Origin: Rebecca billardiae RCC1528
Lineage: Eukaryota; Protista; Haptophyta
Assembly: GCA_965240325.2 (NCBI GenBank)
Contig: OZ251226.1
Location: forward strand, 1,488,001-1,552,000
Direction of reading: 5' to 3'
DNA: 64,000 nucleotides
In this document: positions 1-64,000 of the stretch, one piece after another
Numbering within the stretch: position 1 is the first letter of the stretch
Layout of the letters: each line of letters begins with the position of its first letter
Position numbers and translations under genes: made by a program
Notes under the pieces: generated by a model
What the model saw: only the letters and a program-made list of their open reading frames with translations
What the model was told of the DNA's origin: nothing
Database searches by the model: none

Positions 1-3000
1 GTCTCCGCTCATGCGCGACATCTTCGAGCGCGCGGACATCTTCGACCTCGCCGACAACGCAGAGCGATGGCTCCCGGCTGCGACGAGGCGAGTCGCGGAG
101 CATGGGTCGGGCGCACGCGTGAGCCATGCGCGCGTCGCGCGCACCCGCAGCGGCGCGGGGCTGACCTCTCGGGCACAGCCGTGGGCGTTGGCGCGCACCT
201 TCGTCGTACACGTGCGTGTACTGGCGCATCGCGCTGTCCATCATCAGCCCCTCCTCCTGCGGGTACGTCTTGATCAGCGCCTTGTACGCATCGCGCGTGA
301 GCGAGTACACGACCGTCTCCGCGCCGCTCGCCGTGCGGCCGTTCTTAAAGTGGCGGATGCTGAAGGTGAAGGACATGCTGCCCACCGTGCTGCCCGACGA
401 GCGCACCTCGAGACCCTCGCCATCCTCAGTGGTCATGCCGACCAGGTTGAGCTGCATCTCGTCCTCGTACATCTCGATGCTGCCCGACTTGATGACGAAG
501 AGCTCGTTGCAGACCTCGCCCATGCGGAAGACGGTCGTCTCCGGCTCGATGCGACGCTCCTTGAGCACCGAGGCGAAGCGATCCTTGAAGCCCTCCGAGC
601 ACTCGGCGAGCAGCGAGCAGCCGCTGATGATGTGCCGGATGGTGTGCTTGGACACCTCGAGCTGGAGCGACATGGGGAGCATGTCGTACACCTGCTCCGA
701 CTGCACGGACGAGAGCGACGCGTCCTTCAGCCGGGCGTGGAAGAACGCCTCGATCTTCGCCTTGAGGTCGCCAGGCACGCGGATGTGCGCGACGTACGAC
801 TGCACGATCTCGAGCTGCGCGCGCTTGGCCACGATCTCGTCGTCCTGCTTCATCACGAGCGCCGAGATCTGGCCGACAGTCCACGCGTACACGGTCATGT
901 TCACGATCATCGCGACCACGAAGAAGAGCAGCTCGGTGTACGTCGCCGGGAGCTGCGTCAGCCCGAGCGACGTCAGCATGGACATGACGAAAAAGAGGCA
1001 CATCAGGTACTGGTTTGCAAACGTCACGGACGAGAGGCGGTCATTGCCGATGTGGTCGTGCTGCGAGTCCACCACTTCCTCATAGTAGCGCAGCTGCGTC
1101 CACCACGTCACCTCGGCCCCTTCGGCCAAGGTCGAGAACGCGCACAGGTTCCAGATGCACGAACCGAGGTGCGCCGCATACAGGAGCACCCCCAGGTACA
1201 TCTGCAGCCCGCTGCGGAGGTCGTCATCGGGACAACGCTTCCTCCACTTGCTGATCGCAGAGCGCAGGTACCGCATGTTGATCATGCGCAGCACGCGCAG
1301 CGTGTACGGCACGAAGGCGGGCGCACCCACGGCGAGCGCGAGGAAGTTGTGCGGCCAGCACGCAAAGCAGTCGAGCGGGAAGTCCCTCGCCAAGTAGTGC
1401 CTGGCGATGCCTGCAGGATCGTAGACAGTGACCGAGTGCTGGTTGATGCTGGACACGCGGAAGCGCAGTGCGATGCGCACGATGTAGAAGATGTCTGCGC
1501 CGATGCCCATGTACAGCAGCGCCTCTGACTGCTCCGCCCTGGTGCCGAAGCAGACGGCGACCGGGATCACAATTGAATCCCACGCAGTCACGTACAGGAA
1601 GAGCGTCTCGAAGAGGCCGAACGCCTTCGAATCGTGACGCACGATGAAGCTTGGCACGGCGGCGGCTGCGGCAGCTGCCGTTGCATCACCGCCGCCGCTG
1701 TTGGCGAGCGCAAGGAGCCGCGTGGACCGAGCCATGCCGAATGCAGCGGCCACGCGCAGGCTCATGCGGCCTTTCGCGTCCAGCTGTCCGAGCAGCGGGG
1801 TGTCCTCCTCAGCGGCACTTACCCGCGCGAGGTCCCTGTCGGCGGCGTCATCCTTGTGCGCGAAGAGGGCAGCGACCAGATCTCGCCATGTCACGTCGGC
1901 CGGCGGCTTCTCAACGACGGTTGTCGTGATGTTCGCAAGCTTGATGCCGTTGGAGAAACCCACCAGGCCGCCATCGCTGCTGCTGTCATCGCTGTCGTTT
2001 CCGTTGCCATCGGCGATGTCGGCCACAGGCGGCGCATGCGGCGTGATGTCCAGGCCGAGGGTTGTCAAGACCCAGTCCTCGAGCAACTCCTTCTTGGTGT
2101 CGGGAGGGATGGCGATGGTCTGCTTCACGTGGTACAGCAGGGCGCCCGTCTGCACAGGGCCGACCGGATCGATGCGCTGCGCTTCGATGTGGTTCTGGAT
2201 GTGGTTTGCCAAAGTAAGCGCCGCCCTGGGCGCGCACATGGCGGTTGCCAGCGCCTCCTTGGCTTGCGCCTCTTGTGCCTGCAAGAAGGCCTCCGGGTCG
2301 TTTGCGAGATCCAGCGTGCCTTCAGCGAGCGTAAGATCACCAGCGGAGGGTATGGCCTGACTCACACAGTTCGCGAGCAGCCACGAAGCCACGCCGACGT
2401 AGAACTGCGCCTCGGTGAGGAACCGCGCCGGGGGTCGCTCCTTCTGCAGCGAGCGACTCAAGTCGTCCGACGAACGCGACTGCGAGTCGCTGCGAATGGT
2501 CACGTCAGAGCCGCTCGCGGAGTCGTCCTCGCTTGACACCTCGCTTGAGTCCGAAGACGAGTTGGAGTCAGAAGGACTTGCTGCGATGCCAGTAGGCAAG
2601 GGCGAATCGTAGGAAGGCACCGATGCCTCACCATAGCCAACGACATCCTCCGTAGAGGGTGGCGGACCCGCCGCCGCGATGTCAGCCAGCATCTCGTCGT
2701 GGTGGTCGGCGAAGCGGTCCACGCCCTGCATGTCCAGCGCGGTCGGCGGCATCGCGGCGGTCGTCTCGAGCGCCTGCTTCAGCAGCTCGTCCTCCGTCTT
2801 GCCCATCTCCTTGGGCAGACGCTCCTTGCGGTGCTTCGGACCCACCTGATCCGAGCGGTGCGACACCTCCACCTCCGACGGCAGCAGCTGCAGCAGCTGA
2901 CCCAGCTTTGCCAACCGCTCCTTCATGTCGCTGCCGCCGCCAACCTCGAACTGCACGCCAAAGCACAGGCGGTACACGCCGTTCGAGTCGTGCACCGGAC

Positions 3001-6000
3001 GCATCGACAGCAGGTTCTGGAACGTCTCGCCGTTCTTGCGGTAGTTGGTGATCTTCACAAAGCAGTCCGCGCCGCGGCGGAGCGTGTCCTGGATGATCGC
3101 CACAGACGCCGGCTCCGTGCGCGGGCCCTGCAAGAAGCGGCAGTTCCGACCCTGCGCCTCGTGCTTCGCAAAGCCGGTCACGCGGCAGAAGTCGCGGTTC
3201 ACGAACAGCATCGGGTTGCCCGGCATCGCCATGTCCGACAGCACGATGCACGCCGGGAACGTCTCCGCGAACGCGACGAACGAGTGGATGAAGCCAGCCA
3301 TGTCCTCCGGGACCTTGTACTTGTCCCAGATCAGGTCCTTGCGCTGCTTGATGCGCTGGCCCGCCACAGAGGCCTCCACGATCGACTCGCACGCCGGCGA
3401 GCGCACGAACCGAGCAAGCGCGTCGCTCGCAAGCTTCTTGCCGATCTCGGACACCTTCTCCTCCACGGCGCGCATGTCCATCGACTTGGCCTGCGCAGAG
3501 CTCAGACCGAGGTGCTTCTCCAGCACGGTGCGCTTACGCACGTCGCGTGACGCGCCCGCCGCCATGCCGCTCAGCTTGCGCGCCTCCGACCAGAACTCGA
3601 GCTCGCGGTCCTCCTTCGTCTCCTTCAAGAACCCGCGGAAGGCGTCGTACGACTGCGGGTCCTCCGTCAGACGCTCCAGGCTCGTCTCAGAATCAAGCGT
3701 CCACTGCAGCTTCGTGAACAGCGACTGCGCCGAGCGGAACTGACGCTCCTTCGCGCCCTCGTCCACGTGCACCACGTCCGGCGTGAACGTCGATGGCTGC
3801 GCAGACGCCGGCATGCGCCGCGGAAGCAGCCCGCGCAGCGTCGACAGCGCCTGCTGCTCCTCCGCCGTCTGCTCCTCCGCGCACGACAGCACGCCCAACG
3901 AGTACCGGTACTCGCCGTTCGTGTCCATCACCGGCGTGAGCGACAGGTCGTTCGTGAAGCGAGAGCCGTTCTTGCGGTAGTTCGTCACCTTCACAAGAAG
4001 CTCTGTCTTCTTGCGCAGCGCGCGGACCATCTTCGACACGATGTTTGGCTCCGTCTGGTCACCCTGCAAGAAGCGGCAGTTCCGGCCCTCCACCTCGTAC
4101 TTCGGGTAGCCGGTCACGCGCGCGAAGCCGCCGTTGCAGTACATCACCGTCACGCCCGGGACCGTCACGTCGGTGATCGCCACCGCGATCTGCAGCGGCT
4201 CCACAGCCGCCTTGAGCGCGCCGAGCCACGTGCCGTCGCCCGCACGAGGTACCGAGCCGCGACCCTCGCCCGCCGCGCGCAGTGCCTCCAAGATCTCCAG
4301 CGTCGGCTGAGGAAGGCTGAACGCGCCGCCGCCCATGCCGCCGCCGCCCATGGCACTCATCGGCTGCTGCTGCTGCATCATCGGCTGCTGCTGCTGCATC
4401 ATCGGCTGCTGCTGCATCATCGGCTGCTGCTGCATCATCGGCTGCTGCATCATCATCGGCTGCTGCTGCTGCTGCATCGGCTGCTGCTGCATCATCGGCT
4501 GCTGCATCCCCATGCCCATCATCTGCGCGGGCGCGGCCGCCATCGTCGGCGCCATCGGCGTCTCCTCAAACGGCAGGCTGCCGCCAGAGATCTCCGCCAT
4601 CATCTCGTCGTGGTGGTCGGCGAAGCGGTCCTCGCCCTGCATGTCGAGCGCGGTCGGCGGCATCGTCGCACTCGACTCGAGCGCCTGCTTCAGCAGCTCG
4701 TCCTCCGTCTTGCCCATCTCCTTGGGCAGACGCTCCTTGCGGTGCTTCGGACCCACCTGATCCGAGCGGTGCGACACCTCCACCTCCGACGGCAGCAGCT
4801 GCAGCAGCTGACCCAGCTTTGCCAACCGCTCCTTCATGTCGCTGCCGCCGCCAACCTCGAACTGCACGCCAAAGCACAGGCGGTACACGCCGTTCGAGTC
4901 GTGCACCGGACGCATCGACAGCAGGTTCTGGAACGTCTCGCCGTTCTTGCGGTAGTTGGTGATCTTCACAAAGCAGTCCGCGCCGCGACGGAGCGTGTCC
5001 TGGATGATCGCCACAGACGCCGGCTCCGTGCGCGGGCCCTGCAAGAAGCGGCAGTTCCGACCCTGCGCCTCGTGCTTCGCAAAGCCCGTCACGCGGCAGA
5101 AGTCGCGGTTCACGAACAACATCGGGTTGCCCGGCATCGCCATGTCCGAAAGCACGATGCACGCCGGGAACGTCTCCGCGAACGCGACGAACGAGTGGAT
5201 GAAGCCAGCCATGTCCTCCGGGACCTTGTACTTGTCCCAGATCAGGTCCTTGCGCTGCTTGATGCGCTGGCCCGCCACAGAGGCCTCCACGATCGACTCG
5301 CACGCCGGCGAGCGCACGAACCGAGCAAGCGCGTCGCTCGCAAGCTTCTTGCCGATCTCGGACACCTTCTCCTCCACGGCGCGCATGTCCATCGACTTGG
5401 CCTGCGCAGAGCTCAGACCGAGGTGCTTCTCCAGCACGGTGCGCTTACGCACGTCGCGTGACGCGCCCGCCGCCATGCCGCTCAGCTTGCGCGCCTCCGA
5501 CCAGAACTCGAGCTCGCGGTCCTCCTTCGTCTCCTTCAAGAACCCGCGGAAGGCGTCGTACGACTGCGGGTCCTCCGTCAGACGCTGCAGGCTCGTCTCA
5601 GAATCAAGCGTCCACTGCAGCTTCGTGAACAGCGACTGCGCCGAGCGGAACTGACGCTCCTTCGCGCCCTCGTCCACGTGCACCACGTCCGCCGTGAACG
5701 TCGATGGCTGCGCAGACGCCGGCATGCGCCGCGGAAGCAGCCCGCGCAGCGTCGACAGCGCCTGCTGCTCCTCCGCCGTCTGCTCCTCCGCGCACGACAG
5801 CACGCCCAACGAGTACCGGTACTCGCCGTTCGTGTCCATCACCGGCGTGAGCGACAGGTCGTTCGTGAAGCGAGAGCCGTTCTTGCGGTAGTTCGTCACC
5901 TTCACAAGAAGCTCCTTCTTCTTGCGCAGCGCGCGGACCATCTTCGACACGACGATCGGCTCCGTCCGGTCGCCCTGCAAGAAGCGGCAGTTCCGGCCCT

Positions 6001-9000
6001 CCACCTCGTACTTCGGGTAGCCGGTCACGCGAGCGAAGCCGCCGTTGCAGTACATCACCGTCACGCCCGGCACCGTCATGTCCGTGATCGCCACCGCGAT
6101 CTGCAGCGGCTCCACAGCCGCCTTGAGCGCGCCGAGCCACGTGCCGTCGCCCGCACGAGGTACCGAGCCGCGACCCTCGCCCGCCGCGCGCAGTGCCTCC
6201 AAGATCTCCAGCGTCGGCTGAGGCAGGCTGAACGCGCCGCCGCCGCCGCCACCGCCCACGCCGCCGCCGCCCATGGCACTCATCGGCTGATGCGGCTGCA
6301 TCGGCTGCTGCTGCATCATCATCTGCTGCTGCTGCATCATCGGCTGCTGCATCCCCATGCCCATCATCTGCGTGGGCGCGGCCGCCATTGTCGGCGCCAT
6401 CGGCGTCTCCTCAAACGGCAGGCTGCCGCCAGAGATCTCCGCCATCATCTCGTCGTGGTGGTCGGCGAAGCGGTCCTCGCCCTGCATGTCGAGCGCGGTC
6501 GGCGGCATCGTCGCACTCGACTCGAGCGCCTGCTTCAGCAGCTCGTCCTCCGTCTTGCCCATCTCCTTGGGCAGACGCTCCTTGCGGTGCTTCGGACCCA
6601 CCTGATCCGAGCGGTGCGACACCTCCACCTCCGACGGCAGCAGCTGCAGCAGCTGACCCAGCTTTGCCAACCGCTCCTTCATGTCGCTGCCGCCGCCAAC
6701 CTCGAACTGCACGCCAAAGCACAGGCGGTACACGCCGTTCGAGTCGTGCACCGGACGCATCGACAGCAGGTTCTGGAACGTCTCGCCGTTCTTGCGGTAG
6801 TTGGTGATCTTCACAAAGCAGTCCGCGCCGCGGCGGAGCGTGTCCTGGATGATCGCCACAGACGCCGGCTCCGTGCGCGGGCCCTGCAAGAAGCGGCAGT
6901 TCCGACCCTGCGCCTCGTGCTTCGCAAAGCCGGTCACGCGGCAGAAGTCGCGGTTCACGAACAACATCGGGTTGCCCGGCATCGCCATGTCCGAAAGCAC
7001 GATGCACGCCGGGAACGTCTCCGCGAACGCGACGAACGAGTGGATGAAGCCAGCCATGTCCTCCGGGACCTTGTACTTGTCCCAGATCAGGTCCTTGCGC
7101 TGCTTGATGCGCTGGCCCGCCACAGAGGCCTCCACGATCGACTCGCACGCCGGCGAGCGCACGAACCGAGCAAGCGCGTCGCTCGCAAGCTTCTTGCCGA
7201 TCTCGGACACCTTCTCCTCCACGGCGCGCATGTCCATCGACTTGGCCTGCGCAGAGCTCAGACCGAGGTGCTTCTCCAGCACGGTGCGCTTACGCACGTC
7301 GCGTGACGCGCCCGCCGCCATGCCGCTCAGCTTGCGCGCCTCCGACCAGAACTCGAGCTCGCGGTCCTCCTTCGTCTCCTTCAAGAACCCGCGGAAGGCG
7401 TCGTACGACTGCGGGTCCTCCGTCAGACGCTGCAGGCTCGTCTCAGAATCAAGCGTCCACTGCAGCTTCGTGAACAGCGACTGCGCCGAGCGGAACTGAC
7501 GCTCCTTCGCGCCCTCGTCCACGTGCACCACGTCCGCCGTGAACGTCGACGGCTGCGCAGACGCCGGCATGCGCCGCGGAAGCAGCCCGCGCAGCGTCGA
7601 CAGCGCCTGCTGCTCCTCCGCCGTCTGCTCCTCCGCGCACGACAGCACGCCCAACGAGTACCGGTACTCGCCGTTCGTGTCCATCACCGGCGTGAGCGAC
7701 AGGTCGTTCGTGAAGCGAGAGCCGTTCTTGCGGTAGTTCGTCACCTTCACAAGAAGCTCCTTCTTCTTGCGCAGCGCGCGGACCATCTTCGACACGATGT
7801 TCGGCTCCGTCCGGTCGCCCTGCAAGAAGCGGCAGTTCCGGCCCTCCACCTCGTACTTCGGGTAGCCGGTCACGCGAGCGAAGCCGCCGTTGCAGTACAT
7901 CACCGTCACGCCCGGCACCGTCATGTCCGTGATCGCAACCGCGATCTGCAGCGGCTCCACAGCCGCCTTGAGCGCGCCGAGCCACGTGCCGTCGCCCGCA
8001 TGAGGTACCGAGCCGCGACCCTCGCCCGCCGCGCGCAGTGCCTCCAAGATCTCCAGCGTCGGCTGAGGCAGGCTGAACGCGCCGCCGCCGCCGCCGCCGC
8101 CCATGCCGCCGCCGCCCATGGCACTCATCGGCTGCTGCGGCTGCATCGGCTGCTGCTGCTGCTGCATCGGCTGCTGCTGCTGCATCGGCTGCTGCTGCTG
8201 CTGCATCGGCTGCTGCTGCATCATCGGCTGCTGCATCCCCATGCCCATCATCTGCGCGGGCGCGGCCGCCATCGTCGGCGCCATCGGCGTCTCCTCAAAC
8301 GGCAGGCTGCCGCCGGAGATCTCCGCCATCATCTCGTCGTGGTGGTCGGCGAAGCGGTCCTCGCCCTGCATGTCGAGCGCGGTCGGCGGCATCGTCGCAC
8401 TCGACTCGAGCGCCTGCTTCAGCAGCTCGTCCTCCGTCTTGCCCATCTCCTTGGGCAGACGCTCCTTGCGGTGCTTCGGACCCACCTGATCCGAGCGGTG
8501 CGACACCTCCACCTCCGACGGCAGCAGCTGCAGCAGCTGACCCAGCTTCGCCAACCGCTCCTTCATGTCGCTGCCGCCGCCAACCTCGAACTGCACGCCA
8601 AAGCACAGGCGGTACACGCCGTTCGAGTCATGCACCGGACGCATCGACAGCAGGTTCTGGAACGTCTCGCCGTTCTTGCGGTAGTTGGTGATCTTCACAA
8701 AGCAGTCCGCGCCGCGACGGAGCGTGTCCTGGATGATCGCCACAGACGCCGGCTCCGTGCGCGGGCCCTGCAAGAAGCGGCAGTTCCGACCCTGCGCCTC
8801 GTGCTTCGCAAAGCCCGTCACGCGGCAGAAGTCGCGGTTCACGAACAACATCGGGTTGCCCGGCATCGCCATGTCCGAAAGCACGATGCACGCCGGGAAC
8901 GTCTCCGCGAACGCGACGAACGAGTGGATGAAGCCAGCCATGTCCTCCGGGACCTTGTACTTGTCCCAGATCAGGTCCTTGCGCTGCTTGATGCGCTGGC

Positions 9001-12000
9001 CCGCCACAGAGGCCTCCACGATCGACTCGCACGCCGGCGAGCGCACGAACCGAGCAAGCGCGTCGCTCGCAAGCTTCTTGCCGATCTCGGACACCTTCTC
9101 CTCCACGGCGCGCATGTCCATCGACTTGGCCTGCGCAGAGCTCAGACCGAGGTGCTTCTCCAGCACGGTGCGCTTACGCACGTCGCGTGACGCGCCCGCC
9201 GCCATGCCGCTCAGCTTGCGCGCCTCCGACCAGAACTCGAGCTCGCGGTCCTCCTTCGTCTCCTTCAAGAACCCGCGGAAGGCGTCGTACGACTGCGGGT
9301 CCTCCGTCAGACGCTGCAGGCTCGTCTCAGAATCAAGCGTCCACTGCAGCTTCGTGAACAGCGACTGCGCCGAGCGGAACTGACGCTCCTTCGCGCCCTC
9401 GTCCACGTGCACCACGTCCGCCGTGAACGTCGATGGCTGCGCAGACGCCGGCATGCGCCGCGGAAGCAGCCCGCGCAGCGTCGACAGCGCCTGCTGCTCC
9501 TCCGCCGTCTGCTCCTCCGCGCACGACAGCACGCCCAACGAGTACCGGTACTCGCCGTTCGTGTCCATCACCGGCGTGAGCGACAGGTCGTTCGTGAAGC
9601 GAGAGCCGTTCTTGCGGTAGTTCGTCACCTTCACAAGAAGCTCCTTCTTCTTGCGCAGCGCGCGGACCATCTTCGATACGATGTTCGGCTCCGTCCGGTC
9701 GCCCTGCAAGAAGCGGCAGTTCCGGCCCTCCACCTCGTACTTCGGGTAGCCGGTCACGCGCGCGAAGCCGCCGTTGCAGTACATCACCGTCACGCCCGGC
9801 ACCGTCATGTCCGTGATCGCCACCGCGATCTGCAGCGGCTCCACAGCCGCCTTGAGCGCGCCGAGCCACGTGCCGTCGCCCGCACGAGGTACCGAGCCGC
9901 GACCCTCGCCCGCCGCGCGCAGTGCCTCCAAGATCTCCAGCGTCGGCTGAGGAAGGCTGAACGCGCCGCGGCCGCCGCCGCCGCCCATGCCGCCGCCGCC
10001 CATGGCACTCATCGGCTGCTGCGGCTGCATCGGCTGCTGCTGCTGCTGCATCGGCTGCTGCTGCATCATCGGCTGCTGCTGCTGCTGCATCATCGGCTGC
10101 TGCATCCCCATGCCCATCATCTGCGCGGGCGCGGCCGCCATCGTCGGCGCCATCGGCGTCTCCTCAAACGGCAGGCTGCCGCCCGAGATCTCCGCCATCA
10201 TCTCGTCGTGGTGGTCGGCGAAGCGGTCCTCGCCCTGCATGTCGAGCGCGGTCGGCGGCATCGTCGCACTCGACTCGAGCGCCTGCTTCAGCAGCTCGTC
10301 CTCCGTCTTGCCCATCTCCTTGGGCAGACGCTCCTTGCGGTGCTTCGGACCCACCTGATCCGAGCGGTGCGACACCTCCACCTCCGACGGCAGCAGCTGC
10401 AGCAGCTGACCCAGCTTTGCCAACCGCTCCTTCATGTCGCTGCCGCCGCCAACCTCGAACTGCACGCCAAAGCACAGGCGGTACACGCCGTTCGAGTCGT
10501 GCACCGGACGCATCGACAGCAGGTTCTGGAACGTCTCGCCGTTCTTGCGGTAGTTGGTGATCTTCACAAAGCAGTCCGCGCCGCGACGGAGCGTGTCCTG
10601 GATGATCGCCACAGACGCCGGCTCCGTGCGCGGGCCCTGCAAGAAGCGGCAGTTCCGACCCTGCGCCTCGTGCTTCGCAAAGCCCGTCACGCGGCAGAAG
10701 TCGCGGTTCACGAACAACATCGGGTTGCCCGGCATCGCCATGTCCGAAAGCACGATGCACGCCGGGAACGTCTCCGCGAACGCGACGAACGAGTGGATGA
10801 AGCCAGCCATGTCCTCCGGGACCTTGTACTTGTCCCAGATCAGGTCCTTGCGCTGCTTGATGCGCTGGCCCGCCACAGAGGCCTCCACGATCGACTCACA
10901 CGCCGGCGAGCGCACGAACCGAGCAAGCGCGTCGCTCGCAAGCTTCTTGCCGATCTCGGACACCTTCTCCTCCACGGCGCGCATGTCCATCGACTTGGCC
11001 TGCGCAGAGCTCAGACCGAGGTGCTTCTCCAGCACGGTGCGCTTACGCACGTCGCGTGACGCGCCCGCCGCCATGCCGCTCAGCTTGCGCGCCTCCGACC
11101 AGAACTCGAGCTCGCGGTCCTCCTTCGTCTCCTTCAAGAACCCGCGGAAGGCGTCGTACGACTGCGGGTCCTCCGTCAGACGCTGCAGGCTCGTCTCAGA
11201 ATCAAGCGTCCACTGCAGCTTCGTGAACAGCGACTGCGCCGAGCGGAACTGACGCTCCTTCGCGCCCTCGTCCACGTGCACCACGTCCGCCGTGAACGTC
11301 GACGGCTGCGCAGACGCCGGCATGCGCCGCGGAAGCAGCCCGCGCAGCGTCGACAGCGCCTGCTGCTCCTCCGCCGTCTGCTCCTCCGCGCACGACAGCA
11401 CGCCCAGCGAGTACCGGTACTCGCCGTTCGTGTCCATCACCGGCGTGAGCGACAGGTCGTTCGTGAAGCGAGAGCCGTTCTTGCGGTAGTTCGTCACCTT
11501 CACAAGAAGCTCCTTCTTCTTGCGCAGCGCGCGGACCATCTTCGACACGACGTTCGGCTCCGTCCGGTCGCCCTGCAAGAAGCGGCAGTTCCGGCCCTCC
11601 ACCTCGTACTTCGGGTAGCCGGTCACGCGAGCGAAGCCGCCGTTGCAGTACATCACCGTCACGCCCGGCACCGTCATGTCCGTGATCGCCACCGCGATCT
11701 GCAGCGGCTCCACAGCCGCCTTGAGCGCGCCGAGCCACGTGCCGTCGCCCGCACGAGGTACCGAGCCGCGACCCTCGCCCGCCGCGCGCAGTGCCTCCAA
11801 GATCTCCAGCGTCGGCTGAGGAAGGCTGAACGCGCCGCCGCCGCCGCCGCCGCCCATGCCGCCGCCGCCCATGGCGCTCATCGGCTGCTGCGGCTGCATC
11901 GGCTGCTGCTGCTGCTGCATCGGCTGCTGCTGCTGCATCGGCTGCTGCTGCATCATCGGCTGCTGCTGCTGCATCATCGGCTGCTGCTGCATCATCGGCT

Positions 12001-15000
12001 GCTGCATCCCCATGCCCATCATCTGCGCGGGCGCGGCCGCCATCGTCGGCGCCATCGGCGTCTCCTCAAACGGCAGGCTGCCGCCAGAGATCTCCGCCAT
12101 CATCTCGTCGTGGTGGTCGGCGAAGCGGTCCTCGCCCTGCATGTCGAGCGCGGTCGGCGGCATCGTCGCACTCGACTCGAGCGCCTGCTTCAGCAGCTCG
12201 TCCTCCGTCTTGCCCATCTCCTTGGGCAGACGCTCCTTGCGGTGCTTCGGGCCCACCTGATCCGAGCGGTGCGACACCTCCACCTCCGACGGCAGCAGCT
12301 GCAGCAGCTGACCCAGCTTCGCCAACCGCTCCTTCATGTCGCTCCCGCCGCCAACCTCGAACTGCACGCCAAAGCACAGGCGGTACACGCCGTTCGAGTC
12401 GTGCACCGGACGCATCGAAAGCAGGTTCTGAAACGTCTCGCCGTTCTTGCGGTAGTTGGTGATCTTCACAAAGCAGTCCGCGCCGCGACGGAGCGTGTCC
12501 TGGATGATCGCCACAGACGCCGGCTCCGTGCGCGGGCCCTGCAAGAAGCGGCAGTTCCGACCCTGCGCCTCGTGCTTCGCAAAGCCGGTCACGCGGCAGA
12601 AGTCGCGGTTCACGAACAACATCGGGTTGCCCGGCATCGCCATGTCCGAAAGCACGATGCACGCCGGGAACGTCTCCGCGAACGCGACGAACGAGTGGAT
12701 GAAGCCAGCCATGTCCTCCGGGACCTTGTACTTGTCCCAGATCAGGTCCTTGCGCTGCTTGATGCGCTGGCCCGCCACAGAGGCCTCCACGATCGACTCG
12801 CACGCCGGCGAGCGCACGAACCGAGCAAGCGCGTCGCTCGCAAGCTTCTTGCCGATCTCGGACACCTTCTCCTCCACGGCGCGCATGTCCATCGACTTGG
12901 CCTGCGCAGAGCTCAGACCGAGGTGCTTCTCCAGCACGGTGCGCTTACGCACGTCGCGTGACGCGCCCGCCGCCATGCCGCTCAGCTTGCGCGCCTCCGA
13001 CCAGAACTCGAGCTCGCGGTCCTCCTTCGTCTCCTTCAAGAACCCGCGGAAGGCTTCGTACGACTGCGGGTCCTCCGTCAGACGCTGCAGGCTCGTCTCA
13101 GAATCAAGCGTCCACTGCAGCTTCGTGAACAGCGACTGCGCCGAGCGGAACTGACGCTCCTTCGCGCCCTCGTCCACGTGCACCACGTCCGCCGTGAACG
13201 TCGACGGCTGCGCAGACGCCGGCATGCGCCGCGGAAGCAGCCCGCGCAGCGTCGACAGCGCCTGCTGCTCCTCCGCCGTCTGCTCCTCCGCGCACGACAG
13301 CACGCCCAGCGAGTACCGGTACTCGCCGTTCGTGTCCATCACCGGCGTGAGCGACAGGTCGTTCGTGAAGCGAGAGCCGTTCTTGCGGTAGTTCGTCACC
13401 TTCACAAGAAGCTCCTTCTTCTTGCGCAGCGCGCGGACCATCTTCGACACGATGTTCGGCTCCGTCCGGTCGCCCTGCAAGAAGCGGCAGTTCCGGCCCT
13501 CCACCTCGTACTTCGGGTAGCCGGTCACGCGAGCGAAGCCGCCGTTGCAGTACATCACCGTCACGCCCGGCACCGTCATGTCCGTGATCGCCACCGCGAT
13601 CTGCAGCGGCTCCACAGCCGCCTTGAGCGCGCCGAGCCACGTGCCGTCGCCCGCACGAGGTACCGAGCCGCGACCCTCGCCCGCCGCGCGCAGTGCCTCC
13701 AAGATCTCCAGCGTCGGCTGAGGAAGGCTGAACGCGCCGCCGCCGCCGCCGCCGCCCATGCCGCCGCCGCCCATGGCGCTCATCGGCTGCTGCGGCTGCA
13801 TCGGCTGCTGCTGCTGCTGCATCGGCTGCTGCTGCTGCATCGGCTGCTGCTGCATCATCGGCTGCTGCTGCATCATCGGCTGCTGCTGCTGCTGCATCGG
13901 CTGCTGCTGCATCATCGGCTGCTGCATCCCCATGCCCATCATCTGCGCGGGCGCGGCCGCCATCGTCGGCGCCATCGGCGTCTCCTCAAACGGCAGGCTG
14001 CCGCCAGAGATCTCCGCCATCATCTCGTCGTGGTGGTCGGCGAAGCGGTCCTCGCCCTGCATGTCGAGCGCGGTCGGCGGCATCGTCGCACTCGACTCGA
14101 GCGCCTGCTTCAGCAGCTCGTCCTCCGTCTTGCCCATCTCCTTGGGCAGACGCTCCTTGCGGTGCTTCGGACCCACCTGATCCGAGCGGTGCGACACCTC
14201 CACCTCCGACGGCAGCAGCTGCAGCAGCTGACCCAGCTTCGCCAACCGCTCCTTCATGTCGCTGCCGCCGCCAACCTCGAACTGCACGCCAAAGCACAGG
14301 CGGTACACGCCGTTCGAGTCGTGCACCGGACGCATCGACAGCAGGTTCTGGAACGTCTCGCCGTTCTTGCGGTAGTTGGTGATCTTCACAAAGCAGTCCG
14401 CGCCGCGACGGAGCGTGTCCTGGATGATCGCCACAGACGCCGGCTCCGTGCGCGGGCCCTGCAAGAAGCGGCAGTTCCGACCCTGCGCCTCGTGCTTCGC
14501 AAAGCCGGTCACGCGGCAGAAGTCGCGGTTCACGAACAACATCGGGTTGCCCGGCATCGCCATGTCCGAAAGCACGATGCACGCCGGGAACGTCTCCGCG
14601 AACGCGACGAATGAGTGGATGAAGCCAGCCATGTCCTCCGGGACCTTGTACTTGTCCCAGATCAGGTCCTTGCGCTGCTTGATGCGCTGGCCCGCCACAG
14701 AGGCCTCCACGATCGACTCGCACGCCGGCGAGCGCACGAACCGAGCAAGCGCGTCGCTCGCAAGCTTCTTGCCGATCTCGGACACCTTCTCCTCCACGGC
14801 GCGCATGTCCATCGACTTGGCCTGCGCAGAGCTCAGACCGAGGTGCTTCTCCAGCACGGTGCGCTTACGCACGTCGCGTGACGCGCCCGCCGCCATGCCG
14901 CTCAGCTTGCGCGCCTCCGACCAGAACTCGAGCTCGCGGTCCTCCTTCGTCTCCTTCAAGAACCCGCGGAAGGCGTCGTACGACTGCGGGTCCTCCGTCA

Positions 15001-18000
15001 GACGCTGCAGGCTCGTCTCAGAATCAAGCGTCCACTGCAGCTTCGTGAACAGCGACTGCGCCGAGCGGAACTGACGCTCCTTCGCGCCCTCGTCCACGTG
15101 CACCACGTCCGCCGTGAACGTCGACGGCTGCGCAGACGCCGGCATGCGCCGCGGAAGCAGCCCGCGCAGCGTCGACAGCGCCTGCTGCTCCTCCGCCGTC
15201 TGCTCCTCCGCGCACGACAGCACGCCCAGCGAGTACCGGTACTCGCCGTTCGTGTCCATCACCGGCGTGAGCGACAGGTCGTTCGTGAAGCGAGAGCCGT
15301 TCTTGCGGTAGTTCGTCACCTTCACAAGAAGCTCCTTCTTCTTGCGCAGCGCGCGGACCATCTTCGACACGATGTTCGGCTCCGTCCGGTCGCCCTGCAA
15401 GAAGCGGCAGTTCCGGCCCTCCACCTCGTACTTCGGGTAGCCGGTCACGCGAGCGAAGCCGCCGTTGCAGTACATCACCGTCACGCCCGGCACCGTCATG
15501 TCCGTGATCGCCACCGCGATCTGCAGCGGCTCCACAGCCGCCTTGAGCGCGCCGAGCCACGTGCCGTCGCCCGCACGAGGTACCGAGCCGCGACCCTCGC
15601 CCGCCGCGCGCAGTGCCTCCAAGATCTCCAGCGTCGGCTGAGGAAGGCTGAACGCGCCGCCGCCGCTGCCGCCGCCCATGCCGCCGCCGCCCATGGCGCT
15701 CATCGGCTGCTGCGGCTGCATCGGCTGCTGCTGCTGCTGCATCGGCTGCTGCTGCTGCATCGGCTGCTGCTGCATCATCGGCTGCTGCTGCATCATCGGC
15801 TGCTGCTGCTGCTGCATCGGCTGCTGCTGCATCATCGGCTGCTGCATCCCCATGCCCATCATCTGCGCGGGCGCGGCCGCCATCGTCGGCGCCATCGGCG
15901 TCTCCTCAAACGGCAGGCTGCCGCCAGAGATCTCCGCCATCATCTCGTCGTGGTGGTCGGCGAAGCGGTCCTCGCCCTGCATGTCGAGCGCGGTCGGCGG
16001 CATCGTCGCACTCGACTCGAGCGCCTGCTTCAGCAGCTCGTCCTCCGTCTTGCCCATCTCCTTGGGCAGACGCTCCTTGCGGTGCTTCGGACCCACCTGA
16101 TCCGAGCGGTGCGACACCTCCACCTCCGACGGCAGCAGCTGCAGCAGCTGACCCAGCTTCGCCAACCGCTCCTTCATGTCGCTGCCGCCGCCAACCTCGA
16201 ACTGCACGCCAAAGCACAGGCGGTACACGCCGTTCGAGTCGTGCACCGGACGCATCGACAGCAGGTTCTGGAACGTCTCGCCGTTCTTGCGGTAGTTGGT
16301 GATCTTCACAAAGCAGTCCGCGCCGCGACGGAGCGTGTCCTGGATGATCGCCACAGACGCCGGCTCCGTGCGCGGGCCCTGCAAGAAGCGGCAGTTCCGA
16401 CCCTGCGCCTCGTGCTTCGCAAAGCCGGTCACGCGGCAGAAGTCGCGGTTCACGAACAACATCGGGTTGCCCGGCATCGCCATGTCCGAAAGCACGATGC
16501 ACGCCGGGAACGTCTCCGCGAACGCGACGAATGAGTGGATGAAGCCAGCCATGTCCTCCGGGACCTTGTACTTGTCCCAGATCAGGTCCTTGCGCTGCTT
16601 GATGCGCTGGCCCGCCACAGAGGCCTCCACGATCGACTCGCACGCCGGCGAGCGCACGAACCGAGCAAGCGCGTCGCTCGCAAGCTTCTTGCCGATCTCG
16701 GACACCTTCTCCTCCACGGCGCGCATGTCCATCGACTTGGCCTGCGCAGAGCTCAGACCGAGGTGCTTCTCCAGCACGGTGCGCTTACGCACGTCGCGTG
16801 ACGCGCCCGCCGCCATGCCGCTCAGCTTGCGCGCCTCCGACCAGAACTCGAGCTCGCGGTCCTCCTTCGTCTCCTTCAAGAACCCGCGGAAGGCGTCGTA
16901 CGACTGCGGGTCCTCCGTCAGACGCTGCAGGCTCGTCTCAGAATCAAGCGTCCACTGCAGCTTCGTGAACAGCGACTGCGCCGAGCGGAACTGACGCTCC
17001 TTCGCGCCCTCGTCCACGTGCACCACGTCCGCCGTGAACGTCGACGGCTGCGCAGACGCCGGCATGCGCCGCGGAAGCAGCCCGCGCAGCGTCGACAGCG
17101 CCTGCTGCTCCTCCGCCGTCTGCTCCTCCGCGCACGACAGCACGCCCAGCGAGTACCGGTACTCGCCGTTCGTGTCCATCACCGGCGTGAGCGACAGGTC
17201 GTTCGTGAAGCGAGAGCCGTTCTTGCGGTAGTTCGTCACCTTCACAAGAAGCTCCTTCTTCTTGCGCAGCGCGCGGACCATCTTCGACACGATGTTCGGC
17301 TCCGTCCGGTCGCCCTGCAAGAAGCGGCAGTTCCGGCCCTCCACCTCGTACTTCGGGTAGCCGGTCACGCGAGCGAAGCCGCCGTTGCAGTACATCACCG
17401 TCACGCCCGGCACCGTCATGTCCGTGATCGCCACCGCGATCTGCAGCGGCTCCACAGCCGCCTTGAGCGCGCCGAGCCACGTGCCGTCGCCCGCACGAGG
17501 TACCGAGCCGCGACCCTCGCCCGCCGCGCGCAGTGCCTCCAAGATCTCCAGCGTCGGCTGAGGAAGGCTGAACGCGCCGCCGCCGCTGCCGCCGCCCATG
17601 CCGCCGCCGCCCATGGCGCTCATCGGCTGCTGCGGCTGCATCGGCTGCTGCTGCTGCTGCATCGGCTGCTGCTGCTGCATCGGCTGCTGCTGCATCATCG
17701 GCTGCTGCTGCATCATCGGCTGCTGCTGCTGCTGCATCGGCTGCTGCTGCATCATCGGCTGCTGCATCCCCATGCCCATCATCTGCGCGGGCGCGGCCGC
17801 CATCGTCGGCGCCATCGGCGTCTCCTCAAACGGCAGGCTGCCGCCAGAGATCTCCGCCATCATCTCGTCGTGGTGGTCGGCGAAGCGGTCCTCGCCCTGC
17901 ATGTCGAGCGCGGTCGGCGGCATCGTCGCACTCGACTCGAGCGCCTGCTTCAGCAGCTCGTCCTCCGTCTTGCCCATCTCCTTGGGCAGACGCTCCTTGC

Positions 18001-21000
18001 GGTGCTTCGGACCCACCTGATCCGAGCGGTGCGACACCTCCACCTCCGACGGCAGCAGCTGCAGCAGCTGACCCAGCTTCGCCAACCGCTCCTTCATGTC
18101 GCTGCCGCCGCCAACCTCGAACTGCACGCCAAAGCACAAGCGGTACACGCCGTTCGAGTCGTGCACCGGACGCATCGACAGCAGGTTCTGGAACGTCTCG
18201 CCGTTCTTGCGGTAGTTGGTGATCTTCACAAAGCAGTCCGCGCCGCGGCGGAGCGTGTCCTGGATGATCGCCACAGACGCCGGCTCCGTGCGCGGGCCCT
18301 GCAAGAAGCGGCAGTTCCGACCCTGCGCCTCGTGCTTCGCAAAGCCGGTCACGCGGCAGAAGTCGCGGTTCACGAACAACATCGGGTTGCCCGGCATCGC
18401 CATGTCCGAAAGCACGATGCACGCCGGGAACGTCTCCGCGAACGCGACGAACGAGTGGATGAAGCCAGCCATGTCCTCCGGGACCTTGTACTTGTCCCAG
18501 ATCAGGTCCTTGCGCTGCTTGATGCGCTGGCCCGCCACAGAGGCCTCCACGATCGACTCGCACGCCGGCGAGCGCACGAACCGAGCAAGCGCGTCGCTCG
18601 CAAGCTTCTTGCCGATCTCGGACACCTTCTCCTCCACGGCGCGCATGTCCATCGACTTGGCCTGCGCAGAGCTCAGACCGAGGTGCTTCTCCAGCACGGT
18701 GCGCTTACGCACGTCGCGTGACGCGCCCGCCGCCATGCCGCTCAGCTTGCGCGCCTCCGACCAGAACTCGAGCTCGCGGTCCTCCTTCGTCTCCTTCAAG
18801 AACCCGCGGAAGGCGTCGTACGACTGCGGGTCCTCCGTCAGACGCTGCAGGCTCGTCTCAGAATCAAGCGTCCACTGCAGCTTCGTGAACAGCGACTGCG
18901 CCGAGCGGAACTGACGCTCCTTCGCGCCCTCGTCCACGTGCACCACGTCCGCCGTGAACGTCGACGGCTGCGCAGACGCCGGCATGCGCCGCGGAAGCAG
19001 CCCGCGCAGCGTCGACAGCGCCTGCTGCTCCTCCGCCGTCTGCTCCTCCGCGCACGACAGCACGCCCAGCGAGTACCGGTACTCGCCGTTCGTGTCCATC
19101 ACCGGCGTGAGCGACAGGTCGTTCGTGAAGCGAGAGCCGTTCTTGCGGTAGTTCGTCACCTTCACAAGAAGCTCCTTCTTCTTGCGCAGCGCGCGGACCA
19201 TCTTCGACACGATGTTCGGCTCCGTCCGGTCGCCCTGCAAGAAGCGGCAGTTCCGGCCCTCCACCTCGTACTTCGGGTAGCCGGTCACGCGAGCGAAGCC
19301 GCCGTTGCAGTACATCACCGTCACGCCCGGCACCGTCATGTCCGTGATCGCCACCGCGATCTGCAGCGGCTCCACAGCCGCCTTGAGCGCGCCGAGCCAC
19401 GTGCCGTCGCCCGCACGAGGTACCGAGCCGCGACCCTCGCCCGCCGCGCGCAGTGCCTCCAAGATCTCCAGCGTCGGCTGAGGAAGGCTGAACGCGCCGC
19501 CGCCGCCGCCGCCGCCCATGCCGCCGCCGCCCATGGCGCTCATCGGCTGCTGCGGCTGCATCGGCTGCTGCTGCTGCTGCATCGGCTGCTGCTGCTGCAT
19601 CGGCTGCTGCTGCATCATCGGCTGCTGCTGCATCATCGGCTGCTGCTGCTGCTGCATCGGCTGCTGCTGCATCATCGGCTGCTGCATCCCCATGCCCATC
19701 ATCTGCGCGGGCGCGGCCGCCATCGTCGGCGCCATCGGCGTCTCCTCAAACGGCAGGCTGCCGCCAGAGATCTCCGCCATCATCTCGTCGTGGTGGTCGG
19801 CGAAGCGGTCCTCGCCCTGCATGTCGAGCGCGGTCGGCGGCATCGTCGCACTCGACTCGAGCGCCTGCTTCAGCAGCTCGTCCTCCGTCTTGCCCATCTC
19901 CTTGGGCAGACGCTCCTTGCGGTGCTTCGGACCCACCTGATCCGAGCGGTGCGACACCTCCACCTCCGACGGCAGCAGCTGCAGCAGCTGACCCAGCTTC
20001 GCCAACCGCTCCTTCATGTCGCTGCCGCCGCCAACCTCGAACTGCACGCCAAAGCACAAGCGGTACACGCCGTTCGAGTCGTGCACCGGACGCATCGACA
20101 GCAGGTTCTGGAACGTCTCGCCGTTCTTGCGGTAGTTGGTGATCTTCACAAAGCAGTCCGCGCCGCGGCGGAGCGTGTCCTGGATGATCGCCACAGACGC
20201 CGGCTCCGTGCGCGGGCCCTGCAAGAAGCGGCAGTTCCGACCCTGCGCCTCGTGCTTCGCAAAGCCGGTCACGCGGCAGAAGTCGCGGTTCACGAACAAC
20301 ATCGGATTGCCCGGCATCGCCATGTCCGAAAGCACGATGCACGCCGGGAACGTCTCCGCGAACGCGACGAACGAGTGGATGAAGCCAGCCATGTCCTCCG
20401 GGACCTTGTACTTGTCCCAGATCAGGTCCTTGCGCTGCTTGATGCGCTGGCCCGCCACAGAGGCCTCCACGATCGACTCGCACGCCGGCGAGCGCACGAA
20501 CCGAGCAAGCGCGTCGCTCGCAAGCTTCTTGCCGATCTCGGACACCTTCTCCTCCACGGCGCGCATGTCCATCGACTTGGCCTGCGCAGAGCTCAGACCG
20601 AGGTGCTTCTCCAGCACGGTGCGCTTACGCACGTCGCGTGACGCGCCCGCCGCCATGCCGCTCAGCTTGCGCGCCTCCGACCAGAACTCGAGCTCGCGGT
20701 CCTCCTTCGTCTCCTTCAAGAACCCGCGGAAGGCGTCGTACGACTGCGGGTCCTCCGTCAGACGCTGCAGGCTCGTCTCAGAATCAAGCGTCCACTGCAG
20801 CTTCGTGAACAGCGACTGCGCCGAGCGGAACTGACGCTCCTTCGCGCCCTCGTCCACGTGCACCACGTCCGCCGTGAACGTCGACGGCTGCGCAGACGCC
20901 GGCATGCGCCGCGGAAGCAGCCCGCGCAGCGTCGACAGCGCCTGCTGCTCCTCCGCCGTCTGCTCCTCCGCGCACGACAGCACGCCCAGCGAGTACCGGT

Positions 21001-24000
21001 ACTCGCCGTTCGTGTCCATCACCGGCGTGAGCGACAGGTCGTTCGTGAAGCGAGAGCCGTTCTTGCGGTAGTTCGTCACCTTCACAAGAAGCTCCTTCTT
21101 CTTGCGCAGCGCGCGGACCATCTTCGACACGATGTTCGGCTCCGTCCGGTCGCCCTGCAAGAAGCGGCAGTTCCGGCCCTCCACCTCGTACTTCGGGTAG
21201 CCGGTCACGCGAGCGAAGCCGCCGTTGCAGTACATCACCGTCACGCCCGGCACCGTCATGTCCGTGATCGCCACCGCGATCTGCAGCGGCTCCACAGCCG
21301 CCTTGAGCGCGCCGAGCCACGTGCCGTCGCCCGCACGAGGTACCGAGCCGCGACCCTCGCCCGCCGCGCGCAGTGCCTCCAAGATCTCCAGCGTCGGCTG
21401 AGGAAGGCTGAACGCGCCGCCGCCGCCGCCGCCGCCCATGCCGCCGCCGCCCATGGCGCTCATCGGCTGCTGCGGCTGCATCGGCTGCTGCTGCTGCTGC
21501 ATCGGCTGCTGCTGCTGCATCGGCTGCTGCTGCATCATCGGCTGCTGCTGCATCATCGGCTGCTGCTGCTGCTGCATCGGCTGCTGCTGCATCATCGGCT
21601 GCTGCATCCCCATGTCCATCATCTGCGCGGGCGCGGCCGCCATCGTCGGCGCCATCGGCGTCTCCTCAAACGGCAGGCTGCCGCCAGAGATCTCCGCCAT
21701 CATCTCGTCGTGGTGGTCGGCGAAGCGGTCCTCGCCCTGCATGTCGAGCGCGGTCGGCGGCATCGTCGCACTCGACTCGAGCGCCTGCTTCAGCAGCTCG
21801 TCCTCCGTCTTGCCCATCTCCTTGGGCAGACGCTCCTTGCGGTGCTTCGGACCCACCTGATCCGAGCGGTGCGACACCTCCACCTCCGACGGCAGCAGCT
21901 GCAGCAGCTGACCCAGCTTCGCCAACCGCTCCTTCATGTCGCTGCCGCCGCCAACCTCGAACTGCACGCCAAAGCACAAGCGGTACACGCCGTTCGAGTC
22001 GTGCACCGGACGCATCGACAGCAGGTTCTGGAACGTCTCGCCGTTCTTGCGGTAGTTGGTGATCTTCACAAAGCAGTCCGCGCCGCGGCGGAGCGTGTCC
22101 TGGATGATCGCCACAGACGCCGGCTCCGTGCGCGGGCCCTGCAAGAAGCGGCAGTTCCGACCCTGCGCCTCGTGCTTCGCAAAGCCGGTCACGCGGCAGA
22201 AGTCGCGGTTCACGAACAACATCGGGTTGCCCGGCATCGCCATGTCCGAAAGCACGATGCACGCCGGGAACGTCTCCGCGAACGCGACGAACGAGTGGAT
22301 GAAGCCAGCCATGTCCTCCGGGACCTTGTACTTGTCCCAGATCAGGTCCTTGCGCTGCTTGATGCGCTGGCCCGCCACAGAGGCCTCCACGATCGACTCG
22401 CACGCCGGCGAGCGCACGAACCGAGCAAGCGCGTCGCTCGCAAGCTTCTTGCCGATCTCGGACACCTTCTCCTCCACGGCGCGCATGTCCATCGACTTGG
22501 CCTGCGCAGAGCTCAGACCGAGGTGCTTCTCCAGCACGGTGCGCTTACGCACGTCGCGTGACGCGCCCGCCGCCATGCCGCTCAGCTTGCGCGCCTCCGA
22601 CCAGAACTCGAGCTCGCGGTCCTCCTTCGTCTCCTTCAAGAACCCGCGGAAGGCGTCGTACGACTGCGGGTCCTCCGTCAGACGCTGCAGGCTCGTCTCA
22701 GAATCAAGCGTCCACTGCAGCTTCGTGAACAGCGACTGCGCCGAGCGGAACTGACGCTCCTTCGCGCCCTCGTCCACGTGCACCACGTCCGCCGTGAACG
22801 TCGACGGCTGCGCAGACGCCGGCATGCGCCGCGGAAGCAGCCCGCGCAGCGTCGACAGCGCCTGCTGCTCCTCCGCCGTCTGCTCCTCCGCGCACGACAG
22901 CACGCCCAGCGAGTACCGGTACTCGCCGTTCGTGTCCATCACCGGCGTGAGCGACAGGTCGTTCGTGAAGCGAGAGCCGTTCTTGCGGTAGTTCGTCACC
23001 TTCACAAGAAGCTCCTTCTTCTTGCGCAGCGCGCGGACCATCTTCGACACGATGTTCGGCTCCGTCCGGTCGCCCTGCAAGAAGCGGCAGTTCCGGCCCT
23101 CCACCTCGTACTTCGGGTAGCCGGTCACGCGAGCGAAGCCGCCGTTGCAGTACATCACCGTCACGCCCGGCACCGTCATGTCCGTGATCGCCACCGCGAT
23201 CTGCAGCGGCTCCACAGCCGCCTTGAGCGCGCCGAGCCACGTGCCGTCGCCCGCACGAGGTACCGAGCCGCGACCCTCGCCCGCCGCGCGCAGTGCCTCC
23301 AAGATCTCCAGCGTCGGCTGAGGAAGGCTGAACGCGCCGCCGCCGCCGCCGCCGCCCATGCCGCCGCCGCCCATGGCGCTCATCGGCTGCTGCGGCTGCA
23401 TCGGCTGCTGCTGCTGCTGCATCGGCTGCTGCTGCTGCATCGGCTGCTGCTGCATCATCGGCTGCTGCTGCATCATCGGCTGCTGCTGCTGCTGCATCGG
23501 CTGCTGCTGCATCATCGGCTGCTGCATCCCCATGCCCATCATCTGCGCGGGCGCGGCCGCCATCGTCGGCGCCATCGGCGTCTCCTCAAACGGCAGGCTG
23601 CCGCCAGAGATCTCCGCCATCATCTCGTCGTGGTGGTCGGCGAAGCGGTCCTCGCCCTGCATGTCGAGCGCGGTCGGCGGCATCGTCGCACTCGACTCGA
23701 GCGCCTGCTTCAGCAGCTCGTCCTCCGTCTTGCCCATCTCCTTGGGCAGACGCTCCTTGCGGTGCTTCGGACCCACCTGATCCGAGCGGTGCGACACCTC
23801 TACCTCCGACGGCAGCAGCTGCAGCAGCTGACCCAGCTTCGCCAACCGCTCCTTCATGTCGCTGCCGCCGCCAACCTCGAACTGCACGCCAAAGCATAGG
23901 CGGTACACGCCGTTCGAGTCGTGCACCGGACGCATCGACAGCAGGTTCTGGAACGTCTCGCCGTTCTTGCGGTAGTTGGTGATCTTCACAAAGCAGTCCG

Positions 24001-27000
24001 CGCCGCGGCGGAGCGTGTCCTGGATGATCGCCACAGACGCCGGCTCCGTGCGCGGGCCCTGCAAGAAGCGGCAGTTCCGACCCTGCGCCTCGTGCTTCGC
24101 AAAGCCCGTCACGCGGCAGAAGTCGCGGTTCACGAACAACATCGGGTTGCCCGGCATCGCCATGTCCGAAAGCACGATGCACGCCGGGAACGTCTCCGCG
24201 AACGCGACGAACGAGTGGATGAAGCCAGCCATGTCCTCCGGGACCTTGTACTTGTCCCAGATCAGGTCCTTGCGCTGCTTGATGCGCTGGCCCGCCACAG
24301 AGGCCTCCACGATCGACTCGCACGCCGGCGAGCGCACGAACCGAGCAAGCGCGTCGCTCGCAAGCTTCTTGCCGATCTCGGACACCTTCTCCTCCACGGC
24401 GCGCATGTCCATCGACTTGGCCTGCGCAGAGCTCAGACCGAGGTGCTTCTCCAGCACGGTGCGCTTACGCACGTCGCGTGACGCGCCCGCCGCCATGCCG
24501 CTCAGCTTGCGCGCCTCCGACCAGAACTCGAGCTCGCGGTCCTCCTTCGTCTCCTTCAAGAACCCGCGGAAGGCTTCGTACGACTGCGGGTCCTCCGTCA
24601 GACGCTGCAGGCTCGTCTCAGAATCAAGCGTCCACTGCAGCTTCGTGAACAGCGACTGCGCCGAGCGGAACTGACGCTCCTTCGCGCCCTCGTCCACGTG
24701 CACCACGTCCGCCGTGAACGTCGACGGCTGCGCAGACGCCGGCATGCGCCGCGGAAGCAGCCCGCGCAGCGTCGACAGCGCCTGCTGCTCCTCCGCCGTC
24801 TGCTCCTCCGCGCACGACAGCACGCCCAGCGAGTACCGGTACTCGCCGTTCGTGTCCATCACCGGCGTGAGCGACAGGTCGTTCGTGAAGCGAGAGCCGT
24901 TCTTGCGGTAGTTCGTCACCTTCACAAGAAGCTCCTTCTTCTTGCGCAGCGCGCGGACCATCTTCGACACGATGTTCGGCTCCGTCCGGTCGCCCTGCAA
25001 GAAGCGGCAGTTCCGGCCCTCCACCTCGTACTTCGGGTAGCCGGTCACGCGAGCGAAGCCGCCGTTGCAGTACATCACCGTCACGCCCGGCACCGTCATG
25101 TCCGTGATCGCCACCGCGATCTGCAGCGGCTCCACAGCCGCCTTGAGCGCGCCGAGCCACGTGCCGTCGCCCGCACGAGGTACCGAGCCGCGACCCTCGC
25201 CCGCCGCGCGCAGTGCCTCCAAGATCTCCAGCGTCGGCTGAGGAAGGCTGAACGCGCCGCCGCCGCCGCCGCCGCCCATGCCGCCGCCGCCCATGGCGCT
25301 CATCGGCTGCTGCGGCTGCATCGGCTGCTGCTGCTGCTGCATCGGCTGCTGCTGCTGCATCGGCTGCTGCTGCATCATCGGCTGCTGCTGCATCATCGGC
25401 TGCTGCTGCTGCTGCATCGGCTGCTGCTGCATCATCGGCTGCTGCATCCCCATGCCCATCATCTGCGCGGGCGCGGCCGCCATCGTCGGCGCCATCGGCG
25501 TCTCCTCAAACGGCAGGCTGCCGCCAGAGATCTCCGCCATCATCTCGTCGTGGTGGTCGGCGAAGCGGTCCTCGCCCTGCATGTCGAGCGCGGTCGGCGG
25601 CATCGTCGCACTCGACTCGAGCGCCTGCTTCAGCAGCTCGTCCTCCGTCTTGCCCATCTCCTTGGGCAGACGCTCCTTGCGGTGCTTCGGACCCACCTGA
25701 TCCGAGCGGTGCGACACCTCCACCTCCGACGGCAGCAGCTGCAGCAGCTGACCCAGCTTCGCCAACCGCTCCTTCATGTCGCTGCCGCCGCCAACCTCGA
25801 ACTGCACGCCAAAGCATAGGCGGTACACGCCGTTCGAGTCGTGCACCGGACGCATCGACAGCAGGTTCTGGAACGTCTCGCCGTTCTTGCGGTAGTTGGT
25901 GATCTTCACAAAGCAGTCCGCGCCGCGGCGGAGCGTGTCCTGGATGATCGCCACAGACGCCGGCTCCGTGCGCGGGCCCTGCAAGAAGCGGCAGTTCCGA
26001 CCCTGCGCCTCGTGCTTCGCAAAGCCCGTCACGCGGCAGAAGTCGCGGTTCACGAACAACATCGGGTTGCCCGGCATCGCCATGTCCGAAAGCACGATGC
26101 ACGCCGGGAACGTCTCCGCGAACGCGACGAACGAGTGGATGAAGCCAGCCATGTCCTCCGGGACCTTGTACTTGTCCCAGATCAGGTCCTTGCGCTGCTT
26201 GATGCGCTGGCCCGCCACAGAGGCCTCCACGATCGACTCGCACGCCGGCGAGCGCACGAACCGAGCAAGCGCGTCGCTCGCAAGCTTCTTGCCGATCTCG
26301 GACACCTTCTCCTCCACGGCGCGCATGTCCATCGACTTGGCCTGCGCAGAGCTCAGACCGAGGTGCTTCTCCAGCACGGTGCGCTTACGCACGTCGCGTG
26401 ACGCGCCCGCCGCCATGCCGCTCAGCTTGCGCGCCTCCGACCAGAACTCGAGCTCGCGGTCCTCCTTCGTCTCCTTCAAGAACCCGCGGAAGGCATCGTA
26501 CGACTGCGGGTCCTCCGTCAGACGCTGCAGGCTCGTCTCAGAATCAAGCGTCCACTGCAGCTTCGTGAACAGCGACTGCGCCGAGCGGAACTGACGCTCC
26601 TTCGCGCCCTCGTCCACGTGCACCACGTCCGCCGTGAACGTCGACGGCTGCGCAGACGCCGGCATGCGCCGCGGAAGCAGCCCGCGCAGCGTCGACAGCG
26701 CCTGCTGCTCCTCCGCCGTCTGCTCCTCCGCGCACGACAGCACGCCCAACGAGTACCGGTACTCGCCGTTCGTGTCCATCACCGGCGTGAGCGACAGGTC
26801 GTTCGTGAAGCGAGAGCCGTTCTTGCGGTAGTTCGTCACCTTCACAAGAAGCTCCTTCTTCTTGCGCAGCGCGCGGACCATCTTCGACACGATGTTCGGC
26901 TCCGTCCGGTCGCCCTGCAAGAAGCGGCAGTTCCGGCCCTCCACCTCGTACTTCGGGTAGCCGGTCACGCGAGCGAAGCCGCCGTTGCAGTACATCACCG

Positions 27001-30000
27001 TCACGCCCGGCACCGTCATGTCCGTGATCGCCACCGCGATCTGCAGCGGCTCCACAGCCGCCTTGAGCGCGCCGAGCCACGTGCCGTCGCCCACATTCGG
27101 CATGCTTCCTTGGCCCTCTCCTGCAGCGCGAAGTGCCTGGAGGATCTCTGTCGTCTGCATCGGGAGCATGCTCTCCGTGGGCATGTTCTGGCTGTAGCCG
27201 ATCCCGTTGGTGACGCTGTTCGCTGCAATCGATGGTGCGGTGGGCTGGGAGTACGCGTGCCCTTCGCCTTGCTGGCTCTGCTGCACCGCCAGAAAGGGCT
27301 GCTGAGCCGCATCGCTGTTCAGCTGGCCATTTTGCTGCGCGCCAGCATACCCATTGGCTGCAGCCCAGGGAAGAAAAGTCGACACGTGCTCCTCGTCTTC
27401 TGGCGCAGGTATTTCTGCTATGTAGTCACCGTCAGCTGCGATGTCCGCGAGCATCTCGTCGTGGTGGTCGGCGTACCTGTCCACGCCCTGCATGTCGCTC
27501 GCCGCCTCGGGTACAACTTCTCGAGCCTCGAGCGCGCGCTGCAGCAGCTCGTCCTCCGTCTTGCCAAAGTCGGCGTTGGATGTCCGTTTGCGGTGCTTTG
27601 GCCCGACCCGCTCTGATCTGTGCTGCACCTCGACCTCCGACGGCAGCAGCTGCAGCAGCTGACCCAGCTTCGCCAACCGCTCCTTCAAGTCGCTGCCGCC
27701 CGCCACCTCGAACTGCACGCCAAAGCACAAGCGGTACACGCCGTTCGAGTCGTGCAGCGGGCGCATCGACAGCAGGTTCTGGAACGTCTCGCCGTTCTTG
27801 CGGTAGTTGGTGATCTTCACGAAGCAGTCCGCGCCGCGACGGAGCGTGTCCTGGATGATCGCCACAGACGCCGGCTCCGTGCGCGGGCCCTGCAAGAAGC
27901 GGCAGTTCCGACCCTGCGCCTCGCGCTTCGCGAAGCCGGTCACGCGGCAGAACTCGCGGTTCACGAACAGCATCGGGTTGCCCGGCATCGCCATGTCCGA
28001 CAGCACGATGCACACCTTGAACGTCTCCGCGAACGCGACGAACGAGTGGATGAAGCCAGACAGGTCATCCGGCACCTTGTACTTGTCCCAGATCAGGTCC
28101 TTGCGCTGCTTGATCCGCTGGCTGCCCACGGCCGCATCGACGATCGGCTCGCACGCTGATGACTTGATGAACTCGGGCAGCACCTCGCGAGCCAGCTTCA
28201 TCTTGATCTCAGCGGCCCTCCTGTCCACGCTCGAGAAGTCGAGTGCCTTGGCCTGCGCCGTACTCAGCCCGAGGTACTTCTCGCAGATCGTGCGCTTGAG
28301 GATGTCGCGGCTTGCCCCAGACATGCCGCCGAGCTTGCGCGACTCCAGCCAGAATTCGAACTCGTTCGCCTCCGCCGTGCCGGACAGGTACGAACGCAAC
28401 GCTGCCAGTGCATTCGAGTCTACCACAAGCCAGTCCAAACAAGCTTGGGCTTCCAGCGTCCACTGCAGCTTCGTGAAGAGCACCTGAGCAGCACGGAACT
28501 GCTTGTCCTTCGCCATGTCGTTCACAACGACGTCGGGAGCGAAAGTCTGCGGCTGGGCGTCCGCGGGCATGCGCCGCGGCAGCAGCTCGCGCAGCGCCGA
28601 CAGCGCCTGCTGCTCCTCCGCCGTCTGCTCCTCCGCGCACGACAGCACGCCCAGCGAGTACCGGTACTCGCCGTTCGTGTCCATCACCGGCGTGAGCGAC
28701 AGGTCGTTCGTGAAGCGAGAGCCGTCCTTGCGGTAGTTGGTCACCTGCACGTGCAGCTCCTTCTTCTTGCGCAGCGCGCGGACCATCTGCGAGACGATGT
28801 TCGGCTCCGTCTGCTCGCCCTGCAAGAAGCGGCAGTTCCGGCCCTCGACCTCGTGCTTCGGGTAGCCCGTCACGCGCGTGAAGCCGTCGTTGCAGTACTG
28901 CACGATCACGCCCGGCACCGTCATGTCCGTGACGGCGACCGCGAACGGCAGGGCATCGACCGCCGCCTTGAGCGCGCCGAGCCACGTGCCGTCACCCGCT
29001 GTCGGCATGCCGCCACGGCCGTCGCCCGCGCCCAACAGAGCCTGCAAAAGGTCGATCGTGTCTTGGGGCAAGGCCGATGCCTCACCCTCGAAGTTGTCGA
29101 GTCCAGCGTCGCCTTCTTGCGCGATGTCTGCGAGCATCTCGTCGTGGTGGTCGGCGTACCTGTCCACGCCCTGCATGTCGCTCGCCGCCTCGGGTACGAC
29201 TTCTCGAGCCTCGAGCGCGCGCTGCAGCAGCTCGTCCTCCGTCTTGCCAAAGTCGGCGTTGGATGTCCGTTTGCGGTGCTTTGGCCCGACCCGCTCTGAT
29301 CTGTGCTGCACCTCGACCTCCGACGGCAGCAGCTGCAGCAGCTGACCCAGCTTCGCCAACCGCTCCTTCAAGTCGCTGCCGCCCGCCACCTCGAACTGCA
29401 CGCCAAAGCACAAGCGGTACACGCCGTTCGAGTCGTGCACCGGACGCATCGACAGCAGGTTCTGGAACGTCTCGCCGTTCTTGCGGTAGTTGGTGATCTT
29501 CACGAAGCAGTCCGCGCCGCGACGGAGCGTGTCCTGGATGATCGCCACAGACGCCGGCTCCGTGCGCGGGCCCTGCAAGAAGCGGCAGTTCCGACCCTGC
29601 GCCTCGCGCTTCGCGAAGCCGGTCACGCGGCAGAACTCGCGGTTCACGAACAGCATCGGATTGCCCGGCATCGCCATGTCCGACAGCACGATGCACACCT
29701 TGAACGTCTCCGCGAACGCGACGAACGAGTGGATGAAGCCAGACAGGTCATCCGGCACCTTGTACTTGTCCCAGATCAGGTCCTTGCGCTGCTTGATGCG
29801 CTGGCTGCCCACGGCCGCATCGACGATCGGCTCGCACGCTGATGACTTGATGAACTCGGGCAGCACCTCGCGAGCCAGCTTCATCTTGATCTCAGCGGCC
29901 CTCCTGTCCACGCTCGAGAAGTCGAGTGCCTTGGCCTGCGCCGTACTCAGCCCGAGGTACTTCTCGCAGATCGTGCGCTTGAGGATGTCGCGGCTCGCCC

Positions 30001-33000
30001 CAGACATGCCGCCGAGCTTGCGCGACTCCAGCCAGAATTCGAACTCGTTCGCCTCCGCCGTGCCGGACAGGTACGAACGCATGGCAGACAAAGCCTTTGC
30101 ATCCTGCACGAGCCGATCCAAGCTCGCTTCGGCGTCGAGCGTCCACTGCAGCTTCGTGAAGAGCACCTGAGCAGCACGGAACTGCTTGTCCTTCGCCATG
30201 TCGTTCACAACGACGTCGGGAGCGAAAGTCTGCGGCTGGGCGTCCGCGGGCATGCGCCGCGGCAGCAGCTCGCGCAGCGCCGACAGCGCCTGCTGCTCCT
30301 CCGCCGTCTGCTCCTCCGCGCACGACAGCACGCCCAACGAGTACCGGTACTGGCCGTTCGTGTCCATCACCGGCGTGAGCGACAGGTCGTTCGTGAAGCG
30401 AGAGCCGTCCTTGCGGTAGTTCGTCACCTGCACGTGCAGCTCCTTCTTCTTGCGCAGCGCGCGGACCATCTGCGAGACGATGTTCGGCTCCGTCTGCTCG
30501 CCCTGCAAGAAGCGGCAGTTCCGGCCCTCGACCTCGTGCTTCGGGTAGCCGGTCACGCGCGTGAAGCCGTCGTTGCAGTACTGCACGATCACGCCCGGCA
30601 CCGTCATGTCCGTGACGGCGACCGCGAACGGCAGGGCATCGACCGCCGCCTTGAGCGCGCCGAGCCACGTGCCGTCGCCCACGCTCGGCATCGCGCCCTT
30701 GCCATCACCTGCTGCGCGAAGCGCGAGTAAGATGTCCGCCGATGGCCGCGGAACGCCCGCCGAAGGGATGTCGGCGCCGACACGAGAGGCAACGACGCCC
30801 ATAGGGCTGGATGGAGCGAGGTGGGAAGGCGCAGTCTGTGGTGCAGCAATGGCCGGGGCACCAACAGCTCTGGAGGGCACGCCCGTGCCAGTCTGTGGCG
30901 TCTCGTCGAACGGCAGGCTGCCGCCCGTGATCTCCGCCATCATCTCGTCGTGGTGGTCGGCGAAGCGGTCGGCGCCCTGCATGTCCTGAGCTCCGCTGGG
31001 CATCACTGCGATCTCCTCCATGGCCACCTTGAGCATCTCGGCCTCGGACTTGCCCATCTCCTTGGGAAGTCGCTCCTTGCGGTGCTTCGGCCCGACCCGC
31101 TCCGATCTGTGCTGCACCTGCACCTCGGACGGCAGCAGCTGCAGCAGCTGACCCAGCTTCGCCAACCGCTCCTTCATGTCGCTCCCGCCCGCCACCTCGA
31201 ACTGCACGCCAAAGCACAGGCGGTACACGCCGTTCGAGTCGTGCACCGGACGCATCGACAGCAGGTTCTGGAACGTCTCGCCGTTCTTGCGGTAGTTGGT
31301 GATCTTCACAAAGCAGTCCGCGCCGCGACGGAGCGTGTCCTGGATGATCGCCACAGACGCCGGCTCCGTGCGCGGGCCCTGCAAGAAGCGGCAGTTCCGC
31401 CCCTGCGCCTCGTGCTTCGCAAAGCCCGTCACGCGGCAGAACTCGCGGTTCACGAACAGCATGGCGTTGCCAGGCATCGCCATGTCCGAAAGCACGATGC
31501 ACGCCGGGAACGTCTCCGCGAACGCGACGAACGAGTGGATGAAGCCAGCCAGGTCCTCCGGCACCTTGTACTTGTCCCAGATCAGCTCCTTGCGCTGCTT
31601 GATGCGCTGGCTGCCCACGGCCGCATCGACGATCGGCTCGCATGCGGGCGAGCGCACAAACCGCGGCAGCGCGTCGCCTGCAAGCTTCTTCCCGAGTTCG
31701 ACCACTTTGCGCGCGACACCGTCCATGTCCATCGCCTTCGCCTGCGCGCTCGTCATCTTGAGGTACTTCTCGCAGATCTTGCGCTTGTGCACGTCGCGCG
31801 AGCCGCCCTTCATGCTGGCCAGCTTGCGCGCCTCGATCCAGAACTCGAGCTCGTTCTCCTCACCGGTCGGCTTCAGGAACGAGCGGAGCGCGTTGAGTGC
31901 TGAAGAGTCATCCGCCAAGCGCGTAAGTGTCGCATCGGCGTCGAGCGTCCACTGCAGCTTGGTGAAGAGCAGCTGCGCGTCGCGGAACTGCCTGTCCTTC
32001 GCCTCGTCGTCGACAGCCTCCTCCTTCGCGAAGGCGGTCGGCTGTGCAGCTGCGGGCATGCGCCGCGGCAGCAGCTCGCGCAGCGCCGACAGCGCCTGCT
32101 GCTCCCCGGTGGACTGCGTCTCCGCGCACGACAGCACGCCCAACGAGTACCGGTACTCGCCGTTCGTGTCCATCACCGGCGTGAGCGACAGGTCGTTCGT
32201 GAAGCGAGAGCCGTCCTTGCGGTAGTTCGTCACCTGCACGTGCAGCTCCTTCTTCTTGCGCAGCGCGCGGACCATCTGCGAGACGATGTTCGGCTCCGTC
32301 CGGTCGCCCTGCAGGAAGCGGCAGTTCCGGCCCTCGACCTCGTGCTTCGGGTACCCCGTCACGCGCGTGAAGCCGGCGTTGCAGTACATCACCGTCACAC
32401 CCGGCACCGTCATGTCCGTGATCGCCACCGCGATCGGCAAGGTGTCGACCGCCGCCTTGAGCGCGCCGAGCCACGTGCCATCTCCGGCAGTCGAGACATC
32501 GCTGGCCCCGTCGGCCGTAGCCTGGAGGGCTCGGAGGAGCTCCACCGAGGCGGACGGCAGCTGGAAGTCCGTTGGATCAGCATGGCTGCCGCCGGACGCA
32601 GCCGGTACTGGAGCGAGCTCGACGCCGTTGATCTCCGCGAGCATCTCGTCGTGGTGGTCGGCGTAGCGGTCGGCGCCCTGCATGTCCTGAGCTCCGCTGG
32701 GCATCACCGCGATCTCCTCCATGGCCACCTTGAGCATCTCGGCCTCGGACTTGCCCGTCTCCGCGGGCAGCCGCTGCTTGCGGTGCTTCGGCCCGACCCG
32801 CTCCGACCTGTGCTGCACCTCGACCTCCGACGGCAGCAGCTCCAGCAGCTGACCCAGCTTCGCCAACCGCTCCTTCAGGTCGCTCCCGCCCGCCACCTCG
32901 AACTGCACGCCAAAGCACAGGCGGTACACGCCGTTCGAGTCGTGCACCGGACGCATCGACAGCAGGTTCTGGAACGTCTCGCCGTTCTTGCGGTAGTTGG

Positions 33001-36000
33001 TGATCTTCACGAAGCAGTCCGCGCCGCGACGGAGCGTGTCCTGGATGATCGCCACAGACGCCGGCTCCGTGCGCGGGCCCTGCAAGAAGCGGCAGTTCCG
33101 ACCCTGCGCCTCGTGCTTCGCAAAGCCGGTCACGCGGCAGAAGTCGCGGTTCACGAACAGCATCGGGTTGCCGGGCAGCGCCATGTCCGACAGCACGATG
33201 CACGCTGGGAACGTCTCCGCGAACGCGACGAACGAGTGGATGAAGCCAGCCATGTCCTCCGGGACCTTGTACTTGTCCCAGATCAGGTCCTTGCGCTGCT
33301 TGATCCGCTGGCTGCCCACGGCCGCCTCGACGATCGGCTCGCATGCGGGCGAGCGCACAAACCGCGGCAACGCGTCGCTCGCGAGCTTCTTGCCAAGCTC
33401 AGCCACCCTCTGGTCGACGCCGTCCATGTCCATCGCCTTCGCCTGCGCGCTCGTCATCTTGAGGTACTTCTCGCAGATCTTGCGCTTGTGCACGTCGCGC
33501 GAGCCGCCCTTCATGCTGGCCAGCTTGCGCGCCTCGATCCAGAACTCGAGCTCGTCGTCCTCGCCGGTCTCCTTGAGGAACGAGCTGAACGCATCGCGAG
33601 CGTGCTGATCGGTCGTCAGCCGCTCCAGGCTCGACTCCGAGTCGAGCGTCCACTGCAGCTTGGTGAAGAGCAGCTGCGCCGAGCGAAACTGCCTGTCCTT
33701 CGCCTCGTCGTCGACAGCCTCCTCCTTCGCGAAGGCGGTCGGCTGTGCAGCTGCGGGCATGCGCCGCGGCAGCAGCTCGCGCAGCGCCGACAGCGCCTGC
33801 TGCTCCTCCGCCGTCTGCTCCTCCGCGCACGACAGCACGCCCAGCGAGTACCGGTACTGGCCGTTCGTGTCCATCACCGGTGTGAGCGACAGGTCGTTCG
33901 TGAAGCGAGAGCCGTTCTTGCGGTAGTTCGTCACCTGCACGTGCAGCTCCTTCTTCTTGCGCAGCGCGCGGACCATCTGCGAGACGATGTTCGGCTCCGT
34001 CTGCTCGCCCTGCAGGAAGCGGCAGTTCCGGCCCTCGACCTCGTGCTTCGGGTAGCCGGACACGCGCGTGAAGCCGTCGTTGCAGTGCATCACCGTCACA
34101 CCCGGCACCGTCATGTCCGTGATCGCCACCGCGATCTGCAGTGGCTCGACCGCCGCCTTGAGCGCGCTGAGCCACGTGCCGTCACCCACGACGGGCATGC
34201 CGCCCTGTCCATCCCCGGCTGCGCGGAGGGCGCGGAGGATGTCCACGGTCGGCCTTGGCAACGAAGCGGACCCGATTTCGTCGGGGCCTGCGCTCGGCCC
34301 GCTCGTTGCGCCATCGTCATCATCGATGGCCTGCGCTGCCATATTCGCCGCCGCCATGACCTTCGTCGCGTCCTTAAGATGCGTGCGCAGCGACTCGAGC
34401 TCCTCGCTGCCCACCTCCGTCTGCAGCTGCCTCACGTCGCGCAGGCGGATCGTGTTCTTCTTCTTCGGCGCGAAGACGCGATGCAGGGTTGTCAGGACGT
34501 ACGCTGTGCTCGCCAACGCCTCGAAAGCGCTGGCGCTCTCGCCCTCTTCCGCGGCCGCCTCGCCCGTGCTGCGCACGTTGCGGCCGGCCAGAATGCCGAT
34601 GAAGCGCTTCGAGCAGAAGAGCACGACGCAGCCGAGGTCGGAGATGAAGAAGGGCGCCGTCGACTCGGACGATGGCTGGATGTTCGTCATGCCGGCGAGC
34701 GCGTTGAGCGAGGCGGCGAGCACGCTTGGGCGACGCGCAGAAACGCTCGGGCGGCGGGGCGCTGCAGGTGATGCGCTGCCAGCGTCAGCCATGGGCTGGC
34801 TGCCGCGGCGCGCCGTGCCGCTCACGTGCTGCGTGACGGCGAAAAGCGAGCTGCCGACAATCGAGTTGGTGCGCAACGCGCGTCGCAGAGCGTGATCCTC
34901 GGGTGGCACCGGAGCGTCATGCGGTGATGTGCTCGGCCGGTGCGGCGCACTGTCGCCAGCAAACGCCCTGAGCCCGGTGTAGATCTCGTCCATCACCGCA
35001 TTGGCCTCGGCGTAGGTCAGCTGGCACTCATTCATCAGGATGTCTTCGAGTGCGAGATTCTCTTGCCGCAGGCGCTCGTTGATTGGCAGCGAGTCGCGCG
35101 CCTCCGCCGAGAGCTTCTTCATGAAGAGGTCACGCAGCTTGGCGAGGCCCTCCTCCGCGCGCGGCAGTCGGAGGATGGAGCGCACGAAGAGCTTCGCCGC
35201 CTCCCCGGATGCGGCCACCGCTTCTTCTTCCTCGGCGTTGTCGTCAATCGAGCCCGGCGGTGTTTCGCCATCGAAGTCCGACTCCTGGGACGACATGTCG
35301 TCGAGATCGGACTGGCTGCAGCTGTCGCCGTCGGAGTCCTGCGTCTCCTTCGAGTAGTTGGCAATCCAGTCGTCCGTCGCCTTGTCGAGATAGCGTGCGA
35401 GAATGCGTGCGGCTCGGGTAAACATGTGCACATGCTTGCTGAGCGCCTTGAGGCTGACGGTGATCGGCTGCCGCAGCGCCTGCTTGGTCTCGCGCAGCGT
35501 CATCCGTCGCTCGCCGTGCTCCTTGAGCTTGCGGTCGATGCGGTACAGATTGACCGACTTCGCCTCCTCGTAAGCTTCGCGTAGCTCGTCATCGTCTGCG
35601 TAGCCCTCGGGCAGGTGCGCTCCGCACATCTGTACGATGAGCGCGGCCGTGTCGAGGTTGGTCTCGAGCGCGGGCACGAGCGGCGACGCGCCCCAGCGGT
35701 CGAGCGCCATCACGTCCGCGCGCGCGGCGACAAGCACAGCCGCCCCCGAGATGGCGCCCGCAGATGCGACGCGGTGGAAGGCGGTGCGTCCGTCGTAATC
35801 ACTGGCGTCCACCCCCACGCCCATGTCGACGAGGAAGCGCAGAATGTCGACATCCGATGCGACCGCTGCGTCGCGCAGGGCCTTCTCCATGCGCACCGGG
35901 TCCGCGCGCGAGTTGGCCTCGGCGAGCATGCGCGCGACGTGGAGGTGCTGGTTCTGGATGGCGTCGTCGATCGGCTTGCGCCCGCGCTTGTCCTCCGCGT

Positions 36001-36625
36001 TCACGTCCGCGAGGTGCGACATCAGGTGCTCGACGACGCGCACGTTGCCGTCCGCCGCGGCGATGTGCAGCGCGGTGCGGTCGTCGTAGTTCTTTGCCTG
36101 CACGTCGATGCCGTACGCGAGGATCATCGACATGTACGTGAGGTCGCCGTCACTCGCCGCCTTGTGCATCCACGCGGCGGGGTGCTCGACGTCGATCTCC
36201 GCGCCGAAGCTGCTCAGCACGCTCGCCACGTTGTCATGCCGCATATCAATCGCGTCGCGCATCGGCGTGCAGCCCCAGCGGTCCTTGGCGTTGACGTCGG
36301 CGCCGAGCTCGCACAGCAGCTGCACCACCTTGAAGCTGCCGTCGGCGGCGGCGAGGTGCATCGTCGTGCGCGCGTCGTAGCCCGACATGTTCAGGTCGAA
36401 GCCGCGGCCGGCGAGCGTGCGCACAGTCTCGACGTCGCCCTGCATCGCCGCCGCCGACATCTGCGCGAAGGCCGCCTGGTTGCGCTCGATGATGGTCTGG
36501 CGGATCTTCTCCTTGAGCTCCTCCGCCTCCTCGTCCGCGTTCTTGGCATCGTCGTCGTCAGCATCACCGCCAGCACCGCCGGCGGCACCGGTGCCAGCTG
36601 CGCCGGCAGCGCCACCGCTTGCAGT

Positions 36626-36691
<66 letters not shown>

Positions 36692-38617
36692 GCCGGCAGT
36701 GTAGCCGATCTGCGTGATGTCGTTGCCGTGCTTGTCGAGCCCAAACTTGCGCAGCAGGCTCGACGTGATCATGTCGGCCTGGTCGGGGTACGACTGGATG
36801 ATGTTCTCGTACTCGGAGACGGTGAGGGCGAGCAGCGTGACGTAGCCGGCGGAGGAGGCCATCACCGTGTACGGCTGGTGGATGCCGAGGAAGAAGGCGA
36901 GCTCGCCCACCACTTGGCCCGGCCCGAGGTCGGCGAGGATGGTCGCCACGTTCTCGTCGCCCTTGCGCACGTAGAGGGTGCCGCCCACGCACCACAGCAG
37001 CTCGGTCGCGCCCTCGCCCTGGAAGAAGAGAGGCTCTCCGGGCATGACAAAGCGCTCGCGCACGGCGAGGACGATCTGGCCGAGGAACTGCGGCGAGCAG
37101 CCGTGCAGCACCCACGTGGCCTGCATCTCGCGCAGGTACTGCGCCGACGCGACCTGCGTGCGCAGCGAGGGCGGCATCTGCTGGAACACCTTGCCCGAGC
37201 TGGACGAGCTCTTGTGGTGCTGTGCGGCGCCGACAGATGCGCGCGCCGGGGGCCGGGGCGCGAAGCGGAGCGTGTGAGCCCGCGCGGCGCGCGCGGGGGG
37301 AGCGCATGCTGGCCGCGCAGCACGGGGCGCGCGGCGTACCTGGAACTCGAAGTGCGCGCGCACGCGCCCCGCGACCGCCGTCGGCAGCTTGTTGGCGCGC
37401 GTGTACCCGTCGACGGCCTTCATCAGCTCCTTGAAATGGACCGTCGACTCGTCCACGCGCACGAGGTAGTGGAAGAGAGTACCGAGCACGAAGGCGTAGA
37501 AGACGATCTGCAGGATCATGATGACGATGGCGAAAGACGCCTCGGGCTCGCGCGCCGTGAGCTGCACCGAGCCGTAGCCCATCGACGTGATGCCCGCCCA
37601 GCCCATGTACGACGAGAGCAGGTACGCCTGCCAGCCCGTAGCGTGCATCGGGTCGAAGTCGTCGTTGTGTGTCCACTGCGCGGGCCACGAGGGCAGCTTG
37701 AGCGCCTCGGTCTGGTCCACCGCGCGCTCGGAGAGGAGCCACCACACGCAGCTCACCCAGTGCGGCACCGAGACGAGCACGAGCACAAACTTGAACGAGG
37801 CGAAGAAGGTGACGTTGGTCGTGAGGTCCGTCGACATGCGGTGCATGTGCGCGAGCAGGTCGTTGACGCGCGCACAGCGCACGACCTGGCCAAGCGTCCA
37901 CACCCACTGGAAGCCGAGGAAGATGAAGAGTGCGCGCCCCACGTGCAGAGTGGCGATGATCGCGACGTCGACCAACATGCGACGGCACGTCGGTGGCTGC
38001 TGCCCAACGCGCTCGAAGCGCTTCTTGTACCGCACGCGCGCACACATGTATGCGAACTCGTACAGGTCGATCACGATGTCGACGAGGATGCCGCCGGGGG
38101 AGGCGAGCAGCATCGACGGGAACGCCACGCGCACGGGGATAAGCAGCTCCTCCAGCGCGAGAAACCACAGGCGCGCCGCCGCGAAAGCGCGCAGGAATCC
38201 CATCCTCTCTGCGGCCGCGACTGTTCGGTTGGCGTCATCGGATGCTGGGTCGACCGCGATCGGCTTGTCGTCGTGGCCGACGAGGACCGTTCGCCACGTG
38301 ACGTGCCGCTCCCCGGGCGCTTGCGTGGGCTCGGGGCTTGCGTCCACCGCCTGCCCACGCGTCGGCATCTTCGCCGGAGAGTCCGGAAGCCGCAGAATGC
38401 CCTTGGTGGTAGGCTGCGTGCTGCTGGCATCCTCCTGCGCGCTCTGCAGGCCGAGAGCGGAGCGTGCGCGGTTCGCTGCGCTGCGCGATTTGTCCTTGGC
38501 CTGCTCAAAGCTGCGCGTGCCCAGCAGCGAGGATGGCCTGTCCTCGCCGCCCTTTACGAGGGGCGACGTCTCGCGCCCGGTGCTCGGCGGGCCGCGGCGA
38601 GTGTCGGGAGAGCTCAT
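1..38617 (-). CDS. Giant channel-photoreceptor fusion, 3' partial: 6TM K+ channel-CNBD-ankyrin-(LOV-RGS-LOV)x17-6TM channel-CNBD; predicted join(38617..37340, 37219..199, 77..<1), >=12,792 aa in window
   Basis: Minus frame whose codons start at plus positions 2 mod 3. The ORF track lists no minus ORF in this frame below the in-frame stop at 38795-38797, as expected if it is open to the edge. First ATG is at 38617 (gccacgATG). All repeat periods are multiples of 3. Manual translation gives recognisable domains along its length. Confidence 0.9.
78..198 (-). other. Predicted intron, 121 nt, phase 1
   Basis: GAAG|GTGCGC donor at 198 and TCGCAG acceptor at 78. The spliced product continues YDE-A-GSHRSALSARSKMSARSKMSRMSGD. 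Confidence 0.65.
230..829 (-). other. Domain: C-linker and CNBD-like domain 2
   Basis: VYDMLPMSLQLEVSKH...LLAECSEGFKDRFASVLKERRIEPETTVFRMGEVCNELFVIKSGSIE...YSLTRDAYKALIKTYP. Confidence 0.85.
830..1640 (-). other. Domain: second 6TM ion-transport module with non-canonical pore
   Basis: S1 FETLFLYVTAWDSIVIPVAVCF; S2-S3 IARHYLARDFPLDCFACWP; S4 LRVLRMINMRYLR; S5 YAAHLGSCIWNL; pore QYLMCLFFVMSMLTSLGLTQLP; S6 ELLFFVVAMIVNMTVYAWTVGQISALV. Confidence 0.85.
2689..34260 (-). repeat. Coding tandem array of 17 LOV(B)-RGS-LOV(A) units, 1683-1920 bp period
   Basis: GRNCRFLQG of LOV-A at low coordinates 3125, 5036, 6881, 8765, 10634, 12536, 14456, 16376, 18296, 20216, 22136, 24056, 25976, 27887, 29570, 31376, 33077. 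LOV-B at 4061, 5972, 7817, 9701, 11570, 13472, 15392, 17312, 19232, 21152, 23072, 24992, 26912, 28817, 30500, 32306, 34007. Between them SLQRLTEDPQSYDAFRGFLKETKEDRELEFWSEARKL...LASDALARFVRSPAC matches the RGS-box pattern. Confidence 0.95.
35640..36480 (-). other. Domain: ankyrin repeats (~9, in three triplets)
   Basis: GYDARTTMHLAAADGSFKVVQLLCELGADVNAKDRWGCTPM; NYDDRTALHIAAADGNVRVVEHLMSHLADVNAEDKRGRKP; DYDGRTAFHRVASAG...DRWGASP. Resembles the ankyrin tail of plant AKT1/SKOR-type channels. Confidence 0.9.
36626..36694 (-). repeat. (GGC)n coding repeat, Gly14-Ser-Gly8 linker
   Basis: gcc run on the plus strand between CNBD1 and the ankyrin repeats. Confidence 0.9.
36770..37449 (-). other. Domain: C-linker and cyclic-nucleotide-binding(-homology) domain 1 (span includes intron 37220-37339)
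   Basis: HFEFQ/HHKSSSSSGKVFQQMPPSLRTQVA...LHGCSPQFLGQIVLAVRERFVMPGEPLFFQGE...LGPGQVVGELAFFLGIHQPYTV. Confidence 0.85.
37220..37339 (-). other. Predicted spliceosomal intron, 120 nt, phase 0, stop-free
   Basis: CAG|GTACGC donor and GCACAG acceptor. Removal restores C-linker HFEFQHHK; retention inserts 40 Arg/Ala/Pro-rich residues. Confidence 0.75.
37450..38200 (-). other. Domain: N-terminal 6TM ion-transport module with K+ selectivity filter
   Basis: S5 FKFVLVLVSVPHWVSCVWWLL; pore AYLLSSYMGWAGITSMGYGSV (ITSMGYG at 37571-37591); S6 FAIVIMILQIVFYAFVLGTLFHYL. CNBD-channel (KCNH / plant Shaker-like) layout. Confidence 0.88.
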
Positions 38618-38990
38618 CGTGGCGAGGAGAGAAGGCGAGCTGACAAGCGCCGGGCAGGGCGGCTGGCCCAGATCACCCGCAGGAGATCGCCTCGGCTCTC
38701 CTCCTTTTCCAGACGGGACCGCGGCCGATCGTGATTCGTGAATTCTCGCGCCGACTAGAGACCTCCTCGCCCGCGGAAGCAAGCTTTCGACGGCCTAGGT
38801 AGGCGGTTCGGGCAAGTTCGTCAATGTCGCCGAGACTAGCGGGCGTATGTTTCGGAGCCCGGGCGAAGCCGCGGCGGCCCGGCGAGTTCTGCAGGCGAAA
38901 AAAGCAGCTGTTACGATACCGTTTGACAAGACAGACTCACGAACAGCTATTTCAAGGGCGTTCCCGGGATCCTGCCACACGCTCCCGAAA

Positions 38991-39021
38991 AGCAATGCCC
39001 CCCCCTGGGGGGGGCATTGCT
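38991..39021. repeat. Perfect inverted repeat, 15-bp arms, 1-nt spacer
   Basis: AGCAATG-C8-T-G8-CATTGCT. Confidence 0.9.
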
Positions 39022-40052
39022 ACCGGACTGGCGCGGGCCGTAATCAAATGTACCCGCTTCAAATAGAGGAAGCCAATTTCAATAGGAACGCGGTTCCGAT
39101 TTGGCGTATGACCAGTGCGGGGAACGCCCCTGGCATCCAAAGGACCATCAACCATAACTTGATGGGAGCCGAACGGACGCGTGAGGTCTGATTTGGTTGA
39201 TGGTTACTTTAGCTATGACTTACTACTTTACAGTTACTGCTGCGCTTATTGGCCACTACAATCACGGACAGGTGTCGTCAGCGTCGTTTTCTCACTCACG
39301 CAACATGCATGAACACACCGTCGGAGCCGTCGTTTCACGATGAACAATGTCAGACACGATTGCAGGGGCGATACCTAGTGCTGAAGTGCAGGGTCGCGCC
39401 GGAGATCGGCGTCACGGGCTCACGGCGGGTCGGAGCCAGCTCTCCAGCCAGGCAACACGATCAGCCAGATGATTACCTTACCGACTAGGAACCGAGCAGA
39501 GGGGCTGCGGCCGGTGCACTTCCTGGTAGTAAGTGGCAGACTCCAGGCGGGGGTCGATGCCGGCGGTCGCGGAGAGACGGTCTCGGAGTCGGAGAGTGTG
39601 CACACATCTGTGGTCCGATGCAGGCGGGTCCCCCTGCCCAGCTTGGCGCCTGATGAGTCGTCGCGAGCAGCCCGGTCGGCCGGTCGTCGTCGTGGCTCCC
39701 CGGCCCCGCCATCAGCCCGACAAATAAGGTGATGATGCCGAACCGGACTCGGGCCCGGCCCGACCGCCGCCCCCGGACCGGGTCCGGGCCGACGACGGCA
39801 ACGAGTGCCGCGGGCCCAGACCTAGCCCTAGGGCTACCATCCAAGTACCAGGCCTAGATACAGCCGCTCATGACAGCCACGCCTCATAATGAGACAAAGT
39901 CGTCGTCATCGGCATTGCCAATGCGTCGTCGTCGTCATTGATCTCACTCTCTCTCTCTCTCTCTCTCATCTCTATATATATTCGTCATCTGCTTACGATC
40001 ATCATAGACATACTACGTCTTAGTCAACCGAATTATCATCATCATAGACGGT

Positions 40053-40364
40053 TGTCAAAGGAATCGCCAATCTACAGTGATTTCCAATTTCCAATCCAAC
40101 ATTTTACTCGCAGTCACACAGTGGCGGCGCGACCGCTGCGGCGGCGCTCGCACAAAATCCTCCAAAATCAACCTGAACCTCATCCTAAAATACAGCAGGA
40201 CAGCATGGCTGGCGGCGGCATCTCGAAGTATTCCAGATGATTCTGAATGAACGCGGAAACATGAGCCGAGCACCACGAACACGTTGTGCTCCGCACCGCA
40301 AGGCAAGAGCCGAAGCCGTCGACCGACCTCGCGACCGTCAAGCCTCGAGACGCGTTCCCTGACA
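40053..40364 (+). repeat. 5' LTR
   Basis: Direct repeat of 43193-43504 with TG...CA ends. Confidence 0.95.
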
Positions 40365-42931
40365 TGCTAGCACGGTGCTGGGAGAACTTGGGCAAGGATG
40401 GAGACGACGAGAACAGCGGCAAGGACGTGAACGGCCATCAGCCCGCCCCAGTTGCTCCCCTCATTGGGTTGAAGCCAGGCGTGGCAGAGCGCGCGGCATT
40501 GCCGCGCTGCTCATCGGCGATCGCGCGCAAGCGCACGCCAGACTACCTCGCCGCTGCCCTGAGGGGCATGCAGGCTGAGAAGAACCGGCAAGGCGAGAAG
40601 CTCACGCTTCTCCGCAAGCCCATCTCCAGCGCCTCCGGGCCTGGCAACATCGCTGACCTGAACTCAGGCAGCATCGTGTCGTATGCGCGCAATGCTGCAT
40701 CGCACGCAAGGCCTCGAGCCGACATCAAGGATCACCTTGAGGAGGAGGTTCGCGCACAGCGCGGTGAGGAGGAGCGTTGCCGCTCGCATCCCCCGCCATC
40801 GCGCCACTCCATCCGCACGCACGTCGTTGCGCAGGGGATCTCAACAACTACCGCCCGGGACTCTGCGCCCGCGAGCGCGGTTCAAGAGCGCGCGGCTGAG
40901 AGCCCGCAGCTCAAGGAGTGCCTTGCGGCCTCCGAGTCATCGAACGAGGTCACCGAGCGTTCCGGGGCAGATGTAGCGCTCGACGCTGCTGCCGCTGATG
41001 CCGCTCCGACCGTCGAGGCCCTCGAGCCTGCCAACGCTGCTCGGCGTGCTGGCCTTCTGGCCGCCGCCAATGACAGCGCGGTCGTGACCGCAGTCAGTCT
41101 GCAGCCTCGCTCGCACGACTCTGTGTCTGAGTCTGACCGATCGAACGATGACATTAACACCGATGAGTGCGACGCAAACGACCTGTATGGTCTGGCAGAG
41201 CAAACTATGCTCCAAGATGCTACGACACGTGACTCTGTCACAGCGAGCTCAAGCATCAAGTCAGCGGCCGCATTTATTATTGATGCGCCTGACCCAAACA
41301 AATACGTTTACCCCAAAATTACCAGCCTCACGATGGCTTCCGAAGCCGAGCTGCTCGCCACGAGCGACACAAGCAGCCGCGAGATGACCGCCGCAGAGAC
41401 GGCAGAGTCCTCGTCTGGCACGTATCGACTCGCGTCGAACGTAGGAAGCGCATGCGATGCAGGGGGGGCATCATACACCTGCTTGACGGCAAAGCCGCAG
41501 CAAAACCAAGTTGGCGAGCGCGACGCGCGTGCGCATGCATCAGCTGCGTCAGCCATCACAACGCCACACTCTTGCAAGGAAGAGTATTCCGCCGAAGCTG
41601 CCGCGGATGCACATGCATCACCGCTGGACAGAACGAGCGTGAAGAAGCCCAAAGAAGGCACCACAGCCTCGACGAGGGTCACTCCTCGCTCGAAGGTAGA
41701 GCGCGAATCGCCACAGAGCGCGCGCGACACATCGACCAATGCACTTGAGTCGAAGAAACGTGACTGGATAGTCATCGAAGGAGGAGTCACAGACTCTAAT
41801 CCAACCAAGAAGGAACGTGTGTTCATGGCACGCGAATCCTCGGCAGGAGTGGATACACCCGCCACACACAAGCTGACACAGTCGGCTCTGAAATCCAAGC
41901 GCGCGGTACACAGCGCGATACGGGATGCACTCGCAGAAGTGAGCACCTACTACAAGGGCAAATCCTCAGATGTCACACCTGACATAATGGAGCCCAAGGA
42001 TAGCAAGCTATCCGGCTTTCAACTCATTGCCAAAGACAAATGGGTGAAAGACGCAGCCAAAATCGATCCATACAAGGCTGACAACGCTGACGCCAACAAG
42101 ATCGGATCGGTCTACGATCGATCTGCGGCAGCGATATTCAAGCAGCTGAAGGACTCTATTGAGCCTCAGTTATTCGCCTATCTGGAATCGAAGCTGCACA
42201 TCAGCGATCCGACCAAGAACTACTTGGATCTGGCGCTGCTGCTACAGATATTTGAGCGCGAGCTCAAGATCACAACTATGTCCGAACTCAGGGATGAATT
42301 CCTGAAGTTATACCCGACAAAGGTGTCGCCCATTGGCGCATCGGACATTATCAAGAAATCCGTCGAGCAAGTCCGCTCATCTCGATATGGGAATCTGGAC
42401 GATGCTACGATGTTGGTCTTCAAGCTGTATAACAGCATGCACGACCATCCCCAAGTCTACGAGTCAGTTATCTCGCACTTCGGAGCGCTCACGCCCGAGC
42501 AATGTGTGGATAACACTGACCAGATAATGGCCCAGATGGAAGATGCCTACAAACGGCACGGCTCAATGAAGCTACTCCATCAGAACAATACCAAGGGGAG
42601 AGAGACCGAAAATTATTCCAAGATACGCCAAAATGCTGATTATCAGCAAGGCACGCGGCGACGCGGTGACTTTGAGGGCGCCGAAGTCTTCGCCGCTCAG
42701 GCCCAAAAGGCTCCAGCCAATGGCGAGAGCGGGCCGAATAACTCGGACACCGGCAAACGGTGCACTCACTGTGGTCTCAAGAACCATACTGCCCAGCAGT
42801 GTTGGAAGCTCCACCCAGAGCTACGCCCCAAGGCCAACAATTACAACAAAGGCAAAAACAAGGGAGCCAACAAATTTCCCAAGGAGCGTATCCATTTCCT
42901 GGATATTCCTGCTCCGGATGCCTATGATTAA
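40364..42931 (+). CDS. gag: Gag-like protein with long low-complexity N-terminus (855 aa from first ATG)
   Basis: C-terminal zinc knuckle CTHCGLKNHTAQQCWKLHPE (CX2CX4HX4C), preceded by a probably helical capsid-like region, all between the LTRs. Confidence 0.8.
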   Translation: MLARCWENLGKDGDDENSGKDVNGHQPAPVAPLIGLKPGVAERAALPRCSSAIARKRTPDYLAAALRGMQAEKNRQGEKLTLLRKPISSASGPGNIADLNSGSIVSYARNAASHARPRADIKDHLEEEVRAQRGEEERCRSHPPPSRHSIRTHVVAQGISTTTARDSAPASAVQERAAESPQLKECLAASESSNEVTERSGADVALDAAAADAAPTVEALEPANAARRAGLLAAANDSAVVTAVSLQPRSHDSVSESDRSNDDINTDECDANDLYGLAEQTMLQDATTRDSVTASSSIKSAAAFIIDAPDPNKYVYPKITSLTMASEAELLATSDTSSREMTAAETAESSSGTYRLASNVGSACDAGGASYTCLTAKPQQNQVGERDARAHASAASAITTPHSCKEEYSAEAAADAHASPLDRTSVKKPKEGTTASTRVTPRSKVERESPQSARDTSTNALESKKRDWIVIEGGVTDSNPTKKERVFMARESSAGVDTPATHKLTQSALKSKRAVHSAIRDALAEVSTYYKGKSSDVTPDIMEPKDSKLSGFQLIAKDKWVKDAAKIDPYKADNADANKIGSVYDRSAAAIFKQLKDSIEPQLFAYLESKLHISDPTKNYLDLALLLQIFERELKITTMSELRDEFLKLYPTKVSPIGASDIIKKSVEQVRSSRYGNLDDATMLVFKLYNSMHDHPQVYESVISHFGALTPEQCVDNTDQIMAQMEDAYKRHGSMKLLHQNNTKGRETENYSKIRQNADYQQGTRRRGDFEGAEVFAAQAQKAPANGESGPNNSDTGKRCTHCGLKNHTAQQCWKLHPELRPKANNYNKGKNKGANKFPKERIHFLDIPAPDAYD

Positions 42932-43192
42932 CTATCAAGGCAGGGCATGACCCAATAACAAGGTCCAAAATCAAGAGTGAACATATGGTGCAAATAAGCC
43001 CAGGACTGACTCGGGTTACCCAAAACCGTCACACGGAAGTCCCAGCACATGACCCGTATCCTGGCATTGGCAACCAGCATTACTGACTCCAATTCACTCA
43101 TGCACACAGATGCACAAACAATACCAAGCCCAAAATCACTCATAATCCAAGCTTAGTCCTCACAGACGAGCGCATATTGGATTGAGGGGGGG

Positions 43193-43504
43193 TGTCAAAG
43201 GAATCGCCAATCTACAGTGATTTCCAATTTCCAATCCAACATTTTACTCGCAGTCACACAGTGGCGGCGCGACCGCTGCGGCGGCGCTCGCACAAAATCC
43301 TCCAAAATCAACCTGAACCTCATCCTAAAATACAGCAGGACAGCATGGCTGGCGGCGGCATCTCGAAGTATTCCAGATGATTCTGAATGAACGCGGAAAC
43401 ATGAGCCGAGCACCACGAACACGTTGTGCTCCGCACCGCAAGGCAAGAGCCGAAGCCGTCGACCGACCTCGCGACCGTCAAGCCTCGAGACGCGTTCCCT
43501 GACA
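43193..43504 (+). repeat. 3' LTR
   Basis: Direct repeat of 40053-40364, preceded by a PPT and followed by the TSD. Confidence 0.95.
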
Positions 43505-43569
43505 ACGGTCAATATAGTTGCGCTGAGATAGTTAGAATATATCGTACTCGTAGTCAGCATGTCGCATCA

Positions 43570-46081
43570 TCATCGCAGTCGGCTCTGTGGCGGCGGCTGG
43601 GGCACGAAGTTCTGCTCGACGGCGATCCATTGCTTCGGCGTGCGCGGAACTCTCGGCGAGTCCAGGTCGACGCCTTCCAGCGAGCGCAGCCGCTCCGTGG
43701 CGCGCCGTGCGACAGCGATGCGGGTCTCGTGGAGCCGCGATTCGGTGGCACCAAACGACCAGCGCGCACGGTGGCGGTGCTCGAGTTGGTCGGCCTGTTG
43801 CCTGCGTAGGCGGTATGACCCCGTCGCACTCGCCTCAAGAGCGCCCGCTGTGGTGCTCGGCGATGCCGCCGGGCGCCGACCGGGCCCACCATCGTCCGCC
43901 TCGACCACAGCCATGCGCTGGCTCGTGGCAAGAGGCCGCCTTGGCGAGCTGAGCGGCGTCTCGCAGAGGTTGCGCACGGAGCGCGGCGTCTCCGGGCGCG
44001 CGCGGGTCGGCGAGCTCGTTGGCGACGCCCCCATCGTGATTGAATCCGGCGGCACGAGCCGATCGGGTGAGCCGCCGACCGCGTTGCGCCCTGGAATCGC
44101 GATGCGTGCTGAGGGCGGGCTGCCGCCCTCCGGCGTGCGTGCTGTGCGGAACGCCTCTGCGCTGTCATCCACCCCCGCAGGAAGGCGTGGCGGCGGCGGG
44201 GAGCGCGGGCGCTCGAAGCGCATCGGAACCGCGCGAACGTGCGCAGTCGGGCTGGGCGCCCCTTGGCTCGCAGAGGCGAGTGCGGGCTGTGCGCGCCGCT
44301 CGCCGGCTGCTGCCGCGCGCGACGCTTGGAGCTGGTTCGCCTCGCGCATGCGCATGCTGGACTGGCGGAGCGCGTCCTCCATGTCGGCGCACATGGCCTC
44401 GCGCAGCAGGCTCCCGTCGGCGACCGCGTCAGCAGCCTCGTCGTCAGCAGGCGTCTCGGCATGGCGCGGCGAGTTCGCATCATCATCGCGCCGGTTGCCC
44501 TCCGCTGAGCGCGGCGCTGCTTTGCCAAAGCCGGCCGAGCGGCGCTGGGCGCGGCCCGAGGCCGGGCGCGCGCTGGTTGGCGGCCAAGAGATGGAAGGAC
44601 TGACTTCGGGCTCGTCAGCACCCGGGACGATCGGTATCGGCACGAGGGGCTTGCCAGCAAGCGCGGCTTGCTTGGCAGGCGACGCGCGAACGCCCAGCAT
44701 GTCCTGGCAGCGCGCCGCAGGAGGTGGGGGCATCGCGGCGCGCAGCAGCCGGGCGGTCAGGCCCAAACGCGGTCGCGAGGGCGACGCGGGGCAGGAGAGG
44801 GCCCGCCGAGCTATGCTACGTCGCATTGCGCGCACCAGCCCTGATTCTGGCTCCTCGGGGATGGGTGCGAAGTGGTCCGCAGAGCCGCTCTGATGCCACA
44901 GCGCCTCAAACTTGCGCAGCAGGCCCTTCCACCCAGCGCTCAGCAGCTGCTCGTGCTCGAGGCCCACGCGGTACCGCGCGCGAAAGCGAGAGAGGACAGA
45001 CTCGAGCTCGCGCTCTCGCGTGTGCAGCAAGATCAGCATGAACAAGCCTGCGCACCGGGGGTTGAGGGACGCGTGCCGAGACCAGCGCGCGCTCAGCCGG
45101 GTGGGGTGCCCGCGCGATGGCTTGCGCGCGCGCACGGGCGCATGGCGGCAGCCGCGCAACGCGTGTGTTCCGCAGACGGCGCCAGGCAGTGAGTGGGCCG
45201 CCGCCAGCGCGCGCCGGGTGGAGTGTGCGCCGATGCGGGCTCGTACCATGCAACGGGCGCGGCCACGGCGACGCACGCACGCTCGGGTGCGCGCGCATGT
45301 CCCAAAGGTGCGCAGCCAGCCGCACGATTGCCACCTGGAACGCGGGGAAGGAGAGCACCGGCTGCTCGCTGCCGCTGTCGAGCGAGGGGTCATACATGCC
45401 CTCGAGCGAGTCGACAAAGATTGACGCCAGATTGTGGTGCCCCATGTGAGTGACGAGGCCGGCGTCGGCGCAGAAGGCGAGGAAGCACTCGAGGGGCATG
45501 CCCTCGTCGCCGTCGATGCCCGTCGAGGCCGCCCACGGCGTCGGTGCCGCGCTGATCTGCGCGGACTGTGCGGGGGACCCGACTCGGCCACGCGGAGGAA
45601 ACGAAAGGCCGGGGCGCACCGCATAGCCGAGCCAGACTTGGCGCAGCGGCAGGACGATGCTCTCCAGCGTCGCAGCGCACGCGCGCATGGACGCCTCGAC
45701 CGCGAATGGCGGAGCACCTCGCGCGCCGACGCGCGTCGCCACGTCGTGCTCGAGCAGCTCCGCAAAGGCGGCCTTGGGCCCAAGGTCGGGGTACAGCCGT
45801 CTTGCAAGGAGCGCAAGCGCCTCCGCGAACGACCCGAAGTCCATGCGCGCCTCGTTGCGCGTGGCGGCGTGGAACAGCACGTCGGCTGCCACCGCGCCGC
45901 CGGGGAGCTGCTGTGCGACCTGCAAGTCGCGCATGAGGAGCCGAAACGTGGGCAGCGTGAGCGAAGACATGTTGCGATCATCGTTCCGGCTGGCGTAGTG
46001 CAAGTAGACGCGACGCAGCCACAGCCTCGTCGGCTCCTCAGTCGCCGCCGAGCCCTCGGAGGCGTCGTCGTCCTCCTCCAT
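43570..46081 (-). CDS. Hypothetical protein with N-terminal p25-alpha/EF-hand-like helical region and long disordered tail; join(46081..45247, 45047..43570), ~770 aa
   Basis: LRRVYLHYASR...MSSLTLPTFRLLMRDLQV...ADVLFHAA...RMDFGSFAEALALLARRLYP resembles TPPP/p25-like folds. A phase-1 GT-AG intron (45048-45246) joins ORFs 44906..46231 and 43570..46134. Confidence 0.6.
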
Positions 46082-47433
46082 GTCGAGAAAAGGAAGCACG
46101 GACGGCCGTTTCGGCTCTCGATGCTGTTTCGCACGTGGTGTGGGCAAGGCCCTTGATGAGCCGTCCGTGGGCAGCCTGACTAAGCCGGCCTGTGGCAGGC
46201 AGCATGGCGGCGCAGGGGTGCCGCCGCGCAAAGCATGCGTCGCAGCAGTGGCCGCGCAGTGCCATACATGCGTCCTGGTGTGCGTCGCACGGCCGCATGT
46301 ACGTCATGCGCGGGCGGACATGTGGGTCAGCGGGCCTCTTGGGATCCAGGGGCAAGCAAGGGCTGGGGCAAGGGCTGGGTGTGTAGTCACGTATTTGCGC
46401 GGACAGCATTCGAGCGCCTGCTGCCCGGCGACAGCGATGGAAACTGACGATGTGACGAGGCGCGACTGCTGCAACCCCTCGACTCGAAGAGGCCCGCAGA
46501 TCCACTTCTCAGCCCACGCGCGCCCACAGCATCTAAACGAAGCGACGAAGTCGGATGATGCCAACGCTGGCTGGCGACCGCACCCAAACCCAGGGCATGA
46601 CCCCACCCTACCAAACTCAGCAGGGTGGGAGCCTGGTCGCGATGAGAACTTCTGAACTTTCCCAGCGAGGGAGGGGCCGCCATAGCGCCGCAGCGGCTCC
46701 TGGCCGCGCTGCGCTCAGCCTCTGCGCCACGGCCGCGCGTGCACGGACGACCCTGAACCCGATGGCGCGATCGAACCGACTTTCAACTTAGCCGCTGGAT
46801 AGATGCCCGCTGAAGCCACAGCCAACCGGAACAACTGGTATCAGCTGACAGTCATCCTTGACAACCGGAGCGCACATCAGGATCACTGGCCCTGGCCGAC
46901 CGCAAGGAGCGCAGCCACACGACGCCGCACAGGTACCACTCACCACGGATCATCCGCTGACTGCTATACCACTGACTGTACAAAGAGGCAGCATCAGCGG
47001 CAGCAGCATCAGATGCCTCAGCCTCAGCACGCGCGCCCGGGGGCACGCGCCCCCGGGGGCGCTTCAGCACACGACTACCATACTACGACTTGCTATTATT
47101 CTTCATCGAAAGTTCGAGCAGACGACGGCTGACGATGCGTGGCATCGCGATCACAGCCATGGCGCGCACGCGTCGAAGCCAGACGGTGCTGTGCGTCTTC
47201 TGTCGTCTGGCTTCCGACGAGACTCGGCCGAGTCGGCGATGATGGAGTTATGGGTACGCGGGAGCGCGGTGATCCTGGTGGTGTTCGTCTGCGTTCGTCC
47301 ACGCTGCTGCTGACCGACCGATCCGCTGCACGGCTCTGATGATCCACTGACGCTGGCCCGTTGATGCATGCCACTGCGATGCTATGATACAAAAAATACG
47401 ACATCTGCTCATCATCATCGATCATCATCATCA

Positions 47434-50400
47434 TCAGTCTGCTGCCAGCATCGACCCGGCTGCGGGGCCACCAATGTTGGCAGCGGTGGATCGCAACACA
47501 CGGCGTGGTGGATCTGGGGGCGTGGGCCGGGGGGGAGGCACGACGGCCCCAGAATGGCGGAGGGATAGCATGCCGAGGAGATGCCGCACCAGAGCGCCCA
47601 CGGCGAGCTTGTAGATGAGCTCGCTCGAGAGTCCGTGGCTCACGTGCTCGATGATGCGACCCACGAGCGCATCTGGCAGCATGCTCGCGCTGGACACCCG
47701 AAGCGCAGGCAGACGCAGCGGGGCGCGCTGCTGCCCGACGCCTGCAGAGCCGATCGCAGCCAGGACCCTCCGGCGTAGCTCGGTCTCGCCGTCCTCGCCC
47801 AGATTGAGTTCGACGGTCAGGTTGACTCGCAGCGGGTGCACAACCAGCTGGTGGATGTAAAGTGCACCGTCGAAGACGCCGGCACGGTGAAGCCGCTCGA
47901 GCTCGTGGATGATGGTCGGGAAGTTTGTGTCGGAGGGCGTGGCAGCCCGCATAGGCTGGTGCTCGCCGTACTGGTGGGGCGTGCTCCCATCGTGAAGCCC
48001 ACCAGTGGCGTGATCAGAGGTGTCGCCCATTCCGGCAGCGGTGACGAGGGTCCAGAGCGCCGAGAGCAGCTTCATCTCCACGCATAACTCGAGCTGCTGC
48101 ACTCGCACCGATGCTTCCTCCAGCACGAGCGGCGGTGATGGTCCGGGGGCCATAGCAGCTGTCACAGCTGGGCGCACCATGCTCGCGCGCACATGTGCGA
48201 GAGGGTCCGGCCCCGCGTGCGACCTTCTCAAGAGCACCGGATACTTGCAAGGCACCAGCTCGTTGTCAACTTGCACGTACCGCAGCGTGAGATCAATGTC
48301 TTCCACGCCGCCGGCGCGGCCGCTCCAACTGAAGGTGACGCCGCCCACCACAGCGAGCAGCAGTTCCGTGGACTTGCCCCGCGAGCTCATCACGGAAGCC
48401 GATGAATCAGGGCGCAGGGTGGGTGCTGTCGCCCTCCGTCCGAGCGCCTCCAAGTCAGGCGCTGAGGAGGATGTTGCCAAAGCGCTGTCGGCCCACTGGC
48501 CCGGGGCGATTGTCGTCACCAGGGTGACAGCCACTTGCCGGATGGAGACCAGGATCTCCCACTCGACCTCTGTCACGCTGGTGGACGCCCCTTCGCCGGC
48601 ACCGGGACCGCGGGTTGGCAACACGAGCAGATTGCGAATGCTGCCACGATCCCAGCGCAGCTGACGACTGAGGGCTCCCGCTGAAGCGGCACCGAGAAGC
48701 TGGCGCGACTGCTGCAAGCCCGTGGACGGGAGCGACGGCGAAAGCTCCAAGCACCGCACGATGCCCACGTATCTCATCTTGGCTTGCAGCGTGGTCGTGT
48801 GAGACAGCGAAATGGGATGCGCGATGGAGCCCGGGTTGTCGAGTGCATATGTCGCGACCGCGCTTGCCGAAGGCTTGCCCGACGGCAGGAACCACACCGC
48901 GAGCGAGCGAGCACTCGCTGGCGATGGCTCACTGATGTTCTCCGGTCCCAGCCCCTCGATGTCGCCGTACGGCAGCCCGGTCACCTCAAGCAAGCGAGGC
49001 CTAGCCAGCGGCTCGTCCCACGCATAGGCCATCGTGCTGTGGGCAGCAAGAGTCTCCCACTGCGGTGAGGGACTCAGCGGCGAGGGACGCTGTCTGAAGC
49101 GCAGCGAGTACGCGCTTCGATTGCTGAGCTGGAAGGGCGCAGAGCTGGCTTGCTGCTCGCTCAGGACGATCGCGGCTGTTGCAAATGCCTCCAGGGCATG
49201 AACAGACAAAGAAAGGAGGTGAGCACGCCCGGAGACGGCATCGCCCCGCGAGCGCAGGCGCAGGGTGTGCCGCTGTGCTTGGGACGGAGCTGCCCAGCGG
49301 CTGACACGAAACACGCCCGAGGTGGCACACGCGTTGCTGCCGTCGAGCGCCTCGAGGCGAAAGCTGTGCTCCTGTGGCGAATCGCTCTCGAGGCGCGCGT
49401 GGCCTGCGGGCGAAACCCAGAGAGCGGCATCGCCCTCGTGTGTGTCCGCGGGCGGAAGCAGCGAGCACGAAGCCCTGGCGACCGCAGGTTCCTGGGCCTG
49501 CAGCAGAGTGCCCGTAGCGCGCGAGCATCGGTGAAGTCGCAGCGGCATCCGCGTGCAGTTCAAGAAGATGACACTTGGTGCAATCAACAGGACGAGATCG
49601 CCATCAGAAGCGTCCTTGTCCAGAGCCGCGATGGACATGCGGACGTCGTGCCTCACGCCATCATCCGCCTCGAGCGTAATTCCAGCACGAGCGCCCGCCT
49701 CGGCAGCAATGGAGAGCTTGCTCCACGCGCACTGGCCGCGCAAGCGCCAATGTAGCTGCAGACGATCGTGCTCGATCACTCCACGCAAGGGGCGCATATT
49801 CCGGCCGTGATGCTCGCCGAGCTCCGCCCACTCCTTGCGCAAGCTTGGCGTGCCTGCGCGCAGCAGCTCGATCAAGCCCGGCCAAGGATCGGGCCTCGCC
49901 GCCGCCAGTCCGCCGAGTGCACTCACGGCAACGGGTCGCCCGTCCAGCTCGGCCGCGTACTCGAGCGTGAGGCCGCTTTGATTGAAGACGCAGATGTCGC
50001 AGGACACGCGCACAACCAACGTCTGCGAGCTCGAGGCTGGCTGGGCGTGGCCGGCCGTCTCACCCACGCGAGGAGGAGGGGCGCTGGACCGACGTGCCGT
50101 GATGATCGCCGCGAGTGGCGGCAAGCGGTCGTCAGCTGGCGCCAGGCGCTCTCTGATCGCAGTGCACGCGCCCTCGCTCACGTCCAGCGGCGACTGCGGC
50201 GTGCCAGAGGCGAACAAAGAGAAGGAGGACGTGCCATCTGATCGCGTCACGCTCTCTTTCGGCCCGTCGACCGGCGCCACGCGCTCGAGAGGTTCGGCAC
50301 GGTCGACGGAGAGCAGCACGGTCGCTTCGCTGGTCTCTGACTCAGCGTCGTCGTGAACCGCGATGGACAGCTTCGTGCGGGGGTGCAATGCCCGTTTGTC

Positions 50401-53400
50401 ATGGAAGCCGCGCGACTCCCCGGCGCCGAGCCAGCATGCCAAGGCCTCGTCGCCATCCGAGAATCGCACCCGCATGTCCACCGGCAGCGCGTTGGTGATT
50501 CGCAGAGGTGGCTCTATCCGCATGCTGAAGGCCCGGTGGAACTGATTCGCATGCACGTCGCAGTTGACGTGGAGGTAAAAGGTGCTCGGGCCACACGTGA
50601 AGGCGCTGGCGGCGCCGAGGTGACGGCCCAAGCTTTCCACATCTGTGGGCAAGCGGACGTTGCCGTGAGGCGAGTTGGAAGCGCCCGCGCGGCGCAGAAG
50701 CAGGACGCCGCCGCGCGTCCTGCACACGAGGGGTGGCAGCGACACTGAGCTGTGGGGCGGAAGCACGGAGGCGAACATCGGCGTTGCCGGCGAGCTCCCA
50801 GACAGCGTCATGTCGAATTCAACGTCCGTGCAATTCAGCACGCGCACCATGCTGGACACGTGCACTGCCCGTCCACCGTACTCAGCCGTGCATCGCACGT
50901 ACAGCCAGGCGATCATATCGGAGCGAGGTGCGCCGCCGGACGGATCCATGCGCGGGCGAAGTGGGAGCACCCGCGCGCCAATGGCGAGCGGTACCAGGAG
51001 CTCGTCGAAGCCTGCGAGCTGGACGGTGAAAGAACCGGCACTGGCTTGGTCCGGAGAGACGGTGGGGTCGTCGCGGTCGAGGCAGAGGCTTGATCCCGGC
51101 GGGAGTGCACGCGGCAACGCCGCGTGTGTCCACACCTCCATCGCCACGCCCGTGTGGTTGGTGACGACGGAACCGGAAAGCCTGGCGCCCGAGCCGCGGT
51201 TAGAAGCAGCCTCCGCGAAGGCCATGCGCAGCGAGCCGAGCATCTCGCCAGACACGGACATCGAGAGCGGGGCAGTGGCGGTGATCGCGGTGGTGGCCCC
51301 GCTCAGCTTCAGGTTGATGGGCCAGCCCTCAAAGACGGTGAGAGGTCGCCACTCGACCAACCCGAGGCCATGGTGTCGCGCGTCGGGCGTAGTGCTGCCT
51401 GGCCGGGTTTCCGTCGTCGGCGGTGGCGCGTTTGCAAAGACAGCGAACGCCAGGGAGACCGACATCGAAGCATCAACCCCGTCCAGCGCCGACCAATTGC
51501 GGATGTCCGCGCGAAGTCCCGTCGCGCTCGCCTGCGCCAGCTGGATCGGCGGGGCACGCCCCCTGTCGAGCAAGGTGAACTTCACCACGTCGCACGAAAA
51601 TGACATGCTCTCGGCAGACACGGCGGGTTGGGGTCGACTCGACTCTGGCAGCCAGCTCAGGTCCAGCTCGTTCAGGGCGAGCTGCACTTGGCCGGCGAGC
51701 AACGCGAGCGGCAACGTATCCTGGGGCGCGCAGCGCAAATCGATCTCTCCGCTGTGCAAGCGCAAGTCGATGCGTGCGGCATCTGCCAAGACGAGGTCAT
51801 CCCACTGGCCGCGCAGGACAAGGCAGATGCGGTCGTTGAGGTACGTGGCCGTGCTTTGCTGAGCTGAGGGGGATCCCGTCGCCTCGAACTGGTCGGCGAG
51901 GTCGGCGACAGAGACGCGCTGAACCTGCACCGCAGACTCGAAGGAGTAAAGGCAGTCCCCACCCGAGCTGCTCCGCGCGGTGGCGCGCAGGTTGAGAGCC
52001 AACGCAGCTGTGCACACCTTCGCACTGGTTGCGAGCTCTTCGCCTTCACATGCACCTGCCACCAGGAGCACCTCGCTCGCGTCTATCTCCATGTGCAGCG
52101 CAGTGGCCTCCTCGAATACCTCGCAGGGCGCTCCATCGCCGACAGGGGCCTCGCTCGACGAGGCAGCAGCCGGTGCTGGGGCGGCTCCGGCAGCGTCGGA
52201 GAGCAGCAGTGCGTCGGCCACGAGTCCGCCTAGGCGGTCTACCTGCCGCACCGCAAGCGCGCAATGCACCGTGCCCAGCGTGCAGCTGACGACTGTGCTC
52301 GGCGTGCACCCAGCGATGGTGACGGAGCAATGCACGCGGAGCGCCGCAGAGGAGGTCTGCTGGCCAGGCTCGGCTCGGGGGCGCACGTTGATGGGGTAGC
52401 GGAAGGCCGCACTTGTCGACGGGGAGCCGTCTGCCACGTGCAGCGCAGCGGCGCGCAGGTCGACCGTCATGAGCACCGGCACTCCAGCGTCGGCGTTGGC
52501 GGTGACAGTGGCCAGTGGCTGGGCCAGTGCCACCGAGCGGAGCTCAAGCTCGAGGTCATGCGCGTGCATGCTCAGCCCGATGTCGTCGCGATCTCCTGCC
52601 TCGAGGAAGATGGCTACGCCAGAGCAGTGGAGCGAGCCGGCGACGGCGGCTGGCGTCGCGCTCACAGCGTGCGGGTTGTTCAGCCCGCCCTCTGCCGGCG
52701 CTTGCTCCGAGCTGGTGGCCCCGATGGCCTCGGGGAACCAGGCGCACGCGCGCCATGCCGCTCCAATCGTCTGCTTTGAGGCGTGCACGGCGACGGTCCC
52801 CACGACCGCCTGCACGGCCAAGGTGCCGGCATCGAGCAGTCTGGCCGAGCTGGTGTCAATGTCGCCGAACGCCAGGCGCACCTGCAGCGGGCGCAGCATC
52901 TCTGCCACGCCACTGTCCGCGTGCACTGTCGCGCCCAGGTCCGGTAGGTGCAGCTCGCCGCTCGGCGGGGCGTCGGAGTCAGAAGCGGGCATGGTGAGAT
53001 GCAGCTGGACGCGCGAGGAGAGTGTCACGGAGCACTGGCCGTCCGCGGCCTCGGGGCTGCAGCTGACCGCGGCAGCAGAGTGCCACGTGATGCGCACCGC
53101 GCGGCTGGCGAGTGCGAGCTCGACGGCGGCGCGGGGCGGCATCCCGCTAGAGCCGCTGCTGCCGAGCTGCTGCGGGCTGCTGCCGCTGGGCACGCCGCTG
53201 CCGCGCTCTGCGGGCGCAAGCCGCCTGTCCACGTCGTGCGCATCCGCGCCCGCGCGTGCCGTGCCGTCCAGCTCCTGCGCGGCGTCGAGCGCCTCGCGGT
53301 ACCATTCGCGGCCCGCGCGGAGCGCGTCTGGATGGAGGTCGACGGAGCTCGAGCCCAGCTCGACGCGCGCAGAGCGAATCGCCATCGCACTGTCGACCAC

Positions 53401-56400
53401 GCAGCTGACTCGCGCGCCATCGACGAGGTCGTCGTCGTGCCCAGCTGCAGCCACGCGCGCGAGGCACCAGGCAGGCGCCGCACCCTCCGCCGCGCGCTCG
53501 CCGTCGCCGTCGCCGCTGGCCACGCGCGAGTAGACAGCCGCCTCTCCGAGTGCGGCACTCAGGTGGCCGGTGCCCGCCGCAGCGTCATCCGACGCGTCCG
53601 GCGAGGTGCCCACTGTGACGGCCATGCTTCGCGCGCCAAGGCGGAGCAGAGCGCGCGGGCCTGGCATGGCGTCGTGCCAGAGCTCGACGTCAAGGCTGCT
53701 GACGCTGAGTCCAGCCGCCATGGCCAGCGGCGCGTCCTCACCAGCGTTGGGCCCGGCAGCAGGCGGGGGCGCAGCTCGGTCGCCGCCCGGCTGCGCGCCA
53801 CCCGGCGACAGGCCGCTGGCCCCGGCGCTGAGCGCGCTCGCGGCCTGCGGCTCGGTTGACGCCGATTGGAGCTCGACACTCAGCTGCGTGATCACGTGCA
53901 CAAGTGTGCGCGGCTCGCAGATGACGCGCACGTCGCCCACGCCGAGCTGGGCGTCCAGCGCGCACGCAGAGCCCTTGCAGTGCGCGCCCAGCGCGTGCTC
54001 GAGCGCGCACTGCGGCCCATCCCACGCGGCGCGGCGGCCGGCGGGCGAGGCACCGCGCGGCACGCCAGGAGCAGCGACGGCGTCGCGCCCGCTGAGGAGG
54101 CCTGGCGTCGGCGCGCTGATCACCAGCGCTGTCGGCGGCGGCGGCGGCAGCGCGCGCACGCCGCGCGCTCGCTCGGGAGCGCCGCCCGCCTCGACGTGCA
54201 CGGCGCGCACGCCCAGCCGCGCGCTGGTCTCGCGGTGCCCCTGCGCGACCTCGACCCGGCAGCCGCGTAGCTCCATCGCAGCGAGCGGCCCCGCCGGGAG
54301 CTGGTCGCCCGCCGGTGTGCGCGAGCCCCCGTCGAGCTCAGCGCCGCGCATGCTCACGCTCAGCACACCGATCTGCACGCACGCGTGCATGAGCAGCTGC
54401 GCAGAGCGGCGCGCGTCCGCGTCGAGCTCGGCGGCCGCCGCGGCCGCGCCGCGCGCGCCACCCGGGCCGGCGCACGCGCCCGTCTCCTCCCCGCGCCGGT
54501 ACGACGCCGCGCGCGCGCGGCCGATCGTCTCGCGACGCGGCGTCTCGCCCGCCGCCTCGAGCTGCTGCGCGGGCGCGAGCGGCGCACTGGCCAGGCGCGT
54601 CGAGCGCGCGCGGCGGCCCTGCGGCGGCGCTGGGTGTGCGCTCGGCGCGCTGGGCGGCAGCGCGCCGAGCGAGCCGGGCAGGCCGGAGGACATGCGCCGG
54701 AGCGAGGTCGAGAGGGACGGCGGCGACGCGGAGGACGAGCTGCCGGGTCCAGGCCCCGCGCCCGCGCTGCGCGCCGGCGACGCCGAGTCGGCCGCTGACC
54801 CGTCGAGCGCGGCGGCGAGAGCGGACGCGAGCGCGCACAGGCGCGGCAGCGCGCCGGCCGCGAGCGTCACGTCCACGCGCTGCGCGGCGAGGGCCGCGCG
54901 CGTGCGCGTGAACGTGTCGTCCGCCGTGAGCAGCGAGGTCTCGACGTGCACGTGCGCGTCGAAAGGCTGCACCAGCGTGACGCGCGTGCGCCCGCCGCCC
55001 GCGCCGCCGCGCTCGACGGCCAGCCGGAGCGCGCGCGCGCTCAGCTCCTGGTGCCTGTACAGCTCGGTGAGCAGCCGCGCCAGCTCGGGGTCGGGCGCGC
55101 ACCCCAGCCCCGCGCCGGGCTCGACGGCCGCGCCGGGCGTGGGCGCGAGCTCGTCGAGCTCGGACGGATGGAGCGCGTTCGGCGCCGACGAGAGCTCGAG
55201 CTCGGCCAGCTCGAGCAGCAGCGCATCGCTGCGCTCGTCGCACACGTCCGCGGGCAGCAGCAGCAGCGGCGCGCGCAGCAGCACGCGCACGCTCGCCTCG
55301 TCGCGCAGCTCGGGGCGCAGCAGCAGCTCGAGCTTGGCGCGCATGCGCGCGCGCAGAGACTCGAGCGCGTTGATCGCCCTCACCTCGTCCTCCACGTCCA
55401 CGACCGCGACGCCGTCGACGTGCTCGTCCGGCTGCACGGCCTCGGCCTCGCCGCCGACAAACGCGGACGCCAGCCGCGCCCACAGCCGCGCGTGCACGAC
55501 CACGCACACCGGTGCCAGCTCGAGGTCCGTGTGCGAGCGGAGGCTCGTGCCGCGCGCGGCGTCGCCGCCCACCGCTCGCGCCGAGGGGTCGGTGTCCGAC
55601 CTGCCGCCTCTCCCCGCCGTCGCGTCCGCCGCCGCCGCCGTCGTCGCCGACGTGAGCGCGAGCGCGGGCCGCGCGGCGCGCGGCTCGGCGCCGGGCGGCG
55701 CGCGCGGCTCCACGAGCAGCCGGTGCGGCGTGCGCGCCGAGAGCACGTCGCGCAGCTCGACGTGCGCCGCGTGCGCGCACGCGCCCGAGGTGCCATCCGC
55801 AGAGGATACGGACGCGAGCGCGAGCCCCGACGCCACCAGCTCGGCGAGCGGGATCGCGCTCGGCGCAGCCGGGCGCGCGTGCACGAGCGTGAGCGACACG
55901 CGCGCCACGAGCAGCTCTGCGAGCGTGCGCGTGGGGGGCACGGCGACGCCCGCCGCGAGCGATTGGCTGCCGCCGGCGGACGCGGCCATCGTGTCGCCCA
56001 AGGCGAGCCTGAGCACTCGCCGCTCAGCCTCTGTCACGTCCTCGCCAAGCAGGGCCCCGGCTGCGCCCGGCGGCGGGCCGCCCGCGCGCAGCTGCGAGAA
56101 GCCGCCCGCGCGCTGCGCGCCCTCGGCCGCTCCGTGCAGCTCGCTCCGCGCGTCCTCGAAGTCGTCGCACAGCGCGTCGTCGGAGGACTCGGAATACGTG
56201 CTGCGCGCGTCAGCGAACGGCCAGTAGACCTCGCTGCCATCGTCGCCACCGTCCTCGCCGCCCTCGCCGCCCTCGCCCCGCTCCGCCTCGGGGGCGGCGC
56301 CGAGCAGCGCGTGCGCCACCGCGGCCGCGCGCCCGGGCTGCGCCGCGCCCAGCAGCTCGAGCTGCGCGTCACTGCGCCGCGTGCTCAGCGCCGCGCCGCT

Positions 56401-57891
56401 GGCGAGCGAGCGGAGAGAGCCCGTGCTCGCGCTGCGCGCCCGTGGCGGCGGCGACCGAGCCGGCCACGGAGACTGCCGCCCGCTCGGGGAGCGCGCGAGC
56501 AACCGCAGCCCCGCCAGCCACGGCCGCGCGCTGCGCTCATCCGCGCGCGCGCCGCGCCACGAGTCCGCAGCCTCGTCCCGCGCGCGCTGCGCCGCGCGCC
56601 TGTCGAAGGCGTTCTCCGCGAGGGCGCGGAAGAAGAGCGCGTCCTCCGTGTCCAGCTCGTCCTCGAGCTCGGCGAGCCGCGCGCCGCTCGCCGCGTCGAG
56701 CGCCTGGCCCGCGCTGAGCGCCCGCAGCTTGCGCTCCCACAGACCCGTGTACTCGAGCCGAGCGGCGCGCCGCCGTGCGAGCGCCGCCCACGTGCGCCAC
56801 GGCCGCCGGTGGCGGGCTCGGTCCGAGAGGACCGCGCGCGCGCCGTACTGCCACCACGCGCGTGCATTCGACGCCACGCCTCGCACCGGCCGCAGCCGGC
56901 CGTACCGCTCGAGGAGGCCGAGGAACGCGAGGCGCGATGCGAGCGCCGTCATCTGCGCGCACTGCATGCTCGAGAGGGCGAGCTCGACCTCGGGCACAGC
57001 CGCGCCGACCACGCTCCACTGGCTCGGCGCGTCGCCGCCCGCCGCGCCCGCGAGCTCGAGCGCGCGGTCGGTCACCCGGCCGTCAGCACCGCGCGTGCTG
57101 CCGAGGCGCGAGCCGCCCGCACTCTGCAGGCTGAGGTCAGGCGGCACGCTCTGCACCCCGGCGCGCATGCGCGCGCGCACCGTCAGTGGGCGCAGCAGGT
57201 GGTCATCGCGGGCATCCGCCGTGCGAGCCTGCTGCGTGGCACACCAGTACATGGAGAGGGCAACGAGCTCGATGATTCGACGGGCGCGCGCCGGGTCCTC
57301 AGCGGGCGCGACGACCGCGGGGAGCCAGTCCGCGTCCGCGGTGGAGACGAAGAGCTCCTGCAGCCGCAGGCCGCATGCGAGCCCTTCCGAACCGGGGGGG
57401 CTCCTCGTGTGCACGTGCCTGATGTGCACGTTGCGCACGCGCACGCGCACGTTGGAGAGGATACGCGCGCCAAGCTGCCCCAGCCGCGACTCGCTCGCCC
57501 CGGCCCCGGCGGCCGGCGCTCGGCCCGACGCCAGCTCCGCGAGGTCGAGGAGCATGCGCTTGCGCAGCCGCTCACGGCGCTCGTGCTGCCGGCCGTCGAG
57601 CTCGACCTTCCCCTTCAGCCGCAGGTCGATCTCGATGTCCTCGACTGTCAGTACCACTGGCTCGCTCAGCAGGCGCGTCCACGGCACCTGCAGCCGGAGC
57701 CTGCCGATGCGCGAGCGTGACACGAGCACCGGGAGGCCGAGGAAGTCGAGGGCGTCAGCCGTGAGCTCGAACGCCTCGAGCTCGAGGTGGCCCGTCCATA
57801 CCCCGAACTTGAGCCGCTGATGCGCGAGATCGCGAATGTACGCGCCGAGGTACTTCGCGAGGAGGTCTGCCAGCAGTCCCTCGCCCCACAT
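47434..57891 (-). CDS. VPS13: VPS13-family bridge-like lipid transfer protein (~3485 aa; 3' end uncertain)
   Basis: Chorein-N: EGLLADLLAKYLGAYIRDL...LKFGVWTGHLEL...IGRLRLQVPWTRLLSEPVVLTVEDI. ARAWWQYG motif. VAB/SHR-BD-like PPLRITNALP and PFQLSNRS...YAWDEP. C-terminal QVDNEL..YPVLL. Confidence 0.88.
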   Translation of the reverse strand: MWGEGLLADLLAKYLGAYIRDLAHQRLKFGVWTGHLELEAFELTADALDFLGLPVLVSRSRIGRLRLQVPWTRLLSEPVVLTVEDIEIDLRLKGKVELDGRQHERRERLRKRMLLDLAELASGRAPAAGAGASESRLGQLGARILSNVRVRVRNVHIRHVHTRSPPGSEGLACGLRLQELFVSTADADWLPAVVAPAEDPARARRIIELVALSMYWCATQQARTADARDDHLLRPLTVRARMRAGVQSVPPDLSLQSAGGSRLGSTRGADGRVTDRALELAGAAGGDAPSQWSVVGAAVPEVELALSSMQCAQMTALASRLAFLGLLERYGRLRPVRGVASNARAWWQYGARAVLSDRARHRRPWRTWAALARRRAARLEYTGLWERKLRALSAGQALDAASGARLAELEDELDTEDALFFRALAENAFDRRAAQRARDEAADSWRGARADERSARPWLAGLRLLARSPSGRQSPWPARSPPPRARSASTGSLRSLASGAALSTRRSDAQLELLGAAQPGRAAAVAHALLGAAPEAERGEGGEGGEDGGDDGSEVYWPFADARSTYSESSDDALCDDFEDARSELHGAAEGAQRAGGFSQLRAGGPPPGAAGALLGEDVTEAERRVLRLALGDTMAASAGGSQSLAAGVAVPPTRTLAELLVARVSLTLVHARPAAPSAIPLAELVASGLALASVSSADGTSGACAHAAHVELRDVLSARTPHRLLVEPRAPPGAEPRAARPALALTSATTAAAADATAGRGGRSDTDPSARAVGGDAARGTSLRSHTDLELAPVCVVVHARLWARLASAFVGGEAEAVQPDEHVDGVAVVDVEDEVRAINALESLRARMRAKLELLLRPELRDEASVRVLLRAPLLLLPADVCDERSDALLLELAELELSSAPNALHPSELDELAPTPGAAVEPGAGLGCAPDPELARLLTELYRHQELSARALRLAVERGGAGGGRTRVTLVQPFDAHVHVETSLLTADDTFTRTRAALAAQRVDVTLAAGALPRLCALASALAAALDGSAADSASPARSAGAGPGPGSSSSASPPSLSTSLRRMSSGLPGSLGALPPSAPSAHPAPPQGRRARSTRLASAPLAPAQQLEAAGETPRRETIGRARAASYRRGEETGACAGPGGARGAAAAAAELDADARRSAQLLMHACVQIGVLSVSMRGAELDGGSRTPAGDQLPAGPLAAMELRGCRVEVAQGHRETSARLGVRAVHVEAGGAPERARGVRALPPPPPTALVISAPTPGLLSGRDAVAAPGVPRGASPAGRRAAWDGPQCALEHALGAHCKGSACALDAQLGVGDVRVICEPRTLVHVITQLSVELQSASTEPQAASALSAGASGLSPGGAQPGGDRAAPPPAAGPNAGEDAPLAMAAGLSVSSLDVELWHDAMPGPRALLRLGARSMAVTVGTSPDASDDAAAGTGHLSAALGEAAVYSRVASGDGDGERAAEGAAPAWCLARVAAAGHDDDLVDGARVSCVVDSAMAIRSARVELGSSSVDLHPDALRAGREWYREALDAAQELDGTARAGADAHDVDRRLAPAERGSGVPSGSSPQQLGSSGSSGMPPRAAVELALASRAVRITWHSAAAVSCSPEAADGQCSVTLSSRVQLHLTMPASDSDAPPSGELHLPDLGATVHADSGVAEMLRPLQVRLAFGDIDTSSARLLDAGTLAVQAVVGTVAVHASKQTIGAAWRACAWFPEAIGATSSEQAPAEGGLNNPHAVSATPAAVAGSLHCSGVAIFLEAGDRDDIGLSMHAHDLELELRSVALAQPLATVTANADAGVPVLMTVDLRAAALHVADGSPSTSAAFRYPINVRPRAEPGQQTSSAALRVHCSVTIAGCTPSTVVSCTLGTVHCALAVRQVDRLGGLVADALLLSDAAGAAPAPAAASSSEAPVGDGAPCEVFEEATALHMEIDASEVLLVAGACEGEELATSAKVCTAALALNLRATARSSSGGDCLYSFESAVQVQRVSVADLADQFEATGSPSAQQSTATYLNDRICLVLRGQWDDLVLADAARIDLRLHSGEIDLRCAPQDTLPLALLAGQVQLALNELDLSWLPESSRPQPAVSAESMSFSCDVVKFTLLDRGRAPPIQLAQASATGLRADIRNWSALDGVDASMSVSLAFAVFANAPPPTTETRPGSTTPDARHHGLGLVEWRPLTVFEGWPINLKLSGATTAITATAPLSMSVSGEMLGSLRMAFAEAASNRGSGARLSGSVVTNHTGVAMEVWTHAALPRALPPGSSLCLDRDDPTVSPDQASAGSFTVQLAGFDELLVPLAIGARVLPLRPRMDPSGGAPRSDMIAWLYVRCTAEYGGRAVHVSSMVRVLNCTDVEFDMTLSGSSPATPMFASVLPPHSSVSLPPLVCRTRGGVLLLRRAGASNSPHGNVRLPTDVESLGRHLGAASAFTCGPSTFYLHVNCDVHANQFHRAFSMRIEPPLRITNALPVDMRVRFSDGDEALACWLGAGESRGFHDKRALHPRTKLSIAVHDDAESETSEATVLLSVDRAEPLERVAPVDGPKESVTRSDGTSSFSLFASGTPQSPLDVSEGACTAIRERLAPADDRLPPLAAIITARRSSAPPPRVGETAGHAQPASSSQTLVVRVSCDICVFNQSGLTLEYAAELDGRPVAVSALGGLAAARPDPWPGLIELLRAGTPSLRKEWAELGEHHGRNMRPLRGVIEHDRLQLHWRLRGQCAWSKLSIAAEAGARAGITLEADDGVRHDVRMSIAALDKDASDGDLVLLIAPSVIFLNCTRMPLRLHRCSRATGTLLQAQEPAVARASCSLLPPADTHEGDAALWVSPAGHARLESDSPQEHSFRLEALDGSNACATSGVFRVSRWAAPSQAQRHTLRLRSRGDAVSGRAHLLSLSVHALEAFATAAIVLSEQQASSAPFQLSNRSAYSLRFRQRPSPLSPSPQWETLAAHSTMAYAWDEPLARPRLLEVTGLPYGDIEGLGPENISEPSPASARSLAVWFLPSGKPSASAVATYALDNPGSIAHPISLSHTTTLQAKMRYVGIVRCLELSPSLPSTGLQQSRQLLGAASAGALSRQLRWDRGSIRNLLVLPTRGPGAGEGASTSVTEVEWEILVSIRQVAVTLVTTIAPGQWADSALATSSSAPDLEALGRRATAPTLRPDSSASVMSSRGKSTELLLAVVGGVTFSWSGRAGGVEDIDLTLRYVQVDNELVPCKYPVLLRRSHAGPDPLAHVRASMVRPAVTAAMAPGPSPPLVLEEASVRVQQLELCVEMKLLSALWTLVTAAGMGDTSDHATGGLHDGSTPHQYGEHQPMRAATPSDTNFPTIIHELERLHRAGVFDGALYIHQLVVHPLRVNLTVELNLGEDGETELRRRVLAAIGSAGVGQQRAPLRLPALRVSSASMLPDALVGRIIEHVSHGLSSELIYKLAVGALVRHLLGMLSLRHSGAVVPPPRPTPPDPPRRVLRSTAANIGGPAAGSMLAAD

Positions 57892-58086
57892 CGCCCCGAT
57901 CGACGGCCGAGATGGCGCTCTACAGTCTACACTGACCACCGCAGCACTTGTTCACCAAGCCCGGCATCGTTGTCCGGGGAGGGGCCTCCCCTGTCCGGCG
58001 GTCGGTCGTTGGTCTGGTCTGGGTCTCAAGTGTGGGCGCGGGAGCGCGGCACCGCCGCGACGGGGCCGCGCTCTCTGGTGGAAAGG

Positions 58087-59703
58087 ATGGCGTTGCCGCC
58101 GCCACGCAGGCGGAGCAGCCTCCGTACCTCCTTCTCAGTTCTCACCGCGGCTCCAGAGGCGCGCGACGAGGACATCGAACGGCTCTTCCGCAAACTCGAC
58201 CGCGACGGAAGCGGCCACATCGACGCAGCCGAGCTGCTCGATGGCTTGCGCACCCTGGGCGTCCCCGGAGGGCGAGGTGCCGTCGAGAAGCTCTTGGCTC
58301 GCATCGATCTCAATGATGATGGCCACGTGAGTCTCAGCGAGTTCAAGGCCTTCGTGCAGTCGCGCACTCGCGAGATCGAGAGCACGTGGCACACGCTCTG
58401 CTCAGGCAAGACGCACGTGAGCTCGAACGACGTGCGCATCGGGATCGAGCGGCTGGGGCTCACGATATCCGACCAACAGCTGCGAAATGTGATGGCCGAT
58501 CTGGATCGCGACGGCGACGGCTCCGTCTCATTCGCCGAGTTTCAGCACTGCCTGATGCTGCTCCCCGACGTCAACCCACGCGCCGTGTTCGACCACTTTG
58601 TGGACGTTGTCCCCATCGACATGGGAGGCGGCTTCGACAGCGTGGTCAAGGACGTGCACCGCGGTGCAGACGCGGACACTGCTGAGAAAGCACATGTGAA
58701 GCTCACAGCGGGTGCTATCGCCGGAGCCGTGTCCAGGACCGTATCAGCGCCGCTGGAGCGCGTGCGCGCGCGCATGCAGGCCAACACACGGCGCAGCATG
58801 CTCAGTGTATGCAGAGACATCTGGTCGGAAGGAGGGCCGCGCGGGTTCATGCGCGGCAACACAGTGCACTGCGTCAAGATCGCGCCAGAGACTGCCATAC
58901 GCACGGTGCTCTTCGACGTCTTCAAGCAAGCACTCGCAAGCGACCCCGACAACGTCGAGGTGCACGAGCGTTTCGTGTCAGGCGCGGCGGCGGGCGCAGG
59001 CGGCCACGTGCTTGTGTACCCCTTGGAGATGGTCAAGACGCGCATCACCGTGAGCAGCTCGAATGCGTATCAAAGCGCAGTTGATTGCCTGTCCACGACG
59101 GTGCGCAACGAGGGCTGGCGTGCGCTGTACAAAGGCCTCACCCCCTCGCTGCTGGGCATGGTGCCGTACGCTGGGATCGAGCTGAGCGCCAACTCGTTTC
59201 TGGCCGAGCACGTGAGCGGCCTGTACGCGACGCGCAACAAAGAGCCCGACATCTCGGCGATGCTTGGCTGCGGGATGGTGCGCGCATGGTGCTCGCCGCA
59301 CTCCTGCTCGCTTATCCGCGTGCCCGGACCACAACTCGCGGCGAGCTTTGATGCTGATCGCGCCTGCCATGTGCCTGCCCGCGTGCGCGACCGTTTGTTT
59401 CTCTCACAGCTCTCGAGCGCCTTCGCGATGACCTTCACGTACCCTCTCAATGTGGTCCGCACGCGGCTTCAAATGAGCGGCACTCCCGGCATGCCTGAGT
59501 ACGCTTCTGTCACCGACTGTCTGCGACGGACTGTTGAAACCGAGGGCGCCCTGGGCTTGTACCGTGGCTTCCTTCCAAACATGATCAAGGTGCTGCCTGC
59601 GGCAAGTGTCTCTTGTGCCGTCTATGAACAGCTCAATGGGCTCGGTCAGCGGAGGATCAAGGAAAGGACGATGAGCAGCTCGCAGATGAGCCAGAAGTCG
59701 TGA
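58087..59703 (+). CDS. Calcium-binding mitochondrial carrier (SCaMC / ATP-Mg-Pi carrier, SLC25A23-25-like); join(58087..59277, 59410..59703), ~494 aa
   Basis: EF hands DRDGSGHIDAAE, DLNDDGHVSLSE, DRDGDGSVSFAE. Three carrier repeats PLERVRARMQ, PLEMVKTRI, PLNVVRTRLQ. In-frame intron GTGCGC...TCACAG at 59278-59409. Confidence 0.92.
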   Translation: MALPPPRRRSSLRTSFSVLTAAPEARDEDIERLFRKLDRDGSGHIDAAELLDGLRTLGVPGGRGAVEKLLARIDLNDDGHVSLSEFKAFVQSRTREIESTWHTLCSGKTHVSSNDVRIGIERLGLTISDQQLRNVMADLDRDGDGSVSFAEFQHCLMLLPDVNPRAVFDHFVDVVPIDMGGGFDSVVKDVHRGADADTAEKAHVKLTAGAIAGAVSRTVSAPLERVRARMQANTRRSMLSVCRDIWSEGGPRGFMRGNTVHCVKIAPETAIRTVLFDVFKQALASDPDNVEVHERFVSGAAAGAGGHVLVYPLEMVKTRITVSSSNAYQSAVDCLSTTVRNEGWRALYKGLTPSLLGMVPYAGIELSANSFLAEHVSGLYATRNKEPDISAMLGCGMVRAWCSPHSCSLIRVPGPQLAASFDADRACHVPARVRDRLFLSQLSSAFAMTFTYPLNVVRTRLQMSGTPGMPEYASVTDCLRRTVETEGALGLYRGFLPNMIKVLPAASVSCAVYEQLNGLGQRRIKERTMSSSQMSQKS

Positions 59704-59714
59704 CGAAGCCTTGC

Positions 59715-59925
59715 AGATGCTAGCGGCTAACTAGCTAGCTGCTGATGAATAAGCCTTGCAGATGCTAGTAGCAGCTAGCAGTCGCAGCAGCTAGCTAGCT
59801 AGCTAGCTAGTTACACTAGTAGTAGTACTGCTAGTTATTAAGGCTAGTAGCTGCTGGCTACTCATACGGCGCGGTATACATCATAATATCATCAGCATCG
59901 TCATAGAATATATATATATATATAC
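59715..59925. repeat. Low-complexity (TAGC)n, (TAG)n and (TA)n tract between convergent genes
   Basis: ctagctagctagctagctag, agtagtagta, atatatatatatata. Confidence 0.8.
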
Positions 59926-60035
59926 TAACAATCACACTGACCGGATGACACTGCGCGCCGTTAGCTAGCTACCTTAGTAGCTTACTCGTCGTCTGCTCAA
60001 TGTTGATGCTGCCTTTAACTTGGCCGAATGGCCGA

Positions 60036-60596
60036 TCACGGTAGCTCAAACTCATCATCGAGATCCTCTTCATCGCCAGCATCCTCGTCTCCATCGAGCA
60101 GTTGGTGCGCGCTGAATGTCCCAATGCGTGTGAGCTCTTTGCCTTGGGCCGTCTCAACAATGCAATCCTTCATTCTCAGCGGCACGCCATCCTCTTCATT
60201 GGCCAAGTCGTTAGCTGCGCCAGCAGGCTGCGCATCGGTGATGCGGCCGCTGTAGTACAGGTCATTGCCGAAGAGGAAGCAAGGCTGCTTGACGACGACG
60301 ACATCCTCGCGGGAGCACCATGTTCCTTCCATTTCGTGATTTGAGAATGTGGAGGTCCCGTCCTGCCGGAGCTCCCACGAGAACAGCGTACGAGCGCCTT
60401 CGTCGAGGTGAAGCAACACGGACCAACGCGTGCGCGCTAGTCGACCCTGCACATCATCGAGCGAAGAGCTCGCGCCCGCGCGACAGATCCGCGAAACTCG
60501 TCGGGTATCGGCTCGGCCTGGGCCTGAAAGGGGCGTTCGAACTCCAGGAGGACGGACCGCTGCTGCAGCGAGCGCGAAGAGCCAGGCCGCCGACAT
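60036..60596 (-). CDS. Hypothetical protein with putative signal plus transit peptide and acidic tail (possibly plastid-targeted)
   Basis: MSAAWLFALAAAAVRPPGVRTPLSGPGRADTRRVSRICRAG, then a beta-rich region and DGDEDAGDEEDLDDEFELP. Confidence 0.6.
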   Translation of the reverse strand: MSAAWLFALAAAAVRPPGVRTPLSGPGRADTRRVSRICRAGASSSLDDVQGRLARTRWSVLLHLDEGARTLFSWELRQDGTSTFSNHEMEGTWCSREDVVVVKQPCFLFGNDLYYSGRITDAQPAGAANDLANEEDGVPLRMKDCIVETAQGKELTRIGTFSAHQLLDGDEDAGDEEDLDDEFELP

Positions 60597-60672
60597 GAAG
60601 GTGGTCCCCATCTTTATGCCGCGGCTGATTTTCACCTGAACTATTTATTTTGCGCCCCAAAGGCCGCACGCC

Positions 60673-62451
60673 ATGATGCGCCAGTTCGTGGCGCAGCAGG
60701 TTTCCGCAGAGGACGTGGGCGAGGCGGCGCTCAAGGGGCGCAGCGCGGCGAACTACCTGCACCAGGCCATTCACTACGCCGCGGGCGCCCGAGCAGACGA
60801 CATCCTCTTGCCGATCTCGCGTGGCTATCGCTGGTATCCCGCTGGCACTGCTTATTGTGCGCAGTGGCAGGATCCCGACCCAGCAGTTGATGCGCACCGT
60901 GCGGCTGGCGGGAAGGGGGCCGTGGTGACCCTCGCCCGGAGCGTGGACGAGACGCCGGTCGTTGCACTCGCGCGTGCAGACTCGACCCAGGCCGAGATCT
61001 GGCGCAAGGATGCGCTCGTCAAGGTCGTCGAGGCCCCAGGCACCATTCGGGCACTCAGCTGGTCTCAAGACGACGGCACCGTGGTTGGCGACGGTGATGT
61101 CAAACTGCTTGCGTTGGCGACGACACTTGGCGCTGCCTTCGTTAGCGTCGGTCCAGAGATGCTCAACGGCGCAGCCTCCGACGCGAGCCATGCGATCGTG
61201 CTCGAGCCGCGCCGGCCGGTGCTCGCGATGTGCTGGTTTGGCGCACCGGATCAGCGACAGCTGGCAGTGGGCATGGGCGAGGACGACGGAACGAGCACGG
61301 TGCACATCTATGCGCCCACGACGCCTGCTTCATCCGCACGCGTCATCCGCGTGGCCACGGGCACGGTTCGGGCGCTTGCACCCTTGCCAGGTGGCCAGTG
61401 GCTCGCCTGCGCAGTGAGCCCGACACACGTGCGGATTCGGCCTGCGGCCTCGCTCCACGCCGACCTGCTGGCGCCGACGCGAGATGGCGAGTCGTGCGCG
61501 GCGCTACACGGCATCGCATCGCGTGGTGGCACCGGGTGCCCATCCGTGTCCCCGTCCTCGCCAGGGAGCAGCGAGCAGGCCGAGTGCATCGACCTGCGCG
61601 GCCAAATACGCGCGACGAGTGCGGGTGCATCGAGCTTGAGCTCTCATCCGCTCTTCAACCTGGCCATCGGCGAGGCGGATCGAGGCGGGCTGGATGCAGC
61701 ACGTTGCCTACCGGCGCAAGGTACTCAGCCGAGTGGCGCGGCGCGCGGCGCCGAGCTGCTCCTGCTTCCGACAGCCGCCGACAGCGGAGACACGTCGCTG
61801 GTCGACTACGACTTTGACGCGGAAATCACCAATCCCAATCAGCTCGCGTGCGCGCGCGTGCACAGCGCGCACAGTTGGGTGATCTGCGTTGGAAGCTCAA
61901 CGAGCAGCTGTGTGCATCTGCTTGAGCTCAGCCCAGGCCAACCTTGCGTTGCTGGCGCCGCCCTGCGACTGCCGGCGAACCATGTCTGCCACGGCCTTGC
62001 ATGGCGAAGCAGTGCGGAGATGCTGGTGCTCGCGACGAGCCTCGTGGAGGCTCCCCCGCCCTTCTACAACCCGCCGGTGGCCCGATGCGACATGACACTC
62101 ATCACCCATCGCATCGAGCTCGATGAACGCCTTCCTGCCAGTGCAACCAGCTCGCATGCAGCCGATGCGTCGAGCGCGGCCAAGGCAGCGGCATCGAAGC
62201 TGGCAGCACGCGTCCCAACCGAGGCCATCAAGACGGCAACGACGACGACACACGCCACGCGTGCTCTGCGGGCGGCCACGCTGCCTGCGCCGTCCACATC
62301 CGACCTCGAGGCTATTTCGACGAAGATGCTCGCCCTCGCAAGCGCGTATGGCGTGGATCTCACCCTTGCGGGCACCCGCCGCCCCATGGTGAGCGTCGCA
62401 GAGTCTGAGGATGGCATCACCTTCACTATCCAGATCCAGAAGCATCATTGA
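60673..62451 (+). CDS. Hypothetical protein, probable WD40-like beta-propeller
   Basis: 592-aa ORF with blade-like motifs IRALSWSQDDG, VLAMCWFG...QLAVGMGEDDG..VHIY, VRALAPLPGGQWLACA, CHGLAWRSS. Confidence 0.6.
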   Translation: MMRQFVAQQVSAEDVGEAALKGRSAANYLHQAIHYAAGARADDILLPISRGYRWYPAGTAYCAQWQDPDPAVDAHRAAGGKGAVVTLARSVDETPVVALARADSTQAEIWRKDALVKVVEAPGTIRALSWSQDDGTVVGDGDVKLLALATTLGAAFVSVGPEMLNGAASDASHAIVLEPRRPVLAMCWFGAPDQRQLAVGMGEDDGTSTVHIYAPTTPASSARVIRVATGTVRALAPLPGGQWLACAVSPTHVRIRPAASLHADLLAPTRDGESCAALHGIASRGGTGCPSVSPSSPGSSEQAECIDLRGQIRATSAGASSLSSHPLFNLAIGEADRGGLDAARCLPAQGTQPSGAARGAELLLLPTAADSGDTSLVDYDFDAEITNPNQLACARVHSAHSWVICVGSSTSSCVHLLELSPGQPCVAGAALRLPANHVCHGLAWRSSAEMLVLATSLVEAPPPFYNPPVARCDMTLITHRIELDERLPASATSSHAADASSAAKAAASKLAARVPTEAIKTATTTTHATRALRAATLPAPSTSDLEAISTKMLALASAYGVDLTLAGTRRPMVSVAESEDGITFTIQIQKHH

Positions 62452-63435
62452 TATGACCGCGTGCCGCGCGGTCCTTTTTCGTCAGAACCAACGCAGTTGG
62501 GGGCCCGCGGTGGCCGTGCACTCATCCGTCGCAGTTCATGAATCGTCGGCGGACTACGTTCGCATTCTCACGACTCTCACTCACTCTCTGCAGTCAGATA
62601 TCTCAACTCTCCGCCGACTCAGACCGCGCCCCGAACGGCCATACGCCCGGGCGTCGTCAGCCCGCAAGTTCCGGGCGCGCGGGCCAGAGGCAGAGGCAGA
62701 GCCCCACGGCCTGACGACTCGGTGACAGACTCCGCCGACGGTCCGGCCGAATCACTCAGTGAGTGACTCGTCATCAGAGTCTGCCACTGATGATCTGATC
62801 CGACCAGTCTGCCGGACGTAGTCACACACCGTTCGGGCTCAGATCACCCGAGGACTGATCGGCGGGAAGTGCTTAGGGGCGGGAATGCTTAGGAATGCTC
62901 TCCGAGCTGCAGCCGCTCACGCAGCTCGGCCGCCTGCGCGAGCCTGGAGCATAGCACAACGGCCTGGCGCACGGCACAACGGGCTCCCTGCGGCTCGTCA
63001 CTCGTGACACCCTGGATCGCGACCTTTGTCTGTAGCCTCGCCGCCGCGGCGCCGCGGTGCTATGCTGTCGACCGACGGCCCGCAGGGCGAGGGCGACTGC
63101 GAGCACGGGCGAGAGGGGAGCACGGCATCGCCCGTAGCAGATGCCACCTCGCCATCGTCGCGGGGCTCGCCGCTCGCAGATCAGCCTGTTGCTCTCGTGT
63201 CAGGCATCTGTCGTGCCCATCAGTGCTAGAGCCGCACAGAGCGCGGCTCGCGCGCCAAATGCCCACCCATGCGCCAGTCAAGCCGTCGAGACTCGAGACA
63301 GCTCGGATGCGGCGGACGAGAGCAAAATAGATGTGCGCGCGCCGCGGAGTCCAGCTCGTGCTGCGAAGACTCGCCCAGCCTCGCCGCCCGCAGATCTGCG
63401 CGCGCTACTTCGGCCGCGCTGCATCCAAGGAGACT

Positions 63436-64000
63436 TTAAAAATCCACATGTTCCGAACGACGATGGGCCGTACCGCGTACGTGTGGCATGCTGCCCGCCC
63501 TCTTGTATGCACGCATCGCATTCTCATCGCCACGGCCAGCCCCGAAATCCATGGCTGGGACCGCCGACAAAGCAGCTGCGGCAATGCCGACGGTCACAAT
63601 GGTGGAGTATGATAGGAATCCCACGCGCAGCTCGGAATTGTGCTTTCGCCGCTGAACACCCGCCGTGACTGCCAGCACGAGTCCCAGCACTCGGGTGAGG
63701 TGAGGGACGCGTCGGAGGCCAGGCAACCCCAAAGCATCAGGGTCCATGAGCACCAGCACCACGAAAGGCCATGCCACCTTGGCGGCACGGCCCACCTTCT
63801 TCGAGTTCCGCATGCCCACTCGCGCGGCATCTCGCGACGATGGCGATGATCCAGCATCACTTGCAGGACTGTCCTCGTCTGCCAACAAGCGTCGCAATTG
63901 CCGGCGTCGCACGCCAGCCACGATGGCCAACGCGAGCGCAAGCACGCGGGCGAAATGAGGCATGCGACGAAGCCCAGGCAGGCCCATAGCATCCTGGTCG
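63436..64000 (-). CDS. Possible 3' end of a membrane-protein gene starting beyond the window
   Basis: Frame is open to the right edge, has hydrophobic segments, and carries an internally duplicated ~35-aa peptide conserved at protein level. Confidence 0.4.
   Translation of the reverse strand, partial: DQDAMGLPGLRRMPHFARVLALALAIVAGVRRRQLRRLLADEDSPASDAGSSPSSRDAARVGMRNSKKVGRAAKVAWPFVVLVLMDPDALGLPGLRRVPHLTRVLGLVLAVTAGVQRRKHNSELRVGFLSYSTIVTVGIAAAALSAVPAMDFGAGRGDENAMRAYKRAGSMPHVRGTAHRRSEHVDF

What the first reader, a model, noticed from the sequence alone, without database searches (positions are those of the whole stretch)
1..38617. Candidate natural blue-light-regulated ion channel: CNBD/ankyrin K+ channel fused to 34 LOV and 17 RGS domains
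Seen: one open minus-strand frame joins a GYG 6TM channel, CNBD and ankyrins to 17 LOV-RGS-LOV units and a second channel-CNBD module. Every LOV keeps the photoactive Cys in GRNCRFLQG. Known: LOV domains bind flavin and form a Cys adduct in blue light. RGS+LOV proteins exist (stramenopile helmchrome, fungal RGS-LOV such as BcLOV4), and LOV-gated K+ channels have been engineered (BLINK). I know of no natural LOV-channel fusion or protein with this many LOV domains, but I could not search. Inference: the array lies between the C-tail of channel 1 and the N-terminus of channel 2, so it is cytoplasmic. It could couple light to membrane potential (phototaxis or photoshock) without rhodopsin, with copy number raising photon capture. 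The ORF track misses the gene entirely.
Basis: partly seen in the sequence, partly recalled or inferred. Interest (0 to 1): 0.97.

Follow-up and report, generated by a model that had tools for sequence, protein, structure and literature searches.

The report
Giant LOV-array tandem ion channel gene
A GC-rich alga carries a real gene of more than 12,800 codons in which 34 blue-light-sensing LOV domains and 17 RGS domains sit inside the cytoplasmic linker of a two-repeat ion channel, making it a strong candidate for a natural flavin-based light-controlled channel, which has not been described.

Summary
The minus strand from 38794 to 2 is one stop-free frame of 12,931 codons, while the other frames carry 34-406 stops. 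The first Met is at 38617.

The frame encodes, in order:
- a 6TM GYG pore, a CNBD and ankyrin repeats;
- 17 LOV-RGS-LOV units (34 NCRFLQ motifs, all with the Cys);
- a second 6TM pore and CNBD.

New here: LOV-less homologues, including an MMETSP transcript and Rhodelphis, have repeat I and repeat II in one protein. They align to residues 164-1522 and 12118-12859. The array is therefore an insertion into the inter-repeat linker of a two-repeat tandem CNBD channel.

A transcript-like contig from another organism (P0153/L003, 55-61% identical) runs from LOV units into repeat II, the CNBD, ankyrin repeats and a stop.

- A 120-nt in-frame GT..AG intron lies at 37220-37339.
- The gene continues beyond the window start.
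- Pore II is not GYG.
- Odd LOVs lack the active-site Gln.
- The RGS domains are divergent.
- Units 5-17 are 98-99.9% identical, so copy number rests on the assembly.

Light gating is inferred. No RNA run of this genome was listed. First-stage notes of this scan, unchecked, report similar loci elsewhere in this genome.

The parts
38615..38617 (-). Probable start codon (residue 60 of the open frame)
   Evidence: First Met after the stop at 38795-38797. GC3 periodicity starts here.
37451..38194 (-). Channel repeat I, S1-S6 (residues 201-448), with pore TSMGYG at 37571-37588
   Evidence: Hydrophobic segments. phmmer to SKOR, GORK, AKT1 and KAT1, E 4e-27 to 1e-11. GYG is conserved in five of six aligned repeat I sequences.
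37220..37339 (-). 120-nt in-frame, stop-free intron (CAG|GTACGC...CACAG|CAC)
   Evidence: The 40 residues are absent from homologue P0001 exactly between ...FEFQ and H(H/R)K. GC3 periodicity drops here.
36788..37054 (-). CNBD of repeat I (residues 581-669). The phosphate-binding Arg reads Tyr (QPYTV).
   Evidence: Pfam cNMP_binding 37.6 bits. The motif was read from the sequence.
35525..36466 (-). Ankyrin repeats after CNBD I (residues 777-1090)
   Evidence: Pfam Ank_2, Ank_4 and Ank, E 1e-31. Aligned with P0001.
34229..35524 (-). Conserved post-ankyrin linker (residues 1091-1522), shared with LOV-less tandem channels
   Evidence: BLASTP to P0162 up to its residue 1395. No stops in this frame against 9 and 8 in the other two. 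GC3 0.75-0.92.
27113..34207 (-). LOV-A / RGS / LOV-B units 1-4 (diverged, 77-94% DNA identity)
   Evidence: dN/dS 0.04-0.6.
2786..27112 (-). Units 5-17 (98-99.9% DNA identity; ~1.9 kb each). Each is LOV-A (Gln to Leu), RGS, LOV-B (canonical), then a Q/M/P-rich and poly-Gly spacer.
   Evidence: AF2 model of unit 8: pLDDT 91.5, pTM 0.80.
1658..2785 (-). Linker from the last LOV to repeat II. From residue 12124 (nt 2425) it is homologous to LOV-less tandem channels.
   Evidence: No stops in this frame against 9 and 11 in the other two.
854..1615 (-). Channel repeat II (Pfam Ion_trans, residues 12394-12647), with pore TSLGLT at 956-973
   Evidence: Pfam E 6e-10. phmmer to hERG, EAG1, HCN1 and GORK, E 2e-24. 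Pore alignment.
263..556 (-). CNBD of repeat II (residues 12747-12844)
   Evidence: Pfam cNMP_binding 29.2 bits. 49% identical to P0124 across repeat II.
2..196 (-). Probable start of an intron (donor AAG|GTGCGC). The remaining exons (ankyrin tail, by homology) lie beyond the window start.
   Evidence: Periodicity is lost and the translation turns Arg/Pro-rich. Homologues P0124 and P0153 continue into a linker and ankyrin repeats.

Best explanation
This is a real giant gene of a GC-rich alga, probably a haptophyte.

Shown:
- The product is a two-repeat tandem channel of the CNBD family: 6TM-CNBD-ankyrin, then 6TM-CNBD, with an ankyrin tail expected beyond the window.
- Its cytoplasmic inter-repeat linker has been invaded by 17 helmchrome-like LOV-RGS-LOV units. 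The in-window product is about 12,770 residues and 1.4 MDa.
- All 34 LOVs keep the adduct Cys. The flavin-pocket motifs NCRFLQ and NYRK are also kept. Every second LOV lacks the active-site Gln.
- The array is under purifying selection and is being homogenised.
- A diverged relative is transcribed across the LOV-to-channel junction.

Inferred:
- Two such chains pair to form one pseudo-tetrameric pore with two GYG and two non-GYG filters. This would make a cation channel of uncertain selectivity.
- Blue light forms flavin-Cys adducts in the loop and releases the helices flanking each LOV. This changes the compaction, membrane contact or RGS exposure of the loop that ties repeat I's CNBD-ankyrin module to repeat II's N-terminus. 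Gating shifts as a result.
- The outcome is a rhodopsin-independent route from blue light to membrane potential or Ca2+ signalling, for example in flagellar photoresponses.
For: Open frame and controls.

Domains.

LOV motifs and alignment to solved LOVs.

LOV fold: the unit model (pLDDT 91.5, pTM 0.80) matches solved LOV structures with TM up to 0.94 by target.

RGS: family profile E 1e-13 and fold, with all top 50 Foldseek hits being RGS or GRK RH domains.

Coding periodicity runs through both junctions. dN/dS is below 1.

LOV-less homologues P0162, P0163 (MMETSP transcript), P0173 and P0193 (Rhodelphis) hold both repeats in one protein. P0165 (N-terminally partial) holds the rest of that layout. 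Their homology stops at our residue 1522 and resumes near residue 12124 (12118-12126).

P0153/L003 carries 4 LOV + RGS + Ion_trans + CNBD + Ank + stop + 3' UTR on one transcript-like contig. The contig comes from the same JGI id series as an MMETSP transcript.

The repeat I/II filter asymmetry recurs across homologues.

Published support: Gln-to-Leu LOVs still signal (PMC9098866). RGS-LOV proteins switch membrane binding in light (PMC6099885). Two-repeat tandem CNBD channels exist in other protists (PMC7576140).
Against: - No RNA or protein evidence from this genome. No RNA run was listed, and run X1 gives only short low-depth contigs.
- The repeat I-to-array junction has no cross-species transcript support. 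The search with the linker found nothing.
- No experiment links LOV state to any CNBD-channel gate.
- The RGS domains seem to lack the alpha5-alpha6 segment that carries the catalytic Asn in RGS4-type GAPs.
- The 13 near-identical units make copy number dependent on assembly quality.
- The C-terminus is outside the window.
Confidence: 0.55

Rival explanations
1. The fused protein is real, but the array does not gate the pore. It acts as a channel-anchored, light-switched signalling scaffold. This could be helmchrome- or BcLOV4-like, with light-dependent membrane docking through the basic stretch after each LOV-B J-alpha helix, or exposure of RGS domains to G-alpha. The channel would then serve mainly to place the array at a membrane site such as a flagellar base.
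For: The unit is the helmchrome-like LOV/RGS module found free-standing in many marine protists. One example is P0154, 4197 aa, on a genomic contig with no channel. BcLOV4 works by light-switched lipid binding through a polybasic helix after J-alpha (PMC6099885). A K/R/H-rich stretch follows LOV-B in each unit.
Against: The insertion sits exactly in the linker joining the two pore-forming repeats. That is an odd place for a passive passenger of about 10,600 residues. The RGS domains lack the segment with the catalytic Asn, so GAP activity is doubtful.
Confidence: 0.2
2. One open frame but several products. Internal promoters, alternative splicing that skips the array, or proteolysis could yield a LOV-less tandem channel and a separate helmchrome-like array protein.
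For: The frame contains at least one in-frame intron, so frame continuity alone does not prove one mRNA. LOV-less tandem channels and free arrays both exist as separate genes in relatives. No RNA data exist for this genome.
Against: The relative's transcript-like contig L003 runs from the array into repeat II without a break. Coding periodicity and the absence of stops continue through both junction linkers. The linkers are homologous to those of single-chain tandem channels.
Confidence: 0.12
3. Assembly artefact or decaying gene. The array length, or the join between the array and a channel, was produced by mis-assembly of 1.9-kb repeats.
For: Units 5-17 are 98-99.9% identical. The only DNA run found covers the N-terminal region at very low depth.
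Against: The units carry private SNPs and spacer-length differences (615-640 residues), and identity decays toward the array edges. There is no stop in 12,931 codons. The junctions lie in unique sequence. A diverged relative has the same join. First-stage notes, unchecked, report similar loci elsewhere in this genome.
Confidence: 0.06
4. The LOV domains are not light sensors here. They could be redox or structural PAS modules, as in KCNH eag domains, and the array a spacer or tether.
For: KCNH channels carry a non-photoactive PAS/LOV-like domain (PMC8017926). Half of the LOVs lack the active-site Gln.
Against: All 34 keep GRNCRFLQG and NYRK plus the Asn of the F-x-N motif. The Cys is kept in 51/52 and 52/52 homologous units. 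KCNH PAS domains lack this motif. Gln-to-Leu LOVs still photocycle and signal.
Confidence: 0.05

Closest known systems
Helmchrome (stramenopile flagellar RGS/LOV protein) and the 'helmchrome-like' LOV+RGS sequences of Pavlovophyceae and Prymnesiophyceae (Coesel et al. 2021, PMC8017926)
   Same: The same building block: photoactive-type LOV domains combined with RGS. The best named hit of the unit is a Pavlovales sp. CCMP2436 LOV+RGS protein (58-69% identity).
   Different: Helmchrome has a few LOV and RGS domains and no membrane part (four LOV and two RGS by my recollection of Fu et al.; Coesel et al. describe two and two). Here 17 units (34 LOV, 17 RGS) lie inside an ion channel polypeptide. 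No channel fusion is mentioned in that paper.
[quoted passage not shown]
   Same: Two 6TM-CNBD repeats in one chain, with low identity between the repeats (~20% here) and each repeat specialised.
   Different: The published ones have no LOV or ankyrin (0 mentions) and tandem channels were not reported from haptophytes. Here ankyrin follows the CNBD of repeat I (and of repeat II in homologues), and the inter-repeat linker holds the array.
Plant Shaker channels SKOR, GORK and AKT1 (6TM - C-linker - CNBHD - ankyrin)
   Same: They are the best solved relatives of repeat I (E 4e-27). They share the 6TM-CNBD-ankyrin order and a GYG pore.
   Different: They are single-repeat subunits with no photosensor. 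Repeat I reads TSMGYG where I recall TxGYG with Val or Ile.
KCNH (EAG/hERG) channels with an N-terminal PAS 'eag' domain
   Same: They are the best solved relatives of repeat II (E 2e-24). A PAS-fold domain lies N-terminal to the 6TM-CNBHD core and regulates gating through the CNBHD (established knowledge). This is a precedent for PAS-to-gate coupling.
   Different: The KCNH PAS domain binds no flavin and lacks NCRFLQ. Here the PAS domains are LOV-type, there are 34 of them, and about 490 residues separate the last one from S1.
BcLOV4 and fungal RGS-LOV-DUF proteins (PMC6099885)
   Same: RGS next to a photoactive LOV. A basic stretch follows the J-alpha helix, which suggests light-switched membrane contact.
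   Different: BcLOV4 is a single RGS-LOV-DUF protein and is soluble. The unit here is LOV-RGS-LOV without the DUF.
BLINK1 (engineered LOV2-Kcv light-gated K+ channel)
   Same: It works like what is proposed here: LOV photochemistry coupled to a K+-channel-family pore.
   Different: BLINK1 is synthetic, with one LOV2 on a minimal viral pore. This gene is natural, and any coupling in it is untested.

Membership tests
LOV photosensor domain | PAS fold | tested here: met
   Pfam PAS_9, E 3e-78 for a four-LOV piece. In the AF2 unit model both LOVs have pLDDT above 90. Foldseek TM is up to 0.94 by target to phototropin and LOV-HK LOV domains.
LOV photosensor domain | GXNCRFLQ motif with the adduct-forming Cys | tested here: met
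   34 of 34 domains read GRNCRFLQG. The Cys is kept in 51/52 and 52/52 homologous units.
LOV photosensor domain | Active-site Gln on the I-beta strand | tested here: inconclusive
   Kept in the 17 even (B) LOVs and replaced by Leu in the 17 odd (A) LOVs. Leu variants still signal in other LOVs (PMC9098866).
LOV photosensor domain | Flavin binding and a blue-light photocycle | not testable with these tools
   Needs purified protein.
RGS domain | Sequence homology to RGS and the all-helical RGS fold | tested here: met
   Pfam RGS scores 58.5 bits for units 1-2 but 23.6 (cut-off 23.9) for unit 8. The family profile hits RGS16, RGS8, RGS5 and RGS4 at E 1e-13 to 1e-10. The AF2 model has pLDDT 95, and all top 50 Foldseek hits are RGS or GRK RH domains with TM 0.53-0.71.
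RGS domain | G-alpha contact residues of GAP-active RGS (alpha5-alpha6 Asn of RGS4) | tested here: inconclusive
   In the profile-to-RGS16 alignment this segment is gapped in the family. The D-x-x-x-R-F motif of alpha7-alpha8 is present. GAP activity is untested.
CNBD-family 6TM channel (HCN, CNG, KCNH, plant Shaker) | 6TM Ion_trans core with a pore loop | tested here: met
   Repeat II: Pfam Ion_trans E 6e-10. Repeat I: Pfam is weak (E 0.0055), but phmmer to SKOR and AKT1 gives E 4e-27 to 2e-16. Six hydrophobic or charged segments are found in each repeat.
CNBD-family 6TM channel (HCN, CNG, KCNH, plant Shaker) | C-linker plus a cyclic-nucleotide-binding (homology) domain | tested here: met
   cNMP_binding scores 37.6 and 29.2 bits against a cut-off of 27.5.
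CNBD-family 6TM channel (HCN, CNG, KCNH, plant Shaker) | Phosphate-binding-cassette Glu and Arg needed for cNMP binding | tested here: inconclusive
   By inspection, CNBD I reads GELAF...QPYTV (Arg to Tyr). CNBD II reads GSMSF...GRTAS (Glu to Ser), and its Arg is not kept in P0124. Ligand binding is doubtful, as in CNBHD channels.
K+-selective channel | TxGYG filter in all four pore-forming units | tested here: not met
   Repeat I has TSMGYG. Repeat II has TSLGLT and is never GYG in the nine aligned homologues; six read T-x-L-G-[LMVI]. Selectivity cannot be called.
Two-repeat tandem CNBD channel | Two 6TM-CNBD repeats in one polypeptide, each orthologous to the same repeat in relatives | tested here: met
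   P0162, P0163, P0173, P0193 and (N-terminally partial) P0165 align to residues 164-1522 and 12118-12859 in that order. Pfam of P0162 and P0163 supports this: P0163 two cNMP_binding stretches, a direct repeat I pore hit (Ion_trans_2) only in P0162. P0163 is an MMETSP transcript.
Helmchrome (sensu Fu et al.) | Stramenopile orthologue located in the flagellar swelling | not testable with these tools
   Only the domain content is shared. Localisation is unknown, and the organism looks haptophyte-like. Filed as helmchrome-like, not as a member.

The most novel reading that the evidence does not exclude
This would be the first natural flavin-based light-gated ion channel. A dimer would carry 68 LOV domains in two giant cytoplasmic loops. 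Blue-light-driven unfolding or membrane docking of those loops would pull on the CNBD-ankyrin gating ring of a pseudo-tetrameric pore. A haptophyte-type alga would gain a rhodopsin-independent photoelectric response whose sensitivity or threshold is set by the evolvable unit number.
Probability: 0.4. Interest if true: 0.97.

Novelty: new variant of a known kind. Interest (0 to 1): 0.88.

Why it matters
As far as I know, every natural light-gated ion channel described so far is rhodopsin-based. LOV-controlled channels exist only as engineered constructs such as BLINK1.

A natural LOV-channel fusion, seen also in a diverged relative, would matter in four ways:
- It would add an ion channel to the effector repertoire of LOV photoreceptors.
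- It would offer a candidate blue-light photoelectric mechanism for haptophytes. Coesel et al. state that the role of their helmchrome-like genes in phototaxis remains unknown.
- It would provide a natural template for single-component optogenetic channels.
- It would be a clear case of a sensory array inserted into, and amplified within, the linker of a tandem channel, with concerted evolution of 1.9-kb units.

It also shows that such genes escape annotation. No protein marked as the window's own appeared in two word-index searches and one exhaustive search.

Tried and rejected
- RNA evidence from this genome: the look-up of sequencing runs was busy twice and then listed no RNA run. With kind 'any' it gave one run, X1, at 0.05 of the words. 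Laying it on 33400-38800 gave eight short contig pieces, four of them 99% or more alike, and nothing bridging a junction.
- The first homologue search, on repeat I plus ankyrin, was swamped by ankyrin proteins.
- A search restricted to the post-ankyrin linker found nothing. The repeat I-to-array junction therefore has no cross-species support.
- The metagenome scan with a repeat II alignment gave one weak 37-residue match (L002), which I did not use.
- P0124's contig could not be fetched.
- Foldseek of the whole unit against the PDB returned only LOV hits. The RGS was therefore modelled and searched alone.
- Glantz et al. 2016 (the LOV census) is not held, and the Coesel supplements are not held. 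Their domain-combination tables could not be checked for Ion_trans+LOV.
- Considered and rejected: that repeat II is the start of a separate downstream gene read through by chance. The 376-codon linker has no stop, against 9 and 11 in the other two frames. It also keeps GC3 periodicity and is homologous to the inter-repeat linker of single-chain tandem channels.
Full report

Yes. The minus-strand frame from 38794 to 2 has 12,931 codons without a stop. Over the same span the other five frames have 34-406 stops. The ORF listing does not show the frame because it runs off the window start.

The first Met is at 38615-38617. Third-position GC rises to 0.8-1.0 only from there on. The next gene upstream (47437-57951, minus strand) is VPS13-like and unrelated, so the 5' limit of the gene is clear.

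- There are exactly 34 NCRFLQ motifs, all in a GRNCRFLQG context.
- There are 17 RGS copies.
- Pfam finds cNMP_binding (residues 581-669) and ankyrin repeats (777-1090) in the N-terminal part.
- Pfam finds PAS_9 and RGS in the units.
- Pfam finds Ion_trans (12394-12647, E 6e-10) and cNMP_binding (12747-12844) at the C-terminal end.

Repeat I has TSMGYG at residues 403-408. It falls below Pfam's Ion_trans cut-off (E 0.0055). It nevertheless matches the solved plant Shaker channels SKOR, GORK, AKT1 and KAT1 at E 4e-27 to 1e-11. Repeat II matches hERG, EAG1, HCN1 and GORK at E 2e-24 to 3e-19.

Hydropathy gives the expected S1-S6 pattern in both repeats. No hydrophobic segment lies between them.

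**2.

(a) The frame is not a single exon. Residues 486-525 (nt 37220-37339) begin CAG|GTACGC and end CACAG|CAC. They are Arg/Pro/Ala-rich with weak periodicity. They are missing from homologue P0001 exactly between FEFQ and H(H/R)K. This is a 120-nt intron that happens to be in frame and stop-free.

(b) After ...VYDEG (nt 197) a GT donor follows and periodicity is lost. Homologues P0124 and P0153 continue into a linker and ankyrin repeats. The gene therefore continues beyond the window start.

(c) The pore of repeat II is TSLGLT. In the nine aligned homologues it is never GYG; six read T-x-L-G-[LMVI]. Five of the six aligned repeat I sequences, ours included, keep GYG. A K+-selective pore cannot be assumed.

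(d) The LOVs alternate. Odd (A) domains have Leu where the active-site Gln sits (SLGVLS against GIQS in 9vf7). Even (B) domains keep it (FGVQFE). Across 52 homologous units the A position is Leu in 25 and Gln in 18, and the B position is Gln in 45. The Cys is kept in 51/52 and 52/52. Published work shows that Gln-to-Leu LOVs still signal, and that about 350 natural Gln-less LOVs exist (PMC9098866).

(e) The RGS is divergent. Units 1-2 score 58.5 bits, but unit 8 scores 23.6 against a cut-off of 23.9, and only 9 of 52 family members pass E 1e-3. A family profile hits RGS16, RGS8, RGS5 and RGS4 at E 1e-13 to 1e-10. The AF2 model (pLDDT 95) returns only RGS or GRK RH domains among the top 50 Foldseek hits, with TM 0.53-0.71. 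The segment that carries the catalytic Asn of RGS4-type GAPs is gapped in the family.

**3. Anatomy of the array**

A unit runs as follows:
- an N-cap helix,
- LOV-A and a J-alpha-like helix,
- the RGS,
- LOV-B and its J-alpha helix,
- a K/R/H-rich stretch,
- a Q/M/P-rich spacer and a poly-Gly spacer.

The AF2 model of unit 8 is confident as a whole (pLDDT 91.5, pTM 0.80). This suggests a compact three-domain module. The best AlphaFold DB cluster match is R1D5N9 (45% identity, TM 0.68 by query).

Units 1-4 are 77-94% identical to each other and to the rest at the DNA level. Units 5-17 are 98-99.9% identical, with the highest identity in the middle of the array. They carry private SNPs and spacer-length differences of 615-640 residues. 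That is the pattern of unequal crossing-over and not of a collapsed or duplicated assembly. Even so, the copy number rests on the assembly.

Between the diverged units, dN/dS is 0.04-0.6 in LOV-A, LOV-B and the RGS. dS is much lower in the LOVs (0.03-0.17) than in the RGS (0.16-0.83). This points to gene conversion or codon constraint focused on the LOV segments.

**4. What it is: an insertion into a tandem channel**

The exhaustive HMMER search with LOV 34 + linker + repeat II found two kinds of relatives.

First, proteins of 2,100-2,700 residues without any LOV: P0162, P0163, P0165, P0173 and P0193. They align to our residues 164-1522 (repeat I, CNBD, ankyrin, linker), then directly to 12118-12859 (linker, repeat II, CNBD), and then carry ankyrin. 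P0165 is N-terminally partial and begins within repeat I. P0163 is an MMETSP transcript, and P0193 is from the Rhodelphis marinus EukProt set. In P0162 the homology stops at its residue 1395 (our 1522) and resumes at 1460 (our 12124).

The scaffold is therefore a single-chain, two-repeat CNBD channel. That kind has been described from dinoflagellates and oomycetes, without LOV or ankyrin (PMC7576140). The roughly 10,600-residue array is an insertion into its inter-repeat linker.

Second, P0153 (2,567 residues, 55-61% identical to ours). It has four LOVs and RGS, then the linker, Ion_trans, cNMP_binding, ankyrin and a stop.
- Its contig L003 (8,490 nt) holds this one long ORF plus a 3' UTR.
- Its 5' end lies inside the array, with an N gap between repeated LOV-A sequence.
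- It comes from JGI sample 3300016954 (Ga0186516). P0163's MMETSP transcript comes from the same id series (3300016802, Ga0186151).
- It is thus very probably a transcriptome contig.
- The same sample also holds the LOV-less paralogue P0162, on a contig with short UTRs on both sides.

This is independent evidence, most likely at the RNA level, that LOV units and repeat II form one product in another organism.

**5. Single protein in this genome?**

No RNA data could be obtained. The indirect evidence is as follows:
- There are no stops in either junction linker, against 8-11 in each other frame.
- GC3 stays at 0.72-0.92 through both linkers, dipping to 0.65-0.73 only in a Ser/Asp-rich low-complexity stretch (residues ~12031-12090).
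- Both linkers are homologous to single-chain tandem channels.
- The relative's contig runs from the array into repeat II.

The repeat I-to-array junction lacks cross-species support.

**6. Mechanism**

Shown: the domain order, a cytoplasmic loop, photoactive-type LOV motifs, the RGS fold, and a recurrent asymmetric pair of pores.

Inferred: two chains form one pore, as in other two-repeat channels. Adduct formation releases the flanking helices. The state of the loop that ties repeat I's CNBD-ankyrin module to repeat II's N-terminus then alters gating.

Two precedents make this plausible. In KCNH channels, which are the best solved relatives of repeat II, an N-terminal PAS domain regulates gating through the CNBHD (established knowledge). 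BcLOV4 docks to anionic lipids in light through a basic helix after J-alpha (PMC6099885), and a basic stretch follows each LOV-B here.

Both CNBDs look like CNBHDs. In CNBD I the cassette Arg is Tyr. In CNBD II the Glu is Ser, and its Arg is not conserved in P0124. These were read. Cyclic-nucleotide gating is therefore doubtful.

**7. Novelty**

Coesel et al. 2021 reported helmchrome-like LOV+RGS transcripts in Pavlovophyceae and Prymnesiophyceae. They call them undescribed and of unknown role, and do not mention a channel. A 2026 LOV survey lists RGS-LOV-LOV but no channel.

Searches for LOV + RGS + channel in algae or haptophytes returned only optogenetics reviews and these papers. The tandem-channel survey does not mention LOV. 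The Glantz 2016 census and the Coesel supplements could not be read, so an unremarked table entry cannot be excluded.

First-stage notes of this scan, unchecked, report similar loci in the same genome. One lies 1.3 kb beyond this window's end.

**8. Verdict**

This is a real, very unusual gene. The architecture is well supported, and light control of the channel is a strong but untested inference.

Noticed in passing
window 47437-57951 (-): A 3,505-codon open frame with VPS13_N (E 4e-54) and VPS13 adaptor-binding domains. It crosses a stretch of 75-80% GC at 54-58 kb. It is a separate upstream gene.
   Followed up: partly
window 3767-27616 (+): A series of 330-570-codon GTG-started ORFs on the plus strand, one per unit. 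They are antisense shadows of the GC-rich repeated coding sequence and not genes.
   Followed up: partly
window 2786-34207 (-): Between diverged units, synonymous divergence is several-fold lower in the LOV segments (dS 0.03-0.17) than in the RGS segment (dS 0.16-0.83). This suggests gene conversion or codon constraint focused on the LOVs.
   Followed up: partly
window 36566-36694 (-) and the unit spacers (e.g. 19433-19760): A 43-residue Gly/Ala run lies between CNBD I and the ankyrin repeats and is absent from homologue P0001. Each homogenised unit ends in a Q/M/P-rich repeat plus poly-Gly, the (GCTGCTGCTGCATCATCG)n arrays of TRF. These are possible disordered or condensate-forming spacers.
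   Followed up: no
window 40265-42928 (+) and 43573-46179 (-): An 888-codon open frame lies in a lower-GC (55-60%), A-skewed stretch and has no Pfam hit. An 869-codon Arg/Ala/Ser/Pro-rich frame is probably non-coding. This ~8.6-kb stretch between the LOV-channel gene and the VPS13-like gene remains unexplained.
   Followed up: partly
L004 (P0162), L005 (P0163), P0173, P0193: There is a family of LOV-less two-repeat CNBD-ankyrin channels. It is present in MMETSP transcriptomes and in Rhodelphis marinus. The first pore is GYG in all four but Rhodelphis P0193, and the second is non-GYG in all four. The published survey of tandem CNBD channels did not report them outside dinoflagellates and oomycetes.
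   Followed up: partly
P0154 (JGI 3300045300, 18.6-kb contig): A free-standing 4,197-residue LOV/RGS array with six NCRFLQ motifs and at least five LOV-RGS-LOV units. It lies on a metagenomic contig flanked by ordinary genes. Multi-LOV arrays therefore also exist without a channel.
   Followed up: partly

Follow-up and report, generated by a model that had tools for sequence, protein, structure and literature searches.

A leucine-type LOV domain is paired with a glutamine-type LOV domain across a haptophyte family of LOV-RGS-LOV proteins

A giant protein encoded on the minus strand of the stretch of Rebecca billardiae DNA analysed here (64,000 nucleotides, hereafter the window) carries 34 LOV domains, which alternate strictly, B, A, B, A, between 17 LOV-B domains with Leu and 17 LOV-A domains with Gln at the site of the active-site glutamine, Gln513 of AsLOV2. 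Haptophyte helmchrome-like LOV-RGS-LOV proteins share the pairing of Leu with Gln as a trait of the whole family, and the alternation along the array results incidentally from the duplication of units. The pairing goes back by descent to a widespread haptophyte family of photoreceptors, and it probably serves two sensor roles. That the alternation reflects a two-sensor module, in which LOV-B (Leu), an RGS-like bundle and LOV-A (Gln) follow one another and both LOVs are photoactive and non-equivalent, is a reading to which we give about even credence.

In the translation of the window, one frame runs for 12,933 codons without a stop across positions 1 to 38794 of the minus strand, with a first ATG at 38617 and a stop codon that lies 4-6 bases outside the window start. 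The protein begins with a channel-like transmembrane segment with GYG, followed by a cNMP-binding domain, ankyrin repeats, the 17 LOV-B/RGS-like/LOV-A units and a C-terminus with Ion_trans and cNMP-binding domains (Table 1). Pfam matches PF13426 to both LOV types and places PF00615 between the two LOVs of each unit, and scans of head, unit and tail returned no kinase domain. Within one frame, from 34033 down to 2942, the motif GRNCRFLQ occurs 34 times, and GVQFEV and GVLSC 17 times each. The preliminary description had claimed strict alternation in all 17 units and had given coordinates for the Gln and Leu codons of the last unit; the translation reproduces the former and agrees to the base with the latter. 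A bacterial origin of the gene was rejected, as the domains are eukaryotic and the genome comprises 72 Mb in 41 contigs.

Table 1. Features of the giant reading frame, in protein order (positions in the window; all on the minus strand)
Feature	Span	Strand	LOV-B	Leu codon	RGS-like	LOV-A	Gln codon	Remarks
N-terminal head	34160..38794	-						TM/pore-like segment with GYG, cNMP_binding, ankyrin repeats, spacer, then first LOV-B (Pfam, translation)
Unit 1	32882..34153	-	33812-34153	33833-33835	33311-33706	32882-33223	32903-32905	diverged
Unit 2	31181..32452	-	32111-32452	32132-32134		31181-31522	31202-31204	diverged
Unit 3	29375..30646	-	30305-30646	30326-30328		29375-29716	29396-29398	diverged
Unit 4	27692..28963	-	28622-28963	28643-28645		27692-28033	27713-27715	diverged
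Units 5-12	12341..27058	-	each start = 27058 minus 1920 x n	26738-40, 24818-20, 22898-900, 20978-80, 19058-60, 17138-40, 15218-20, 13298-300			25802-04, 23882-84, 21962-64, 20042-44, 18122-24, 16202-04, 14282-84, 12362-64	near-identical, exact 1,920-bp period
Unit 13	10439..11716	-	11375-11716	11396-11398		10439-10780	10460-10462	
Unit 14	8570..9847	-	9506-9847	9527-9529		8570-8911	8591-8593	
Unit 15	6686..7963	-	7622-7963	7643-7645		6686-7027	6707-6709	
Unit 16	4841..6118	-	5777-6118	5798-5800		4841-5182	4862-4864	
Unit 17	2930..4207	-	3866-4207	3887-3889	3365-3760	2930-3271	2951-2953	
C-terminal tail	1..2929	-						after last LOV-A: J-alpha-like helix, acidic/Ser-rich spacer, Ion_trans (PF00520), cNMP_binding (PF00027) (Pfam, translation)

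Both LOV types keep the residues for flavin binding and Cys-adduct formation. The equivalents of Cys450, Arg451, Gln454, Asn482 and Asn492, as well as the motif GXNCRFLQG with the adduct-forming Cys, are present in 34/34 LOVs of the window, which bears out the earlier statement that both types keep the Cys and the two flavin-binding Asn, and in 92/92 LOVs of the three arrays of this genome; across these 92 domains the Gln513 site holds Gln in all LOV-As and Leu in all LOV-Bs. In phmmer searches against PDB chains, which matched LOV structures with E values of 1e-23 to 1e-27, LOV-A and LOV-B align to AsLOV2 (2v0u) over equal-length ranges and with the same offset (query index = chain index minus 6), and the LOV-B Leu sits under the conserved Gln of miniSOG and aureochrome. 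By the conserved-residue definition of PMC9098866, LOV-B is a natural Gln-deficient LOV, with a photocycle that is predicted from its residues.

A confident AF2 model of one unit (pLDDT 89.7, pTM 0.71) shows flanking helices on both LOVs and superimposes on LOV crystal structures with Foldseek TMt values of up to 0.95. The matches of LOV-B by sequence and by fold include the structures of the Q513L (7pgz) and Q103L (7qf5) variants. A Foldseek comparison of the whole-unit model with the PDB returned no solved structure resembling the LOV/RGS-like/LOV assembly, the matches being single LOV domains or unrelated LOV fusions only, with high r.m.s.d. values. LOV-B has Ala414, Ala416, Val427 and Leu513, without equivalents of Asn414, Val416 and Arg467, and LOV-A carries Cys414. 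LOV-B is the faster-evolving of the two domains; 25 of its columns vary within the window array, compared to 8 in LOV-A.

Two paralogous arrays in the same genome, of 19 and 10 units, show the same Leu/Gln pattern, and the three paralogs have a common architecture. Both C8 arrays encode the Leu with CTG and the C3 array encodes it with CTC, so that the Leu has survived a synonymous change. Between-array dN/dS values range from 0.12 to 0.30 for LOV-A and from 0.27 to 0.34 for LOV-B, and both domains are under purifying selection. Because the array is the product of tandem duplication of one LOV-B/RGS-like/LOV-A module, its 17 units are not independent evidence but one observation inherited 17 times, and the Leu/Gln alternation goes beyond chance only because paralogs and other species share it.

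In the independent assembly of Pavlovales sp. CCMP2436, B(Leu) and A(Gln) domains alternate along an array of 10 LOVs or more. A Leu-type first LOV followed by a Gln-type second one is also found in about 45 proteins with two LOVs, of which one comes from a Prymnesium MAG and the others are environmental sequences. Among the best 120 homologs, the B-type LOVs comprise 46 Cys/Leu versus 24 Cys/Gln domains, and the A-type LOVs 139 Cys/Gln domains. The homologs carry the same LOV and RGS Pfam pair; the best named ones come from Pavlovales and Prymnesium, and more distant ones are helmchrome-type proteins of Ochromonadaceae, Chromulina, Scytosiphon and Aureococcus. A tree places a B clade (42 Leu, 13 Gln, 3 other) apart from a mostly-Gln A clade, with weak support (65) for the basal split, and C450, R451, Q454, N482 and N492 are kept in 42/42 of its Leu-type B LOVs. 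Inside the B clade the Gln513 site flips between Gln and Leu: it has changed about 8 times in 58 sequences, with states that include Leu, Gln, Ile, Met and His, and its conservation ranks only 42 of 114 columns among B-type LOVs. Ala416 is found in 27/42 Leu513 and in 1/13 Gln B-type LOVs, a striking difference in raw counts that is a lead at most, since the test for co-evolution with Leu513, which also covered M434, L425, A460 and T477, has only 3 independent contrasts and therefore no power. The preliminary description, which had identified LOV-A as a canonical LOV and LOV-B as a natural Gln-to-Leu LOV, was right in this; it had overlooked the family-wide pairing, the origin of the alternation in duplication, the dispensability of the glutamine and the flips between Gln and Leu.

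Helmchrome is an RGS/LOV protein of brown-algal and stramenopile flagella, and haptophytes have "helmchrome-like" proteins that combine LOV with a single RGS (Coesel et al. 2021, PMC8017926); the glutamine goes unmentioned in that paper. LOV and RGS are combined there as they are here, and stand-alone haptophyte proteins share the LOV-RGS-LOV order of the present module. In contrast, stramenopile helmchrome is a stand-alone protein with two RGS and two LOV domains (PMC8017926), and the stramenopile relatives found in this analysis have Gln in both LOVs, whereas here one RGS-like domain accompanies two LOVs, the first of which has Leu, and 17 such modules lie in a channel-like protein. The haptophyte variant with a single RGS is the better fit. 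In BcLOV4, a fungal RGS-LOV protein (PMC6099885), the RGS lies directly N-terminal of a canonical LOV, like the RGS-like/LOV-A half-unit, but this protein has one LOV and a C-terminal DUF, undergoes light-switched membrane lipid binding, and has neither a Leu-type LOV nor repetition. The module derives from helmchrome-like LOV-RGS-LOV photoreceptors of haptophytes, and tandem duplication has here amplified it to 17 copies between two ion-channel-like halves of the giant protein.

In the LOV tandem of phototropins, one domain serves as the principal switch and its partner as a modulator. Phototropins likewise carry two non-equivalent Cys-bearing LOVs per polypeptide, but they have Gln in both and a Ser/Thr kinase as effector, whereas the present protein has no kinase, an RGS-like bundle between the LOVs, and the pair repeated. 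We infer that both LOVs of the module are photoactive but not equivalent. LOV-A, which is the more conserved domain, directly follows the RGS-like bundle and has A'-alpha and J-alpha helices of its own, is probably the main output switch via the canonical glutamine lever. LOV-B would signal without the glutamine, and may act as an integrating or modulating sensor, like LOV1 compared to LOV2 in phototropins.

The active-site Gln was long held in textbooks to relay the LOV signal. A study of 2022 showed that it can be dispensed with (PMC9098866): about 350 natural Gln-less LOVs, or LOV-deltaQ receptors, were listed, mostly with Leu or Ile, Leu being one of the two commonest natural replacements, and the one tested, a bacterial Met-containing LOV-GGDEF, indicates that such LOVs can be true photoreceptors. 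LOV-B likewise keeps the conserved residues while lacking the active-site Gln, but it is a eukaryotic Leu-LOV paired with a Gln-LOV. Neither haptophyte names nor "RGS" occur in the supplement text of that study, although its alignment file perhaps lies outside this text, and the literature searched yielded no eukaryotic module that pairs a Leu-LOV with a Gln-LOV in a conserved manner. The substitution at the aligned position of LOV-B is identical to AsLOV2 Q513L, YF1 Q123L and miniSOG Q103L; these, however, are single laboratory changes in a Gln-adapted background, whereas LOV-B is natural and also has Ala414, Ala416 and Val427. AsLOV2 Q513L recovers about 22-fold more slowly, with a hypsochromic shift and half the CD amplitude, and YF1 Q123L responds at lower light doses (PMC9098866). 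The lifetimes of AsLOV2 are 43 s for the wild type, 961 s for N414C and 1427 s for N414A; recovery is also very slow in N414A/V416A and N414L/Q513L (PMC10751770). By analogy with the Q513L, N414A and V416A mutants, LOV-B is probably blue-shifted, slower in dark recovery and more weakly coupled, and the slower recovery would lead to saturation at lower light. A difference in kinetics or role fits the Q513L and YF1 Q123L data, the data on Ala414, Ala416 and Cys414, and the faster evolution of LOV-B. The effects of AsLOV2 mutants are nevertheless context-dependent, and changes at position 427, where LOV-B carries Val, make AsLOV2 recover faster, so that the net kinetics of LOV-B are not predictable. 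The Leu might also have little functional effect, because some receptors keep almost normal signalling with the Leu (Dietler et al., PMC9098866).

It is a real, though doubtful, possibility that drift at a near-neutral site brought the Leu to fixation in an ancestor, and that it was passively copied by unit duplication and gene conversion, in which case the two LOVs may differ, but not through the Leu. The Gln513 site would then be tolerant in B-type LOVs because LOVs can signal without the glutamine, as its repeated changes and middling conservation rank suggest. A stand-alone paralog in this genome points the same way, as it has Gln in an otherwise B-type LOV that is sister to the array LOV-Bs in the tree; most residues can stand in for the Gln in YF1 and NmPAL Q347L signals like the wild type (PMC9098866), and many array units are near-identical and therefore add no independent constraint. 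Leu or an aliphatic residue is nevertheless kept in most B-type LOVs of Pavlovales and Prymnesium, and across the synonymous codon change, and all published Gln-to-Leu variants examined recover more slowly and are spectrally shifted, so a kinetic effect would be hard to avoid.

We regard it as distinctly unlikely that LOV-B is a degenerate, non-signalling PAS scaffold serving dimerisation or spacing, with LOV-A as the sole light sensor of each unit. Its faster evolution, the loss of the Gln513, Asn414, Val416 and Arg467 equivalents and a dN/dS of 0.7-0.9 between array LOV-Bs and the B-type LOV of the stand-alone paralog would agree with such a role, but the GRNCRFLQG Cys, Arg451, Gln454, Asn482 and Asn492 are invariant in 46/46 array LOV-Bs and 42/42 Leu-type homologs, a pattern that would not be expected had flavin photochemistry been lost; moreover, AF2 confidence for LOV-B equals that for LOV-A, and natural LOVs without the Gln can be genuine photoreceptors (PMC9098866). 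An assembly-expanded repeat or a dead gene, with a biologically meaningless pattern, is scarcely credible despite the eight near-identical 1,920-bp units and a search of public runs by sampled words that found no RNA-bearing run for the gene (the only run with matching words holds 9% of them, and its contigs are short fragments, a few identical to the gene and the others 85-97% alike, which speak neither for expression nor for silence), for a 38.8-kb stop-free frame at about 66% GC is not keepable by chance, the three paralogs of common architecture have dN/dS well below 1, and the same alternating array stands in the independent Pavlovales sp. CCMP2436 assembly. The copy number could be off by a few units, which leaves the finding unaffected.

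Starting from the two-sensor module, a widening of dynamic range or adaptation, raised in the preliminary description, is plausible speculation. A specific version, which we consider unlikely, is a two-timescale photon integrator, in which the slow, sensitive, glutamine-independent Leu-LOV would set the gain or memory of the fast Gln-LOV through the RGS-like bundle, and 17 modules in series, forming part of the tether that joins the two channel halves, would give graded channel gating by light history. If this were true, the alga would gain a wide dynamic range and adaptation without a transcriptional step, and haptophyte Leu-LOVs would be the first model in eukaryotes of LOV signalling that needs no glutamine and has been shaped by selection. 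The LOV-A/LOV-B pair could also supply matched slow and fast LOV parts for optogenetics. The haptophyte family represents a conserved natural design, with a Leu-LOV beside a Gln-LOV in one module, and comes with natural controls in the paralog with Gln in its B-type LOV and in relatives with Ile, Met or His; these make it possible to test directly, on small soluble domains, what a Gln-less LOV is used for in nature. The surrounding gene, which joins a LOV array to channel modules, is a candidate for the blue-light receptor of haptophytes.

Translation of the minus strand of the window, with codon starts at 38794 minus 3k, gives a frame of 12,931 codons without a stop. With 10 kb of flanking sequence included, the frame grows to 12,933 codons, as its stop lies just beyond the window edge. 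This frame contains the motif GRNCRFLQ 34 times and the motifs GVQFEV and GVLSC 17 times each, the last two marking LOV-A (Gln at the site equivalent to Gln513 of oat AsLOV2) and LOV-B (Leu at that site). From 34033 down to 2942, the LOVs follow one another in the order B, A, B, A without exception. The Gln/Leu alternation through all 17 units, as claimed in the preliminary description, is real, and translation places the Gln codon of the last LOV-A and the Leu codon of the LOV-B in the last unit exactly where they had been reported (2951-2953 and 3887-3889, respectively). A search of sequencing runs returned one public run with any sequence of the giant gene, as short contig fragments only.

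When one LOV-A and one LOV-B were compared with all PDB chains using phmmer, both queries matched aureochrome, phototropin and bacterial LOV structures with E-values of 1e-23 to 1e-27. The AsLOV2 chain 2v0u was matched by both over ranges of equal length and with one offset, the query index being 6 lower than the chain index, and AsLOV2 numbers correspond to the alignment column plus 407. This chain has three extra N-terminal residues, consistent with Cys450 landing on the motif Cys. The Leu of LOV-B aligns under the conserved "G-V-Q" Gln of miniSOG, aureochrome and a Meiothermus LOV; the earlier assignment to the Gln513 site is thus borne out, with Leu and not another Gln in that column. LOV-A and LOV-B are identical at 51 of 114 positions. 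Residues Cys450, Arg451, Gln454, Asn482 and Asn492 are intact in 92 of the 92 LOVs in the three arrays of the genome, which upholds the claim that both types keep the Cys and the two flavin-binding Asn (450, 482 and 492), and both would be expected to bind flavin.

According to Pfam, an RGS domain (PF00615) lies between every LOV-B and the next LOV-A. The spacing from B to A is constant at 310-312 residues; from A to the following B it ranges between 251 and 328 residues, filled with Ala/Asp-rich, low-complexity sequence. The structural unit is therefore LOV-B, RGS-like bundle and LOV-A, and the array resembles beads strung on a flexible thread. One unit of 476 residues was modelled with AlphaFold2 from an alignment containing 47 homologs; the model is confident (pLDDT = 89.7, pTM = 0.71) and comprises a LOV-B core with an A'α helix and a Jα-like helix, a helical bundle (unit residues 165-296) and a LOV-A core with its own A'α and Jα helices. 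A Foldseek search of the PDB with this model returned single-LOV matches only, including AsLOV2 Q513L (PDB code 7pgz). Near the first cyclic-nucleotide-binding domain, an Arg/Ala/Pro-rich stretch at 36900-37050 of the minus strand (frame residues ~590-640) is unlike the flanking domain and may be an in-frame intron or insertion, and a poly-Gly run of ~40 Gly/Ser/Ala codons lies at 36600-36720 of the same strand, between that domain and the ankyrin repeats. The genome (72 Mb, 41 contigs, GC content of ~66%) is that of a eukaryote; GC rises to ~80% around 54-56 kb of the window, in the region of the VPS13-like frame, and the 881-codon frame sits in an A-rich patch of lower GC (55-60%), distinct from its surroundings.

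Features of the window (G000:C8:1488001-1552000; G000, genome; C8, contig of the window) and related loci (L015, stand-alone paralog; L016, Pavlovales sp. CCMP2436 locus)
Feature	Location	Strand	Remarks
Pore-like segment, cyclic-nucleotide-binding domain, ankyrin repeats	N-terminal of LOV array	-	Pfam/translation
Ion_trans, second cyclic-nucleotide-binding domain	C-terminal of LOV array	-	Pfam/translation
Open frame, 881 codons	40286-42931	+	No Pfam match
Open frame, 854 codons	43570-46134	-	No Pfam match
VPS13-like lipid-transfer protein, 3,501-codon open frame	47434-57939	-	VPS13 N-terminal and VAB domains
Stand-alone LOV-RGS-LOV gene	G000 C8:1385898-1386859; L015:2554-5319	+	~100 kb upstream of window
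L016 alternating array	GCA_026770615.1, contig MU631518.1, bases 1-17258	reversed	Reaches contig end, broken by N gaps

Units 5-12 are near-identical, with an exact period of 1,920 bp. As duplication of a two-LOV unit makes the alternation automatic, the 17 units are not 17 separate tests of the Leu/Gln split; in such a repeat the count may be a few units too high or too low, which leaves the conclusion unaffected. That the split has been maintained is indicated by five independent lines, namely the paralogous arrays, a codon change, purifying selection, a second species and the wider family. The genome holds two paralogous arrays of like architecture and like alternation, with 19 units (just past the window on the same contig) and 10 units (on contig C3), and a genome-wide pattern search located 94 GRNCRFLQG sites, 92 in the three arrays and two in the stand-alone gene. 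The Leu codon of LOV-B is CTG in all 36 cases in the arrays on the window's contig and CTC in all 10 on C3, so a synonymous change has taken place without loss of the Leu, and two steps separate CTC from CAG, the Gln codon used. Between arrays, the dN/dS values (0.12-0.30 for LOV-A, 0.27-0.34 for LOV-B) place both types, as judged from sequence, under purifying selection. Over 2930-34153, the GRNCRFLQG codons are type-specific (GGT CGG in LOV-A versus GGC CGG/CGC in LOV-B), which argues that gene conversion has not homogenised LOV-A with LOV-B, although the units have been homogenised among themselves.

The best named relatives among database homologs come from Pavlovales sp. CCMP2436 and Prymnesium, which makes the organism a haptophyte-type alga and probably a pavlovophyte. 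At a contig end, CCMP2436 has at least 10 LOVs in the repeated order B(Leu), A(Gln), one A falling inside an assembly gap. Since the public gene models split this array into several separate "partial" proteins, the locus is probably a further giant array overlooked by annotation. We surveyed 243 LOV domains from the best 120 database homologs and the stand-alone gene: 139 are A-type with Cys/Gln, the B-type comprises 46 Cys/Leu and 24 Cys/Gln domains, and a few LOVs carry Ile, Met, His, Ala, Ser or Trp. Among these 120 homologs, B(Leu) precedes A(Gln) in ~45 environmental two-LOV proteins and one Prymnesium MAG protein; stramenopile helmchrome-type proteins (Ochromonadaceae, Chromulina, Scytosiphon, Aureococcus, Tribonema) have Gln in every LOV. 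On these sequences, Leu is the majority state of haptophyte B-type LOVs, sufficiently old to be common to Pavlovales and Prymnesium but not immutable, "haptophyte-wide" meaning here Pavlovales sp. CCMP2436 and one Prymnesium MAG, with most Leu-type homologs being environmental sequences.

In a midpoint-rooted maximum-likelihood tree of 208 LOV domains, calculated with the Gln/Leu column left out, the A-type LOVs group in a starred clade (124 rows, 117 with Gln). The B clade of 58 rows (42 Leu, 13 Gln, 3 other) is split from the rest at the root with weak support (65). Unlike the array LOV-Bs with their Leu, the B-type LOV of the stand-alone paralog carries Gln at this site (RYSIGVQS). It branches as the sister of the array LOV-Bs to the exclusion of the Leu-LOVs from CCMP2436 (support 89-96), so this Gln may be a reversion. 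By parsimony, the Gln/Leu site changed ~8 times in the B clade, compared with 0-3 times for C450, Q454, N482 and N492, and it ranks 42nd of 114 columns in conservation there. These changes would fit a site that is near-neutrally tolerant in B-type LOVs, as would the paralog with Gln and the fact that the Gln is generally dispensable. We consider such tolerance rather unlikely, however, as aliphatic residues persist across deep haptophyte lineages and the kinetic effects of Gln-to-Leu exchanges are consistent in every receptor tested.

At positions 414, 416, 427, 434, 496 and 513, A-type LOVs have Cys, Val, Met, Phe, Met and Gln, and are very uniform, while array LOV-Bs have Ala, Ala, Val, Phe, Leu and Leu. 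Asn414, the partner of Gln513 in oat LOV2, is therefore absent from both types over 2930-34153. Ala416 occurs in 27 of the 42 Leu-type B LOVs versus 1 of the 13 Gln-type, a comparison comprising few independent contrasts. Sequence identity to homologs (76-86% for LOV-A, 50-73% for LOV-B) and the variable columns within the window's array (8 and 25, respectively) indicate that LOV-A is much more conserved. Between array and stand-alone paralog, dN/dS is 0.7-0.9 for the B-type LOV and ~0.3 for LOV-A, with dS probably compressed by codon bias, which points to faster protein change in LOV-B. It is nevertheless improbable that LOV-B serves as a dead scaffold, given that no adduct or flavin residue has been lost in any of 46 array copies or 42 homologs. 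That the array is an assembly artefact or a pseudogene is hardly credible in view of the 38.8-kb open frame, the paralogous arrays, dN/dS values below 1 and the alternating array in a second species.

AsLOV2 Q513L still forms the adduct, with blue-shifted absorption; its recovery is ~22-fold slower (k = 6.6e-4 vs 1.43e-2 per s), and its light-induced CD change is halved. In the same work, YF1 Q123L needs lower light doses for switching and has a ~10-fold slower recovery, and signalling by NmPAL Q347L equals or exceeds that of the wild type (PMC9098866). The AsLOV2 lifetime of 43 s in the wild type rises to 961 s in N414C and 1427 s in N414A, the N414A/V416A and N414L/Q513L variants are very slow, and changes at position 427 lead to faster recovery (PMC10751770). 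By analogy, slow recovery, high sensitivity, a blue shift and weaker coupling are predicted for LOV-B (Ala414, Ala416, Leu513), although its net kinetics are unpredictable because Val427 pulls against the slow-recovery residues. LOV-A (Cys414, Gln513) is predicted to be a canonical sensor, possibly fairly slow too. The chances that the two share a division of labour resembling that of phototropin LOV1 and LOV2 seem about even; LOV-A would then be the principal switch, with the RGS-like bundle and its Jα helix as target or relay, and LOV-B would provide an integrating or modulating input. The analysis demonstrates the sequence, its conservation and its fold, from which coupling, kinetics and the binding of flavin are inferred.

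Helmchrome-like sequences with LOV and a single RGS, reported as undescribed and of unknown role, come from Pavlovophyceae and Prymnesiophyceae metatranscriptomes (Coesel et al., PMC8017926, where glutamine is not mentioned), and the array module belongs with them. Phototropin was excluded, as the giant protein has no kinase, and a strict stramenopile helmchrome was rejected, as each pair of LOVs comes with a single RGS, the modules lie within a giant protein and the first LOV has Leu. About 350 LOVs without the Gln are known from nature, mostly with Leu or Ile, and one bacterial Met case among them has been tested (PMC9098866). In the literature searched, an RGS-like domain flanked by a conserved pair of Leu-LOV and Gln-LOV is not described, and neither is the 17-fold repetition of such a pair. 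While helmchrome-like LOV-RGS proteins and Gln-less LOVs are thus known, the conserved pair around an RGS-like domain, repeated 17 times, appears to be new, and the stand-alone paralog provides a natural Leu-to-Gln control for comparing LOV-Bs.

Follow-up and report, generated by a model that had tools for sequence, protein, structure and literature searches.

The minus strand of the window, the whole 64,000-nucleotide stretch of DNA analysed here, carries one uninterrupted frame in which two unlike CNBD-channel modules are joined through a long array of LOV and RGS-like domains. The region is probably a single gene for one polypeptide of ≈ 12,800 residues, known here from genomic sequence alone. 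From the tandem-repeat family that we observed, we infer that two such chains would share a 2 + 2 pore; its ion selectivity and the coupling of light to the channel are likewise predictions. We assign this reading a probability of roughly 60%.

The stop-free frame spans 12,931 codons inside the window (38794..2) and 12,933 codons as a whole; its stop codon lies two codons left of the window, and it ends in ...AHERRLG*. At the base composition of the window, a random frame is expected, by arithmetic, to hit a stop about every 44 codons, so the frame did not arise by chance. It was missing from the list of open reading frames because it runs past the window edge. All four motifs quoted in the first-pass annotation were present in this one frame, all on the minus strand, and the proposal of two different channel subunits per chain was borne out by two unlike six-TM CNBD modules sharing it. 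The same annotation had raised the possibility of further modules outside the window; the frame ends just past module 2, so no module follows downstream. Periodic plus-strand frames of 478–567 aa were rejected as genes: they arise as artefacts on the strand opposite the GC-rich coding repeat. From N to C terminus, the chain consists of module 1 (six TM helices, CNBD, ankyrin repeats), a linker with 17 helmchrome-like units, and module 2 (six TM helices, CNBD). Hydropathy analysis of the whole frame confined hydrophobic segments to the two modules. As the TM helices of each repeat are even in number and nothing hydrophobic lies outside the repeats, the entire inter-module linker is predicted to be cytosolic. 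The features are as follows.

2..38617, minus strand: coding part of the giant gene; it starts at the first in-frame Met (ORF codon 60), runs off the window edge and has at least one intron
37475..38197, minus strand: TM core S1–S6 of module 1 (ORF aa ≈ 200–440), from hydropathy, PDB match and AF2/Foldseek
37859..37888, minus strand: S4 of module 1, QVVRCARVND, with only two Arg; Q, R and R invariant in 10 paralogues
37568..37591, minus strand: selectivity filter of module 1, ITSMGYGS, GYG type, aligned to SKOR TVGYGD
37220..37339, minus strand: intron of 120 nt, GT..AG, in frame and free of stops, at the C-linker/CNBD junction of module 1
36788..37054, minus strand: CNBD of module 1, from Pfam cNMP_binding (1.5e-9) and alignment to the SKOR CNBD
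35747..36466, minus strand: ankyrin repeats after module 1, from Pfam Ank_2 (7.7e-32) and related models
34160..35797, minus strand: proximal part of the ancestral inter-module linker, from blastp to P0006, P0001, P0004, L034 and L035 (E 1e-30 to 1e-44)
2927..34171, minus strand: array of 17 units, each with LOV-A, an RGS-like domain, LOV-B and a low-complexity spacer
1613..2926, minus strand: distal part of the ancestral linker, directly before module 2, from blastp to L034 (3e-11), P0012, P0011, P0004 and P0006
860..1612, minus strand: TM core S1–S6 of module 2 (ORF aa ≈ 12395–12645), from Pfam, PDB match, hydropathy and AF2/Foldseek
1262..1300, minus strand: S4 of module 2, LRVLRMINMRYLR, with four Arg; family consensus LRLxRLxNxRY
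953..979, minus strand: selectivity filter of module 2, MLTSLGLTQ, aligned to hERG TSVGFGN
263..556, minus strand: CNBD of module 2, from Pfam cNMP_binding (7.4e-7) and the AF2 beta-roll

Module 1 is a predicted plant-Shaker-like six-TM CNBD-channel subunit with ankyrin repeats. Among PDB sequences it matched SKOR, GORK and AKT1 at E 4e-27. The AF2 model, of low confidence (pLDDT 63), had a C-linker and a beta-roll in addition to six TM helices and a pore helix, and Foldseek matched it to whole CNBD-channel subunits, SKOR among them at 7e-16. Plant Shaker channels (AKT1, SKOR, GORK) were thus the best matches in both sequence and fold, and they share with module 1 the GYG filter, the C-linker, the ankyrin repeats and a CNBD that reads QPYTV in place of the R-T/S-A of cNMP-binding CNBDs. 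Unlike them, module 1 has an arginine-poor S4 and atypical filter flanks (T-S-M-G-Y-G-S; consensus among paralogues T-[AS]-[ML]-G-Y-[GA]), and no KHA model was among the Pfam matches to the giant frame at E ≤ 0.01. Plant Shaker subunits also stand alone (≈ 700–900 aa), whereas module 1 is the N-terminal part of a far longer chain. Full membership of the plant Shaker family was rejected on these last two grounds. Pfam Ion_trans matched in module 2 only; module 1 paralogues matched Ion_trans_2.

Module 2 is a predicted six-TM CNBD-channel subunit of KCNH/HCN/CNG-like type. The concern that TM prediction or an HMM might reveal it not to be a six-TM channel was tested, and six TM helices were supported both by Pfam Ion_trans (3.9e-10, profile positions 3–233 of 241) and by hydropathy. 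Matches to PDB sequences included hERG (3e-24), HCN1 (4e-20) and EAG1, with alignment from S1 to the CNBD. The AF2 model (pLDDT 77) had all the structural elements named for module 1; its Foldseek matches were GORK, CNGA1 and HCN1 (≈ 1e-21), as whole CNBD-channel subunits. The contrast in S4 charge noted earlier holds, with two Arg in module 1 versus four in module 2, and is conserved in the family. Unlike KCNH and HCN channels, module 2 has no GYG or GFG, and unlike KCNH channels it has no adjoining N-terminal eag-PAS domain; the closest PAS fold, that of the last LOV domain, lies ≈ 440 aa upstream.

The filter of module 2 had been described as degenerate. It proved instead to be a conserved alternative motif, [TS]-x-L-G-x-x-Q-[LVM]-P-[AS]-N, similar to the short filter of CNG channels. 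Since the motif is kept in paralogues and in other species, a decaying second pore was ruled out. Compared with the CNG filter TIGE(T), it shares the short form G-x-T followed by Pro, and Leu replaces the CNG pore Glu. Repeat 2 might nevertheless not conduct, and serve as a silent subunit or a voltage or ligand sensor that modulates the repeat-1 pore, or anchor the LOV/RGS array in the membrane. Relative to GYG, its filter is missing the Tyr and the second Gly; it has no acidic residue, and paralogues differ at the two positions that follow the filter Gly (LT, MP, AG, SG, LA, AS, VA). In its CNBD, R-T-A-S is kept at the phosphate-binding position and G-S stands where G-E is usual (motif reading by eye). 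We regard a non-conducting repeat 2 as improbable, however, as the family alignment shows strong conservation of the pore helix, S6 and the filter scaffold (T-x-L-G, Q-x-P-x-N), and a mere anchor would not keep such features or the S4 charges.

In the host genome, all 42 module-1-type loci were followed downstream on the same strand by a module-2-type locus (42/42), and neither repeat type occurred alone among these loci. The distance between the modules was 4.65–7.46 kb in 39 loci and 23.8–39.9 kb in the three LOV-array genes. In short paralogues, a single open frame of 2,300–3,400 aa encodes both modules, in the order channel, CNBD, ANK, linker, Ion_trans, CNBD. Their linker measures ≈ 1,100 aa, versus ≈ 11,500 aa in the giant gene. 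A quick tree of 25 + 25 modules separated module 1 from module 2 with 100% SH-aLRT support and gave mirrored sub-branching on the two sides. The filters were conserved repeat by repeat across the family. Values of dN/dS against paralogues were 0.41–0.59 for both modules, and a dN/dS of 0.4–0.6 indicates moderate constraint only.

Relatives with the same repeat order were found among Diacronema lutheri proteins, in Rhodelphis marinus and Bryopsis, and among MMETSP transcripts marked complete; in the latter, short homologues carried both modules on a single transcript. Other matches in two stretches (1,200–1,800 aa), both repeats of which carry GYG or GFG, resemble the tandem type described before. 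The protein collection yielded no giant homologue (5,400–17,000 aa) with a module-1-like start, a weak negative given the length filter and the poor gene models. Judged from these comparisons, the pairing of the modules is an obligate and ancient feature of a two-repeat CNBD family that is greatly expanded in the host genome.

Two-repeat CNBD channels have been reported from bioinformatic work only, in dinoflagellates and oomycetes of the SAR lineages (2020, Sci Rep, PMC7576140). Nearly all of those channels have filters close to TVGY/FG. Their first and second repeats form separate clades whose branching corresponds, a pattern interpreted as co-evolution and specialisation. The present family likewise has two six-TM CNBD repeats per chain in separate, parallel-branching clades. 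It differs from the published set in its host, a haptophyte-type alga, in its relatives, which come from Diacronema, Rhodelphis and Bryopsis, in the plant-Shaker-like ankyrin repeats of repeat 1, in a linker of at least 1,100 aa, in the conserved non-GYG filter of repeat 2 (T-S-L-G-L-T-Q), and in the LOV/RGS arrays of three members. New here are the two-module chain as a family trait, the mirrored clades of its two module types, the conserved non-GYG second filter, the relatives in other lineages and the LOV/RGS array inside the linker.

A 2 + 2 shared pore is the likeliest, putative assembly of the giant chains. Two chains would dimerise around a single pore with two-fold symmetry, lined by the pore domains of two copies of repeat 1 and two of repeat 2, and a mixed gating ring would be built from the four CNBDs. 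With such a mixed filter, strict K+ selectivity would be improbable. Such a dimer fits the 42/42 pairing, the mirrored branching, the complete two-module transcripts and the precedent of tandem CNBD channels (PMC7576140). Mixed pores also exist in the superfamily: AKT1 and AtKC1 form a 2 + 2 heterotetramer (PDB 7wm1, 7xuf), in which the partner is encoded by a separate gene whereas here it is fused. In CNGK, the four-repeat K+-selective CNG channel of sperm (PMC4749565), concatenated six-TM CNBD repeats form a pseudo-tetramer. CNGK has four GYG-type repeats with short linkers and needs one chain per pore, in contrast to the two unlike repeats of the giant gene, for which two chains would be needed. 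Membership of the CNGK type was rejected, as the frame has two hydrophobic modules only and ends after module 2.

The linker does not force both repeats into one pore, since its 1,100–11,500 residues far exceed those of K2P or TPC channels. Four chains could instead build two pores, in which four repeat-1 domains form a K+-type pore and four repeat-2 domains a separate non-selective CNG-like pore, with the LOV/RGS linkers tethering both. Each repeat is complete (six TM helices, C-linker and CNBD), like the homotetramer-forming subunits of known channels. The filter of module 2 agrees with CNG filters (TIGE, PMC7576140) in length and in its G/T/P positions, so that this module could form a pore of its own. 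We nonetheless hold two separate pores to be unlikely: no repeat is solitary at any of the 42 loci, and the repeats co-diverge, which independent pores would not need. In the known tandem channels K2P, TPC and CNGK, moreover, the repeats share one pore.

Between the two modules lies a linker whose proximal part is homologous to the linker of short LOV-free paralogues, and by sequence the LOV/RGS array is an insertion into this old inter-module linker, present in a clade of three genes. The array holds 17 RGS-like domains and 34 LOV domains, and GRNCRFLQ was found in 34/34 of the latter. The first-pass annotation had given 68 LOV domains for a pore of two chains; a single chain holds half that number, as counted from the 34 motifs and from two PAS_9 matches per unit. 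Matches to solved LOV domains (LOV histidine kinase, aureochrome, phototropin) were at E 2e-26 to 1e-20, and the array domains, canonical in sequence, are putative flavin photosensors. One LOV domain in every unit has Leu at the I-beta Gln position. Pfam RGS scored above the cut-off of 23.9 bits in 4/6 units tested (37.5, 32.4, 27.3 and 26.8 bits) and below it in the other two (21.5 and 18.6 bits), the matches spanning only the first 63–90 of 117 profile positions.

The unit resembles helmchrome, the brown-algal flagellar photoreceptor with RGS-LOV-LOV × 2, in combining RGS with two canonical LOV domains; helmchrome-like LOV + RGS transcripts occur in haptophytes (PMC8017926). Unlike helmchrome, which is soluble, has two units and lacks a membrane domain, the giant gene places 17 units between two channel modules; the I-beta Leu is a further difference. 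A search of the protein collection with two LOV units returned one 7,579-aa LOV-array protein with a CNBD and without a channel module, and a transcript contig of another organism joined LOV domains to a module-2-type channel. A 'LOV-voltage-dependent potassium channel' of Pavlova sp. RCC6257 has received a brief bioinformatic mention (bioRxiv 10.1101/2025.06.20.660589). Compared by its description only, this protein is likewise a LOV fusion to a K-channel-type protein in a pavlovophyte haptophyte; the mention in the main text of that preprint does not include a two-module architecture, an array, RGS domains or a filter analysis.

Array units 5–16 repeat with a period of 1920 bp at 99–99.9% DNA identity. 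With 12 of the 17 units this similar, the number of copies hinges on the assembly, and an open frame across them says little on selection. Units 1–4 are 79–94% identical to the next unit, and unit 17 is 86–88% identical to units 16 and 7. The near-identity of the central units, along with the presence of an intron that makes splicing matter, could be understood if the architecture were an artefact, that is, if the modules were on separate transcripts, the 1,920-bp tandem array had been inflated by mis-assembly, or the gene were a decaying pseudogene. We consider this very improbable. No stop interrupts 12,933 codons, the diverged units included, and the near-identical units differ by point changes and small spacer indels, which indicates that the assembler resolved them. 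The architecture recurs in the neighbouring gene and on contig 3, and complete homologue transcripts hold both modules.

The intron in module 1 corresponds to a 40-aa insertion that is missing in 8 paralogues, and has the splice sites CAG|GTACGC...CACAG|CAC. At the corresponding site, the neighbouring gene has a frame-shifting intron of 112 nt; identity between the two genes is 82% in the intron versus 97–98% in the flanking exons. All searches and both structure models for the giant gene used the unspliced reading, and AF2 pLDDT was 24–30 across the intron-encoded stretch. Given at least one intron, additional in-frame introns or alternative starts may be present.

The giant gene is a candidate light-regulated channel with a mixed pore. 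Blue light would generate a flavin–cysteine adduct in the LOV domains, and the adduct could alter channel gating through the tethered cytosolic ring, or act on local G-protein signalling through the RGS domains. A wider proposal, which we put forward only tentatively and consider doubtful as a whole, is that of a natural flavin-based light-regulated cation channel with an asymmetric 2 + 2 pore (two GYG and two G-L-T-Q filters), in which the 68 LOV domains of a dimer would control gating or local G-protein signalling. Such a channel would be a candidate blue-light receptor for pavlovophyte/haptophyte photobehaviour, and the 42-gene family would represent a new, widespread heteromeric class of two-repeat CNBD channels. 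To our knowledge, all known light-gated channels use retinal, and the only LOV-controlled K+ channels are engineered fusions such as BLINK1. If true, 34 canonical LOV domains between pore modules would be a new way for flavin photochemistry to drive membrane current, and could supply optogenetic parts.

For channel biophysics, the family is a natural experiment in which a GYG pore domain has stayed obligately paired with a conserved non-GYG one through 42 duplications, a pairing common to Diacronema, Rhodelphis and Bryopsis. Mixed selectivity filters are directly testable with short, clonable paralogues of 2,300–2,700 aa. A bacterial origin was rejected, since the host genome, that of a GC-rich eukaryotic alga of haptophyte type, measures 72 Mb in 41 contigs and contains genes for VPS13 and a mitochondrial carrier, along with ankyrin repeats and GT..AG introns.

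The four motifs on which the first-pass annotation rested were all recovered by a motif search of the window, but on the minus strand, where they share one stop-free frame.

37859-37888, minus strand: QVVRCARVND, S4 of module 1 (N-terminal)
37568-37591, minus strand: ITSMGYGS, filter of module 1
1262-1300, minus strand: LRVLRMINMRYLR, S4 of module 2 (C-terminal)
953-979, minus strand: MLTSLGLTQ, filter of module 2

The frame spans 12,931 codons from 38794 to the edge of the window (12,933 in the whole assembly of 72 Mb and 41 contigs, in which the window is C8:1488001-1552000). At a G+C content of ~67%, simple arithmetic predicts a stop every ~44 codons in a random frame, which rules out chance for the giant frame. 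The C-terminus reads ...AHERRLG, and the flanking locus places the stop two codons past the window edge. Hence, no third module follows module 2, and the further modules once envisaged off-window do not exist. Periodic plus-strand ORFs of ~560 aa were rejected as genes and are regarded as antisense artefacts.

Module 1 (ORF residues ~200-700) matched SKOR, GORK and AKT1 (E 4e-27 to 1e-16), and its SMGYGS lines up with TVGYGD. After the channel come a Pfam cNMP_binding domain and then ankyrin repeats. The phosphate-binding position of this CNBD is occupied by QPYTV, a feature of plant Shaker channels. Module 2 (residues ~12,395-12,870) matched Pfam Ion_trans (3.9e-10, profile positions 3-233 of 241) and cNMP_binding, and aligned from S1 to the CNBD with hERG, HCN1 and EAG1 (E 3e-24 to 5e-20), TSLGLTQ facing TSVGFGN. 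In AlphaFold2 models based on family alignments, each module has six TM helices and a pore helix, together with a long S6/C-linker and a beta-roll (pLDDT 63 for module 1 and 77 for module 2). In Foldseek, both models matched whole CNBD-channel subunits over ~500 columns: SKOR and AKT1 for module 1 (~1e-15); GORK, CNGA1 and HCN1 for module 2 (~1e-21). In a hydropathy scan along the full protein, hydrophobic segments were confined to the two modules; the intervening chain is therefore cytosolic throughout, giving a consistent topology. Pfam, alignments, hydropathy and structural modelling with Foldseek all identify module 2 as a 6TM channel. As proposed initially, one frame thus holds two unlike, complete channel subunits. 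The proposed contrast in S4 charge was likewise confirmed, with two Arg in module 1 (unchanged in 10 paralogues) versus four in module 2 (family consensus LRLxRLxNxRY).

A search of the R. billardiae genome with each module returned 42 loci of the module-1 type and 42 of the module-2 type, with a single weak match that is unrelated. Each of the 42 module-1 loci is followed downstream, on its own strand, by a module-2 locus, and among these 42 + 42 loci neither type occurred unpaired. The distance from module 1 to module 2 is 4.65-7.46 kb in 39 of the 42 pairs. It is 23.8, 36.5 and 39.9 kb in the other three, which are the giant gene, a neighbouring giant paralogue (C8:1555846-1596715; hereafter the neighbour) and a gene on contig 3. 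Module 1, module 2, LOV motifs and an intron site described below are all present in the neighbour. Short members of the family, free of LOV domains, carry both modules in a single open frame of 2,300-3,400 aa, arranged as channel(GYG)-CNBD-ANK-linker (~1,100 aa)-Ion_trans-CNBD.

C3:3524630-3550473 (L044-L046): third LOV-array gene, an 8,009-aa frame with 20 LOV motifs and module 2
C1:2190519-2196713: example family locus
C13:442547-448939: example family locus
C22:1199207-1205662: example family locus

Module 1 of the contig 3 gene lies in a separate 676-aa frame, with GYA replacing GYG.

In a quick tree built from 25 modules of each type, first and second modules split at 100% SH-aLRT. Sub-clades were mirrored between them (by contig or protein: the giant gene with its neighbour, C22 with C1, C7 with C13, C11 with C39, P0008 with P0009, and P0023 with P0025 plus P0031). 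The dN/dS ratio against paralogues was 0.41-0.59 for both modules. The repeats are obligately paired and co-diverging in this family. Each has its own conserved filter, T-[AS]-[ML]-G-Y-[GA] in repeat 1 and [TS]-x-L-G-x-x-Q-[LVM]-P-[AS]-N in repeat 2. The second filter has thus been conserved across the family as an alternative motif and is not, as had been supposed, degenerate. It resembles CNG filters in its short form (TIGE, as cited in PMC7576140) but has Leu at the position of the CNG pore Glu. Our literature search found no description of this repeat-2 motif.

The closest relatives outside the genome are proteins of Diacronema lutheri. Both modules occur in the same order in D. lutheri (e.g. 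KAG8466681), Rhodelphis marinus and Bryopsis sp., as well as in MMETSP transcripts labelled as complete, of 2,647 and 3,020 aa; homologues therefore carry both modules on one mRNA. Two-repeat tandem CNBD channels were first reported in 2020, from dinoflagellates and oomycetes only; their repeats co-evolved, and their filters are near TVGY/FG (PMC7576140).

Two chains would supply four pore domains, which would line a single pore of two-fold symmetry in which both the filters and the CNBD ring are mixed. We infer such a shared pore by analogy with K2P, TPC, CNGK and the AKT1-AtKC1 2+2 channel; its selectivity would probably be relaxed relative to that of a pure GYG pore. The main rival explanation is that the repeats form two separate homotetrameric pores. 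The mixed pore, already suggested by the first-pass annotation, is strengthened by the family evidence from sequence and appears plausible.

Between the modules (2927-34171, minus strand) lie 17 units of ~640 aa, each with two Pfam PAS_9 matches (LOV-A and LOV-B) and an RGS match in between. The RGS match exceeded the Pfam cut-off in four of six units tested and was limited to the first 63-90 positions of the 117-position profile. The frame contains 34 GRNCRFLQ motifs at alternating spacings of 310-312 and 251-328 aa, and not 68, the LOV count given earlier. In total, the cytosolic linker holds 34 canonical LOV and 17 RGS-like domains. The LOV domains matched solved LOV histidine kinases, aureochromes and phototropins (E 2e-26 to 1e-20). 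Classic LOV domains have a signalling Gln at I-beta. LOV-B retains it (GVQ), and in all 17 units Leu replaces it in LOV-A (GVL), which suggests two functional LOV classes per unit. Light might change channel gating via the tethered ring or, alternatively, G-protein signalling via the RGS domains.

At the DNA level, units 5-16 share 99-99.9% identity and repeat every 1,920 bp; each of units 1-4 shares 79-94% with the unit after it, and unit 17 shares 86-88% with units 16 and 7. Sequence on either side of the array is homologous to the linker found in short family members, so the array was inserted into a linker that predates it. In the module-2 tree, the three array genes form one group (100% SH-aLRT).

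With its RGS and two LOV domains, the unit resembles that of helmchrome; haptophyte helmchrome-like LOV+RGS transcripts are known, without any channel link (PMC8017926). A 2025 preprint (bioRxiv 10.1101/2025.06.20.660589) names a "LOV-voltage-dependent potassium channel" in Pavlova sp. RCC6257; the main text searched gives no further architecture for it. Our literature search found no report of LOV arrays placed between two pore modules. A transcript contig of 8,490 nt from another organism (L043, JGI 3300016954) carries four LOV motifs and a module-2-type channel (57% identical; filter LSTLGLAQLP) with a CNBD. Its ankyrin repeats form a tail after this second-type module. An ENA contig (26,467 nt) encodes a 7,579-aa protein (P0159) with 14 LOV motifs and a CNBD and without a channel module; giant LOV arrays therefore exist channel-free too. 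Among giant proteins (5,400-17,000 aa) of a protein collection, none had a module-1-like start, a search weakened by the length filter and by poor gene models.

The giant gene and the neighbour carry ~40 extra residues in module 1, between ...HFEFQ and HHKSSSS..., that are absent from eight paralogues.

37220-37339, minus strand: predicted GT..AG intron of 120 nt, in frame and stop-free (CAG/GTACGC...CACAG/CAC)

Being in frame and stop-free, this intron is masked within the open frame. At the same site, the neighbour has 112 nt, which shift the frame and so place its module 1 in a separate 908-aa frame. The insert is 82% identical between the two genes versus 97-98% in the flanking exons, and pLDDT falls to 24-30 across it. 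By this predicted intron, the mature chain is ~40 aa shorter than the open frame; searches and models used the unspliced reading throughout. Further in-frame introns could be concealed likewise. Identity between the two genes is patchy: ~80% (protein) in the module-1 core, 97-98% (DNA) in the exons around the intron (window 37340-38227 against locus L010 and 36900-37219 against L042). This pattern hints at gene conversion between the giant paralogues.

The genome is that of a eukaryote, and alongside the giant gene the window carries a VPS13-like gene and one for an EF-hand mitochondrial carrier. ORFs at 40286-42931 (plus) and 43570-46134 (minus) had no Pfam match.

47434-57939, minus strand: VPS13-like open frame, 3,501 aa, with VPS13 N-terminal and VAB domains
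57787-59703, plus strand: calcium-binding mitochondrial carrier, with EF-hand and three Mito_carr repeats

The stretch 40000-44000 is atypical for the window, combining G+C below that of the rest (55-60%) with a strong AT skew (+0.17 to +0.21); G+C reaches 72-80% over 52-58 kb.
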